From: Octopus sinensis
Lineage: Eukaryota
Assembly: GCF_006345805.1 (NCBI RefSeq)
Contig: NW_021834470.1
Coordinates: forward strand, 1,007 to 65,006
Direction of reading: 5' to 3'
DNA length: 64,000 nt
The notes under the pieces were generated by a model. The model was not told the origin of the DNA. It was given only the letters and a program-made list of their open reading frames with translations, and did not search any database. Positions within the stretch are counted from its first letter, which is position 1. Every line of letters starts with the position of its first letter. Made by a program: the position numbers and the translations under genes. This document shows positions 1 to 64,000 of the stretch, in pieces.

Positions 1-202
1 ACAAAAAGGAGTTGTCAATAATAAATTAATAAAAGATGCATAAGGTATGGCAATCTTAATTAGTAATTAATTCGTTTAAAAATATGTTTCCATGTGTTTT
101 TTTATTAGTCTATCTCATTTGTTTACAAAAGAATATGACAGATATAAACAATGTAACAAAAAAATTGACAGAATTATCAAATTACATAATAAGAGTATTT
201 AT

Positions 203-1606
203 TCCTTCTATCGAATATTGAATATTCCTTATTCTTCCGATTTTTTTGCCGAAACTCTGGACGCCCTGGAACCTATTCTAAAAGGCCCGCGGGTATCAGA
301 AACAAGGACCTTGTAATCCTTGGTTCGCCAATTGGTCACGAGGCCCTCTCACAAACGCTCATCGCCAAGGCAAGCAATCTGTCAAACATGATCGAACGGC
401 TTTCCCTCATTGATGCCCACGTCGGGTTCTTTTTTCTGCGTACTATTTCTCAACTCCGAGGCTTTTGTACACCCTAAGGAGTTCTCCTTGTTTTCGCATG
501 CCTAATCTGTTATCCGATATCGATTCTATCTTGAAGTCTGGAGCCGAGTATTGTGTAACATCCATTCGACGCTCTGTGGTGGCTTCAATCTTCCCTGCCT
601 GTAATCTTGGGGGGATTGGCCTTCGTTCGCCCGTTTATCTGGCTCTTCCTGCCTTCCTCTCGTCCCTGGCATCATCCCGTGCCCTCACTGACATCGTTCT
701 CAGAAACCTTCCCGAACGAAAAGTGTCAGTTGATCACGTGGCCGCCTCTGGACCTTTGGGATTCTGCGTATACAAAAGACCTGCCGACCCATCCGTCCAG
801 GGTCAGTGGGACTCGATCACTTGTGACACTCTCTCCTCTGTCCTGCTTCAGAGTTTCGACCAGCACAGGCTGGCCTGTCTTCGTGCGGGCTGCAGTCCGG
901 GCAGTGGGGCTGGCTTGACGACCCTTCCCCTACCGAACATCGGGACACTACTAGACGGCGACTGTCTCAGAGTCGCTATTTCTCTGCGTCTCGGTTTGAA
1001 GATCTGTGAAATTCACAAGTGCCGCTGTGGGGCCATGATCGACCTAGCACGGACTACACCCTCTTCCTGCAGACGCAGTGCTGGGCGGGCACCACGCCAC
1101 ACAGCCTTAAATGACGTCGTTTTGAGGGGTCTCAACGCTGCCGGAATTCCATCAATCCTAGAACCGGCCGGGCTTGCTAGGGGAGACGGAAAAAGACCTG
1201 ACGGTCTATCCACCTTCCCCTTTGAGTTCGGCAAGTTGCTGATTTGGGACGCGACATGTTCAGATACTTTCTCTGAACCTAATCTTCCCTTGTCAGCCGT
1301 CGCAGCCGGTTCGGTGTCCCTTAGAACAGAAAAGCTTAAGATTGCGAAATATAGAGAACTCTCGGAGCGATATCTTCGCCCCTGTTGCTGTCGAGACTTC
1401 AGGGGTCATTGGGGAAAGTCTTTGACTTTCCTCTATAAGCTCGGACGTCTGATCTCTCTGAAGAGAAATGACACACGCGAGACTGGCTGGCTCCTTCAGA
1501 GGATTTCCCTTGCCATCGTACGAGGTAACTGTTTCTCCATCTACGAAGCGGGGAAGTCCTCTAACTAACTTTATCACATTTGATAAGAAATAGCTCTGTT
1601 AAAAAA
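203..1606 (+). mobile_element. CRE-clade-like RLE non-LTR retrotransposon, 5'-truncated (RT C-terminus, zinc knuckle, RLE)
   Basis: ORF 465-1568 contains GGIGLRS, C-x-C-G...C-RRSAGR-x-PRH-x-ALND, GKRPDG, LIWDATC and LQRISLAIVRGN. There is an A-tail at ~1600 and a 12-bp target-site duplication aagagtatttat at 191-202 and 1607-1618. Confidence 0.85.
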
Positions 1607-1895
1607 AAGAGTATTTATAGTTGTCAGATAATGTTAGTCAGATAATCGCAAACAGTATTTAAGGACGGTTTTGCGGTAATTAACGGAGAGATTGAAAGTG
1701 GGAAAAATTATTGATTCACAACTTTTATGTAGATAAAAAGATTTAAAAGAAAAATTAAAGTTTAAAAAAAGCTTAAAGATTTAAAAGAAAAATAATTCAA
1801 TCTCTTCGTCATAAATAAAATTCTGTTATAAAGAATAAAAATTTAATTAAAATAGGATGAAATTCAATTTTCAAAATTTCAAAATAAGTAGATAT

Positions 1896-2509
1896 TTCGG
1901 GTCCACGATCTCTCCGAACGGTTTGCACGCCCTCTCGTGCAAGAAGAGTGCTGGCAGAATTCCTCGCCACACTCACCTCAATGACGTCGTGAAAAGGGCT
2001 CTAGAGTCGGCAGGTTTCCCCTCCACTCTAGAGCCAGTCGGTCTCTGCCGGAGTGATGGAAATCGACCTGACGGGATGACTACCTTCCCTTTCAGGGAAG
2101 GCAAGTCCCTGATTTGGGACGCAACTTGTGTTGACTCGTTCTCCGCGTCGGTGTTACTCAAGTCCATCACTAACCCGGGTTCCGCCAGTGCTCAGGCTGA
2201 GGAGGCTAAGAGGTCGAAGTATGGAAATATTTGGACTCTTACGAGTTTGTCCCCCTCGCCTTCGAAACATCTGGAATTGTCGGCAGGTCTGCGACTCGCC
2301 TTCTTGCCGACATTGCCAGGAGAATCGCCAAGAAGACAACGACCGGAGGGAGACGAGCTGGCTCTTCCAGCGAATCTCGGTCGCAGCTCCGCGGAAACTG
2401 CCACTCGATACGCAGTGCGGCGACTTTGAGCTGACCTCCAGGCTCTTTATTAATTCGTGTATAACTTATTCCCCATTTTAATTAAATATTTGTTACTTCA
2501 AAAAAAAAA
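1896..2509 (+). mobile_element. CRE-like RLE retrotransposon 3' fragment (second subfamily)
   Basis: Motifs GLHALSCKKSAGRIPRH, GNRPDG, LIWDATC and FVPLAFETSG, with poly(A) at 2499-2510. Near-TSD aagtagatat (1886-1895) versus aagtagaatat (2510-2520). Confidence 0.85.
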
Positions 2510-2999
2510 AAGTAGAATATACAGATTGAAGGAATAAACTTACAATATTACAAAATGATGAAATTTCAGTTAATTTAATCATTAAAAGAAACTACATCGC
2601 AAATATCCCTTCTGAATCCAATTAAATAAAAAATAAAGATCGACCAAATAATGTAACAAAACAACAAGGTATGTCAACCACGTTTTACACAGGCATAATT
2701 TATTAGTTTTCTATTAATAATTGGATAACAAAAAATTAAGATAATTTATTAATGCAAACAAACATTATTTTAATTAAAACACAATTCTACCTAGTAGCTT
2801 ATAAACAGTGTAAATATTAGAGCGCATATTTCTGCGATGGTTCAGATAGCTGAAATAAGGATACAAAGAACTGCGATCAAGATTGTTGAGGTGTCAAAAG
2901 TCGTGTTTAGTTATCTACACATTGTCATAACCAACTGTACTCTCAAAAATGACATTGAATGCATTCAGAAGTAAAAATCGATTTTTAAAGTATTTTATT

Positions 3000-3990
3000 A
3001 AACGGAAACAGCAGTGTTGTCAAAATCCTTGCAAACATGGTTGATCTACGGCGAAGACGAAAACTCCAATACGCTCCTTGACTTGCCTGCCTTAAACGGA
3101 CACAAGGAAGTAGTAAAATTTCTCATTGAGAATAACGCAGTCATCGAAGCCAGGTTGCTTATTTGCATGAACACAGAAACTAATTTTTTTAGTAATTGGG
3201 CTAAAATGCGAACAAAAAATAAAAAGTTGTTTTCAGCTGTAGGACGAAGTAGGCTTTAATTATGTTACAATAAAAGCGGTTTGCAGTGCACTTTAAGTCT
3301 ATTGGGGTTTCATTTTAACAAGTTTATATCATATGCACAACGTCACTAAGGTCAAACAATAAATGGAGAAATCAAGGCAATTGCCACCTGAAAGTTACAT
3401 AAAGTGGGCTGATTTGATAGCTTGGAATCAACTAACCACATATTAATAGACTTACGTAACTCCAGAGCTTTTGGGCCGATTATCCAACTCGTCTCGAAAG
3501 CCAGGGGTCGAAAAGGCAGGTGTTCTCCAATGAGCCGATGATCTTATTAGTAAGAATCCAATTAAAAATCACTTTTAAGACGCCTAAACGCAGAAAAAAG
3601 AAAATCATTTTTAGCAAATGTTTGGGTATGTCGAATGAGGAATTCAACACAATAATTTTTTGCGATGAGTGCAAATTTAACTTATATCAGAGTGACGACA
3701 TTGATATAGAGAACGTTATAATTCAAATAACATTCTCCCTACTGTGAAACTCGGTGGTGGGTCATAATGTTGTGAGGCTGTATTTCGTCCAAAGGCGTCG
3801 GTAGAATCGTTTCTATCGGTGAGAAAATAAATGCCCTTTAACTTTGCTGCCTTAAACGGACACAAGGAAGTAGTAAAATTTCTCATTGAGAATAACGCAG
3901 TCATCGAAGCCAGGTTGCTTATTTGCATAAACACAGAAACTAATTTTTATGGACACCTCTTGACTGTGCGGCAACAAATGGGAATATATG
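3000..3990 (+). pseudogene. Ankyrin-repeat gene fragment resembling invertebrate TRPA1 ankyrin repeats; partly duplicated and split by a Tc1 remnant
   Basis: Copy 1 reads GEDENSNTLLDLPALNGHKEVVKFLIENNAVIEAR. After removing a 23-nt GT-AG intron (3914-3936), copy 2 reads AALNGHKEVVKFLIENNAVIEARN*FLWTPLDCAATNG. A ~102-bp direct repeat lies at 3087-3188 and 3847-3948. The ankyrin call is secure; the TRPA1 resemblance is from memory of the family motif. Confidence 0.65.
3560..3835 (+). mobile_element. Tc1-like transposase remnant
   Basis: KTPKRRKK...EEFNTIIFCDECKFNLYQSD, followed by TVKLGGGS*MLxGCISSKGVGRIVSIGEKINA, which are degraded Tc1 catalytic-domain motifs. Confidence 0.7.
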
Positions 3991-4119
3991 TCGAATATTG
4001 GTTAAAGTTTTTGTTAAGTTTGAGTTTTTGGCATCGGTTATCTTGTCCATCCCAATGTGACTGATTTTCGCATAGTGATTCATGATAGTGTTTGCCTGTT
4101 CTCTGAACGATTTTATTTG

Positions 4120-4890
4120 TCTTTTATTGTTTAGACCAGAGGCGTGTGATCTGTATCGACTGATTGTAATGTATGGATTCCTTTAAGAACTCTCCAGAAA
4201 TGCGAGAGCTTGGTTCTGTGATCGAGAGACGAGATGAATTCGGACCATTTATTTTTCTTATGCTTTGAGATCATCTGGTTGATTTTCTCGTTGAAGACTG
4301 ACAATTCATGCACGTTTGTGTGGTTGGTCCTTTTCAATAAGCGTCTTTTTTGAATGAGTTTTATTATTTCTCGGTTAAATAATGGTTTTGCATGTTTGTG
4401 GAATCCTTCAGGCACGTGTCTCTTGTCAGCCGCCAATAGTTTCGATGTGAAGAATTGGATAGCGGAGTCCAGTGAGCTATGGGCTGCTGTTGAGAACCCT
4501 TTGAAGGCAGCTTCGGTATCTTGACGATAGGCGGTATCTTGACGATCCAGTTTGCTCGGTTGTAGTTGATGATAGTTTTTCTGAAAATGTCACGAGGTGA
4601 TAGAAGGTCAATTGAAATGAGAATTGGGTTGTGGTCTGACGGGAGATCATAAATCACTGACCAATGTATGCGGGAGGAGATTGATGGGGACAGAGGGAGA
4701 GATCTGGAGATGTATTAGTGTCGTTTGCTCTCAGAGCACACCTTGTATGTGTATGAGGGTCGTTCAGTATGACTAGATCTTCCAGTTGCGACATTAGGTG
4801 AAGACCTCGCTGGTCAAGGCATTGATTAGACAGCCAGACTGGATTTTTAGCATTTAGATCTCCGCAGAGAATCAGTCTAGTGAAGTTTCA
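4120..4890 (-). mobile_element. APE-type LINE fragment (endonuclease C-half and linker, Jockey/I-like)
   Basis: Minus-strand frames give CGDLNAKNPVW, ILNDPHTHTR...SPDLSL, DLPSDHNPILI and KKNKWSEFISSLD...FWRVLK. Confidence 0.8.
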
Positions 4891-5282
4891 ATGGTTTACC
4901 TATTCCTCTCGCTGACCGTTTGGTCGTAGATTAAATACATTTAGACTAAAAACATTTGTAAACATTTTTAAATAAATCATTATTCATATCTTTAAGTCGC
5001 ATGTATTTTTATCAACTTTGGATATTTGTTATTTTGTTGAATCTATTTGATCATAGATATGGATATTTTCGATTATTACGATTTTCATAAATATCGTGTC
5101 TCAGTAGGACATTGTCTCCTGCAACTAAATCTTCATATACACTTTGTGATTTAAACAATCGTCGTCGTTTTCAAAATAATCTGATCCAGTTATTTCTGAT
5201 TGACTTAATTCCTCCGTTTCTTTTTACAAATTTGAAGTTAAATCAAAGACAGTTAGAAAAGGAGAAAGTTTGTTTAAGTTGT

Positions 5283-5362
5283 TTAGAGCGCTCTTCCAGC
5301 CTCACGGATTGCGGAACAGTTGCCGCGGATTACGGTAATGGAGAGGCGTTGAAGAAGCCCAC
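5283..5362 (-). mobile_element. Extreme 3' tip of a CRE-like element
   Basis: Minus strand reads LQRLSITVIRGNCSAIREAGRAL*, matching the C-termini of the other CRE copies (for example LERLSIAVIRGNGFAIREAGR). Confidence 0.75.
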
Positions 5363-5499
5363 TTTAAAAGATTCCAGGATGTTTATTTAATTGAATTTAT
5401 TCTACTAAACTTTTAATAATGTTAGGTTTTAATTAGGAAAGGCCATTTAGAGGTCAATGAAAATTCAAGAAAAAGCACTGTTGAACAACTTTTGGTACT

Positions 5500-7620
5500 T
5501 TAGAGTTAAGATATTCCGACCAATTGGAATCAACCATAATGTTTATATTTAGAGAAATTAAGCAAAATCAATTTGCACTAAAAATGCAATGTGGTGGGGG
5601 CTAAATTTTTGATGAAGTTTTCATTTGATCGATTTCACATTGATGTGATGTTTTAGACTCGGACGCTTAAAGTTCAAGAGCTATAAAAGTACACTCAAAG
5701 GACAACACTTCTGAAGTAGCAATAAAACACTCAAAAGGGATGGCTGAAAGAATTCAATGTCAATCTACGGATGCATATGTAAAATGTATTTTTAAAGTCG
5801 ATAATATTGTTAAATTTTGGCACTTGTGCCTGTATGAGTGTGAAATCAACGGCTTTCAGTGCGTTTTACAAAAACAGCTTGGGATTTTATGTTATGCACT
5901 GGCCTGCCAGAATTTCGAATGCTGGAATTTACTACAAATGCACAAGTAGGCCTCTAAGCCTGGATATCACTAACGCCAAATGAAAACTGGATGGCCATAC
6001 ACCCCTCGACATTAAAATTCGAACACTTAATTTTAAGCAAATTTTTAATCATTTTCAATAAAATAATTTATCTGAGCTTCTTTATTTGTATTATTCAAAC
6101 TATTTTAATATTTAAATATATATTGAAACATATAATTTTAAAAAATAAAGCAAAAAACGAGAATTTCATGACAAAAAAAACCGAACAAAATATAATTAGT
6201 AGCTTGAATGCCTTCCTTTTCTGTTGTAAACTTCCAAACTACGATTTTTCATTGAGCTAACAAGTTTTCTGATGAATTCCATTGGGATATTTTCCCAAAT
6301 TTCCGATATTTTTTTGCTTAGATCAATTTTTGTACTTGTTCTGCTTTCTGACGTATCACTTGAAAGAACGTTTTTAATGTGAGCCCAAATGTGTTCGATT
6401 GGGTTCATGTCAGGTGACTGAGGGGCCAGTCGAGCAAATTAATATTTTGAGACGACATACATTCTTTAGTTGCCTTAGATGTGTGGCAAGGCGCATTATC
6501 TTGTAGGACTATAGTCGCTCAATCCCTCAATATTTTATTCGCTGAATCTTCAAGATTATTTGCCAGAATATTAATATATTCCCCAGAGTTCATTTTTCCA
6601 TCAATAAAAACTAATTTCCCCATTCCGAAATACGAAAAACAGCCCCAAACAAGAACTTTCCTCCCTCCACCAAACTTAAAACTAGGTATTATCTTCGCAT
6701 ATCTCAACTTATTTCCTTTTTTTCTGTATTGATACATTCGTCTTGAATGGGAAAAAAGTTCAAAACTACATTTGTCGGAGAAAATAACTTTCCTCCATCC
6801 GCTGTCGGAAATTGCAAGAAATTTTTTAGATATTCCATATCTGAGAGCAATATTTTTGAACTTAGAAATGGTCGTTTCTTTACAACTCGTCCATACAAAC
6901 CTTTTGAGTTTAGAATTCTTGTTATTGTGCGTGCTGAGACTTTTTTTGTGTAATTTTTTTCCATTTCTGAAGACAAGGTAACTGCGGTTCGAAAATTATC
7001 AGTTGATAATGATAAAAGAATCCTAATTTCATTTTGACTGAACTTGGGTGGCCTTCCAGATCCAGCCTTTCTGCACGTAATTCCGGTTTTTAGATATTTT
7101 TTAACAAAGTCCCAAACAGTTGTCTTCGGTATATTTACGATATCCGAAATCATTTTATAGGAGAAATTTTGATTATATAAAGATATAATTTGTCCTTTTT
7201 TTGAAATTATTCATTTCTGTCTAATAAAAATTGTATTCTGCGAGTTGAACAAAATACCGTTCGGAATTCTTTGTCACTAGAAAACACGTTTCTGCTTTAA
7301 TTTTGAAAATTATATGTTCGAATATATATTTAATATATAAATAGTTAAAATAATACAAATAAAGAAGCTCAATAAATTATTTTATTAAAAATTTGCTAAA
7401 AATTAAGTGTTCGAATTTTAATGTCGAGGGGTGTATTTTGCGTGTAAATTTCGTTGCCCCAGCTAATCTGGCAATGAAGGATTGTTTCATGTTTGAGAGG
7501 GAATGCTTTCGTGGTCGACCAAGGATGACGCTACCAGTTGTATTACACGATGACTTTCAAAAAATGAAGAAGTGTCAAAGTCAAGTGAAAATCACATTTA
7601 TTTTTCAACCTGTTCATGCA
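5500..7620 (+). mobile_element. Decayed RTE-like LINE 3' region split by the Tc1 at 6000-7433
   Basis: Removing the Tc1 and one TA joins HWPARISNAGIYYKCTSRPLSLDITNAK*KLDGH to ILRVNFVAPANLAMKDCFMFERECFRGRPRMTLP. This parallels RWRLFGHILxMDVASPANIAME...FRGRPR in the RTE at 20960-22370. Confidence 0.7.
6000..7433 (-). mobile_element. Full-length Tc1-like DNA transposon (DD34E), 1434 bp
   Basis: TA|cacccctcgacattaaaattcgaacacttaa ... ttaagtgttcgaattttaatgtcgaggggtg|TA, with ~190-bp imperfect TIRs. Transposase pieces span 7153 to 6196 and include KFGGGRKVLVWGCFS and QDNAPCHT...SPDMNPIEHIW (34 residues D to E). Frameshifted. Confidence 0.95.
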
Positions 7621-7740
7621 GAATAACTCTTTTATTGTTATCATAATTAATTAAAGTTTAAATTAATTATATTTTCGACATTTGAATAATTTCTCATTTG
7701 TAGTTCTATTGGACAAGACAATCTCTCGATGAAGAAACGA

Positions 7741-7765
7741 GTATCAAATATTTTAATATCACTAG
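7741..7765 (+). other. 25-nt GT-AG spliceosomal intron in RPS3
   Basis: gtatcaaatattttaatatcactag; removal joins KKR to FVSEG in frame. Confidence 0.85.
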
Positions 7766-7989
7766 TTTGTGTCCGAAGGTCTACTAAGAACTGAACTAAA
7801 GTCAACAATGATGAGAATATTTTGTGAAGAGGGATTATCGGATGTCTCCATTCGTCATCATCCAAAGAAGATTGAAATTGTTCTGATGGCGACTCGCCGC
7901 ACCAAATCGCTGCTGATCGGGGATTGAAGATTAGAGAAATGAAAGGACTGATATCTTCTCGCTTTGGATTCCCCACAGATCAAATCGAA

Positions 7990-8014
7990 GTATCCCATTT
8001 GTTAGTTAGTCAAG
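7990..8014 (+). other. 25-nt GT-AG spliceosomal intron in RPS3
   Basis: gtatcccatttgttagttagtcaag; removal joins DQIE to ISVERLQDKGL in frame. Confidence 0.85.
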
Positions 8015-8399
8015 ATATCTGTCGAACGTCTACAAGATAAAGGGCTTAGTGCAGTGGCACAGGTGGAGTCTATTCGTTACAAGCTGATAAGTGGGTTGGC
8101 GGTGAGGAGGGCAGCCCATTCGACTATCAAGTTGTGCATGGGGGCGGGTGCAAACGGAGTTGAGGTCAAAGTGTCCGGAAAACTTCGCGGTCAGAGGGCC
8201 AAGTGTTCTAAATTTGTGGACGGTTATTTGATTCACTCCGGGGATGCTCCCAACTACTATTTGGACAGGGTTGTGACAGGGATTCAGATGAAATCAGCTA
8301 ATGACTATTCATATTTGTAGGTGTCATCGGTATACAAGTCAAATTCTTTACTGAATTCAAATATCATTTTATTTTTTTTTTTGCTACATGCATGTTGGT

Positions 8400-8610
8400 T
8401 TTTGACGCTATGAACAGAAACTTTTCTACCAACCAATCTACAGAGATTCATAACAGTTCCGTGTTGTTTTCATCAAGTAATAATATACCAAGCAGTAATT
8501 CCTGGTAATGTTAACAGTTAAAAATCTCTTCATATTTTTACCTTTTTGGTAGGCTGTTACAACTCTTTGTTTTAGGTCCAAAGAATGCTCTTTCCTTGTC
8601 GACATGATAT
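8400..8610 (-). mobile_element. Tc1 transposase N-terminal (HTH) remnant
   Basis: MSTRKEHSLDLKQRVVTAYQKGK(K)YEEIFKLLTLPGITAWYII...HGTVMNL...GRKVS. Confidence 0.7.
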
Positions 8611-9829
8611 TTTTAATAAGAAGCACAAAATGAAAATGTATTTACATTAATCAGAATCCATTAATCATTTTCATTGAAATTACAGCTAATCAATCATTTT
8701 CAGGTAAAAAGAAGCTACCAACAAAAAGAAGTAAAGAAGGATAATCATTCATATCTTATTGTAGAAAAATCCATATTTCCTTAATAGTCTCATCACTTTT
8801 TTCTAGATAAAATTTGAAATTTTTTATCTAAAGTGTAGTTTCTCTCCCATTAATCTGTTATTAGACATTATATTTTTTTTATTTTTCCCTTTTCTTCATA
8901 TGGGAAGTCAAATCTGTGTAGTTTCTATGACAGATTCGTCCCCACAATCTTTTAAAATTCTAACCTAAACTGTTTTTATTCAATTATATCTTATTTCTTA
9001 ATTCAAAATCATATTTTGACTTGTGTACTCCCTTTTTTATTCGTTCTTTTAAAATAAATGAATTCATTTCTGGAGGAGTAAAATCAAAAATTTTATCATT
9101 CGTTTCTAAAAAATACATCGTATATTTTCCATCAAGTTTATCTACTACAAACGAGACCTTATTATTTTCCTCCCAATCTGACTTTACAAATGAAGCGATA
9201 GAAGATTTAAAAAAGCAGGGTATTTCCACTAAACAATATTGATATTAAGAAAGTAAACATTAAAAAAATGCGCTGCTCTTTATGATTTAAAAAAATAAAG
9301 GATTTTTGGGTCAACGCTTAAATACACAGACAAAACTATTTTCAGAGAAGTCATGGCAGAGCTTGGGTTAAGCATGTTTTATCTTAATGCGGAAGGATGG
9401 GACTATACCGCTCCTAAAATCTAAAAATGACCAAACAAAAGGAACTCTAACCCAACGCACAAACTCAGCTGTTTTCGAGTTAGTCAGTCTTTCTGAAGCA
9501 GTGGACTTTAACATGATGGAAAAAGCTCTCCCTTCAGCAGGCACAACCGATGCGGATGGCTCTACTATCAAACATAGACATCTTAGACGAGGAATGTCAA
9601 ACATGCAGGTTGCAAACTTCATGTGCCACACTAATAAAACAGTACCCTGCAGTCCGATTTTATGTCTAACAGTGATTCTCAACATTTTAGCTCAAGTGCC
9701 AGATCAATAATTAAGAGGATGAGTTCTCAATCTTTTTAGCTTAAGGAGTAAATCGATAATTATGAGTATCATTCTGGGCCGCACAAAAAAATATTTTATT
9801 TGATCAAAAAAGGCTTTATTAGTTAATAA

Positions 9830-10020
9830 GAGAATCAATGTTTTGCTGGCGTCTATTATTTTATTGAAAAGGGGGTAAAGTTCAAGACAAAGTTCGTAAA
9901 GTTGAATTAGGTGTTCACTAGTTATTCGATTTCGATACTTACTTTTTATTCTCATAAGTTTACTGAAAAGATCTACACATCATACGTTTTTCCAAAGACT
10001 GATGCATTTTTTAGCATTAT
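9830..10020 (-). mobile_element. hAT transposase C-terminal (dimerisation domain) remnant
   Basis: SVFGKTY..C..FS..MRIKSKYRNRITSEHL resembles the hAT motif FxxTYxCExxFSxMxxxKSKYRxRL. Confidence 0.65.
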
Positions 10021-10109
10021 CGACCAAGTTCGGATATTTTCATTATTTTAAAATTTAAAATAGATGTACATTTTCTGCATAAAACGCGCGAGACCTTTAC
10101 TAATTCTCT

Positions 10110-10450
10110 AATAATTATTATAACACACATTCCGTAGGAACATAAACAAAGTTATAATTCCAACGTGTCACAAAACGACAAATCTTCTGGACCATCCTTG
10201 TCCATGCCCTTCTGTTGCGGGCGAGATCCCGCAAAGATTCTAGGTCGTCCCAATTTTGAAACTTTTGCCATGAAGTTGAAATCCTTTTCAAGAACTGCCG
10301 AAAGAGTGGATCTAGGTCTTCCACGATATTTGTCTTCATGTTCGGAGAAATAATCGTCCATTGCCCGATTGGCCGGAGCTCTGGGGTCCATTCGCAAAAT
10401 GTGGCCAAATAATTTCCACCGGCCAAATAATTCTCTAAATAAACATAATT
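10110..10450 (-). mobile_element. RTE-like LINE 3' end with (TAA)n-like tail
   Basis: RWKLFGHILRMDPRAPANRAMDDYF...RGRPRSTLSAVLEKDF...DLESLRDLARNRRAW; the tail is ataataataat in the mirror copy near 53648-53660. Confidence 0.8.
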
Positions 10451-10614
10451 ATAAACCGATGCAAAAAAGTAAACTATTAGAAAAAAATAAATTTTTCAAA
10501 CGATATAACTCTAATTTACGGAATAAATATACTTTTTGTTATTTCAACAAGATTTTTTACCAATTAAAAAAGCAATCGTAGTATTTCACCGTCGTTTGTT
10601 AGCTAGTTAGGGGA

Positions 10615-12650
10615 GCTAAGGAGCAGGCACTGATCAACAAATGCCTCGCGAGAGCCCATGGAAACTCACTAGTGTCGATGTGGGTGGATGTGAAGAAGGC
10701 ATATGACTCGGTTGATCATGCTTACCTCGTTGAGTGTCTGCGAAGGCTTAAGTTGCCAATGTGGTGTATCAAATTTGTTGCAACTGTGATGGACAGGTGG
10801 AACGTGCATCTACATTACAACAAATGCGATATAGGCGAGGTGAAGCTAGAGAGGGGCATATTACAGGGCGACAGCATGTCTCCGCTGCTGTTCGTCCTCT
10901 GCCTAGAACCGCTGAGTAGAGTCCTCACTGCCCAATTCGAACAAATGTCGATCGAACATGAAGGAGGGTGTTTTAGCACCAACCATCTCATGTTCATAGA
11001 CGACATTAAGCTGTTCGCTTGGTCTTCAGAGATCCTCCACTCGATGGGCAAAGTCCTGAAAGGTTTCATGAAGGCCGTGGGGTTGGAGCTCAACTACAAC
11101 TGGTCGGCGACTAACACCCCTGTGTGCGGTGACCTAGTCAAAGTCTTAGAGGAACACCAAGGGTATAAGTATTGGTGTGGTTGAGATTCCAGCCTCATTA
11201 ATCACACCCGAAACGAGAAAGTGTGTAGTGGAGGGTGTGCGTAGTAGGGCGGCAAGTTATGTAAGACTCGGCTCAATGCATGGAACTTATTTCATGCATT
11301 GAACGAGTAAGCCATCTCATTGCTAAAATACTACGTTGGCCTGGTCAAATTCGAGCCGAGTGAGTACGATGAAATGGACCTTATTGTCCTAAGAGTACTC
11401 CGAGAGAATCATGTCCACGTGTTGGCAAGCAATAAAGAGAGATTATACTTGTCTCGCGGGCAGCTAGGACGTGGACTGAGTAACATCGTACACTTAAGTG
11501 AGCGAATTCTTACTAAGATGCACAACACCTTGTGGAGTGGGTCGAGTGTATCCCAAAGGAAGGCTGCCATCCTTGCTGCTGATAAAGCGCGTGGTACACA
11601 CCTAGGAACCATAAAAGGCTATGTGTCGGCTAAGTATGGTCTAGGTGCTACCCAAGTTAATGTGAAGGAGTTGATCAAACTTCAAAAGGAGGCTTTAATA
11701 AAAAGATCAACTAAAAGTCCTTCACAAGACCCTCTTTAGCACCCTGGACAACCCGCACATTACGTATCGTCGTCATCAACGTGGCTGAAATATGGGAATA
11801 ACTCAGAAGGGTTATTCTCATATTTGCAGGATAGAAACGTTTTTATTGGTCAACGGAAACAGTGTAACCACTGTAAAAGTAAGGCGATGACCGTTGACCA
11901 TTTAGCCACGAAGTGCAGGAGTATGCTTTACCATGATTACACATGGAGGCATAACGATGTGGTGAGGTCCCTCCATCTTCTGCTCTGCAATAAGTATGGC
12001 TTGAGGCGGTCCAGAAAGTTGCGAACCCATCGAGTTCAATCGGTGTGTGAGAACTCGAAGGTGTGCATTAAGGTGGATATCCCAATACGCACCTCGATTG
12101 TTGTCCAGCACAACAGACCCGACATTGTGGTCCACGATAAGGTCACCGGGGAGATTGTTATCGTGGAGGTGGGCATCACGTGCCTAGACCGTTTGCAGAC
12201 AGTGGAAGTAGAGAAAAAGAGAAAGTATGACCACCTTGCAAACGAGCTAGGGCTGATGCACCAGTGCAAAGTCCATGTCATTCCGTGTGTGATGACATGG
12301 GATGGACTGGTCACCAAATACCACAAGTGGTACTTAAGACAGTTGGATGTAGATAAGTCTCTACAGGCTTATATACAGTCAACTGTTCTTAAGAGGACTC
12401 TGGAAAGTGTCTCGTTTGATGCTCGCCGATCCAACCCTTTCCTGACGTTTAGTCAGCGAGAGGCGCTGGACTGCACCTTCTCGAAGGTCTACAGTGCCAG
12501 AAAAGAAGAGAAGGAAGGGGAGGAGGTGCGTGGAGTGCCACCTTCTGCTCACTTCGAAGGCTCTGGACTTAGTTAGTAAAATTACTTAGTTAATTAGTTT
12601 CTTTTTTGTTAGTGTTATTCTTTGCAGTTTGAGATCCGGATATTACATTT
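10615..12650 (+). mobile_element. R4/Dong-like RLE non-LTR retrotransposon, 5'-truncated
   Basis: RT motifs RGAKEQAL, DVKKAYDSVDH, GILQGDSMSPLLFVL and FIDDIKL; ERLYLSRGQLGRGL; CCHC finger CNHC...DHLATKC; RHNDVV; RLE core NRPDIVVHD...IVEVGIT...EKKRKY. Confidence 0.9.
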
Positions 12651-12739
12651 CGGAAATTGACCTGCATACATTGTTTTCGATTGATTATTATTCTATCGTA
12701 CAAAATTTAATCTATAATATAAATCTATATATGCGAGCT

Positions 12740-13830
12740 CTTAAAGTTTGATCAGATTGTTAATGAAAAGATTTTCGGAAGCAGTTTTGATTATTTCCTT
12801 TGACGAAATCGGTTGGACGCCAGGAAAACTCCCCGTCAGGTTCGGAGGGGTCGGTCTTCGCTTGCATAAAGATCTGGCGCCACACGCACATTTCTCTTCG
12901 ATTTCCAGGAGCCGACAACTTGTCCGAGAAGTTCTACTCCCCTTCAAAACTCTCTCTGGATTTGCCGACTGCCGACCTCCTGGAATTCTGGACCAACTCC
13001 AACCTTCAGATCCTTTCTGAGATGTCCTGACAGAGGGATTGGGACGAGATCTGGGCAGCACACTCGTTCTCTACGCTCCAACCGGCCTTGGACCAACACC
13101 GCCAAGCGTGCTTGCTTGCTGCAGCACACGAGCATAGCGGATACTGGCTCGACGCTTATCCGGCGTCATCGACGGGTTCCCTATTAGACAACGAAACACT
13201 GCGTATCGAGGTCGCTCTTCGGCTGAGGCTTGATGTCTGCGCCCCTCATCCCTGCCGATGCGAAGGTACGGTGGACGTGAAAGGCCTTCACCCCCTCTCC
13301 TGCCGCCGGAGCGTAGGCCACTCGCCTCGCCATAGAGCAATCAACGACGTAATCTCAAGAGCACTCAACCCTGCTGGGTTCCCCAACGTGCTAGAACCAG
13401 CCGGATTGGACAGAGGTGACGGCAAACGCCCGGACGGGATGACCACCTTCCCATTCCGGAATGGCAATTGCCTGATCTGGGACGCCACCGCTTTATTATC
13501 TACATCTTCTTCTGGTTCGGCCATCTGCATTTTCATCTTCTTTGGCGGAAGCCTGCAAAGTCGAAAAGTACAAGAATCTTGCCACTCAGCATTCCTTCGT
13601 GCCTCTGGCTTTTGAGACATCAGGCGCTTCCGGTCCGCTCACCTCATACTTCATGAGAGACCTGGTATCCTTATTGCTCGGAAGAAAATGGATGCTCGCG
13701 AGTCCTCTTGGCTGAGGCACAGGATCTCACTCGCACTCGTACGCGGCAACGAGCAAGCAATCCGTTCGGCTGGGCTCTAACTCCCGCCCCGTCGCGCTTG
13801 CAGCTCACTTCCTGACGTTGTTATTTTGAT
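12740..13830 (+). mobile_element. CRE-like RLE retrotransposon (third subfamily), 5'-truncated
   Basis: LPVRFGGVGLR, SGYWLDAYP, CxPHPCRC, GLHPLSCRRS, GKRPDG, LIWDAT, FLPLAFETSG and RISLALVRGN. Confidence 0.85.
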
Positions 13831-14029
13831 TAAACTGTTTATAAAAATTATAAGTTTTAGTTTCCGAGGTTGGTAACAAGCCAAACATCTTTTTACTCGA
13901 CAAATTGAGGAACACAATCAGTCTTATATAGATTATTTTCTAAATCGCTGTTAAACTCGATTTCAAAAACGCTTTTGACAGCGTTAAGAGAGATCGAATT
14001 ATTCAGACCTCCATCAAAGGGCCTCTTGG

Positions 14030-14510
14030 TCGATCCTAGTGGGCTCGAATATGGACGGGATTCCGGCGACTTCTAAGGCTCTTCTGATGAGATCTTTTAG
14101 AGCATATGGCCAGCGCTGCGTTTACATGAAACGTTCTTTTGAATCTTTGTTGGTTCTATTCTTTGCAGTTAGAGTTCCGGATATTACACTTTGGTTTTTC
14201 CAGTAAATCTCGTTCGCGGTGCTCAAAAAAGAACTTAATTTAATCGAAGTTGGCATTACCTTATAAGATGGTTTAAACTAAGTTGAAGTGGCAAAAAATT
14301 CACAAATAAGACCTTCTTGTAAACGAACTATCAATCTCGATTAACCAAAAGTAAAGGTTATTCAAATTGTCTTGACATGGGATGGAGTTGTTTAAAAGTT
14401 ATTTAAAAGTCATTAATAAGTTATCCATTAAATAAGGAACTAGGAAATACACTCGGTTATGCTGAAGAGCACGCTTAAAAGTATGCTCATTGAACACAGA
14501 CAGTTATAAA
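14030..14510 (+). mobile_element. Two decayed R4/Dong-like 3' fragments
   Basis: RSFRAYGQRCVYMKRSFESLLV, followed by a copy of the 3' UTR motif seen at ~12615 (tattctttgcagtt..ga..ccggatattac). Then NLIEVGITL...DLLVNEL...IVLTWDGVV...LKSTLKSMLIEHR. Confidence 0.6.
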
Positions 14511-14519
14511 AGACGTTAC

Positions 14520-15300
14520 TGTTCTAAACCCTTAGCTGATGCCTTCTTTTTATTGAAGGCGAACCACCAGGAACCCCTTAATGCCATCTGATCGCTAACC
14601 TGACGAAAGACTTACTCCCACTTGCTCTTACAATTGAACCTATCTATTCATCTAGAAAGAGCATTTAGGGCTTTTCGACTCAAAGACGTCAAGGATCTCA
14701 ATCTCCTCTCTTTTTTCGGCCATTACTAGTCTGGTAAGTTGAAATTGGACAGGAGACATCACTCCCTTGGCCAGTAATTTTTTTCTCTGCAAACATTTTC
14801 CTTTGATAAAAAGGCTAGTGACAATGTGATGAATTCGCTCTGAAAATGGGAATTCCTAAAACTGCAGGACCAAATACATGTAGCTTGCAACTCAACTCAT
14901 GTTTTTACTCTGGTCGCTGTCAGATTCGGTTTTAAAAACGCTTTTAACAGCGTCAAGAGGGATCGAATTATTCAGACCTGCATTCCAAGAACCTCTAAGA
15001 TTGCCCATATAGTAGATCTCTTCTATTACTTTACAATTTCGCTTGTTTTTGAAAAAAATTGTTCTTTTACAGCCTGATGTGCTAGGAGATCTCCTAAGAC
15101 CATTTCTGCTTGTTTTTACCATTGAAGACATTGTACGGAGAGTGGAATCTGCAATCAACTTTTCGTTCTTGGACGATTTCCTATTTGAATCGAGCATCGG
15201 GGATTTTTATTGTCCAATCTTCGCGCTTTATACTCTCGGTCTGACTGTGAATGCTTTAAAAACTAAAATACCCGAATGTATTTTATCTATTCTAATTACA
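14520..15300 (+). mobile_element. Decayed CRE-like reverse transcriptase core
   Basis: FKNAFNSVKRDRII (a second copy is at ~13955-14005), LGDLLRPFLLVFTIEDIVRRVESAINFSFLDD (degenerate QGD..P / YLDD region) and LGLTVNALKT. Confidence 0.6.
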
Positions 15301-15434
15301 AAGTGATTGGATTTTAACATTTTAAATTGTTCTATTTCTGTTGTTAATTGTTAATTGTTATTCTATTATTTTGTACAATCAATGTTTTATTTTTATAATA
15401 TTTCCGTTTTCAATGTTATTCTATTATTTTGCGT

Positions 15435-16260
15435 ACAGAGCGAGATTTCCCAGCGAGAACGTGTCCGAACAGGTAGAATCCCAAATAAGGGATTTCCCCT
15501 GCTCGTATGGGAAGGTGGTAATGGTCCACGAAGCGAAGCATTGTACTGTCTTTTGCAAGATAGGAATTTGTTCTTTGCATACACGGGATCACTATGCGTC
15601 CACTGCAAAAAAGCAGGCAGACTGTTGACCATTTAGCTACGCGGTGTGGTAGGATGCTAAACAGTGATTATCTCCGAAGACACAACGAAGTGGTAAAGTG
15701 TATTCATCTCCACTTGTGTCGAATGTATGGAATAAAACGAAGCAGGAAATTGAAAGGACATTCAGTTGTGTCAATCTTCGTTTATGACAAGAGGAAAAGA
15801 GAAATTCATTTAATCGAAGTGGGAGTTACCTCGCAAGACCGTTTAAAGCAAGTTGAAGTGGAGAAATTTCACAAATATGACCTGCTTGCAAACGAACTGT
15901 CGGTTCTCTATGAAGCAAAAGTGAAGATTATTCCAATTGTCTTGACATGAGATGGAGTTGTCTCAAAGTTCTTTAAAAGTCATATGGACAAGTTATCCAT
16001 TGAAGAAGGAACGAGGACATACATCCAGTCGGTTGTGCTGAAGAGGACTCTAGAGAGTATGCTTATTGAACACAGACATGGGATGAAGGTAGACAACGAG
16101 GAGTACGCCTCTGCCGCCAATCAACTTGCGGAGCTGGCATGTCGTAAGGACACTCAGTTGAACAATTACTTTGACGCAGAATGGAAAATGATGAGAATTT
16201 TGTTGCAAACTCTTCTTCCAAGCGAAGAAAAGAAATCACTGACGATCTGGATTCTTAAAT
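15435..16260 (+). mobile_element. R4/Dong-like 3' fragment with an 84-bp CRE-derived segment at its 5' junction
   Basis: 15435-15518 is identical to 18224-18307. It is followed by NGPRSEALYCLLQDRN, CVHC...DHLATRC, RHNEVVKCIHL, IEVGVTSQD and EKFHKYDLLANEL. Confidence 0.85.
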
Positions 16261-16342
16261 AATTTAAGATAGAATTTACATAATTTATTTATTTGTTGAT
16301 CTTTCCGTTTTTTATTCGTTTGATGGTTAATTAATTTGACTA

Positions 16343-17771
16343 CAGTCCGACCTTGAATTGGAACACTAAGTGTTCCAAAAACTGAGGTTTTTCCAAAAAC
16401 TGAGGTTTTGTCAAAAAATTAATATCAATATAAATTTAATAATTTAATTAATGCAAAAAAGTCTTAAATATTATTATTTATTGAAAAATAGTCATCGATC
16501 CTTTTTCCATAACCATAATTTTTCTTCAAACTACTGAACAAATTTTGTCTGAAACAGTAAAAATCATTTAACAAAATTGGAGCTATGTCTAGAACTGATT
16601 CTTCCAATTCATTCACTTTTGTTACTACTTCTTTGACCGTAGTCTGTTTATTTTGCATACCACTGTAAAAAATTTCTTCATTATCGCTGTTTTCCGTATT
16701 TTCCAACACTTCGTCTACAACTTGTTCTGTAACATCATCCGTCAGATTATCAGAAACAACAAATATTTCATTGCCGAAAATATTATCCCAACAATTTGTA
16801 ATTATTTCGGAGGATACATTTTGCCACGATTTCGATACTATTATCAATGATTGGCGTAAATTAATTTAAAACCTTAAAACAATGCGAGAAAAAGTAAAAT
16901 TACCAATTTTTTTGATAAGAGGACCTGAAACTGGAATATGTTGGAGCCGTAATTGTTGAAAAACGTCGAGAACTTTACTATCCAATGTTTTAAAAATATC
17001 GTCAGTTTTTGTTTCAGTCCGAAAATTTAGAATAATGTTCCCACAGGTTATTTGCGGCGTAATCGTTTTTTTATTCGAGCAATTGTGCCAATGCTCGTTT
17101 CATATTTTTGAGCAAGTACTCTGTGTGAATGACTTTTTAGTTGTCGAGCAATTCAACCTTTTTCTCGTAACTGAGACCCATAATGATTTAGCGTGAAGTT
17201 TTTTTTAATCTTATTTATTTATTTATTAAAGACCAAAGACGGGTAAGCCAGTTAATTATAATAATCCCCGTGATCGCCGATCCAAACGAGGGAGATCCTA
17301 CTGAAAGGTTCGATCCTGCCCGCATGATCGGCCTGAGACGACGATGTCCCAGGATCTGAGATCTAAAAGTCCTTTTTCGGTAGGCATTAAGTGCCTCCTG
17401 AGCGTTGGCATATCCGAATGGAAATTTCCAACTGACATGGTGGACCCCATAACGCCACGCTAAGACCGGAAGGAAAGTAAGAGATCCCCATTTCCAACTG
17501 TGTCGTGCCAGAAGTACTCGTTGCCTCACGGGCAGGGGAACGATAACGAGAATTGACCCCAGGATGAAAAATGGAATTATTTATTTAATTTCAATCCAGG
17601 ATAAATCCAAATTAATTAATTTTTTTAATGACTAGAAATAAATAATAAATTTTGTTCCAAATCGAGGTTTTCATTTAAAAGAATTATTTATTATAAGCAG
17701 AGATCCTACAAAGTGTTCCAAAAACTGAGGTGTTCTAGCCCCGAGGTCTGTTCCAAATCGAGGTTGGACTG
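16343..17771 (-). mobile_element. pogo/Tigger-like DNA transposon, internally deleted, TA-flanked
   Basis: TA|cagtccgaccttgaattggaaca ... tgttccaaatcgaggttggactg|TA. Residual HTH-psq (EKVELLD..KSHSHRVLAQKYETSIGTIARIKK), CENP-B-like (LDSKVLDVFQQLRLQHIPVSGPLIK) and C-terminal (SKSWQNVSSEIITNCW) pieces; the DDD core is missing. Confidence 0.85.
17212..17575 (-). mobile_element. GC-richer insert ending in (TAAA)n inside the pogo 5' region; LINE 3' end or SINE-like
   Basis: Sharp compositional contrast with its flanks. The mirror copy ends ...ggtctttaataaataaataaataag, and aaataaataa also precedes the insert. No recognisable protein motif. Confidence 0.5.
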
Positions 17772-17889
17772 TACTGCTAAAATATCCTGAATAAAGTTTA
17801 TTTTGCACGTAAATTTGTATTTATTTTATCAATTAATTAATCTCGACTAATATTGACTTTTTGAATTAAATTTATATTATTTTGATTTT

Positions 17890-18950
17890 TTTATCATATA
17901 ATAACCATATCTAAAAGTAAAAAGATAGCTAAGCTAATTAAAGGCCTCACGAAACACCCGGCCAGCCTCGCGAATGGCGAAGCCGTTCCCTCGGATCACA
18001 GCAATCGACAGACGTTCCAGGAGCCAAGAATACTCTCTTGGATCGTGGCTAGTCCTTGAAATCCGTCGACCGAGCGAGCGAAGGAAGCGGAGTGTCTTGG
18101 GGCCGAAGATCCCGGAGGAATCCACGGCAATTGGAGTAAAGACCAGCGAGTTGGAGAGGTGGCCGTACTTGAGAATCTTTCGCTCCTCGGCCTGCCTCGA
18201 AGCGTGCCCAGGATTGGCGGCGGACAGAGCGAGATTTCCCAGCGAGAACGTGTCCGAACAGGTAGAATCCCAAATAAGGGATTTCCCCTGCTCGTATGGG
18301 AAGGTGGACATGCCGTCTGGGCGTTTGCCATCCCCTCTATCCAATCCAACAGGTTCAAGGATTGACGGGATGCCAGCTGAAGCGAGGGCTTTTTGTATGA
18401 TCGAGTTGAGTTCACTGTGACAGGGGCCACGACCGGCACTCCGCCGGCAAGCGAGGGGATGCAAACCGTACTCGTCAACAGTTCCCCCACAACGGCATTT
18501 GTAAGTCTGGCAGATTTTCAGCCCGACACGGAGGGAGATTGCAATTCTTAGGCATTCCTTGTCCACCAGGTTCCCGATGGAAGGGAGAGGGAGAGCCTTT
18601 AACCAGACACCGCTGCCTTCGCAGCTACTTGCACGGAGGCAAGCGACACGGTGTTGATTGGAGACAGGAAGGAGGCCTTCGAAAATTGCCTGACAAGAGA
18701 TTTCGTCCCATTGACGCTGTACAGATTGAGAATTGGGCAGCTTCGAACCAAACCGAGCCTCCCACCGACCACGGCAGCAGAGTAATCTTCAGACAATTTC
18801 GTTCGGGGAGGTTTCTAAGAACGATGTCTGAGAGAGTACGAAAGCGAGCGTAGTGGGCGGATAGGAATGTGGGGGAGGCAAGATCGGAATAGGATCTCAA
18901 GCCAAGGCCGCCCCAGCGCACAGGCAGGCAATACGGATCCCCGAAATCCT
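17890..18950 (-). mobile_element. CRE-like RLE retrotransposon (fourth subfamily), 5'-truncated
   Basis: Same element as the open 328-aa frame at 44841-45827. A-tail, and aatcaaaataa on both flanks as a probable TSD. Confidence 0.88.
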
Positions 18951-19799
18951 TTATTTTGATTCTTTTTGAATTAAATTTATATTAATTTATATTATTTTGA
19001 TCTTTAAAATTGATAACCTCACATTTATTGGTGTTTAGGGTTAGGCAGTGGGTTTCCTTTTTGGAATCCAGAACACGATGGAATGTAATATTGGCCGTGC
19101 ACCAGACTGGATGGTTTTCAATATGAGCTATGAATATACCTATACACTGATGGGTAGTATGTAAAGCAATCCTCCAGAAGTGTATCACGTCGTATCGAGT
19201 TGAAGTCATTTTTAATGTCAATTTTGACGATTGCGAAAGGAATGTTTTCGTACTTTTCAGACTAATGGACATATACAGAATGTATTGTTTTTAAAATTTT
19301 TTCTCAATTTTGTGGTCCCGTACTATCCTTTTGTTCTCAAAAAAGCATTTGATTTTCCGACGCTTTTGGGATGATTAAAGACTTGTTGCCGAGAAAATAA
19401 TGAATGTTTCGGAAAGAATCTTGTGACAAATCGTTCAACTCTGTTGGATTTTTTTTTTTTGTTTTTTTGTTTTTTTTATTTTTTTTAATGTTGGAATTGT
19501 TGTATCAACTCGTATTTCTTAATGTCTTCAATATACTCAAGATTTTCTATATTAAAGAATTCTTCTTGATTATATAACTCTTTTAATTTTTTTAAAGCGA
19601 TTAAACCCTCGTTAATAGTAACAACTTTCTGACTTTGTTCAGACGATTTTTCGCCAATTTCTTATTCTATTTTTTCTAAATTATTTAATTCAAGTTCTTC
19701 ACTTTCGTTATACAGTCTCAATGTAAAGACTCTCTTCTAATGGATCAATTATAAAGCCTATTAACGACATGAACAATAATAAATTAATAGTTAATCAGA

Positions 19800-20900
19800 A
19801 ACGAAGCAGATCTCACTTCAGGTCGCTGATATCCACTCTCCTTCTCTTGGAAGAGAGGCCTACTTCCAGCTGCCTCTTACCTACCCATTACCACATCTGA
19901 TTTGACCATTGCATCTTCTTTAGCATTCATTGGGTCGTCTTCATCATTGCATGCCATCTCCACAACCGGTTGAAAGCAGAAGCGTATTCTTCACCAGATA
20001 CCTTCATTCCGTGCTTGCGTTCGATCATCATAATCTCGAGCGTTCTTTTCAGTACAACGGATTGGATGTATGTCCCCATTCCTACTTCAATAGATAGTTT
20101 CTTCATATAATTTTTGAAGCATTTCAAGACAACTTCATCCCATGTCATAACCACAGGAATTATTTTTACTTGACAACTATACAGAAGCGAAAGCTCATTG
20201 CCAGTAATCATACTTGTGACACTTTTCAATTTTCACTTGCTTGAGGCGATCCTGTGAAGTAATACCCACTACAATTAGATTTATTTCGTTTCTGATTTTG
20301 TCGTGGACAAAAATATCTGGCTTGTTGTATTCTACTTTTGTTTTGGTGAGGATTGTGTATCAATCCTGATTTCAACTTTTCCCGTCAACAGTGTTGACTG
20401 AACAGAATGTCCCTTCAATCTTCTTGCTTTTTAAGTCCATACATTCGGCACAAGTTAAGGTGGACACACTTCACAACTTCATTGTGTCTCGAGAGATAAT
20501 CACTGTGAGCATTTTACCACACTGAGTAGCCAAGTGATCAACAGTTTTCTTGCTTTTCTTACAATGATTGCATAATGAGCCAGCGGATGCAAAGAACAAG
20601 TTTCGATCTTTCAAAAGACAATACAATGCTTCGTTTCGTGGCCCATTATTTCTATAGATAGCCAGTATGAGGATGCAGGTAAATCAACATTAGGTTCATC
20701 CATACATTTGAAGAGCACAGAGTGTAGTACTTTAGAACTAATTTTCTTTTGTAAATATTGTATCTGACTGAACTCTAAATACTCAATAGTAATACTCTTC
20801 TTATCAATAATTGCATATTTAGAGGATAGAAATCCTGCGATCATAGCCAAATGCCATTTATTCATTTTAATTACACGCAGAATCCCCGCCCTCCCTAAGC
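19800..20900 (-). mobile_element. R4/Dong-like 3' fragment
   Basis: SKVLHSVLFKC, NGPRNEALYCLLKDRN, RHNEVVKCVHL, NKPDIFVHDK...IVVGITSQD, PVVMTWD and YIQSVVLKRTLE. Confidence 0.85.
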
Positions 20901-20959
20901 ATATTATTATTAAAAGCACTCCCGAGAAGTCATAAAACTAATTAAGTTTTCCTTGTGCC

Positions 20960-22370
20960 GCGTGAACAACAATACTGTTACACAACCTTCTCCAGGTTCC
21001 TCTCCTCTTTGCCAATTCTCTCAGGTTGTCGAGATCATCAGCAGTTTCGAGTTTCCTCCCAATAATTTTGAGATCCTGATTTAGCACCTATGGAAGTGTT
21101 GTCCTTGGTCTTCCTCGGAATGCGTCTCCGCATTGCATGAAATATGTTTCCATAGCAATGTTAGCAGGAGAGGCGACGTCCATCCGCAGAATGTGGCCAA
21201 ATAGCCTCCATCGTGATTTCAGGATTTCGATCGAAAGAATTTTTGAGTTGCATAATTTGTATAGGTTGTCGTTTGTGATCTTCTGCGGATAGCGGATGTG
21301 AGTGCTGCGCGTAATTGAGATCTATGGAAATGTCTAGTTTCTGATTTTCCAATTTTGTAGGTCCCCAGGTTCCACAGTGGTAGGTAAGGATTGGCAATAC
21401 AAACGAGTTGTATATCCTTATTTTCGTTTTTCCAGTTAGCTTCTTTTTAGTTCCCCATAGAGACATAAGCTTTCTAAAGGCTCCATTTGAAAGGATTTTC
21501 CTTCGGGTAACATCCTCTGTGTCTCCCAGGAGCGTTCCCAACTTTTTGTGCCTTCTCCATGATTCATCAATGCGTCTTTCCGATCGGCTTAAGGATATAT
21601 ATTCGGTTTTTTCAGTGTTCACAGTGAGAAACCATTTTTCGAATTTTTTCGGGAGCATATTATATATATTTGAGAATTTCTCTGTCGTCCGACTCAAAGT
21701 CCATGTCGTCTGCGTTGGATGTCTCTTAATAATCATTTTTTATAACTGATTTAAAGTCCCTCAGAGCGGCCTCAAGATACACAATAAAAAGCACGGAAGA
21801 TAGCGAGTCTCCTTGTGGAACACCCCGTGTTGTTTCGAATTATCTTGATGTCGTCTTTCCGACTTTAACGGCGAGTTGGGTGTTCACTAGGAGAAGATTT
21901 ATCATTCTTGTTTCTTCTGAATGGAGGCAGCTCTTAATACTTCCATAAGGAGCCCTCTGTGAACGGAGTCGAAGGCCCGAGTCATGTTTACCCCAAAAAT
22001 TTCAATACACTTTTTATATTTTTAGCACAGGGCACCAGTCCATCTGTATGTCCAAATTACATCAGCTGTTGATCTTCCCTCCCTGAATCCATTTTGTCCA
22101 TGGGATAGAAAACTGTTTACTCGGTCTTTGATTCGGGTCAGTATAATTAGCGATAATGTCTTTCTCAATGTCGATAGCAGAATAATCGGCCTCAGGTTGC
22201 CAGGAGGTCCTCTCGGTTTCCCGGGTTTTGGTAGTGGAATTAGCAATCCTTTTCCAATATCTAAGTTTCCGTTTTCTTTAATTGCTTTGTTCAGTATGTG
22301 TGTGATCACTTCGGCCAGCTCGATTGGTCCAAATTCAAAACATTGACAGCAAAGGAAAAGGGAACTGAAC
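20960..22370 (-). mobile_element. RTE-like LINE (RT domain to 3' end)
   Basis: LIPLPKPGKPRGPPGNLRPIILLS, QNGFREGRST, GVPQGDSLS, ADDMD, KKLGTLLG, IYNSFVLPILTYHCGTW, RWRLFGHIL and FRGRP. Confidence 0.9.
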
Positions 22371-22403
22371 TGAAGACACAACGTAAAAGAATATTAACAA
22401 AAA

Positions 22404-22860
22404 TCAAAACAATACAAAAACGTTAATTACGATTAGTTCACTTTTGAAAATAATTGATGAAAGCCCTCTTCCAAGAGCCTTCCGGTTTAAATACAGTCTC
22501 TCTTTATTTGCAGGTTTGAGATGTAATCTGAGTGACGTAAGCAATTGCCGTATTTGTCTGTCAATATCATCAAATTCAGAAGGTTCAATATTGATTAGCC
22601 CAATATAATAATTATATAGTGACAATGCATATTCATTTATAACATGAAATAGATCGTCAATAAATAGCAAATGATTAGCAGAATATGTTAACATATTGGG
22701 ATCTTCCTGGTTAATTTCAAGTTTTTGAAACACGGACTTAAGGATTCTGCTTAAAGGATTTAATACCATAACAAATAGTAAAGGAGACAATGAGTCTCCC
22801 TGTAAAATTCCTCGATTTAACTTCACTGATCCAATTTTTCTACTGTCATATGCAGCTTTA
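22404..22860 (-). mobile_element. Decayed R4/Dong-like RT fragment with internal deletion
   Basis: RGILQGDSLSPLLFVMVLNPLS, NHLLFIDD fused directly to INEYALS, and HLKPANKERLYL. Confidence 0.8.
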
Positions 22861-22899
22861 CTGCCCATGCAGGATTCCAGAACAATCCAAAACGTGAAA

Positions 22900-24203
22900 C
22901 AAAAAATCATGATCAACTGAGTCATATGTTTTCTTCCAGAATATGGTCATAATTTTCAATTAAGGGATTTTCATTGTTGTTGAGTCCATTTTGCATAATT
23001 GAAACAATTTAAAATTAAGGAACTTTCTATTTGTTTCAAGCATAATATGTGAATAATATTGAATCTTTTATGCTTAGTTGTTTGTGTGCAACATAGAGGT
23101 TTGTCCCAGCTTCATTTTTTAAATTATATTAGAAAAATTTAGAGAATTGAATTTGCATTTATACGATTTAATTATACACTGATCCATAGGCTGTAAAAAA
23201 GATGTTCTATTAGGTGGTAGAAATAACATCTCAATTTGTTTAAATTCAATCAATACCTAATGTAAATTTCATCTTTATGTGTAGGAGATTGATCTACAAC
23301 AAGTAAAATTTTTCTATCTTGTTTTTGCAATTCCATTTTTTATTTTAATAGAAATTGATTAAAAATTCTGCTATCTATCCATGCTCTCTATGAATTTGAA
23401 TATATAACATATTTTTTAATATCAAAATTCTTGAAACATCTTAGATTTTTAAACAACCCAATTAGTAAGGGTGTATCTCTTATCTGTACCGTCTACATTT
23501 GTACATAACATGACTGAAACTCTCTTTCAGGACTTTATAGCCAGATTTAATGGTTTTACAACACTCTAAGACGGTATTATTTTGTAAAAATAAGCCAGTT
23601 TCATTGGCATTATAAACATTTTGAGCTCCGTAAAGACTGATTTTATTTGTGATTAATTCAATGAAATCTGATACTAAATTAGGGTCAAAATTTGGAATTT
23701 CAGATTCTCTATCCATATTACGTAACTTCAAATCATTCCTTTTTAAATTTAACAAGCCACCTTTGCTTCCTTTGAATTCAGTAATCCTGAGATTCAATGA
23801 AAAGGCTTTTTCTTTCTCAGTAATAATCCTATCATTTAAAATGGCTCCTTTATGATCCATTGAATTGATCCAAGCAATAGTATTATTATCAATTTCAGCA
23901 AACTTTAAATATTGTTTGCAGGAAATTTCAGATCTTAGGTTATGAAACATAATGTTAGATCCTCTTTTACTTTTAAGCTCATCAATAGATCGGCGAGAAA
24001 CAGGCAAGTTGTATTTTTTTTAAATCTTAGAAATTTTTAGTGAAGATAATTCATTATTTGTTTTAATAAACTTCAAAATCTCAATTTTTTGATTGTTATA
24101 TTGCGGATAAGAGAATTTTTTTCTAAGAAAAATGGCGGATAAGAGAATTTATTAGTTATAATTGGCGGATTCGAGGGTATGGCGGATTCGAGAGACTTTA
24201 CTG
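22900..24203 (-). mobile_element. pogo/Tigger-like transposon (5' TIR and decayed transposase)
   Basis: TA|cagtaaagtctctcgaatccgcc terminus with repeated (ga/tt)atccgcc motifs; KEKAFSL...FKGSKGWLVKFKKR, NVYNANETGLFYK and FLPPNRTSFLQPMDQ. No matching 3' TIR found. Confidence 0.85.
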
Positions 24204-24269
24204 TATTTAAATTTATTTAACAAGAATACCACATGAAAATAATTTTGTCAATGAAACAAAAGGCAATCA

Positions 24270-24690
24270 GGGACTACCCACAGAGAGAAATTTTCCCCCA
24301 AGAACAGCAATTGAGACATTTTCAAAGAGCCGATTGAGCTCGCGGAAGTCGTTTCTAATTCTTCCAAGGTTGCGACCTCTCTCGGTGAGGAAACGAAGAG
24401 TTGATGATCCTAGCGTGCCTGGTTTGAAGATGAATTTGTCAGAGAGGAATCCGTATTTCTAGGTTTTGCGAACCTTTGCTTTTGTCGCCGCTCTGACGGC
24501 TTTGATCGAGGACGCAAAAAGGCATGATGACGCAAAAGTGTCAGAGCATCGTGTCACAGACGATCGCTTTCTGCTCTTGTACGGCATTGGTGAGGCTGGC
24601 AAATGTCCAAGCCAACTCGAAAAGAGATTCCGATTCTTAAACACTCTGGGGCTAGCAAGGCTCCTGCCGCAGGCTTCATAACATCAACTT
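24270..24690 (-). mobile_element. Decayed CRE-like fragment
   Basis: LLAPECLRIGISFRVGLDICQPHQCR, VTRCSDTFA and SIAVLGENF. Confidence 0.7.
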
Positions 24691-24839
24691 CTTCTTTTCG
24701 ATTTTTTTATTAAATATTCACGTTGAATTTGTACCATATCAGATATTGTTAATTCATTTACATTTTTATTGTATTCTCGTGATAAAAATTCTCGCCATAT
24801 GTGTTTTCTTTAGATTAATGACAGAATTCTTGCTCTTCC

Positions 24840-25470
24840 TACGCAGTAGTTCTCCTTATATTTCAAATCACCATAAAATTGAAGAAGCATACTCTCTGCT
24901 TTATTATTAACTGACTTTCGGTCTCTCCCAAATTCCTTTCTTGCAAGATAGTCTTTTTTTGTTTGCCGGTTTCAAGTGGATATGGCAGTCCATAAGAATT
25001 CGACAAATATTTCTATCAATGTCCTCAAACTTTCCGGACTCAATATCAATCGGTCCAATGTAATAGTTATAAAGGGAAAGCGTGTTCGTTTATATTCTTG
25101 GACAAGTTTACTGAGTTTAATTAAGTTTGGATCAAGTTTTTAATTCTCTTCGATGCTTCTTCATAGATTTTCCCCATAACATTATTTTTTAGAACGTTGC
25201 TATTTTTATCTTTGAGAACCCTCAGAGATCGGTATCCATCCAACCCATCGAGTAAGCAAGCTTTCATAGACAAAGACTTGACATTCGTCGCAAATTTTTC
25301 AGCGTTTCTTTCCAACCCAGATGGGTCATAAAACAATTTTACTTTTCCTATCATTTCCATTACGTCATTATGATGCAAAACAGCTTTATATCGTCCATAA
25401 ATGAGAGGTAGTTAATAGTTTGGTTTTTCCTTGAAGATTGTGTCATTATTAAAGCTTCAATCATCGACTA
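24840..25470 (-). mobile_element. Decayed R4/Dong-like RT fragment
   Basis: NYLSFMDDIKLF, GLERNAEKFATN and HLKPANKKRLYLARKE. Confidence 0.7.
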
Positions 25471-25719
25471 ATTCCTTTAACTTAGAGTCAATAGTTTTAA
25501 ATTTCATATTTGGTGATATAAATTCAAATTTCCATTTAAAGCAAAGCTTTTTTAGTTCTGCTTTATTATTAAGATAATTTTTAATAAATCAACGGTTGAT
25601 TTTCTTTTTGACTAGCAAAAAAAATATTTCGGAAACTGTTGTATATTTTACATGTTTGTTTTTTTGCAGTATTCAATAATAGCATTTTCTTTTAAATTTA
25701 GACAATAGACAAGTACTCC

Positions 25720-26455
25720 CAGATTATATAAAATTAGACAATTTATTACATAATCTCAAGTTATCCCATATCCTCACATGTAGGGACCTTTTTAAATTGG
25801 ATAATATATTACACAATTCATTATATAATTTCAAGTATTCCATGTCCTCAAATCTAGAGACCTCCTCCAATTGCATAATTTATTAAGCAATTCATTATAT
25901 AATCTCAAGTACTCGCTTGTCCTCAAATCTACAGTCGATTCTAAATTGCATATATATTAAGCAATTCATTATAAAATCTCAAGTACTCCAATGTCTTCAA
26001 AACTAGAAAACCCCGTAAATTGCATAATATATTACGCAATTCATTATAAAATCTCAAGTACCCCAATGTCCTCAAATCTAGAGACCTCCGCCAATTTCAT
26101 AATATATTAAGCAATTCATTATATAATCTCAAGTACTCCAATGTCCTCAAATCTACGAACGATTCTAAATTGCATAATATATAAGCAATTCATTATATAA
26201 TCTCAAGTACCCCTTTTGTCAAATCTAGGGACCTCTCCCATTTGTATAATATATTACTCAATTCATTACAAAATCTGAAGTACTCTCATGTCCTCACATC
26301 TTAGCTCGTTCCAATTGTATAGTATATTAGGCAATTCATTATATTCTCAAGTACCCCCATATCTCAGATCTAGCAACCTCCGCAATTTGCATAATAATTA
26401 CGCAATTTATTATATAATCTCATTTATTCCAATGTTCTTATAATTGACTGATTAT
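25720..26455 (-). repeat. 75-bp tandem repeat, about 10 diverged units, with a leucine-rich-repeat-like reading frame
   Basis: The unit on the coding strand is ttgaggacattggagtacttgagattatataatgaattgcttaatatattatgcaatttagaatcgttcgtagat, i.e. 25 aa LRTLEYLRLYNELLNILCNLESFVD. Units are head-to-tail with no unique spacers. Confidence 0.85.
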
Positions 26456-27349
26456 TATTAATAGCACATCCGCGACAAAAAAGTCATAATCTTCTCGTCG
26501 ATTGTGCTAGATACTTGAGGAGGATTTTGTTTGTTAGATAGCTTTACGTTTTTTCTTGAGATTGCAAATTTTTCTAAGCCTGTCTAGTTCGTTTAATGTT
26601 CTAATAACAATCCGGCATTTATAATCAGTAGCTGTACCGTACGTGCTCTGCCTCAAAAGGCCTCTTGTAGAACGGCTTTATGGATAGGCCATTAGTATTG
26701 AAAGCATGTTTCCATGATGTCATTAACGGAAACAGAAAAATTCATTCAACTCTACCACAAAACTTAACTATTTTGAGTTTTTAAACTTTTTTCCATTATC
26801 GGAATTAATTATAAGTAAGACTTCGGAGTTTTTAGAAGTTGCAACTTTAACCAATGCAACTTAAAATTGAGTCGATAACAACTAGAATCTAAAATTTAAT
26901 ACTTAAAATAAATACTAAAATATCCCGATATTATTGGAGTGATTGGTGGCTTAGTCTCCAGCATCATTTCGATTGTCAGAAAGGATAATGTCTAATTACT
27001 TCAAACCTCTGCTCGAAAAACTCACAAAAATAGTAAGTAGAAGTAGATTAAAAATTTAATTAGTTACTTAAAAGCTCATTTGCATCCCCCTTAGAATGGT
27101 TTCGCATGCTTAGAGTCATCCTCGTCTATACCCACGCTCTCTTATTTTTGACTCTTATTCAAACATGGTCTGTCGTCATCGGTTTACAAAGATTGTTGTG
27201 TAGTTTTCTTTAAAGCATGTTGCAACTTATCATGCTTAAATTCAGTTGATTACAAAATAGATATCTATATAATAATAAAATTGTTTTAAAGTTGTATTCT
27301 ATGTAGATTTCATTTTCTTTCTCATCATTTTTTTGCAGTATTATTCATA

Positions 27350-27900
27350 TCCTAATTACAAGTTAACCACATAGTAAATCAAATAAAAATACTAATGCAG
27401 GAAAAAATCTGTTGCGAGCTTCTCATCCTTTATAGCGGGTAAATATGGACTTTTTTAATGACTGAAAAAGCATTATGCTGAAGATTTCAAAGATCCATAA
27501 TGCCTATATGAAAAAATTGATGAATTTTTTGAAGATGCATTAATAACTTCATATCTTCCAGATTAAAATTTTTCAAAAACCTTGGAAATTTATATTTCCC
27601 AATTAATAAAGGAAACATTTTTTCATTCACGAAATTACAACAAAATAAAACAACCATTTTTAACTTTCACTTTTTGATTCCACGAAATGTATAACTATAG
27701 ACCTAACAAATGATTTCGATGAAAGAAGTTTGAAATACAGTGCCATTTTGTTACAATTAAACACGTTCTTAAGTCCATAAGTTCGAGATAATAATATACT
27801 GGTCAAAAAAAGAGCAATGACCATTCAGACGACTTTTTTCCTCTCCATGAATAGTTTTGAATTATAGTTCATACTTTTTTCAAAACGGTCCAACCATATA
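27350..27900 (-). mobile_element. Highly decayed pogo-like transposase remnant
   Basis: GLKNVFNCNKMALYFKLLSSKSF resembles the pogo NxFNxDETGLYFKxLPxKS motif; the rest is fragmentary. Confidence 0.45.
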
Positions 27901-28821
27901 TTCGATGCTTAAATGAGTTTAAGTCGAGTCCTTGGGTAATTTTTAAAATAATATTTTTTTAACAATGTTCCCGAAACTGGAATTTAATAATCGTTTAAAT
28001 CTTATAAAGCTGAGAAGACTAGTTTGTTATCTCCGATAAATTAAAAAAGTTTAAATCAATTTTTATTGACTGGTCCGAAGAATACTTATCCTGACTGTCA
28101 GACAAAACAGGTGACATAATTTTTGAACTTTTGATTGGCCTTATCGCCAAAAAAAGGAGTTGGTATGCTCGTACACTGGACGTCTCATTAATGTTAACCG
28201 GTTGAATTCACTTTGTTTGCTAAAGTCAAATAGACTGACGATATTAAATGTTATTTAATTTATTTTCTAATTATTTTAATTATCAAATTAAATAAGATAA
28301 GTTATTTACGTGTTATGCACGTCATATTTTTATGTTGTGTTGTGCATTTATGTTTTTATTTTTTATTTGATCGTTTCTTGCTATCAATGTTTTATTTTTA
28401 CAATATTTTTGGTTTTTTTATTTGTTTGAAGATTAATTAAATTGATTGCTGTAAAATATCTTGGATAAAATTTATTTTACAAGCAAATTTGTTTTCACTT
28501 TATCAATTAATTAATCTCTATTAATATGGGTTTTTCAATTAAAATTATTTCTATTCACATACTATTTTGATTCTTTAGTATTTTATTGTTATAGTTGTAG
28601 TTCATCGTAGTAAGATACGGATGATTGTAATCTTGAGAATGAAATCCATTTTAACCCATCTTCCAAAATGTTGACATGGAGATAATACTTTCATCTTCCA
28701 TCATATCAACCATTTCATACGTTTCTAATATGGTTATTTTGTCCTCTATGCCAATTCCATTATAAAATTCGCGACTTTTGACTAGATCTTCGTTTTCCTC
28801 ACATATTACTTCAGTTATTAT

Positions 28822-29270
28822 TAGGGCAACTGGAAAGTTGATCTTAAAAATGTAAAAAATTGACCTTAAAAGTCAACTAAATTGCTTTAAAAAATTAAAA
28901 AAGTTGACATAATATGCATAAAAAGTTGCCCTAAGAAACAGAAATTTATTTATTAAAGCACAACATTAAATAATATTTAACATTTTCAGGTAAGAAATTT
29001 CTATCTTTGGTTAAAATTTTGTGAAGAATAGAAAATGATCTTTTTACTTCACACGATGTTGCCGGGCAATCCAATAATAATGCGTGGTGAAATGGAGTAA
29101 TTGGTAGCTTAGATAACTTCATTATTTTGAAAATGTCGTTTCTTGAAATTCGTAAGCCTATGTAGTCTCGAATTTTGCAGGAATCTTCTTTAAAATCAAC
29201 ATTTTTCAAAAAATAATACGCTCTTGAAATAGTGAATTTATTAGATTCAATTTCCATTAAAATATCTGTT
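28822..29270 (-). mobile_element. hAT transposon 3' end
   Basis: ORF 28946-29257 ends LLDCPATSCEVKRSFSILHKILTKDRNFLPENVKYYL (hAT dimerisation motif). TAGGGCAAC terminal motif at 28822, with an inverted internal copy at 28925-28933. Confidence 0.75.
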
Positions 29271-29419
29271 CAAATCTCCAAGGAGTATTGATAATGACGT
29301 GTGCTTATCAGCGAAAAAATTCTTGATAAGCGATGGGTATTTAGAAAGATATTTCGAATACAGTCTGTACCAAAACATTATAATATTGGCAAATTTATTA
29401 ATAAATCATTGTATCTCTA

Positions 29420-30393
29420 CACTAGGTGCAAAAAAACCGTTTTTTTTGAAATATCAAGAATTTACTATGCAAACTATATTGTTTTTTATTAAAGAATTGA
29501 ATAATTTATCATTTTTTAACACTAGTTTTATTTTTATATTTGAACTTGTAATCATTTTTACTTAACAATTATAACTAACAAAAATCAAACGCAATAAAAA
29601 ACCGTTTTATTTTTGATTATTTAAAGTTAGTATTCAATATGGTCCCCTTTTGCCTTAAAAAGCTTTTGTGCTCTATTCGGCATGCTTTCGATTAATTTTT
29701 TTTATAAAACTAATCGGTATTTCGTTCCAAATTTTCGATTTTTCTTTCAATTCGGAAACATTCTTTGGATGAAAGGTGTTTTATTCCCTCTTCATATGAG
29801 CCCATATATGTTCGATCGGATTTAAATCCGGTGATTGAGGTGCCCATGGTAAAAGGTTTACTTTCTTTTCTTGAAAAAATCGCATAGTCATCTTGGAAGT
29901 ATGACATGGTGCCATGTCTTGTTGGAAAATAAAGTCACTAAGCTCCATTTTTTTTGCAGATTCCCATAAATGGTTACATAGTGTGTTGATATAAAGTGCG
30001 GATTTCATATTCCCGAGTATAAAAGCAAGCGAGCCCATTCCGTAATAGGAAAAACAGCCCCAGACCATAACTTTCCCACCACCAAATTTTACAGTAGGCG
30101 AAAGGTTGCTTTTTTGAAGGCCTGTATTGTTTTTCCGATAACAATATTGCCGTTTTTTAATATTAAAAACTTCGAAACTGCATTCGTCACTGAAAATTGT
30201 CCTCATCCATTTAGTGTTTGGCACAGTAATGAAATGCTTTGCCATGTTATAGCGTTTTTCACTATTTATTTTGTTCAATAATGGTTTTTTTTCTACATAC
30301 ACGAGCATATATTTGCTCCCTTCTTAAATAATTGCGATGGATCTTTTACCGACTGTTTTTCCGGTTATTTTACGGAGATCATTCCTTAGACAA
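29420..30393 (-). mobile_element. 3' half of Tc1 element B (duplicated copy in the left arm)
   Basis: TA|cactaggtgcaaaaaaaccg TIR; ORF 29781-30308 has IFSDECSF, KFGGGKVMVWGCFS and QQDMAPCHT...SPDLNPIEHIW (DD34E). It breaks into APE sequence at ~30393. Confidence 0.9.
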
Positions 30394-30796
30394 GAGATAA
30401 TTTTCCAGATAACTTAGTAATAACATCTTAATTTGTTATCCAGGTTCGATATCTTTCGGTTCCGAGATCCTCAAAGAATCTATACCACCAATTTTCACTC
30501 TGATAAAAAAATTGAAGTGATTCCAATCGATTCTACTAATATCATATCCAACGAATATATGCTGTGTGTGAACCGGGCCAGTTCTCAATTCAATTGTTTG
30601 TGGAATGTGATCACTTCCTACGTCATTTTAAATATATGGAGGATTGCACATTTCATTCATTTTTTTCAGGCATTATGAACCAAGTCTATCACCACTATAA
30701 GTTGCATAGTGATTTATTTCTGCCGACGTCAATATTTTCAGTTCTCCTGATTTCATCCACTTTACAAGACTTTTATATCTTGACTAAATTGCGGTG
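30394..30796 (-). mobile_element. APE endonuclease C-terminal half of a LINE (inverted segment)
   Basis: Minus strand reads PQFSQDIK..WMKSGELKILTSAEINHYATYSG...DVGSDHIPQTIEL...YDISRIDWNHF, containing the SDH-x-P motif of APE. Confidence 0.75.
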
Positions 30797-31095
30797 AACG
30801 CACGCTCTCTAAAGAGAAGGCGTGCAGAAATTGAGAACATGTTATCTACTAATCCCGTGGACCTTTTAATTGTGAATGAAACAAAATTGAAACAACATGA
30901 TGATTATTATCTGAATGGCTATTACTCCCTTGATATCAAATGGAAGTCGGGTTCGATAGCTGGAACGGGGAATTCTATATTTTACAAATCAACTTTGAGA
31001 GCGAAAAATTTGAAAATTGTTTCTGAAGAACTCTGTGAATTTGTCACAATCGATGTTCGACTTGAAAAAACATGGATTAAAATTGGAGGGATGTA
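30794..31095 (+). mobile_element. APE endonuclease N-terminal half of the same LINE; resumes at 34404-34494
   Basis: VNARSLKRRRAEIE...DLLIVNETKLK...GTGNSIFYK...IKIGGMY. After removing 31096-34401 and one TA it continues in frame as SKYLSKYPSLIKNFFADKHTSLSILLGDLN. Confidence 0.85.
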
Positions 31096-31264
31096 CAGTC
31101 TGTACCAAAACATTATAATACTCGTAAATTTAGTTAAAATATAACTTTATTTTCACAAATATTGATTTTTATAACTTAATTTTTTACATCCAAATTCAAA
31201 TTTACTTTCTTTAACTATTTTAAAAATTATTTGATTTTACGAGATCACTGGTTGGGGTGATACA

Positions 31265-32430
31265 AATTGTCATGTACCATAACATTATAATAATTTTTAT
31301 ATTTTTCATACAAAAACAAATTTATTTTAAATTTAACACGTTATTATTTAATTGACATGGGACTAAAAGCGACTTGTCATTTGATACCAAAAAAATTATT
31401 TTAAATCTCCATACCTTTGGACTTAGTCAAAACAAAATCGCGGAAATCACAAATTGCTTACAAGGATCAGTTTCCAACGTGTTGCGAAAGCAGAATGACG
31501 AGAAAAACAATCGTGTCGGAAAGGGAAGGCCGAAATTAACGTCTTCACGAGAAGAAAGAGTTATTCAAAGAGTTTTGATGGAAAATAGATTCATCTCTAT
31601 TAAGGAAATTTCCGAAAAACTTATTCCTTACGGAATTAATTTGAGCCGAATGACAATAAGCAGACGCCTAAACCAATTGGGATTTTTTTCCAGAACCCCT
31701 ATTTGCAAGCCCTTCCTAACATTAAAACAACAGAAGCAAAGATTAGCTTGGGCTAAAGGGAAAATAAACTGGACTATAGAACAGTGGTCCAAAGTTATTT
31801 TTTCTGACGAATCTAAGTTTCTGCTGTCAATTAGTGAAAAAGGTGCGTATGTTTGGCGTAAAAGAAATAAACAATTCATCCTTCATGCATAAATCAAAAG
31901 CTTCATTACAGAAAAGGAGCTATGGTGTGGGGAACGATGAGTTTTAATGGGTTGAGCCCGTTTTCAATTATTGATTCAACTGTAAATGGATTAGTATACA
32001 GAGAAATATTAGAAAAAATTTAATTTCAACTGGTCAAAAGTTATATGATGGATGTAATTACATTTTTCAACAGGACAATGCTCCTGCACACACTGCAAAA
32101 AGATACGATTGAGTGGATTCAAAACCAAAAAATTAATCTCATGAAATGGCCTCCTAATTCGCCTGATCTCAATCCAATCGAAAATCTTTGGGGAATAATG
32201 AAACGAAAAGTTATGGCTCGTGGAATAAAAACAATAGAGGATCTGAAAAATGAACTGAAAATCATATGGAATGAAATTAAAATTGAAGAAATAAAAGTTT
32301 TAATTGAATCAATGCCAAAAAGAGTAGATGCTGTACTAAAATCTCGAGGGAAAAACATCAAATACTAGAAAATATTATAATCTTTTGTTACATGACAAAA
32401 ATTATTATAATGTTTTGATACATGACAATA
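31265..32430 (+). mobile_element. Tc1-like element C (DD34E), single copy in the spacer
   Basis: TIRs attgtcatgtaccataacattataataattttt / aaaaattattataatgttttgatacatgacaat. Transposase ~31358-32368 with IFSDESKF and QQDNAPAH...SPDLNPIENLWG; frameshifts fall at homopolymers. Confidence 0.9.
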
Positions 32431-32534
32431 TAGCATGTAATATATTTTTAAGAATTAATTTATTTAAGAATAGTTAGATAAGTAAATTTAGAAATTACAT
32501 GCTAAAAATTAACACTTAAAAATTGATATAAGTA

Positions 32535-34341
32535 CACTAGGTGCAAAAAAAACCGTTTTTTAAATACGGCATATTTTGCAAAGATAACCGTGATTTTTCT
32601 TTGTCGATATCGAAAGGGATCATTAAATTAACCCTAAATCAATTTTGTTATATTTTTTTGTATTGTGTTATATGTCTAAATTAAAATTTTAATTACACGA
32701 GCGCAATAAAAAACCGTTTATTCTGGTGAGTGTGACATTTTTTACTTTTTTTAACATTTTAACCCTCGATAAAATTACGAATGCTTGATGTAATAACAAA
32801 AGTAAAGATTCTAAGCTTGAATGCGTTAAATTGGACCACTAAAAAAATATCTGACGAGCTTAATATACCGCGATCAACTATCGCTGACTTCATCCGAAAA
32901 TTCATTAAATATGGTACGACTGAAAGAATAAAAGGTTCGGGGAGACCAAAAATTCTTAATAGGACGATATCCTTATTTTACTCAACCTGGTTAAAGAGGA
33001 CCCCCAAAAAAAAGCTGATTGCTTAAGGAATGATCTCCGTAAATAAATCACTATGCAACTTATAGTGGTGATAGACTGGTTCATAATGCCTCAAAAGATG
33101 AATGAAATGTGCAATCCTCCATATATTTAAAATGACGTAGGAAGTGATCACATTCCACAAACAATTGAATTGAGAACTGGCCCGGTTCACACACAGCATA
33201 TATTCGTTGGATATGATATTAGTAGAATCGATTGGAATCACTTCAATTTTTTCATCAGAATGAAACTTGGTGGTATAGATTCTTTGAGGATCTCGGAACC
33301 GAAAGATATCGATAACCTGGATAACAAATTAAGATGTTTATTACTAAGTTATCTGGAAAATTATCACTTGCTTAAGGAATGATCTCCGTAAAATAACCGG
33401 AAAAACAGTCGGTAAAAGATCCATCGCAAATTATTTAAGAAGGGAGCAAATATATGCTCGTGTATGTAGAAAAAAACCATTATTGAACAAAATAAATAGT
33501 GAAAAACGCTATAACATGGCAAAGCATTTCATTACTGTGCCAAACACTAAATGGATGAGGACAATTTTCAGTGACGAATGCAGTTTCGAAGTTTTTAATA
33601 TTAAAAAACGGCAATATTGTTATCGGAAAAACAATACAGGCCTTCAAAAAAGCAACCTTTCGCCTACTGTAAAATTTGGTGGTGGGAAAGTTATGGTCTG
33701 GGGCTGTTTTTCCTATTACGGAATGGGTCGCTTGCTTTTATACTCGGGAATATGAAATCCGCACTTTATATCAACACACTATGTAACCATTTATGGGAAT
33801 CTGCAAAAAAAATGGAGCTTAGTGACTTTATTTTCCACAAGACATGGCACCATGTCATACTTCCAAGATGACTATGCGATTTTTTCAAGAAAAGAAAGTA
33901 AACCTTTTACCATGGGCACCTCAATCACCGGATTTAAATCCGATCGAACATATATGGGCTCATATAAAGAGGGAATTAAACACCTTTCATCCAAAGAATG
34001 TTTCGGAATGAAAGAAAAAATCGAAAATATTTGGAACGAAATACCGATTAGTTTTATAAAAAAAATTAATCGAAAGCATGCCGAATAGAGCACAAAAGCT
34101 TTTTAAGGCAAAAGGGGACCATATTGAATACTAACTTTAAATAATCAAAAATAAAACGGTTTTTTATTGCGTTTGATTTTTTGTTAGTTATAATTTGTTA
34201 AGTAAAAATGATTACAAGTTCAAATATAAAAATAAAACTAGTGTTAAAAAATGATAAATTATTCAATTCTTTAATAAAAACAATATAGTTGCATAGTAAA
34301 TTCTTGATATTTCGAAAAAACGGTTTTTTTTGCACCTAGTG
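32535..34341 (+). mobile_element. Tc1-like element B (DD34E), full length, carrying a ~325-bp APE insert
   Basis: TA|cactaggtgcaaaaaaaaccgtttttt ... aaaaaacggttttttttgcacctagtg|TA. The transposase starts at 32781 and is interrupted at 33044-33367. Confidence 0.92.
33044..33367 (+). repeat. Inverted copy of APE segment 30394-30716 inserted in Tc1 B between 25-bp direct repeats
   Basis: ttgcttaaggaatgatctccgtaaa at 33019-33043 and 33368-33392; the insert encodes INHYATYSG...DVGSDHIP. Confidence 0.9.
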
Positions 34342-34494
34342 TAGAGATACAAATGATTTATTAATAAATTTGCCAATATTATAATGTTTTGGTACAGACT
34401 GTATTCGAAATATCTTTCTAAATACCCATCGCTTATCAAGAATTTTTTCGCTGATAAGCACACGTCATTATCAATACTCCTTGGAGATTTGAAC

Positions 34495-34940
34495 CAGATA
34501 TTTTAATGGAAATTGAATCTAATAATTCACTATTTCAAGAGCGTATTATTTTTGAAAAATGTTGATTTTAAAGAAGATTCCTGCAAAATTCGAGACTACT
34601 AGGCTTACGAATTTCAAGAAACGACATTTTCAAAATAATGAAGTTATCTAAGCTACCAATTACTACTCCATTTCACCACGCATTATTATTGGATTGCCCG
34701 GCAACATCGTGTGAGTAAAAAGATCATTTTCTATTCTTCACAAAATTTTAACCAAAGATAGAAATTTCTTACCTGAAAATGTTAAATATTATTAATGTTG
34801 TGCTTTAATAAATAATATTTCTGTTTCTTAGGGCAACTTTTTATGCATATTATGTCAACTTTTTTTATTTTTTAAAGCAATTTTAGTTGACTTTTAAGGT
34901 CAATTTTTTACATTTTTAAGATCAACTTCCGGTTGCCCTA
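34495..34940 (+). mobile_element. hAT 3' end (mirror of 28822-29270)
   Basis: Mirror copy; begins immediately after the APE GDLN codons. Confidence 0.7.
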
Positions 34941-37304
34941 ATAATAACTGAAGTAATATGTGAGGAAAACGAAGATCTAGTCAAAAGTTGCGAATTTTAT
35001 AATGGAATTGGCATAGAGGACAAAATAACCATATTAGAAACGTATGAAATGGTTGATATGATGGAAGATGAAGTATTATCTCCATGTCAACATTTGGAAG
35101 ATGGGTTAAAATGGATTCATTCTCAAGATTCAATCATCCGATCTTACTACGATAACTACAACTATAACAATAAAATACTAAAGAATCAAAATAGTATGTG
35201 AAATAGAAAATTTTTTAATTGAAAAACCCTATTAATAGAGATTAATTAATTGATAAAGTGAAAACAATTTGCTTGTAAAATAAATTTTATCCAAGATATT
35301 TTACAGCAATCAATTTAATTAATCTTCAAACAATCAAAAAACCAAAAATATTGTAAAAATAAAACATTGATAGCAAGAAACGATCAAATAAAAAATAAAA
35401 ACATAAATGCACACACAGCATAAAAATATGACGTGCATAACACGTAAATAACTTATCTTATTTAATTTGATAATTAAAAATAATTAGAAAATAATTAAAT
35501 AACATTTAATATCGTCAGTCTATTTGACTTTAGCAAACAAAGTGAATTCAACCGGTTAACATTAATGAGACGTCCAGTGTACGAGCATACCAACTCCTTT
35601 TTTGGCGATAAGGCCAATCAAAAGTTCAAAAATTATGTCACCTGTTTTCTGATCAAAGTCAGGATAAGTATTCTTCGGACCAGTCAATAAAAATTGATTT
35701 AAACTTTTTTAATTTATCGGAGATAAACAAACTAGTCTTCTCAGCTTTATAAGATTTAAACGATTATTAAATTCCAGTTTCGGGAACATTGTTAAAAAAA
35801 TATTATTTTAAAAATTACCCAAGGACTCGACTTAAACTCATTTAAAGCATCGAATATATGGTTGGACCGTTTTGAAAAAAGTATGAACTATAATTCAAAA
35901 CTATTCATGGAGAGGAAAAAAGTCGTCTGAATGGTCATTGCTCTTTTTTTGACCAGTATTATTATTATCTCGAACTTATGGACTTAAGAACGTGTTTAAT
36001 TGTAACAAAATGGCACTGTATTTCAAACTTCTTTCATCGAAATCATTTGTTAGGTCTATAGTTATACATTTCGTGGAATCAAGAAAGTGAAAGTTAAAAA
36101 TGGTTGTTTTATTTTGTTGTAATTTCGTGAATGAAAAAATGTTTCCTTTATTAATTGGGAAATATAAATTTCCAAGGTTTTTGAAAAATTTTAATCTGGA
36201 AGATAATGAAGTTATTAATGCATCTTCAAAAAATTCATCAATTTTTTCATAATAGGCATTATGGATCTTTTGAAATCTTCAGCATAATGCTTTTTCAGTC
36301 ATTAAAAAAGTCCATATTTACCCGCTATAAAGGATGAGAAGCTCGCAACAGATTTTTTCCTGCATTAGTATTTTTATTTGATTTACTATGTGGTTAACTT
36401 GTAATTAGGATATGAATAATACTGCAAAAAAATGATGAGAAAGAAATGAAATCTACATAGAATACACTTTAAACAATTTTATTATTATATAGATATCTAT
36501 TTTGTAATCACTGAATTTAAGCATGATAAGTTGCAACATGCTTTAAAGAAAACTACACAACAATCTTTGTAAACCGATGACGACAGACCATGTTTGAATA
36601 AGAGTCAAAAATAAGAGAGCGTGGGTATAGACGAGGATGACTCTAAGCATGCGAAACCATTCTAAGGGGGATGCAAATGAGCTTTTAAGTAACTAATTAA
36701 ATTTTTAATCTACTTACTATTTTTGTGAGTTTTTCGAGCAGAGGTTTCTGAAGTAATTAGACATTATCCTTTCTGACAATCGAAATGATGCTGGAGACTA
36801 AGCCACCAATCACTCCAATAATATCGGGATATTTTTAGTATTTATTTTAAGTATTAAATTTTAGATTCTAGTTGTTATCGACTCAATTTTAAGTTGCATT
36901 GGTTAAAGTTGCAACTTCTAAAAACTCCGAAGTCTTACTTATAATTAATTCCGATAATGGAAAAAAGTTTAAAACTCAAAATAGTTAAGTTTTGTGGTAG
37001 AGTTGAATGAATTTTTCTGTTTCCGTTAATGACATCATGGAAACATGCTTTCAATACTAATGGCCTATCCATAAAGCCGTTCTACAAGAGGCCTTTTGAG
37101 GCAGAGCACGTACGGTACAGCTACTGATTATAAATGCCGGATTGTTATTAGAACATTAAGACGAACTAGACAGGCTTAGAAAAAATTGCAATCTCAAGAA
37201 AAACGTAAAGCTATCTAACAAACAAAATCCTCAAGTATCTAGCACAATCGACGAGAAGATTATGACTTTTTTGTCGCGGATGTGCTATTAATAATAATCA
37301 GTCA

Positions 37305-38040
37305 ATTATAAGAACATTGGAATAAATGAGATTATATAATAAATTGCGTAATTTATTATGCAAATTGCGGAGGTTGCTAGATCTGAGATATGGGGGTACT
37401 TGAGAATATAATGAATTGCCTAATATACTATACAATTTGGAACGAGCTTAAGATGTGAGGACATGAGAGTACTTCAGATTTTGTAATGAATTGAGTAATA
37501 TATTATACAAATGGGAGAGGTCCCTAGATTTGACAAAAGGGGGTACTTGAGATTATATAATGAATTGCTTAATATATTATGCAATTTAGAATCGTTCGTA
37601 GATTTGAGGACATTGGAGTACTTGAGATTATATAATGAATTGCTTAATATATTATGAAATTGGCGGAGGTCTCTAGATTTGAGGACATTGGGGTACTTGA
37701 GATTTTATAATGAATTGCGTAATATATTATGCAATTTACGGTGGTTTCTAGTTTTGAAGACATTGGAGTACTTGAGATTTTATAATGAATTGCTTAATAT
37801 ATTATGCAATTTAGAATCGACTGTAGATTTGAGGACAAGCGAGTACTTGAGATTATATAATGAATTGCTTAATAAATTATGCAATTGGAGGAGGTCTCTA
37901 GATTTGAGGACATGGGAATACTTGAAATTATATAATGAATTGTGTAATATATTATCCAATTTAAAAAGGTCCCTACATGTGAGGATATGGGATAACTTGA
38001 GATTATGTAATAAATTGTCTAATTTTATATAATCTGGGAG
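37305..38040 (+). repeat. 75-bp LRR-like tandem repeat (mirror of 25720-26455)
   Basis: ORF 37679-38032 covers about 4.5 units; an in-frame TGA in the preceding unit is present in both arms. Confidence 0.85.
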
Positions 38041-38295
38041 TACTTGTCTAATTGTCTAAATTTAAAAGAAAAAATGCTATTATTGAATACTGCAAAAAAC
38101 AAACATGTAAAATATACAACAGTTTCCGAAATATTTTTTTTGCTAGTCAAAAAGAAAATCAACCGTTGATTTATTAAAAATTATCTTAATAATAAAGCAG
38201 AACTAAAAAAGCTTTTGCTTTAAATGGAAATTTGAATTTTATATCACCAAATATGAAATTTAAAACTATTGACTCTAAGTTAAAGGAATTAGTCG

Positions 38296-39490
38296 ATGAT
38301 TGAAGCTTTAATAATGACACAATCTTCAAGGAAAAACCAAACTATTAACTACCTCTCATTTATGGACGATATAAAGCTGTTTTTGCATCATAATGACGTA
38401 ATGGAAATGATGATAGGAAAAGTAAAATTGTTTTATGACCCATCTGGGTTGGAAAGAAACGCTGAAAAATTTGCGACGAATGTCAAGTCTTTGTCTATGA
38501 AAGCTTGCTTACTCGATGGGTTGGATGGATACCGATCTCTGAGGGTTCTCAAAGATAAAATAGCAACGTTCTAAAAATAATGTTATGGGGAAAATCTATG
38601 AAGAAGCATCGAAGAGAATTAAAAACTTGATCCAAACTTAATTAAACTCAGTAAACTTGTCCAAGAATATAAACGAACACGCTTTCCCTTTATAACTATT
38701 ACATTGGACCGATTGATATTGAGTCCGGAAAGTTTGAGGACATTGATAGAAATATTTGTCGAATTCTTATGGACTGCCATATCCACTTGAAACCGGCAAA
38801 CAAAAAAAGACTATCTTGCAAGAAAGGAATTTGGGAGAGACCGAAAGTCAGTTAATATAAAGCAGAGAGTATGCTTCTTCAATTTTATGGTGATTTGAAA
38901 TATAAGGAGAACTACTGCGTAGGAAGAGCAAGAATTCTGTCATTAATCTAAGAAAACACATATGGCGAGAATTTTTATCACGAGAATACAATAAAAATGT
39001 AAATGAATTAACAATATCTGATATGGTACAAATTCAACGTGAATATTTAATAAAAAAATCGAAAAGAAGAAGTTGATGTTAATGAAGCCTGCGGCAGGAG
39101 CCTTGCTAGCCCCAGAGTGTTTAAGAATCGGAATCTCTTTTCGAGTTGGCTTGGACATTTGCCAGCCTCACCAATGCCGTACAAGAGCAGAAAAGCGATC
39201 GTCTGTGACACGATGCTCTGACACTTTTGCGTCATCATGCCTTTTTGCGTCCTCGATCAAAGCCGTCAGAGCGGCGACAAAAGCAAAGGTTCGCAAAACC
39301 TAGAAATACGGATTCCTCTCTGACAAATTCATCTTCAAACCAGGCACGCTAGGATCATCAACTCTTCGTTTCCTCACCGAGAGAGGTCGCAACCTTGGAA
39401 GAATTAGAAACGACTTCCGCGAGCTCAATCGGCTCTTTGAAAATGTCTCAATTGCTGTTCTTGGGGAAAATTTCTCTCTGTGGGTAGTCC
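38296..39490 (+). mobile_element. Decayed R4/Dong-like and CRE-like fragments (mirror of 24270-25470)
   Basis: Mirror ORFs 38296-38574 and 39073-39303. Confidence 0.7.
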
Positions 39491-39557
39491 CTGATTGCCT
39501 TTTGTTTCATTGACAAAATTATTTTCATGTGGTATTCTTGTTAAATAAATTTAAATA

Positions 39558-40860
39558 CAGTAAAGTCTCTCGAATCCGCCATACCCTCGAATCCGCCAAT
39601 TATAACTAAATTCTCTTATCCGCCATTTTCTTAGAAAAAAATTCTCTTATCCGCAATATAACAATCAAAAAATTGAGATTTTGAAGTTTATTAAAACAAA
39701 ATGAATGAATTATCTTCACTAAAATTTCTAAGATTTAAAAAAAATACAACTTGCTGTTTCTCGTTTCTCGCCGATCTATTGATGAGCTTAAAAGTAAAAG
39801 AGGATCTAACATTATGTTTCATAACCTAAGATCTGAAATTTCCTGCAAACAATATTTAAAGTTTGCTGAAATTGATAATAATACTATTGCTTGGATCAAT
39901 TCAATGGATCATAAAGGAGCCATTTTAAATGATAGGATTATTACTGAGAAAGAAAAAGCCTTTTCATTGAATCTCAGGATTACTGAATTCAAAGGAAGCA
40001 AAGGGTGGCTTGTTAAATTTAAAAAGAGGAATGATTTGAAGTTACGTAATATGGATAGAGAATCTGAAATTCCAAATTTTGACCCTAATTTAGTATCAGA
40101 TTTCATTGAATTAATCACAAATAAAATCAGTCTTTACGGAGCTCAAAATGTTTATAATGCCAATGAAACTGGCTTATTTTACAAAATAATACCGTCTTAG
40201 AGTGTTTGTAAAACCATTAAATCTGGCTATAAAGTCCTGAAAGAGAGTTTCAGTCATGTTATGTACAAATGTAGACGGTACAGATAAGAGATACACCCTT
40301 ACTAATTGGGTTGTTTAAAAATCTAAGATGTTTCAAGAATTTTGATATTAAAAAATATGTTATATATTCAAATTCATAGAGAGCATGGATAGATAGCAGA
40401 ATTTTTAATCAATTCTATTAAAATAAAAAATGGAATTGCAAAAACAAGATAGAAAAATTTTACTTGTTGTAGATCAATCTCCTACACATAAAGATGAAAT
40501 TTACATTAGGTATTGATTGAATTTAAACAAATTGAGATGTTATTTCTACCACCTAATAGAACATCTTTTTTACAGCCTATGGATCAGTGTATAATTAAAT
40601 CGTATAAATGCAAATTCAATTCTCTAAATTTTTCTAATATAATTTAAAAAATTGAAGCTGGGACAAACCTCTATGTTGCACACAAACAACTAAGCATAAA
40701 AGATTCAATATTATTCACATATTATGCTTGAAACAAAATAGAAAGTTCCTTAATTTTAAATTGTTTCAATTATGCAAAATGGACTCAAAACAATGAAAAT
40801 CCCTTAATTGAAAATTATGACCATATTCTGGAAGAAAACATATGACTCAGTTGATCATGA
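39558..40860 (+). mobile_element. pogo/Tigger-like transposon (mirror of 22900-24203)
   Basis: TA|cagtaaagtctc at 39558; ORF 39751-40200. Confidence 0.85.
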
Positions 40861-40899
40861 TTTTTTGTTTCACGTTTTGGATTGTTCTGGAATCCTGCA

Positions 40900-42800
40900 T
40901 GGGCAGTAAAGCTGCATATTGACAGTAGAAAAATTGGATCAGTGAAGTTAAATCGAGGAATTTTACAGGGAGACTCATTGTCTCCTTTACTATTTGTTAT
41001 GGTATTAAATCCTTTAAGCAGAATCCTTAAGTCCGTGTTTCAAAAACTTGAAATTAACCAGGAAGATCCCAATATGTTAACATATTCTGCTAATCATTTG
41101 CTATTTATTGACGATCTATTTCATGTTATAAATGAATATGCATTGTCACTATATAATTATTATATTGGGCTAATCAATATTGAACCTTCTGAATTTGATG
41201 ATATTGACAGACAAATACGGCAATTGCTTACGTCACTCAGTCATCATACATCTCAAACCTGCAAATAAAGAGAGACTGTATTTAAACCGGAAGGCTCTTG
41301 GAAGAGGGCTTTCATCAATTATTTTCAAAAGTGAACTAATCGTAATTAACGTTTTTGTATTGTTTTGATTTTTGTTAATATTCTTTTACGTTGTGTCTTC
41401 AGTTCCCTTTTCCTATTTGCTGTCAATGTTTTGAATTTGGACCAATCGAGCTGGCCGAAGTGATCACACACATACTGAACAAAGCAATTAAAGAAAACGG
41501 AAACTTAGATATTGGAAAAGGATTGCTAATTCCACTACCAAAACCCGGGAAACCGAGAGGACCTCCTGGCAACCTGAGGCCGATTATTCTGCTATCGACA
41601 TTGAGAAAGACATTATCGCTAATTATACTGACCCGAATCAAAGACCGAGTAAACAGTTTTCTATCCCATGGACAAAATGGATTCAGGGAGGGAAGATCAA
41701 CAGCTGATGTAATTTGGACATACAGATGGACTGGTGCCCTGTGCTAAAAATATAAAAGTGTATTGAAATTTTTGGGGTAAACATGACTCGGGCCTTCGAC
41801 TCCGTTCACAGAGGGCTCCTTATGGAAGTATTAAAGAGCTGCCTCCATTCAGAAGAAACAAGAATGATAAATCTTCTCCTAGTGAACACCCCAACTCGCC
41901 GTTAAAGTCGGAAAGACGACATCAAGATAATTCGAAACAACACGGGTGTTCCACAAGGAGACTCGCTATCTTCCGTGCTTTTTTGTGTATCTTGAGGCCG
42001 CTCTGAGGGACTTTAAATCAGTTATAAAAAATGATTATTAAGAGACATCCAACGCAGACGACATGGACTTTGAGTCGGACGACAGAGAAATTCTCAAATA
42101 TATATAATATGCTCCCGAAAAAATTCGAAAATGGTTTCTCACTGTGAACACTGAAAAAACCGAATATATATCCTTAAGCCGATCGGAAAGACGCATTGAT
42201 GAATCATGGAGAAGGCACAAAAAGTTGGGAACGCTCCTGGGAGACACAGAGGATGTTACCCGAAGGAAATCCTTTCAAATGGAGCCTTTAGAAAGCTTAT
42301 GTCTCTATGGGGAACTAAAAAGAAGCTAACTGGAAAAACGAAAATAAGGATATACAACTCGTTTGTATTGCCAATCCTTACCTACCACTGTGGAACCTGG
42401 GGACCTACAAAATTGGAAAATCAGAAACTAGACAATTTCCATAGATCTCAATTACGCGCAGCACTCAACATCCGCTATCCGCAGAAGATCACAAACGACA
42501 ACCTATACAAATTATGCAACTCAAAAATTCTTTCGATCGAAATCCTGAAATCACGATGGAGGCTATTTGGCCACATTCTGCAGATGGACGTCGCCTCTCC
42601 TGCTAACATTGCTATGGAAACATATTTCATGCAATGCGGAGACGCATTCCGAGGAAGACCAAGGACACACTTCCATAGGTGCTAAATCAGGATCTCAAAA
42701 TTATTGGGAGGAAACTCGAAACTGCTGATGATCTCGACAACCTGAGAGAATTGCAAAGAGGAGAGGAACCTGGAGAAGGTTGTGTAACAGTATTGTTGTT
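40900..42800 (+). mobile_element. R4/Dong-like RT fragment followed by RTE-like LINE (mirror of 20960-22860)
   Basis: Mirror ORFs 40882-41268, 41391-41747 and 42206-42685. Confidence 0.85.
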
Positions 42801-42859
42801 CACGCGGCACAAGGAAAACTTAATTAGTTTTTATGACTTCTCGGGAGTGCTTTTAATAA

Positions 42860-43960
42860 TAATATGCTTAGGGAGTGCGGGGATTCTGCGTGTAATTAAA
42901 ATGAATAAATGGCATTTGGCTATGATCGCAGGATTTCTATCCTCTAAATATGCAATTATTGATAAGAAGAGTATTACTATTGAGTATTTAGAGTTCAGTC
43001 AGATACAATATTTACAAAGAAAATTAGTTCTAAAGTACTACACTCTGTGCTCTTCAAATGTATGGATGAACCTAATGTTGATTTACCTGCATCCTCATAC
43101 TGGCTATCTATAGAAATAATGGGCCACGAAACGAAGCATTGTATTGTCTTTTGAAAGATCGAAACTTGTTCTTTGCATCCGCTGGCTCATTATGCAATCA
43201 TTGTAAGAAAAGCAAAAAAACTGTTGATCACTTGGCTACTCAGTGTGGTAAAATGCTCACAGTGATTATCTCTCGAGACACAATGAAGTTGTGAAGTGTG
43301 TCCACCTTAACTTGTGCCGAATGTATGGACTTAAAAAGCAAGAAGATTGAAGGGACATTCTGTTCAGTCAACACTGTTGACGGGAAAAGTTGAAATCAGG
43401 ATTGATACAACAATCCTCACCAAAACAAAAGTAGAATACAACAAGCCAGATATTTTTGTCCACGACAAAATCAGAAACGAAATAAATCTAATTGTAGTGG
43501 GTATTACTTCACAGGATCGCCTCAAGCAAGTGAAAATTGAAAAGTGTCACAAGTATGATTACTGGCAAGTGAGCTTTCGCTTCTGTATAGTTGTCAAGTA
43601 AAAATAATTCCTGTGGTTATGACATGGGATGAAGTTGTCTTGAAATGCTTCAAAAATTATATGAAGAAACTATCTATTGAAGTAGGAATGGGGACATACA
43701 TCCAATCCGTTGTACTGAAAAGAACGCTCGAGATTATGATGATCGAACGCAAGCACGGAATGAAGGTATCTGGTGAAGAATACGCTTCTGCTTTCAACCG
43801 GTTTGTGGAGATGGCATGCAATGATGAAGACGACCCAATGAATGCTAAAGAAGATGCAATGGTCAAATCAGATGTGGTAATGGGTAGTAAGAGGCAGCTG
43901 GAAGTAGGCTCTTCTTCCAAGAGAAGGAGAGTGGATATCAGCGACCTGAAGTGAGATCTG
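42860..43960 (+). mobile_element. R4/Dong-like 3' fragment (mirror of 19800-20900)
   Basis: Mirror ORFs 43347-43601 and 43613-43954. Confidence 0.85.
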
Positions 43961-44811
43961 CTTCGTTTCTGATTAACTATTAATTTATTATTGTTCATGT
44001 CGTTAATAGGCTTTATAATTGATCCATTAGAAGAGAGTCTTTACATTGAGACTGTATAACGAAAGTGAAGAACTTGAATTAAATAATTTAGAAAAAATAG
44101 AATAAGAAATTGGCGAAAAATCGTCTGAACAAAGTCAGAAAGTTGTTACTATTAACGAGGGTTTAATCGCTTTAAAAATTAAAAGAGTTATATAATCAAG
44201 AAGAATTCTTTAATATAGAAAATCTTGAGTATATTGAAGACATTAGAAATACGAGTTGATACAACAATTCCAACATTAAAAAAATAAAAAAAAAACAAAA
44301 AAACAAAAAAAAAAATTCCAACAGAGTTGAACGATTTGTCACAAGATTCTTTCCGAAACATTCATTATTTTCTCGGCAACAAGTCTTTAATCATCCCAAA
44401 AGCGTCGGAAATCAAATGCTTTTTTGAGAACAAAAGGATAGTACGGGACCACAAAATTGAGAAAAAATTTTAAAAACAATACATTCTGTATATGTCCATT
44501 AGTCTGAAAAGTACGAAAACATTCCTTTCGCAATCGTCAAAATTGACATTAAAATGACTTCAACTCGATACGACGTGATACACTTCTGGAGGATTGCTTT
44601 AATCTACTACCCATCAGTGTATAGGTATTTCATAGCTCATATTGAAAACCATCCAGTCTGGTGCACGGCCAATATTACATTCCATCGTGTTCTGGATTCC
44701 AAAAGGGAACCCACTGCCTAACCCTAAACACCAATAAATGTGAGGTTATCAATTTAAAGATCAAAATAATATAAATTAATATAATTTAATTCAAAAAGAA
44801 TCAAAATAAAA

Positions 44812-45870
44812 AGGATTTCGGGGATCCGTATTGCCTGCCTGTGCGCTGGGGCGGCCTTGGCTTGAGATCCTATTCCGATCTTGCCCTCCCCACATTCCTA
44901 TCCGCCCACTACGCTTCTCGTACTCTCTCAGACATCGTTCTTAGAAACCTCCCCGAACGGAAATTGTCTGAAGATTACTCTGCTGCCCGTGGTCGGTGGG
45001 AGGCTCGGTTTGGTTCGAAGCTGCCCAATTCTCAATCTGTACAGCGTCAATGGGACGAAATCTCTTGTCAGGCAATTTTCGAAGGCCTCCTTCCTGTCTC
45101 CAATCAACACCGTGTCGCTTGCCTCCGTGCAAGTAGCTGCGAAGGCAGCGGTGTCTGGTTAAAGGCTCTCCCTCTCCCTTCCATCGGGAACCTGGTGGAC
45201 AAGGAATGCCTAAGAATTGCAATCTCCCTCCGTGTCGGGCTGAAAATCTGCCAGACTTACAAATGCCGTTGTGGGGGAACTGTTGACGAGTACGGTTTGC
45301 ATCCCCTCGCTTGCCGGCGGAGTGCCGGTCGTGCCCCCCGTCACAGTGAACTCAACTCGATCATACAGAAAGCCCTCGCTTCAGCTGGCATCCCGTCAAT
45401 CCTTGAACCTGTTGGATTGGATAGAGGGGATGGCAAACGCCCAGACGGCATGTCCACCTTCCCATACGAGCAGGGGAAATCCCTTATTTGGGATTCTACC
45501 TGTTCGGACACGTTCTCGCTGGGAAATCTCGCTCTGTCCGCCGCCAATCCTGGGCACGCTTCGAGGCAGGCCGAGGAGCGAAAGATTCTCAAGTACGGCC
45601 ACCTCTCCAACTCGCTGTTCTTTACTCCAATTGCCGTGGAGTCCTCCGGGATCTTCGGCCCCAAGACACTCCGCTTCCTTCGCTCGCTCGGTCGACGGAT
45701 TTCAAGGACTAGCCACGATCCAAGAGAGTATTCTTGGCTCCTGGAACGTCTGTCGATTGCTGTGATCCGAGGGAACGGCTTCGCCATTCGCGAGGCTGGC
45801 CGGGTGTCTCGTGAGGCCTTTAATTAGCTTAGCTATCTTTTTACTTTTAGATATGGTTATTATATGATAA
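44812..45870 (+). mobile_element. CRE-like retrotransposon with an uninterrupted 328-aa C-terminal frame (mirror of 17890-18950)
   Basis: ORF 44841-45827: WGGLGLRS, SGVWLKALP, CQTYKCRC, GLHPLACRRSAGR, GKRPDG, LIWDSTC and LERLSIAVIRGN. Confidence 0.9.
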
Positions 45871-45989
45871 AAAAATCAAAATAATATAAATTTAATTCAA
45901 AAAGTCAATATTAGTCGAGATTAATTAATTGATAAAATAAATACAAATTTACGTGCAAAATAAACTTTATTCAGGATATTTTAGCAGTA

Positions 45990-47418
45990 CAGTCCAACCT
46001 CGATTTGGAACAGACCTCGGGGCTAGAACACCTCAGTTTTTGGAACACTTTGTAGGATCTCTGCTTATAATAAATAATTCTTTTAAATGAAAACCTCGAT
46101 TTGGAACAAAATTTATTATTTATTTCTAGTCATTAAAAAAATTAATTAATTTGGATTTATCCTGGATTGAAATTAAATAAATAATTCCATTTTTCATCCT
46201 GGGGTCAATTCTCGTTATCGTTCCCCTGCCCGTGAGGCAACGAGTACTTCTGGCACGACACAGTTGGAAATGGGGATCTCTTACTTTCCTTCCGGTCTTA
46301 GCGTGGCGTTATGGGGTCCACCATGTCAGTTGGAAATTTCCATTCGGATATGCCAACGCTCAGGAGGCACTTAATGCCTACCGAAAAAGGACTTTTAGAT
46401 CTCAGATCCTGGGACATCGTCGTCTCAGGCCGATCATGCGGGCAGGATCGAACCTTTCAGTAGGATCTCCCTCGTTTGGATCGGCGATCACGGGGATTAT
46501 TATAATTAACTGGCTTACCCGTCTTTGGTCTTTAATAAATAAATAAATAAGATTAAAAAAAACTTCACGCTAAATCATTATGGGTCTCAGTTACGAGAAA
46601 AAGGTTGAATTGCTCGACAACTAAAAAGTCATTCACACAGAGTACTTGCTCAAAAATATGAAACGAGCATTGGCACAATTGCTCGAATAAAAAAACGATT
46701 ACGCCGCAAATAACCTGTGGGAACATTATTCTAAATTTTCGGACTGAAACAAAAACTGACGATATTTTTAAAACATTGGATAGTAAAGTTCTCGACGTTT
46801 TTCAACAATTACGGCTCCAACATATTCCAGTTTCAGGTCCTCTTATCAAAAAAATTGGTAATTTTACTTTTTCTCGCATTGTTTTAAGGTTTTAAATTAA
46901 TTTACGCCAATCATTGATAATAGTATCGAAATCGTGGCAAAATGTATCCTCCGAAATAATTACAAATTGTTGGGATAATACTTTCGGCAATGAAATATTT
47001 GTTGTTTCTGATAATCTGACGGATGATGTTACAGAACAAGTTGTAGACGAAGTGTTGGAAAATACGGAAAACAGCGATAATGAAGAAATTTTTTACAGTG
47101 GTATGCAAAATAAACAGACTACGGTCAAAGAAGTAATAACAAAAGTGAATGAATTGGAAGAATCAGTTCTAGACATAGCTCCAATTTTGTTAAATGATTT
47201 TTACTGTTTCAGACAAAATTTGTTCAGTAGTTTGAAGAAAAATTATGGTTATGGAAAAAGGATCGATGACTATTTTTCAATAAATAATAATATTTAAGAC
47301 TTTTTTGCATTAATTAAATTATTAAATTTATATTGATATTAATTTTTTGACAAAACCTCAGTTTTTGGAAAAACCTCAGTTTTTGGAACACTTAGTGTTC
47401 CAATTCAAGGTCGGACTG
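45990..47418 (+). mobile_element. pogo/Tigger-like element with (TAAA)n-tailed insert (mirror of 16343-17771)
   Basis: TA|cagtccaacctcg ... caaggtcggactg|TA. Confidence 0.85.
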
Positions 47419-47502
47419 TAGTCAAATTAATTAACCATCAAACGAATAAAAAACGGAAAGATCAACAAATAAATAAATTATGTAAATTCTATCTTAAATT
47501 AT

Positions 47503-48328
47503 TTAAGAATCCAGATCGTCAGTGATTTCTTTTCTTCGCTTGGAAGAAGAGTTTGCAACAAAATTCTCATCATTTTCCATTTCTGCGTCAAAGTAATTGT
47601 TCAACTGAGTGTCCTTACGACATGCCAGCTCCGCAAGTTGATTGGCGGCAGAGGCGTACTCCTCGTTGTCTACCTTCATCCCATGTCTGTGTTCAATAAG
47701 CATACTCTCTAGAGTCCTCTTCAGCACAACCGACTGGATGTATGTCCTCGTTCCTTCTTCAATGGATAACTTGTCCATATGACTTTTAAAGAACTTTGAG
47801 ACAACTCCATCTCATGTCAAGACAATTGGAATAATCTTCACTTTTGCTTCATAGAGAACCGACAGTTCGTTTGCAAGCAGGTCATATTTGTGAAATTTCT
47901 CCACTTCAACTTGCTTTAAACGGTCTTGCGAGGTAACTCCCACTTCGATTAAATGAATTTCTCTTTTCCTCTTGTCATAAACGAAGATTGACACAACTGA
48001 ATGTCCTTTCAATTTCCTGCTTCGTTTTATTCCATACATTCGACACAAGTGGAGATGAATACACTTTACCACTTCGTTGTGTCTTCGGAGATAATCACTG
48101 TTTAGCATCCTACCACACCGCGTAGCTAAATGGTCAACAGTCTGCCTGCTTTTTTTGCAGTGGACGCATAGTGATCCCGTGTATGCAAAGAACAAATTCC
48201 TATCTTGCAAAAGACAGTACAATGCTTCGCTTCGTGGACCATTACCACCTTCCCATACGAGCAGGGGAAATCCCTTATTTGGGATTCTACCTGTTCGGAC
48301 ACGTTCTCGCTGGGAAATCTCGCTCTGT
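47503..48328 (-). mobile_element. CRE/R4 chimeric fragment (mirror of 15435-16260)
   Basis: ORF 47812-48408 reads through the junction in this arm. Confidence 0.85.
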
Positions 48329-49929
48329 ACGCAAAATAATAGAATAACATTGAAAACGGAAATATTATAAAAATAAAACATTGATTGTACAAAATAATAG
48401 AATAACAATTAACAATTAACAACAGAAATAGAACAATTTAAAATGTTAAAATCCAATCACTTTGTAATTAGAATAGATAAAATACATTCGGGTATTTTAG
48501 TTTTTAAAGCATTCACAGTCAGACCGAGAGTATAAAGCGCGAAGATTGGACAATAAAAATCCCCGATGCTCGATTCAAATAGGAAATCGTCCAAGAACGA
48601 AAAGTTGATTGCAGATTCCACTCTCCGTACAATGTCTTCAATGGTAAAAACAAGCAGAAATGGTCTTAGGAGATCTCCTAGCACATCAGGCTGTAAAAGA
48701 ACAATTTTTTTCAAAAACAAGCGAAATTGTAAAGTAATAGAAGAGATCTACTATATGGGCAATCTTAGAGGTTCTTGGAATGCAGGTCTGAATAATTCGA
48801 TCCCTCTTGACGCTGTTAAAAGCGTTTTTAAAACCGAATCTGACAGCGACCAGAGTAAAAACATGAGTTGAGTTGCAAGCTACATGTATTTGGTCCTGCA
48901 GTTTTAGGAATTCCCATTTTCAGAGCGAATTCATCACATTGTCACTAGCCTTTTTATCAAAGGAAAATGTTTGCAGAGAAAAAAATTACTGGCCAAGGGA
49001 GTGATGTCTCCTGTCCAATTTCAACTTACCAGACTAGTAATGGCCGAAAAAAGAGAGAGATTGAGATCCTTGACGTCTTTGAGTCGAAAAGCCCTAAATG
49101 CTCTTTCTAGATGAATAGATAGGTTCAATTGTAAGAGCAAGTGGGAGTAAGTCTTTCGTCAGGTTAGCGATCAGATGGCATTAAGGGGTTCCTGGTGGTT
49201 CGCCTTCAATAAAAAGAAGGCATCAGCTAAGGGTTTAGAACAGTAACGTCTTTTATAACTGTCTGTGTTCAATGAGCATACTTTTAAGCGTGCTCTTCAG
49301 CATAACCGAGTGTATTTCCTAGTTCCTTATTTAATGGATAACTTATTAATGACTTTTAAATAACTTTTAAACAACTCCATCCCATGTCAAGACAATTTGA
49401 ATACCTTTACTTTTGGTTAATCGAGATTGATAGTTCGTTTACAAGAAGGTCTTATTTGTGAATTTTTTGCCACTTCAACTTAGTTAAACCATCTTATAAG
49501 GTAATGCCAACTTCGATTAAATTAAGTTCTTTTTTGAGCACCGCGAACGAGATTTACTGGAAAAACCAAAGTGTAATATCCGGAACTCTAACTGCAAAGA
49601 ATAGAACCAACAAAGATTCAAAAGAACGTTTCATGTAAACGCAGCGCTGGCCATATGCTCTAAAAGATCTCATCAGAAGAGCCTTAGAAGTCGCCGGAAT
49701 CCCGTCCATATTCGAGCCCACTAGGATCGACCAAGAGGCCCTTTGATGGAGGTCTGAATAATTCGATCTCTCTTAACGCTGTCAAAAGCGTTTTTGAAAT
49801 CGAGTTTAACAGCGATTTAGAAAATAATCTATATAAGACTGATTGTGTTCCTCAATTTGTCGAGTAAAAAGATGTTTGGCTTGTTACCAACCTCGGAAAC
49901 TAAAACTTATAATTTTTATAAACAGTTTA

Positions 49930-51020
49930 ATCAAAATAACAACGTCAGGAAGTGAGCTGCAAGCGCGACGGGGCAGGAGTTATAGCCCAGTCGAACGGAT
50001 TGCTTGCGCGTTCCCGCGCACGATTGCGAGCGAGATCCTCTGCCTCAGCCAAGAGGACTCGCGAGCATCCATTTTCTTCCAAGCAATGAGGATACCAAGG
50101 TCTTTCATGAAGCTTGAGGTGAGCGGACCGGAAGCGCCTGATGTCTCAAAAGCCAGAGACACGAAGGAATGCAGAGTGGCAAGATTCTTGTACTTTTCGA
50201 CTTTGGGGGCTTCCGCCAAAGAAGATGAAAATGCAGATGGCCGAACCAGAAGAAGATGTAGATAATAAAGCGGTGGCATCCCAGATCAGGCAATTGCCAT
50301 TCCGGAATAGGAAGGTGGTCATCCCATCCGGGCGTTTGCCGTCCTTTCTGTCCAATCCGGCTGGTTCTAGCACGTTGTGGAAGCTAGCAGCGTTGAGTGC
50401 TCTTGAGATTACGTCGTTGATTGCTCTATGGCGAGGCGAGCGGCCTGCGCTTCGGCGGCAGGAGAGGGGGTGAAGGCCTTTCACGTCCACCGTACCTCTA
50501 CATCGGCAGGGATGAGGGGCGCAGACATCAAGTCTCAGCCGAAGAACAACCTCGATACGCAGTGTTTCGTTGTCTAATAGGGAACTCGTCGATGACGTTG
50601 GGTAAGCGTCGAGCCAGAATCCACTATGCTCGTGTGCTGCAGCAAGCAAGCACGCTTGGCGGTGTTTGTCCAAGGCCGGTTGGAGCGTAGAGAACGAGTG
50701 TGATGCCCAGTTCTCGTCCCAATCCCTTGTCAGGACATCTCAGAAAGGATCTGAAGGTTGGAGTTTGTCCAGAATTCCAGGAGGTCGGCAGTCGGCAAAT
50801 CCAGAGAGAGTTTTGAAGGGGAGTAGAACTTCTCGGACAAGTTGTCGGCTCCTGGAAATCGAAGAGAAATGTGCGTGTGGCGCCAGATCTTTATGCAAGC
50901 GAAGACCGACCCCTCCGAACCTGACGGGGAGTTTTCCTGGCGTCCAACCGATTTCGTCAAAGGAAATAATCAAAACTGCTTCCGAAAATCTTTTCATTAA
51001 CAATCTGATCAAACTTTAAG
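49930..51020 (-). mobile_element. CRE-like element (mirror of 12740-13830)
   Basis: ORF 50146-50673; many substitutions relative to the left-arm copy. Confidence 0.85.
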
Positions 51021-51109
51021 AGCTCGCATATATAGATTTATATTATAGATTAAATTTTGTACGATAGAATAATAATCAATCGAAAACAATGTATGCAGGT
51101 CAATTTCCG

Positions 51110-53160
51110 AAATGTAATATCCGGATCTCAAACTGCAAAGAATAACACTAACAAAAAAGAAACTAATTAACTAAGTAATTTTACTAACTAAGTCCAGAGC
51201 CTTCGAAGTGAGCAGAAGGTGGCACTCCACGCACCTCCTCCCCTTCCTTCTCTTCTTTTCTGGCACTGTAGACCTTCGAGAAGGTGCAGTCCAGCGCCTC
51301 TCGCTGACTAAACGTCAGGAAAGGGTTGGATCGGCGAGCATCAAACGAGACACTTTCCAGAGTCCTCTTAAGAACAGTTGACTGTATATAAGCCTGTAGA
51401 GACTTATCTACATCCAACTGTCTTAAGTACCGCTTGTGGTATTTGGTGACCAGTCCATCCCATGTCATCACACACGGGATGACATGGACTTTGCATTGGT
51501 GCATCAGTCCTAGCTCGTTTGCAAGGAGGTCATACTTCCTCCTTTTCTCCACTTCCACTATCTGCAAACGGTCTAGCCACGTGATGCCCACCTCCACGAT
51601 AACAATCTCCCCGGTGACCTTATCGTGGACCACAATGTCGGGTCTGTTGTGCTGGACAACAATCGAGGTGCGTATGGGGGTATCCACCTTAATGCACACC
51701 CGCGAGTTCTCACACACCGATTGAACTCGATGGGTTCGCAACTTTCTGGACCGCCTCAAGCCATACTTATTGCAGAGCAAAAGATGGAGGGACCTCACCA
51801 CCTCGTTATGCCTCCATGTGTAATCATGGTAAAGCATACTCCCGCACTTCGTGGCTAAATGGTCAACGGTCATTGCCTTACTTTTACAGTGGTTACACTG
51901 TTTCCGTTGACCATTAATAAAGTTTCTATCCTGCAAATATGAGAACAACCCTTCTGATCGGGGAGAGTTATTTCCATATTTCAGCCACGTAGATGACTAC
52001 GATACGTCAATGTGCGGGTTGTCCAGGCTGCTAAAGAGAGTCTTGTGAAGGACTTTTAAGTTGATCTTTTTAATTAAAGCCTCCTTTTGAAGTTTGATCA
52101 ACTCCTTCACATTAACTTGGTAGCACCTAGACCATACTTAGCCGACACATAGCCTTTTATGGTTCCTAGGTGTGTACCACGCGCTTTATCAGCAGCAAGG
52201 ATGGCAGCCTTCCTTTGGGATACACTCGACCCACTCCACAAGGTGTTGTGCATCTTAGTAAGAATTCGCTCACTTAAGTGTACGATGTTACTCAGTCCAC
52301 GTCCTAGCTGCCCGCGAGACAAGTATAATCTCTCTTTATTGCTTGCCAACACGTGGACATGATTCTCTCGGAGTACTCTTAGGACAATAAGGTCCATTTC
52401 ATCGTACTCACTCGGCTCGAATTTGACCAGGCCAACGTAGTAGTTTAGCAATGAGATGGCTTACTCGTTCAATGCATGAAATAAGTTCCATGCATTGAGC
52501 CGAGTCTTACATAACATTGCCGCCCTACTACGCACACCCTCCACTACACACTTTCTCGTTTCGGGTGTGATTAATGAGGCTGGAATCTCAACCACACCAA
52601 GATACTTATACCCTTGGTGTTCCTCTAAGACTTTGACTAGGTCACCGCACACAGGGGTGTTAGTCGCCGACCAGTTGTAGTTGAGCTCCAACCCCACGGC
52701 CTTCATGAAACCTTTCAGGACTTTGCCCATCGAGTGGAGGATCTCTGAAGACCAAGCGAACAGCTTAATGTCGTCTATGAACATGAGATGGTGGTGCTAA
52801 AACACCCTCCTTCATGTTCGATCGACATTTGTTCGAATTGGGCAGTGAGGACTCTACTCAGCGGTTCTAGGCAGAGGACGAACAGCAGCGGAGACATGCT
52901 GTCGCCCTGTAATATGCCCCTCTCTAGCTTCACCTCGCCTATATCGCATTTGTTGTAATGTAGATGCACGTTCCACCTGTCCATCACAGTTGCAACAAAT
53001 TTGATACACCACATTGGCAACTTAAGCCTTCGCAGACACTCAACGAGGTAAGCATGATCAACCGAGTCATATGCCTTCTTCACATCCACCACATCGACAC
53101 TAGTGAGTTTCCATGGGCTCTCGCGAGGCATTGTTGATCAGTGCCTGCTCCTTAGCTCCC
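51110..53160 (-). mobile_element. R4/Dong-like element (mirror of 10615-12650)
   Basis: ORFs 51184-51948, 52107-52451, 52461-52784 and 52775-53131. Confidence 0.9.
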
Positions 53161-53319
53161 CTAACTAGCTAACAAACGACGGTGAAATACTACGATTGCT
53201 TTTTTAATTGGTAAAAAATCTTGTTGAAATAACAAAAAGTATATTATTCCGTAAATTAGAGTTATATCGTTTGAAAAATTTATTTTTTTCTAATAGTTTA
53301 CTTTTTTGCATCGGTTTAT

Positions 53320-53945
53320 AATTATGTTTATTTAGAGAATTATTTGGCCGGTGGAAATTATTTGGCCACATTTTGCGAATGGACCCCAGAGCTCCGGCCA
53401 ATCGGGCAATGGACGATTATTTCTCCGAACATGAAGACAAATATCGTGGAAGACCTAGATCCACTCTTTCGGCAGTTCTTGAAAAGGATTTCAAACTTCA
53501 TGGCAAAAGTTTCAAAAATTGGGACGACCTAGAATCTTTGCGGGATCTCGCCCGCAACAGAAGGGCATGGACAAGGATGGTCCAGAAGATTGTTTCGTTT
53601 GTGACACGTTGGAATTATAACTTTGTTTATGTTCCTACGGAATGTGTTATAATAATAATATTTAGAGAATTAGTAAAGGTCTCGCGTTTTATGCAGAAAA
53701 TGTACATCTATTTTTAAATTTTAAAATAATGAAAATATCCGAACTTGGTCGATAATGCTAAAAAATGCATCAGTCTTTGGAAAAACGTATGATGTGTAGA
53801 TCTTTTCAGTAAACTTATGAGAATAAAAAGTAAGTATCGAAATCGAATAACTAGTGAACACCTAATTCAACTTTACGAACTTTGTCTTTGAACTTTACCC
53901 CCTTTTCAATAAAATAATAGACGCCAAGCAAAACATTGATTCTCT
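53320..53945 (+). mobile_element. RTE 3' end and hAT C-terminal remnant (mirror of 9830-10450)
   Basis: ORF 53373-53717 and the downstream MRIKSKYRNRITSEHL. Confidence 0.7.
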
Positions 53946-55424
53946 TATTAACTATAAAGCCTTTTTTGATCAAATAAAATATTTTTTTGTGCGGCCCAGA
54001 ATGATACTCATAATTATCGATTTACTCCTTAAGCTAAAAAGATTGAGAACTCATCCTCTTAATTATTGATCTGGCACTTGAGCTAAAATGTTGAGAATCA
54101 CTGTTAGACATAAAATCGGACTGCAGGGTACTGTTTTATTAGTGTGGCACATGAAGTTTGCAACCTGCATGTTTGACATTCCTCGTCTAAGATGTCTATG
54201 TTTGATAGTAGAGCCATCCGCATCGGTTGTGCCTGCTGAAGGGAGAGCTTTTTCCATCATGTTAAAGTCCACTGCTTCAGAAAGACTGACTAACTCGAAA
54301 ACAGCTGAGTTTGTGCGTTGGGTTAGAGTTCCTTTTGTTTGGTCATTTTTAGATTTTAGGAGCGGTATAGTCCCATCCTTCCGCATTAAGATAAAACATG
54401 CTTAACCCAAGCTCTGCCATGACTTCTCTGAAAATAGTTTTGTCTGTGTATTTAAGCGTTGACCCAAAAATCCTTTATTTTTTTAAATCATAAAGAGCAG
54501 CGCATTTTTTTAATGTTTACTTTCTTAATATCAATATTGTTTAGTGGAAATACCCTGCTTTTTTAAATCTTCTATCGCTTCATTTGTAAAGTCAGATTGG
54601 GAGGAAAATAATAAGGTCTCGTTTGTAGTAGATAAACTTGATGGAAAATATACGATGTATTTTTTAGAAACGAATGATAAAATTTTTGATTTTACTCCTC
54701 CAGAAATGAATTCATTTATTTTAAAAGAACGAATAAAAAAGGGAGTACACAAGTCAAAATATGATTTTGAATTAAGAAATAAGATATAATTGAATAAAAA
54801 CAGTTTAGGTTAGAATTTTAAAAGATTGTGGGGACGAATCTGTCATAGAAACTACACAGATTTGACTTCCCATATGAAGAAAAGGGAAAAATAAAAAAAA
54901 TATAATGTCTAATAACAGATTAATGGGAGAGAAACTACACTTTAGATAAAAAATTTCAAATTTTATCTAGAAAAAAGTGATGAGACTATTAAGGAAATAT
55001 GGATTTTTCTACAATAAGATATGAATGATTATCCTTCTTTACTTCTTTTTGTTGGTAGCTTCTTTTTACCTGAAAATGATTGATTAGCTGTAATTTCAAT
55101 GAAAATGATTAATGGATTCTGATTAATGTAAATACATTTTCATTTTGTGCTTCTTATTAAAAATATCATGTCGACAAGGAAAGAGCATTCTTTGGACCTA
55201 AAACAAAGAGTTGTAACAGCCTACCAAAAAGGTAAAAAATATGAAGAGATTTTTAAACTGTTAACATTACCAGGAATTACTGCTTGGTATATTATTACTT
55301 GATGAAAACAACACGGAACTGTTATGAATCTCTGTAGATTGGTTGGTAGAAAAGTTTCTGTTCATAGCGTCAAAAACCAACATGCATGTAGCAAAAAAAA
55401 AAATAAAATGATATTTGAATTCAG

Positions 55425-56070
55425 TAAAGAATTTGACTTGTATACCGATGACACCTACAAATATGAATAGTCATTAGCTGATTTCATCTGAATCCCTGTC
55501 ACAACCCTGTCCAAATAGTAGTTGGGAGCATCCCCGGAGTGAATCAAATAACCGTCCACAAATTTAGAACACTTGGCCCTCTGACCGCGAAGTTTTCCGG
55601 ACACTTTGACCTCAACTCCGTTTGCACCCGCCCCCATGCACAACTTGATAGTCGAATGGGCTGCCCTCCTCACCGCCAACCCACTTATCAGCTTGTAACG
55701 AATAGACTCCACCTGTGCCACTGCACTAAGCCCTTTATCTTGTAGACGTTCGACAGATATCTTGACTAACTAACAAATGGGATACTTCGATTTGATCTGT
55801 GGGGAATCCAAAGCGAGAAGATATCAGTCCTTTCATTTCTCTAATCTTCAATCCCCGATCAGCAGCGATTTGGTGCGGCGAGTCGCCATCAGAACAATTT
55901 CAATCTTCTTTGGATGATGACGAATGGAGACATCCGATAATCCCTCTTCACAAAATATTCTCATCATTGTTGACTTTAGTTCAGTTCTTAGTAGACCTTC
56001 GGACACAAACTAGTGATATTAAAATATTTGATACTCGTTTCTTCATCGAGAGATTGTCTTGTCCAATAGA
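55425..56070 (-). pseudogene. RPS3: RPS3 copy with tiny introns (mirror of 7706-8350)
   Basis: ORF 55455-55721 is identical to 8054-8320, with the same frameshift and the same non-GT third donor. Confidence 0.9.
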
Positions 56071-56341
56071 ACTACAAATGAGAAATTATTCAAATGTCGA
56101 AAATATAATTAATTTAAACTTTAATTAATTATGATAACAATAAAAGAGTTATTCTGCATGAACAGGTTGAAAAATAAATGTGATTTTCACTTGACTTTGA
56201 CACTTCTTCATTTTTTGAAAGTCATCGTGTAATACAACTGGTAGCGTCATCCTTGGTCGACCACGAAAGCATTCCCTCTCAAACATGAAACAATCCTTCA
56301 TTGCCAGATTAGCTGGGGCAACGAAATTTACACGCAAAATA

Positions 56342-57775
56342 CACCCCTCGACATTAAAATTCGAACACTTAATTTTTAGCAAATTTTTAATAAAATAATT
56401 TATTGAGCTTCTTTATTTGTATTATTTTAACTATTTATATATTAAATATATATTCGAACATATAATTTTCAAAATTAAAGCAGAAACGTGTTTTCTAGTG
56501 ACAAAGAATTCCGAACGGTATTTTGTTCAACTCGCAGAATACAATTTTTATTAGACAGAAATGAATAATTTCAAAAAAAGGACAAATTATATCTTTATAT
56601 AATCAAAATTTCTCCTATAAAATGATTTCGGATATCGTAAATATACCGAAGACAACTGTTTGGGACTTTGTTAAAAAATATCTAAAAACCGGAATTACGT
56701 GCAGAAAGGCTGGATCTGGAAGGCCACCCAAGTTCAGTCAAAATGAAATTAGGATTCTTTTATCATTATCAACTGATAATTTTCGAACCGCAGTTACCTT
56801 GTCTTCAGAAATGGAAAAAAATTACACAAAAAAAGTCTCAGCACGCACAATAACAAGAATTCTAAACTCAAAAGGTTTGTATGGACGAGTTGTAAAGAAA
56901 CGACCATTTCTAAGTTCAAAAATATTGCTCTCAGATATGGAATATCTAAAAAATTTCTTGCAATTTCCGACAGCGGATGGAGGAAAGTTATTTTCTCCGA
57001 CAAATGTAGTTTTGAACTTTTTTCCCATTCAAGACGAATGTATCAATACAGAAAAAAAGGAAATAAGTTGAGATATGCGAAGATAATACCTAGTTTTAAG
57101 TTTGGTGGAGGGAGGAAAGTTCTTGTTTGGGGCTGTTTTTCGTATTTCGGAATGGGGAAATTAGTTTTTATTGATGGAAAAATGAACTCTGGGGAATATA
57201 TTAATATTCTGGCAAATAATCTTGAAGATTCAGCGAATAAAATATTGAGGGATTGAGCGACTATAGTCCTACAAGATAATGCGCCTTGCCACACATCTAA
57301 GGCAACTAAAGAATATATGTCGTCTCAAAATATTAATTTGCTCGACTGGCCACCTCAGTCACCTGACATGAACCCAATCGAACACATTTGGGCTCACATT
57401 AAAAACGTTCTTTCAAGTGATACGTCAGAAAGCAGAACAAGTACAAAAATTGATCTAAAGCAAAAAATATCGGAAATTTGGGAAAATATCCCAATGGAAT
57501 TCATCAGAAAACTTGTTAGCTCAATGAAAAATCGTAGTTTGGAAGTTTACAACAGAAAAGGAAGGCATTCAAGCTACTAATTAAATTTTGTTCGGTTTTT
57601 TTGTCATGAAATTCTCGTTTTTTGCTTTATTCTTTAAAATTATATGTTTCAATATATATTTAAATATTAAAATAGTTAGAATAATACAAATAAAGAAGCT
57701 CAGATAAATTATTTTATTGAAAATGATTAAAAATTTGCTTAAAATTAAGTGTTCGAATTTTAATGTCGAGGGGTG
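56342..57775 (+). mobile_element. Full-length Tc1 DD34E element (mirror of 6000-7433)
   Basis: TA-flanked TIRs cacccctcgac; ORFs 56622-57071, 57038-57256 and 57317-57580. Confidence 0.95.
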
Positions 57776-58884
57776 TATGGCCATCCAGTTTTCATTTGGC
57801 GTTAGTGATATCCAGGCTTAGAGGCCTACTTGTGCATTTGTAGTAAATTCCAGCATTCGAAATTCTGGCAGGCCAGTGCATAACATAAAATCCCAAGCTG
57901 TTTTTGTAAAACGCACTGAAAGCCGTTGATTTCACACTCATACAGGCACAAGTGCCAAAATTTAACAATATTATCGACTTTAAAAATACATTTTACATAT
58001 GCATCCGTAGATTGACATTGAATTCTTTCAGCCATCCCTTTTGAGTGTTTTATTGCTACTTCAGAAGTGTTGTCCTTTGAGTGTACTTTTATAGCTCTTG
58101 AACTTTAAGCGTCCGAGTCTAAAACATCACATCAATGTGAAATCGATCAAATGAAAACTTCATCAAAAATTTAGCCCCCACCACATTGCATTTTTAGTGC
58201 AAATTGATTTTGCTTAATTTCTCTAAATATAAACATTATGGTTGATTCCAATTGGTCGGAATATCTTAACTCTAAAGTACCAAAAGTTGTTCAACAGTGC
58301 TTTTTCTTGAATTTTCATTGACCTCTAAATGGCCTTTCCTAATTAAAACCTAACATTATTAAAAGTTTAGTAGAATAAATTCAATTAAATAAACATCCTG
58401 GAATCTTTTAAAGTGGGCTTCTTCAACGCCTCTCCATTACCGTAATCCGCGGCAACTGTTCCGCAATCCGTGAGGCTGGAAGAGCGCTCTAAACAACTTA
58501 AACAAACTTTCTCCTTTTCTAACTGTCTTTGATTTAACTTCAAATTTGTAAAAAGAAACGGAGGAATTAAGTCAATCAGAAATAACTGGATCAGATTATT
58601 TTGAAAACGACGACGATTGTTTAAATCACAAAGTGTATATGAAGATTTAGTTGCAGGAGACAATGTCCTACTGAGACACGATATTTATGAAAATCGTAAT
58701 AATCGAAAATATCCATATCTATGATCAAATAGATTCAACAAAATAACAAATATCCAAAGTTGATAAAAATACATGCGACTTAAAGATATGAATAATGATT
58801 TATTTAAAAATGTTTACAAATGTTTTTAGTCTAAATGTATTTAATCTACGACCAAACGGTCAGCGAGAGGAATAGGTAAACCAT

Positions 58885-59650
58885 TGAAACTTCACTAGAC
58901 TGATTCTCTGCGGAGATCTAAATGCTAAAAATCCAGTCTGGCTGTCTAATCAATGCCTTGACCAGCGAGGTCTTCACCTAATGTCGCAACTGGAAGATCT
59001 AGTCATACTGAACGACCCTCATACACATACAAGGTGTGCTCTGAGAGCAAACGACACTAATACATCTCCAGATCTCTCCCTCTGCTCCCCATCAATCTCC
59101 TCCCGCATACATTGGTCAGTGATTTATGATCTCCCGTCAGACCACAACCCAATTCTCATTTCAATTGACCTTCTATCACCTCGTGACATTTTCAGAAAAA
59201 CTATCATCAACTACAACCAAGCAAACTGGATCGTCAAGATTCCGCCTATCGTCAAGATACCGAAGCTGCCTTCAAAGGGTTCTCAACAGCAGCCCATAGC
59301 TCACTGGACTCCGCTATCCAATTCTTCACATCAAACTATTGGCGGCTGACAAGAGACACGTACCTAAAGGATTCCACAAACATGCAAAACCATTATTTAA
59401 CCGAGAAATAGTAGAACTCATTCAAAAAAGACGCTTATTGAAAAGGACCAACCACACAAACGTGCATGAATTGTCAGTCTTCAACGAGAAAATCAACCAG
59501 ATGATCTCAAAGCATAAGAAAAATAAATGGTCCGAATTCATCTCGTCTCTCGATCACAGAACCAAGCTCTCGCATTTCTGGAGAGTTCTTAAAGGAATCC
59601 ATACATTACAATCAGTCGATACAGATCACACGCCTCTGGTCTAAACAATA
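58885..59650 (+). mobile_element. APE-type LINE fragment (mirror of 4120-4890)
   Basis: ORFs 58981-59349 and 59339-59644. Confidence 0.8.
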
Positions 59651-59784
59651 AAAGACAAATAAAATCGTTCAGAGAACAGGCAAACACTATCATGAATCAC
59701 TATGCGAAAATCAGTCACATTGGGATGGACAAGATAACCGATGCCAAAAACTCAAACTTAACAAAAACTTTAACCAATATTCGA

Positions 59785-60775
59785 CATATATTCCCATTTG
59801 TTGCCGCACAGTCAAGAGGTGTCCATAAAAATTAGTTTCTGTGTTTATGCAAATAAGCAACCTGGCTTCGATGACTGCGTTATTCTCAATGAGAAATTTT
59901 ACTACTTCCTTGTGTCCGTTTAAGGCAGCAAAGTTAAAGGGCATTTATTTTCTCACCGATAGAAACGATTCTACCGACGCCTTTGGACGAAATACAGCCT
60001 CACAACATTATGACCCACCACCGAGTTTCACAGTAGGGAGAATGTTATTTGAATTATAACGTTCTCTATATCAATGTCGTCACTCTGATATAAGTTAAAT
60101 TTGCACTCATCGCAAAAAATTATTGTGTTGAATTCCTCATTCGACATACCCAAACATTTGCTAAAAATGATTTTCTTTTTTCTGCGTTTAGGCGTCTTAA
60201 AAGTGATTTTTAATTGGATTCTTACTAATAAGATCATCGGCTCATTGGAGAACACCTGCCTTTTCGACCCCTGGCTTTCGAGACGAGTTGGATAATCGGC
60301 CCAAAAGCTCTGGAGTTACGTAAGTCTATTAATATGTGGTTAGTTGATTCCAAGCTATCAAATCAGCCCACTTTATGTAACTTTCAGGTGGCAATTGCCT
60401 TGATTTCTCCATTTATTGTTTGACCTTAGTGACGTTGTGCATATGATATAAACTTGTTAAAATGAAACCCCAATAGACTTAAAGTGCACTGCAAACCGCT
60501 TTTATTGTAACATAATTAAAGCCTACTTCGTCCTACAGCTGAAAACAACTTTTTATTTTTTGTTCGCATTTTAGCCCAATTACTAAAAAAATTAGTTTCT
60601 GTGTTCATGCAAATAAGCAACCTGGCTTCGATGACTGCGTTATTCTCAATGAGAAATTTTACTACTTCCTGTGTCCGTTTAAGGCAGGCAAGTCAAGGAG
60701 CGTATTGGAGTTTTCGTCTTCGCCGTAGATCAACCATGTTTGCAAGGATTTTGACAACACTGCTGTTTCCGTTTA
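59785..60775 (-). pseudogene. TRPA1-like ankyrin fragment with Tc1 remnant (mirror of 3000-3990)
   Basis: Mirror ORF 59711-59944 contains AALNGHKEVVKFLIENNAVIEAR. Confidence 0.6.
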
Positions 60776-61263
60776 ATAAAATACTTTAAAAATCGATTTT
60801 TACTTCTGAATGCATTCAATGTCATTTTTGAGAGTACAGTTGGTTATGACAATGTGTAGATAACTAAACACGACTTTTGACACCTCAACAATCTTGATCG
60901 CAGTTCTTTGTATCCTTATTTCAGCTATCTGAACCATCGCAGAAATATGCGCTCTAATATTTACACTGTTTATAAGCTACTAGGTAGAATTGTGTTTTAA
61001 TTAAAATAATGTTTGTTTGCATTAATAAATTATCTTAATTTTTTGTTATCCAATTATTAATAGAAAACTAATAAATTATGCCTGTGTAAAACGTGGTTGA
61101 CATACCTTGTTGTTTTGTTACATTATTTGGTCGATCTTTATTTTTTATTTAATTGGATTCAGAAGGGATATTTGCGATGTAGTTTCTTTTAATGATTAAA
61201 TTAACTGAAATTTCATCATTTTGTAATATTGTAAGTTTATTCCTTCAATCTGTATATTCTACT

Positions 61264-61878
61264 TTTTTTTTTTTGAAGTAACAAATATTTAATTAAAATG
61301 GGGAATAAGTTATACACGAATTAATAAAGAGCCTGGAGGTCAGCTCAAAGTCGCCGCACTGCGTATCGAGTGGCAGTTTCCGCGGAGCTGCGACCGAGAT
61401 TCGCTGGAAGAGCCAGCTCGTCTCCCTCCGGTCGTTGTCTTCTTGGCGATTCTCCTGGCAATGTCGGCAAGAAGGCGAGTCGCAGACCTGCCGACAATTC
61501 CAGATGTTTCGAAGGCGAGGGGGACAAACTCGTAAGAGTCCAAATATTTCCATACTTCGACCTCTTAGCCTCCTCAGCCTGAGCACTGGCGGAACCCGGG
61601 TTAGTGATGGACTTGAGTAACACCGACGCGGAGAACGAGTCAACACAAGTTGCGTCCCAAATCAGGGACTTGCCTTCCCTGAAAGGGAAGGTAGTCATCC
61701 CGTCAGGTCGATTTCCATCACTCCGGCAGAGACCGACTGGCTCTAGAGTGGAGGGGAAACCTGCCGACTCTAGAGCCCTTTTCACGACGTCATTGAGGTG
61801 AGTGTGGCGAGGAATTCTGCCAGCACTCTTCTTGCACGAGAGGGCGTGCAAACCGTTCGGAGAGATCGTGGACCCGAA
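61264..61878 (-). mobile_element. CRE-like 3' fragment (mirror of 1896-2509)
   Basis: ORF 61345-61917; poly(T) at 61263-61274. Confidence 0.85.
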
Positions 61879-62167
61879 ATATCTACTTATTTTGAAATTT
61901 TGAAAATTGAATTTCATCCTATTTTAATAAAATTTTTATTCTTTATAACAGAATTTTATTTATGACGAAGAGATTGAATTATTTTTCTTTTAAATCTTTA
62001 AGCTTTTTTTAAACTTTAATTTTTCTTTTAAATCTTTTTATCTACATAAAAGTTGTGAATCAATAATTTTTCCCACTTTCAATCTCTCCGTTAATTACCG
62101 CAAAACCGTCCTTAAATACTGTTTGCGATTATCTGACTAACATTATCTGACAACTATAAATACTCTT

Positions 62168-63575
62168 TTTTTTAACAGAGCTATTTCTTATCAAATGTGA
62201 TAAAGTTAGTTAGAGGACTTCCCCGCTTCGTAGATGGAGAAACAGTTACCTCGTACGATGGCAAGGGAAATCCTCTGAAGGAGCCAGCCAGTCTCGCGTG
62301 TGTCATTTCTCTTCAGAGAGATCAGACGTCCGAGCTTATAGAGGAAAGTCAAAGACTTTCCCCAATGACCCCTGAAGTCTCGACAGCAACAGGGGCGAAG
62401 ATATCGCTCCGAGAGTTCTCTATATTTCGCAATCTTAAGCTTTTCTGTTCTAAGGGACACCGAACCGGCTGCGACGGCTGACAAGGGAAGATTAGGTTCA
62501 GAGAAAGTATCTGAACATGTCGCGTCCCAAATCAGCAACTTGCCGAACTCAAAGGGGAAGGTGGATAGACCGTCAGGTCTTTTTCCGTCTCCCCTAGCAA
62601 GCCCGGCCGGTTCTAGGATTGATGGAATTCCGGCAGCGTTGAGACCCCTCAAAACGACGTCATTTAAGGCTGTGTGGCGTGGTGCCCGCCCAGCACTGCG
62701 TCTGCAGGAAAGAGGGTGTAGTCCGTGCTAGGTCGATCATGGCCCCACAGCGGCACTTGTGAATTTCACAGATCTTCAAACCGAGACGCAGAGAAATAGC
62801 GACTCTGAGACAGTCGCCGTCTAGTAGTGTCCCGATGTTCGGTAGGGGAAGGGTCGTCAAGCCAGCCCCACTGCCCGGACTGCAGCCCGCACGAAGACAG
62901 GCCAGCCTGTGCTGGTCGAAACTCTGAAGCAGGACAGAGGAGAGAGTGTCACAAGTGATCGAGTCCCACTGACCCTGGACGGATGGGTCGGCAGGTCTTT
63001 TGTATACGCAGAATCCCAAAGGTCCAGAGGCGGCCACGTGATCAACTGACACTTTTCGTTCGGGAAGGTTTCTGAGAACGATGTCAGTGAGGGCACGGGA
63101 TGATGCCAGGGACGAGAGGAAGGCAGGAAGAGCCAGATAAACGGGCGAACGAAGGCCAATCCCCCCAAGATTACAGGCAGGGAAGATTGAAGCCACCACA
63201 GAGCGTCGAATGGATGTTACACAATACTCGGCTCCAGACTTCAAGATAGAATCGATATCGGATAACAGATTAGGCATGCGAAAACAAGGAGAACTCCTTA
63301 GGGTGTACAAAAGCCTCGGAGTTGAGAAATAGTACGCAGAAAAAAGAACCCGACGTGGGCATCAATGAGGGAAAGCCGTTCGATCATGTTTGACAGATTG
63401 CTTGCCTTGGCGATGAGCGTTTGTGAGAGGGCCTCGTGACCAATTGGCGAACCAAGGATTACAAGGTCCTTTGTTTCTGATACCCGCGGGCCTTTTAGAA
63501 TAGGTTCCAGGGCGTCCAGAGTTTCGGCAAAAAAATCGGAAGAAATAAGGAATATTCAATATTCAGATAGAAGGA
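62168..63575 (-). mobile_element. CRE-like element (mirror of 203-1606)
   Basis: ORFs 62206-62652 and 62660-63310; TSD ataaatactctt on both sides. Confidence 0.85.
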
Positions 63576-63725
63576 ATAAATACTCTTATTATGTAATTTG
63601 ATAATTCTGTCAATTTTTTTGTTCACATTGGTTTATATCTGTCATATTCTTTTTGTAAACAAATGAGATAGACTAATAAAAAAACACATGGAAACATATT
63701 TTTAAACGAATTAATTACTAATTAA

Positions 63726-63845
63726 GATTGCCATACCTTATGCATCTTTTATTAATTTATTATTGACAACTCCTTTTGATTGCCATACATTATGCATCTT
63801 TTAATTAATTTATCATTTACAACTCCTTTTGATTGCCATACATTA
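63726..63845. repeat. ~54-bp tandem repeat, two units plus a partial third
   Basis: gattgccatac[c/a]ttatgcatctttt...caactcctttt starts at ~63726, ~63778 and ~63832; the first unit mirrors 1-56. Confidence 0.8.
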
Positions 63846-64000
63846 CACTCCATGTAACAAAAAACCGGATTTTCGAATGCTTAATTTTTTTATATTCTGT
63901 TTATAATTTTAAACTTTTTTTAATTTATAATGATAATCTTCGTAACTTTTCTTTTTATAATTTTTCAATAATCTTTTTGTACAGCTAAACTGACTATATT

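Follow-up and report, generated by a model that had tools for sequence, protein, structure and literature searches.

The window, the whole stretch of 64,000 nt of Octopus sinensis DNA analysed here, is one giant palindrome, and we find that the place where its arms meet the spacer is not random: the inner boundary coincides with one end of a short LINE fragment, whose right-hand copy sits between two perfect copies of a 25-nt sequence from a Tc1-like transposon. We put at only just short of an even chance the reading that a transposon-derived inverted repeat primed a fold-back inverted duplication which is present in the DNA of the sequenced animal. An earlier, sequence-only reading of the window had allowed for real and artefactual origins alike; that judgement holds, and the sequence alone does not decide.

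Architecture of the palindrome

Self-BLAST returns one alignment over the whole window, in which positions 33041-63777 are the reverse complement of positions 30719-4. The arms align with 98.83% identity over 30,840 columns (133 mismatches and 182 gap openings) and enclose a single-copy spacer of 2,321 nt. Their innermost 37 nt are 100% complementary, and a palindrome by chance is not a concern. The giant palindrome that had been described, with arms of about 30.7 kb around a 2.3-kb spacer, is confirmed, and the coordinates given for it are exact:

1-30719, minus strand: left arm, mirror of the right arm and the derived copy, truncated by the window edge (self-BLAST)
30720-33040, plus strand: spacer (loop), with the LINE 5' end and endonuclease N-terminus, the body of Tc1-like element A and the 5' part of Tc1-like element B
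33041-63780, plus strand: right arm, the native copy, which with the spacer completes the nest of Tc1 A, Tc1 B and LINE; ordinary sequence continues to 64000

The symmetry centre, at 31,880, lies about 120 nt from the centre of the window. Because the left arm runs to the window edge, reaching its first bases within a 53-nt tandem repeat, the outer arm ends are outside view; the edge cuts the palindrome, and the arms are at least 30.7 kb each. Fold-back inverted duplications consist of inverted copies around a non-duplicated spacer of about 0.8-70 kb (PMC3907307), as found here (copies at 4-30719 and 33041-63777, spacer of 2,321 nt), and in its anatomy the window resembles this ordinary, well-known kind of rearrangement.

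In database searches, close relatives came from Octopus sinensis only, with 90% amino-acid and 93-97% nucleotide identity to several different transposons of the window. This transposon-rich DNA looks like octopus and not like a parasite, and the earlier attribution to a parasite genome is not supported; should the record nevertheless belong to a parasite of cephalopods, the stretch could be DNA of its host. Coding content in the arms comprises transposase, reverse transcriptase and endonuclease ORFs and a C-terminal pseudogene fragment of RPS3, with no gene; Rfam families and tRNAs are absent from the window. What had been called a hAT element gives no hAT signal, and the remnant that follows the LINE piece on its right yields only a weak pogo-type DDE_1 match. 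Hairpins from hAT excision were considered as a cause of the palindrome and rejected, as no hAT is detectable.

Nested transposons and the native arm

A nest of mobile elements distinguishes the two arms. In it, the endonuclease gene of a LINE is interrupted by Tc1-like element A, and A in turn holds a second Tc1-like element, B:

30788-31097, plus strand: LINE apurinic-type endonuclease, N-terminal part (ORF and profile match)
31096-34401, plus strand: Tc1-like element A, IR/DR type (inverted repeats, and TA duplications at its ends)
32535-34341, plus strand: Tc1-like element B, within the right inverted repeat of A, with TA duplications; split by the LINE fragment and the 25-nt duplication
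34404-34690, plus strand: LINE endonuclease, middle part with the GDLN motif (ORF, restored frame and profile match)

Element A has outer repeats at 31094-31139 and 34358-34403, inner repeats at 31266-31298 and 32366-32429, and TA duplications at 31094-95 and 34402-03; the terminal repeats of B lie at about 32535-32561 and 34315-34341. When A (31096-34401) is excised in silico the endonuclease frame is restored, with ...GGMY joined to SKYL...GDLN, and an Exo_endo_phos Pfam match spans the joined LINE pieces, while a protein homology search with these joined pieces gave no matches. Further Pfam matches are to HTH_Tnp_Tc3_2 within 31374-31892 (spacer, Tc1 A) and to DDE_3 in the left-arm mirror ORF of Tc1 B (29781-30308).

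The nest is whole only across the spacer and right arm. Of these elements the left arm has no more than three pieces: from Tc1 B the 3' part (29420-30393), from Tc1 A the right end (29359-29417) and from the LINE endonuclease the middle (about 29073-29358); coordinate mapping finds no partners for the opposite ends of these halves. Therefore the left arm is the copy: a complete nest on one side and unpaired halves on the other are what is left when a native copy persists and its duplicate has taken the place of the original flank. On both points the sequence-only reading had it right, that the nested ends pair and excision restores the endonuclease frame (borne out by the removal of A and by its TA duplications) and that the left arm is derived. 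The nesting also shows the order of events: LINE insertion, then Tc1 A into the endonuclease gene, then Tc1 B into A and finally the LINE fragment inside B.

The inner arm boundary

The innermost roughly 325 nt of both arms are the LINE fragment, which we name F. Its two copies form an inverted repeat at both spacer edges, around the 2.3-kb loop:

30394-30719, minus strand: left copy of F, adjoining the LINE 5' end at 30720
33019-33043, plus strand: first copy of the 25-nt Tc1 B sequence, at the end of the spacer (repeat comparison)
33044-33367, plus strand: right copy of F, LINE endonuclease C-terminus (GSDH motif) and linker, inside Tc1 B; ORF 33131-33379
33368-33392, plus strand: second, perfect copy of the 25-nt Tc1 B sequence, directly after F

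With the mirror of the second copy (30369-30393, 2 differences), the 25-nt sequence has 3 matches in the window against 0 expected. There is a 3-nt overlap of AAA at 33041-33043 (AAA/TTT), and no complementarity is seen across 30719/30720. Arm boundary and F edge agree within 3 nt; a fold-back point chosen at random would fall at this place about 0.1% of the time, and the two features are therefore linked. Neither the F edge nor the 25-nt duplication appeared in the sequence-only reading, and both alter the mechanistic picture; position 30394, treated there as a junction of its own, is the mirror of 33367 and constitutes no independent new junction.

F is collinear with the other two LINE pieces on the profiles Exo_endo_phos (5-204 of 225) and Exo_endo_phos_2 (17-115 of 117). 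F is necessarily younger than Tc1 B but shares the collinear order of the older LINE pieces, and a source close by is therefore to be expected. It has a single further copy, on the left; this copy adjoins the LINE 5' end, and we infer it to be native. An ordinary retrotransposed LINE copy was rejected as the identity of F, which lacks both a tail and the 3' end of a LINE and stops within the linker that joins endonuclease and reverse transcriptase. We also weighed twin priming, the 5' inversion of a single LINE insertion, as a reason for its inverted placement beside the LINE 5' end. The end of the middle LINE piece (...CACCACGCA) and the start of F (CACTATGCA) share 9 similar overlapping bases, compatible with twin priming; F aligns locally to 34400-35000, however, no better than shuffled sequence does. 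Exact look-ups of four ORFs of the window, two of them crossing 30719/30720 and 33043/33044, found none on record.

Differences between the arms

The arms differ almost only by 1-nt indels, as is typical of noisy long-read consensus (159 of the 182 indels are of 1 nt, and 132 of these adjoin the same base), and the differences are mostly sequencing noise. Toward the centre indels become denser: their rate is 2.4 per kb over 0-18 kb and 10.8 per kb over 18-30 kb (Spearman rho 0.69, p=3e-5). GC and homopolymer density do not explain this gradient, and near the centre frame-breaking indels occur in both arms. Nanopore reads of physically palindromic molecules yield such centre-rising errors (PMC7229812); if this was the sequencing platform, the gradient would fit reads of physically palindromic molecules and favour fold-back in the animal.

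Substitutions are concentrated in one region:

11731-13785: two divergent patches (11731-12328 and 12994-13785) with about 5% substitutions; right-arm mirror at about 50000-52050

Both patches (0.6-0.8 kb, Ts:Tv 1.6, with CpG accounting for 20 of 74 sites) fall within ORFs of retroelements, and these ORFs are intact in each arm. Outside them there are 23 isolated substitutions in 29.3 kb (about 0.08%), with Ts:Tv of about 1. The sequence-only reading had offered the joining of two haplotypes, in which the assembler would place two versions of one locus head-to-head. Arms that are not perfectly identical and patches 5% apart would suit this, but differences at the level of heterozygosity should run the full length, and the 0.08% seen outside the patches compares with 1.22% heterozygosity in Octopus vulgaris (PMC10700109); moreover, the shared F edge, the 25-nt duplication and the single-copy spacer would be unaccounted for. 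We regard it as very improbable. An older palindrome maintained by gene conversion between its arms, of the ampliconic type of sex chromosomes, would explain the rarity of isolated substitutions, and the two patches resemble ectopic conversion from other retroelement copies. The arms carry no genes, only transposon ORFs and the RPS3 fragment, however, and all 25 of 25 nt in the duplication at the inner boundary are still unworn, making this origin improbable as well.

A technical fold-back deserves more weight, and we consider it a real possibility at somewhat below an even chance. The genome would then hold just the spacer and right arm, possibly with the small inverted repeat of F, and the 30-kb left arm would derive from fold-back or template-switched molecules (amplification, library repair) or from an assembler that traversed one unitig twice in opposite orientations, routes that share this one estimate. 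Compatible with it are the character of the record, a noisy long-read consensus, and the closeness of palindrome centre and window centre, such as a hairpin contig making up the entire record would give. On the other hand, amplification is unusual for a large animal, and a 325-nt repeat is too short to mislead long-read overlap assembly. The arms are also of similar quality, in ORF content (14,433 vs 14,783 aa), in one-sided indels (84:98) and in a low-powered ORF-preservation test of which arm carries indel errors (frame-preserving alleles 10:10), which is unexpected if one arm stems from one or a few chimeric reads. An outgroup test, applicable only where O. sinensis transposon copies serve as outgroup, disagrees: it assigns about 12 of 14 polarised differences to the left arm, with low power and with 10 events within one 1-kb stretch. 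This skew, hinting at weaker read support for the left arm, speaks for a technical origin and against fold-back in the animal.

A possible two-step origin

If the fold-back took place in the animal, two repair events would account for the observed structure. In the first, a break in Tc1 B would be repaired by snap-back synthesis: the 3' end ...CCGTAAA would turn back over 2.3 kb and pair with TTT (30717-30719) on the same strand, 325 nt of the local LINE would be copied, and Tc1 B would be rejoined 25 nt upstream of the break. The outcome would be F within B, a 25-nt duplication and a 3-nt overlap, and with them the inverted repeat of about 325 nt. In the second, a later break to the left of this repeat would be followed by resection, the copies of F would anneal within one strand into a hairpin whose loop is the spacer, and fill-in and replication would produce a mirror of everything rightward, displacing the native left flank and leaving no new junction (30394 being the image of 33367). 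An inverted repeat of about 325 nt with a 2.3-kb loop has the form and layout from which fold-back inverted duplications are known to arise.

The arms are nearly identical, and a fold-back in the animal would therefore need to be very recent, which counts against it. Known read artefacts fit poorly, as nanopore turns occur within 200 bp and an adapter remnant is absent, which favours fold-back in the animal; against it, a replicated hairpin end leads to a dicentric or end-deleted chromosome that is rarely transmissible unless resolved further. The fuller reading, in which an octopus chromosome carries a palindrome of at least 61 kb that is both real and very young, possibly isochromosome-like or end-deleted, with a two-step birth legible base by base, strikes us as plausible but somewhat less than evenly probable.

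Were it real, this would be a fold-back inverted duplication primed by an inverted repeat in a non-model animal with the precursor lesion preserved, a natural two-step record of how large palindromes form in transposon-rich genomes. Nested transposons in the repeat-rich octopus genome could then seed large palindromes, and the chromosome of the reference individual would carry a duplicated and probably a deleted segment. Were it technical, a false duplication of at least 30 kb would have to be removed from the assembly, and fold-back artefacts could carry a kb-scale genomic spacer and so escape filters for spacer-less palindromic reads.

Comparison with known systems

Primate sex chromosomes carry the ampliconic palindromes P1-P8. 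Such palindromes (mentioned in PMC6218980) share long, near-identical arms and a unique spacer with the window, but they hold multi-copy protein-coding genes and are conserved across species, whereas the arms here hold transposon ORFs and the RPS3 fragment only.

Fold-back artefact reads from nanopore and PacBio instruments are near-perfect palindromes, symmetric about their midpoint, as is the window; they account for 0.55-0.6% of genomic reads on nanopore and may leave assembly graphs tangled, which favours a technical origin, but they turn within about 200 bp (PMC12338684). The turn here is 2,321 nt of coherent genomic sequence, continuous with one arm. Template-complement or missed-adapter reads likewise lack a genomic spacer, and blastn-short with SMRTbell and ONT adapter sequences gave chance matches of 8-13 nt only, none at the junctions. 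Multiple displacement amplification (MDA), also in line with a technical origin, yields mainly inverted chimeras whose joined points lie less than 10 kb apart and share 2-21 nt of complementarity (PMC1855051), and these damage long-read assemblies (PMC6218980). The join distance here is 2.3 kb; of the two junctions, one shows 3 nt of complementarity and the second has 0 nt visible. MDA chimeras differ in needing amplified DNA, of which there is no indication here, and in being usually read-sized, unlike arms of at least 30 kb and similar quality.

In yeast, single-stranded DNA folds back at Alu-sized inverted repeats separated by as much as 30 kb (2023, PMC10164571). Such experimental systems, from this work and from Tanaka et al. 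(cited in PMC3907307), resemble the proposed origin in that an Alu-sized inverted repeat with a kb-scale spacer anneals within one strand to form a hairpin, whose replication gives a giant palindrome without a new junction; they differ in that selection is applied and dicentric products rearrange further, a follow-up structure that is not found within the window.

In overall form the window resembles human constitutional fold-back duplications, a likeness that favours fold-back in the animal; these have spacers of 766-70,466 bp (median 3,428) and junction microhomology of 2-8 bp (Hermetz et al. 2014, PMC3907307). Common to both are inverted copies, a kb-scale single-copy spacer (here 2,321 nt) and the replacement of one native flank. 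In 3 of the 21 human cases there is inverted LINE/Alu homology of about 300 bp at the spacer edges (PMC3907307), to which the 325-nt LINE fragment here, with 3-nt microhomology at one junction, would correspond if its left copy predates the event. Copy number, terminal deletion and junctions were verified in patient DNA for the human cases. Here, unlike in the human cases, the inverted repeat was apparently made at the locus itself by an earlier repair event.

Geometry of the palindrome and its nested centre

When the window is compared with itself, 33041-63777 pairs as the reverse complement of 30719-4 in a single alignment (30,840 columns, 98.83% identity, 133 mismatches and 182 gap openings), leaving an unpaired centre of 2,321 nt at 30720-33040. 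The coordinates at which the sequence-only reading had placed a palindrome of about 64 kb are thus exact. In each arm, the 37 nt nearest the centre pair without a mismatch. At the other end, the left arm already includes the window's opening bases, which lie within a 53-nt tandem repeat (mirror 63726-63845), so that the arms are at least 30.7 kb long and their outer ends fall outside our view. The centre of the palindrome (31,880) lies about 120 nt from that of the window (32,000), a proximity with a chance below 1% unless the record is a ~64-kb end-to-end hairpin contig.

At the centre, a LINE endonuclease gene is interrupted by two nested Tc1-like elements, Tc1 A and Tc1 B. Innermost in both arms is a 325-nt LINE piece, here called fragment F.

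Features at the centre of the palindrome
30394-30719: mirror copy of fragment F in the left arm, directly abutting the LINE 5' end at 30720
30720-31097 (+): LINE 5' end with the N-terminal third of the endonuclease
31096-34401 (+): Tc1 A, IR/DR-type; outer repeats 31094-31139 and 34358-34403, inner repeats 31266-31298 and 32366-32429, TA duplications
32535-34341 (+): Tc1 B, in the right inverted repeat of Tc1 A; own terminal repeats, TA duplications
33044-33367 (+): right copy of fragment F; C-terminal end of a LINE endonuclease (GSDH motif) and the following linker
34404-34690 (+): middle of the LINE endonuclease, same gene as 30720-31097

Excising Tc1 A in silico restores a frame that runs from ...IGGMY directly into SKYLSKYPSLIKNFFADKHTSLSILLGDLN, and the Pfam profile Exo_endo_phos aligns unbroken across this join, which bears out the earlier argument from nesting. 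Because only the right-hand halves of Tc1 B and Tc1 A are found in the left arm, it is the left arm that is the copy.

Fragment F and the arm boundary

The structural reasoning of the sequence-only reading largely holds, but what matters most about the inner boundary escaped it: the right arm begins not with Tc1 B but with the 325 nt of fragment F. F is embedded in Tc1 B between perfect 25-nt direct repeats of Tc1 B sequence (33019-43 and 33368-92). This 25-mer is matched three times in the window, where no match is expected. Apart from a 3-nt AAA overlap, the arm boundary (33041) coincides with the left edge of F. If F is set behind the two older LINE pieces, all three are collinear on both Exo_endo_phos (5-204 of 225) and Exo_endo_phos_2 (17-115 of 117), and for this reason F looks like the absent end of that LINE or another of its family. 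The order of events is fixed: first the LINE, then Tc1 A, then Tc1 B, then F inside B. Since F is the youngest in this order, the copy in Tc1 B is secondary, and its source is expected nearby. Both inner junctions share the same end of F, the junction at 30394 being the exact mirror of that at 33367.

A random fold-back point would fall within 3 nt of the edge of F about once in a thousand times. This coincidence points to a two-step history of the palindrome, both steps of which we infer. In the first, a break in Tc1 B would have been repaired through snap-back synthesis: the 3' end ...CCGTAAA would pair with the TTT at 30717-19, on the same strand and 2.3 kb upstream, 325 nt would be copied leftwards to give F, and Tc1 B would then be rejoined 25 nt before the break. 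Such a repair would account, with no coincidence needed, for how F is oriented, for the 3-nt overlap and the 25-nt duplication, and for why the other copy of F adjoins 30720; it would also leave an inverted repeat of about 325 nt flanking a 2.3-kb loop. In the second step, once a break lying further to the left had been resected, both copies of F would anneal within one strand, and the resulting hairpin would be filled in and replicated; everything to the right would be mirrored and the native left flank lost, with no new junction created.

Differences between the arms

Single-nucleotide indels make up 159 of the 182 indels between the arms; 132 of these 159 adjoin an identical base, and the overall split is even (extra base in the left arm 84, in the right arm 98). 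Substitutions cluster in two patches, 11731-12328 and 12994-13785 (mirror about 50000-52050), with 74 differences in 1,390 nt (5.3%), a Ts:Tv of 1.6, 20 sites at CpG and almost no indels; both lie within retroelement ORFs that are open in both arms. Outside the patches we find only 23 lone substitutions in 29.3 kb (0.08%, Ts:Tv about 1), and the arms are therefore essentially identical. The bulk of the 1.2% difference between them is consensus noise of an error-prone long-read assembly, and the patches look like another copy of a multi-copy retroelement written into one arm, via ectopic conversion or mis-polishing. That these arms belong to an older palindrome kept by gene conversion seems improbable. 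A mis-join of two haplotypes is very improbable: octopus heterozygosity would make the arms differ far more than they do.

Indel differences climb towards the centre, from 2.4 per kb (outer 18 kb) to 10.8 per kb (inner 12 kb) and 17-21 per kb beside the centre (Spearman rho 0.69, p = 3e-5); neither GC content nor homopolymer density, both checked, accounts for this trend.

Whether errors are concentrated in one arm is a question on which the evidence is mixed, and that for an asymmetry is weak. Summed ORF content is equal between the arms, and frame-preserving indel alleles in long reading frames divide 10:10. An outgroup comparison with Octopus sinensis transposon copies, where usable, places about 12 of 14 differences on the left arm, 10 of them confined to a single 1-kb stretch at 17.9-18.9 kb. 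Across this GC-rich kilobase (17923-18928 versus 44834-45838) the 8 substitutions and 5 indel columns between the arms are without exception left-arm-specific; the right arm matches an O. sinensis copy of the element, and the left-arm changes resemble C/G-run errors. Separately, the 25-nt Tc1 B sequence is the same at 33019-33043 and 33368-33392, and its mirror at 30369-30393 reads GTC instead of GCT, which, with the spacer copy as witness, is a left-arm error at the mirrored junction.

Sequence content and source organism

The window is a transposon mosaic, in which no structural RNA or tRNA was found.

Features of the mosaic
Window: three Tc1-type elements; several RT pieces; LINE endonuclease, apurinic-type; repeated ORFs with a zinc knuckle and a restriction-like endonuclease tail
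39739-40197: pogo-type HTH domain (HTH_Tnp_Tc5 ORF)
43335-43951 (+), 44790-45824 (+), 47815-48408 (-), 50149-50739 (-), 51187-51996 (-), 61348-61923 (-), 62209-63361 (-): recurrent retroelement ORFs with no Pfam match
55458-55769 (-), mirror 8006-8317 (+): ribosomal protein S3 C-terminal domain, 104-codon open frame (Pfam Ribosomal_S3_C, E=3e-14)
56565-57577 (+), mirror about 6200-7210: third Tc1-type transposase, HTH and DDE_3, few frame breaks

Diverged and isolated amid transposons, the S3 frame is probably a processed pseudogene fragment. A satellite-like array at 37314-38017 (mirror 25728-26438) has about 9 copies of a 75-nt unit, 78-80% alike, with a 225-nt higher-order period. The recurrent retroelement ORFs with no Pfam match are of two kinds. 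The first, downstream of RT pieces, carries an RPD...E..K endonuclease-like tail after a Cys/His knuckle and resembles Dong-R4/R2-type LINEs; the second contains the motif GLHPLSCRRSAGR...RPDG...IWD and shares 90% identity with O. sinensis LOC115227578.

In the databases, just two proteins are closely related, both from Octopus sinensis (90% and 59% identity), and five different transposon segments of the window recur on their contigs (87-97% nucleotide identity). The mix of elements fits the repeat annotation of Octopus vulgaris, where recently active insertions of DNA transposons are most often Tc1-Mariner and the active LINE families include RTE and Dong-R4 (PMC13282606). The earlier attribution to a parasite genome is unsupported. 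In a Dicyema japonicum project with specimens from O. sinensis, host cells were incompletely removed (PMC6736024); were the record labelled a cephalopod parasite, the window could possibly be host DNA. The proposed hAT element likewise finds no support, a very weak DDE_1 remnant lying at its expected site (about 35950-36330).

Origin of the palindrome

The palindrome may be real, but its geometry could also form technically, which is almost as probable. In favour of an artefact, the duplication is without independent support, a chromosome with a replicated hairpin end would be unstable, the arms are practically identical, the outgroup comparison leans against the left arm, and the nearness of the two centres (~120 nt) suggests a hairpin contig. 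A symmetric ending is, however, also expected of a real palindrome with arms longer than the reads. Nanopore fold-back reads, 0.55-0.6% of genomic reads, turn within about 200 bp (PMC12338684), whereas the turn here contains 2.3 kb of coherent genomic sequence and so lies outside the definition of a spacer-less fold-back read artefact; the absence of any adapter remnant also argues against the common artefacts. In amplification chimeras the gaps are kb-scale and complementarity spans 2-21 nt (PMC1855051; PMC6218980), but these chimeras are the size of reads, and amplification of DNA from so large an animal is not expected. A repeat of only 325 nt should not mislead long-read assembly either. 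Finally, both arms are noisy near the centre, as from physically palindromic molecules if the data are nanopore; nanopore reads of such molecules yield noise of this kind (PMC7229812), and one octopus reference was built from R9.4.1 nanopore reads with HyPo polishing (PMC10700109). We give a fold-back present in the animal's DNA a nearly even chance.

Comparison with known palindromes

Inverted duplication from fold-back, primed by an inverted repeat, is a known kind of structure. Sequenced human fold-back duplications have spacers of 766-70,466 bp (median 3,428) and junction microhomology of 2-8 bp, and in 3 of 21 the spacer edges carry inverted LINE/Alu homology of ~300 bp (PMC3907307). The geometry inferred for our palindrome is the same as theirs, and the same as that of inverted-repeat-driven fold-back in yeast (PMC10164571). 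Ampliconic palindromes, in contrast, bear genes, and because none is present here the structure is not of that type. Particular to our palindrome is its priming repeat, which an earlier repair within the nested transposons seems to have generated in place, with every step still readable.
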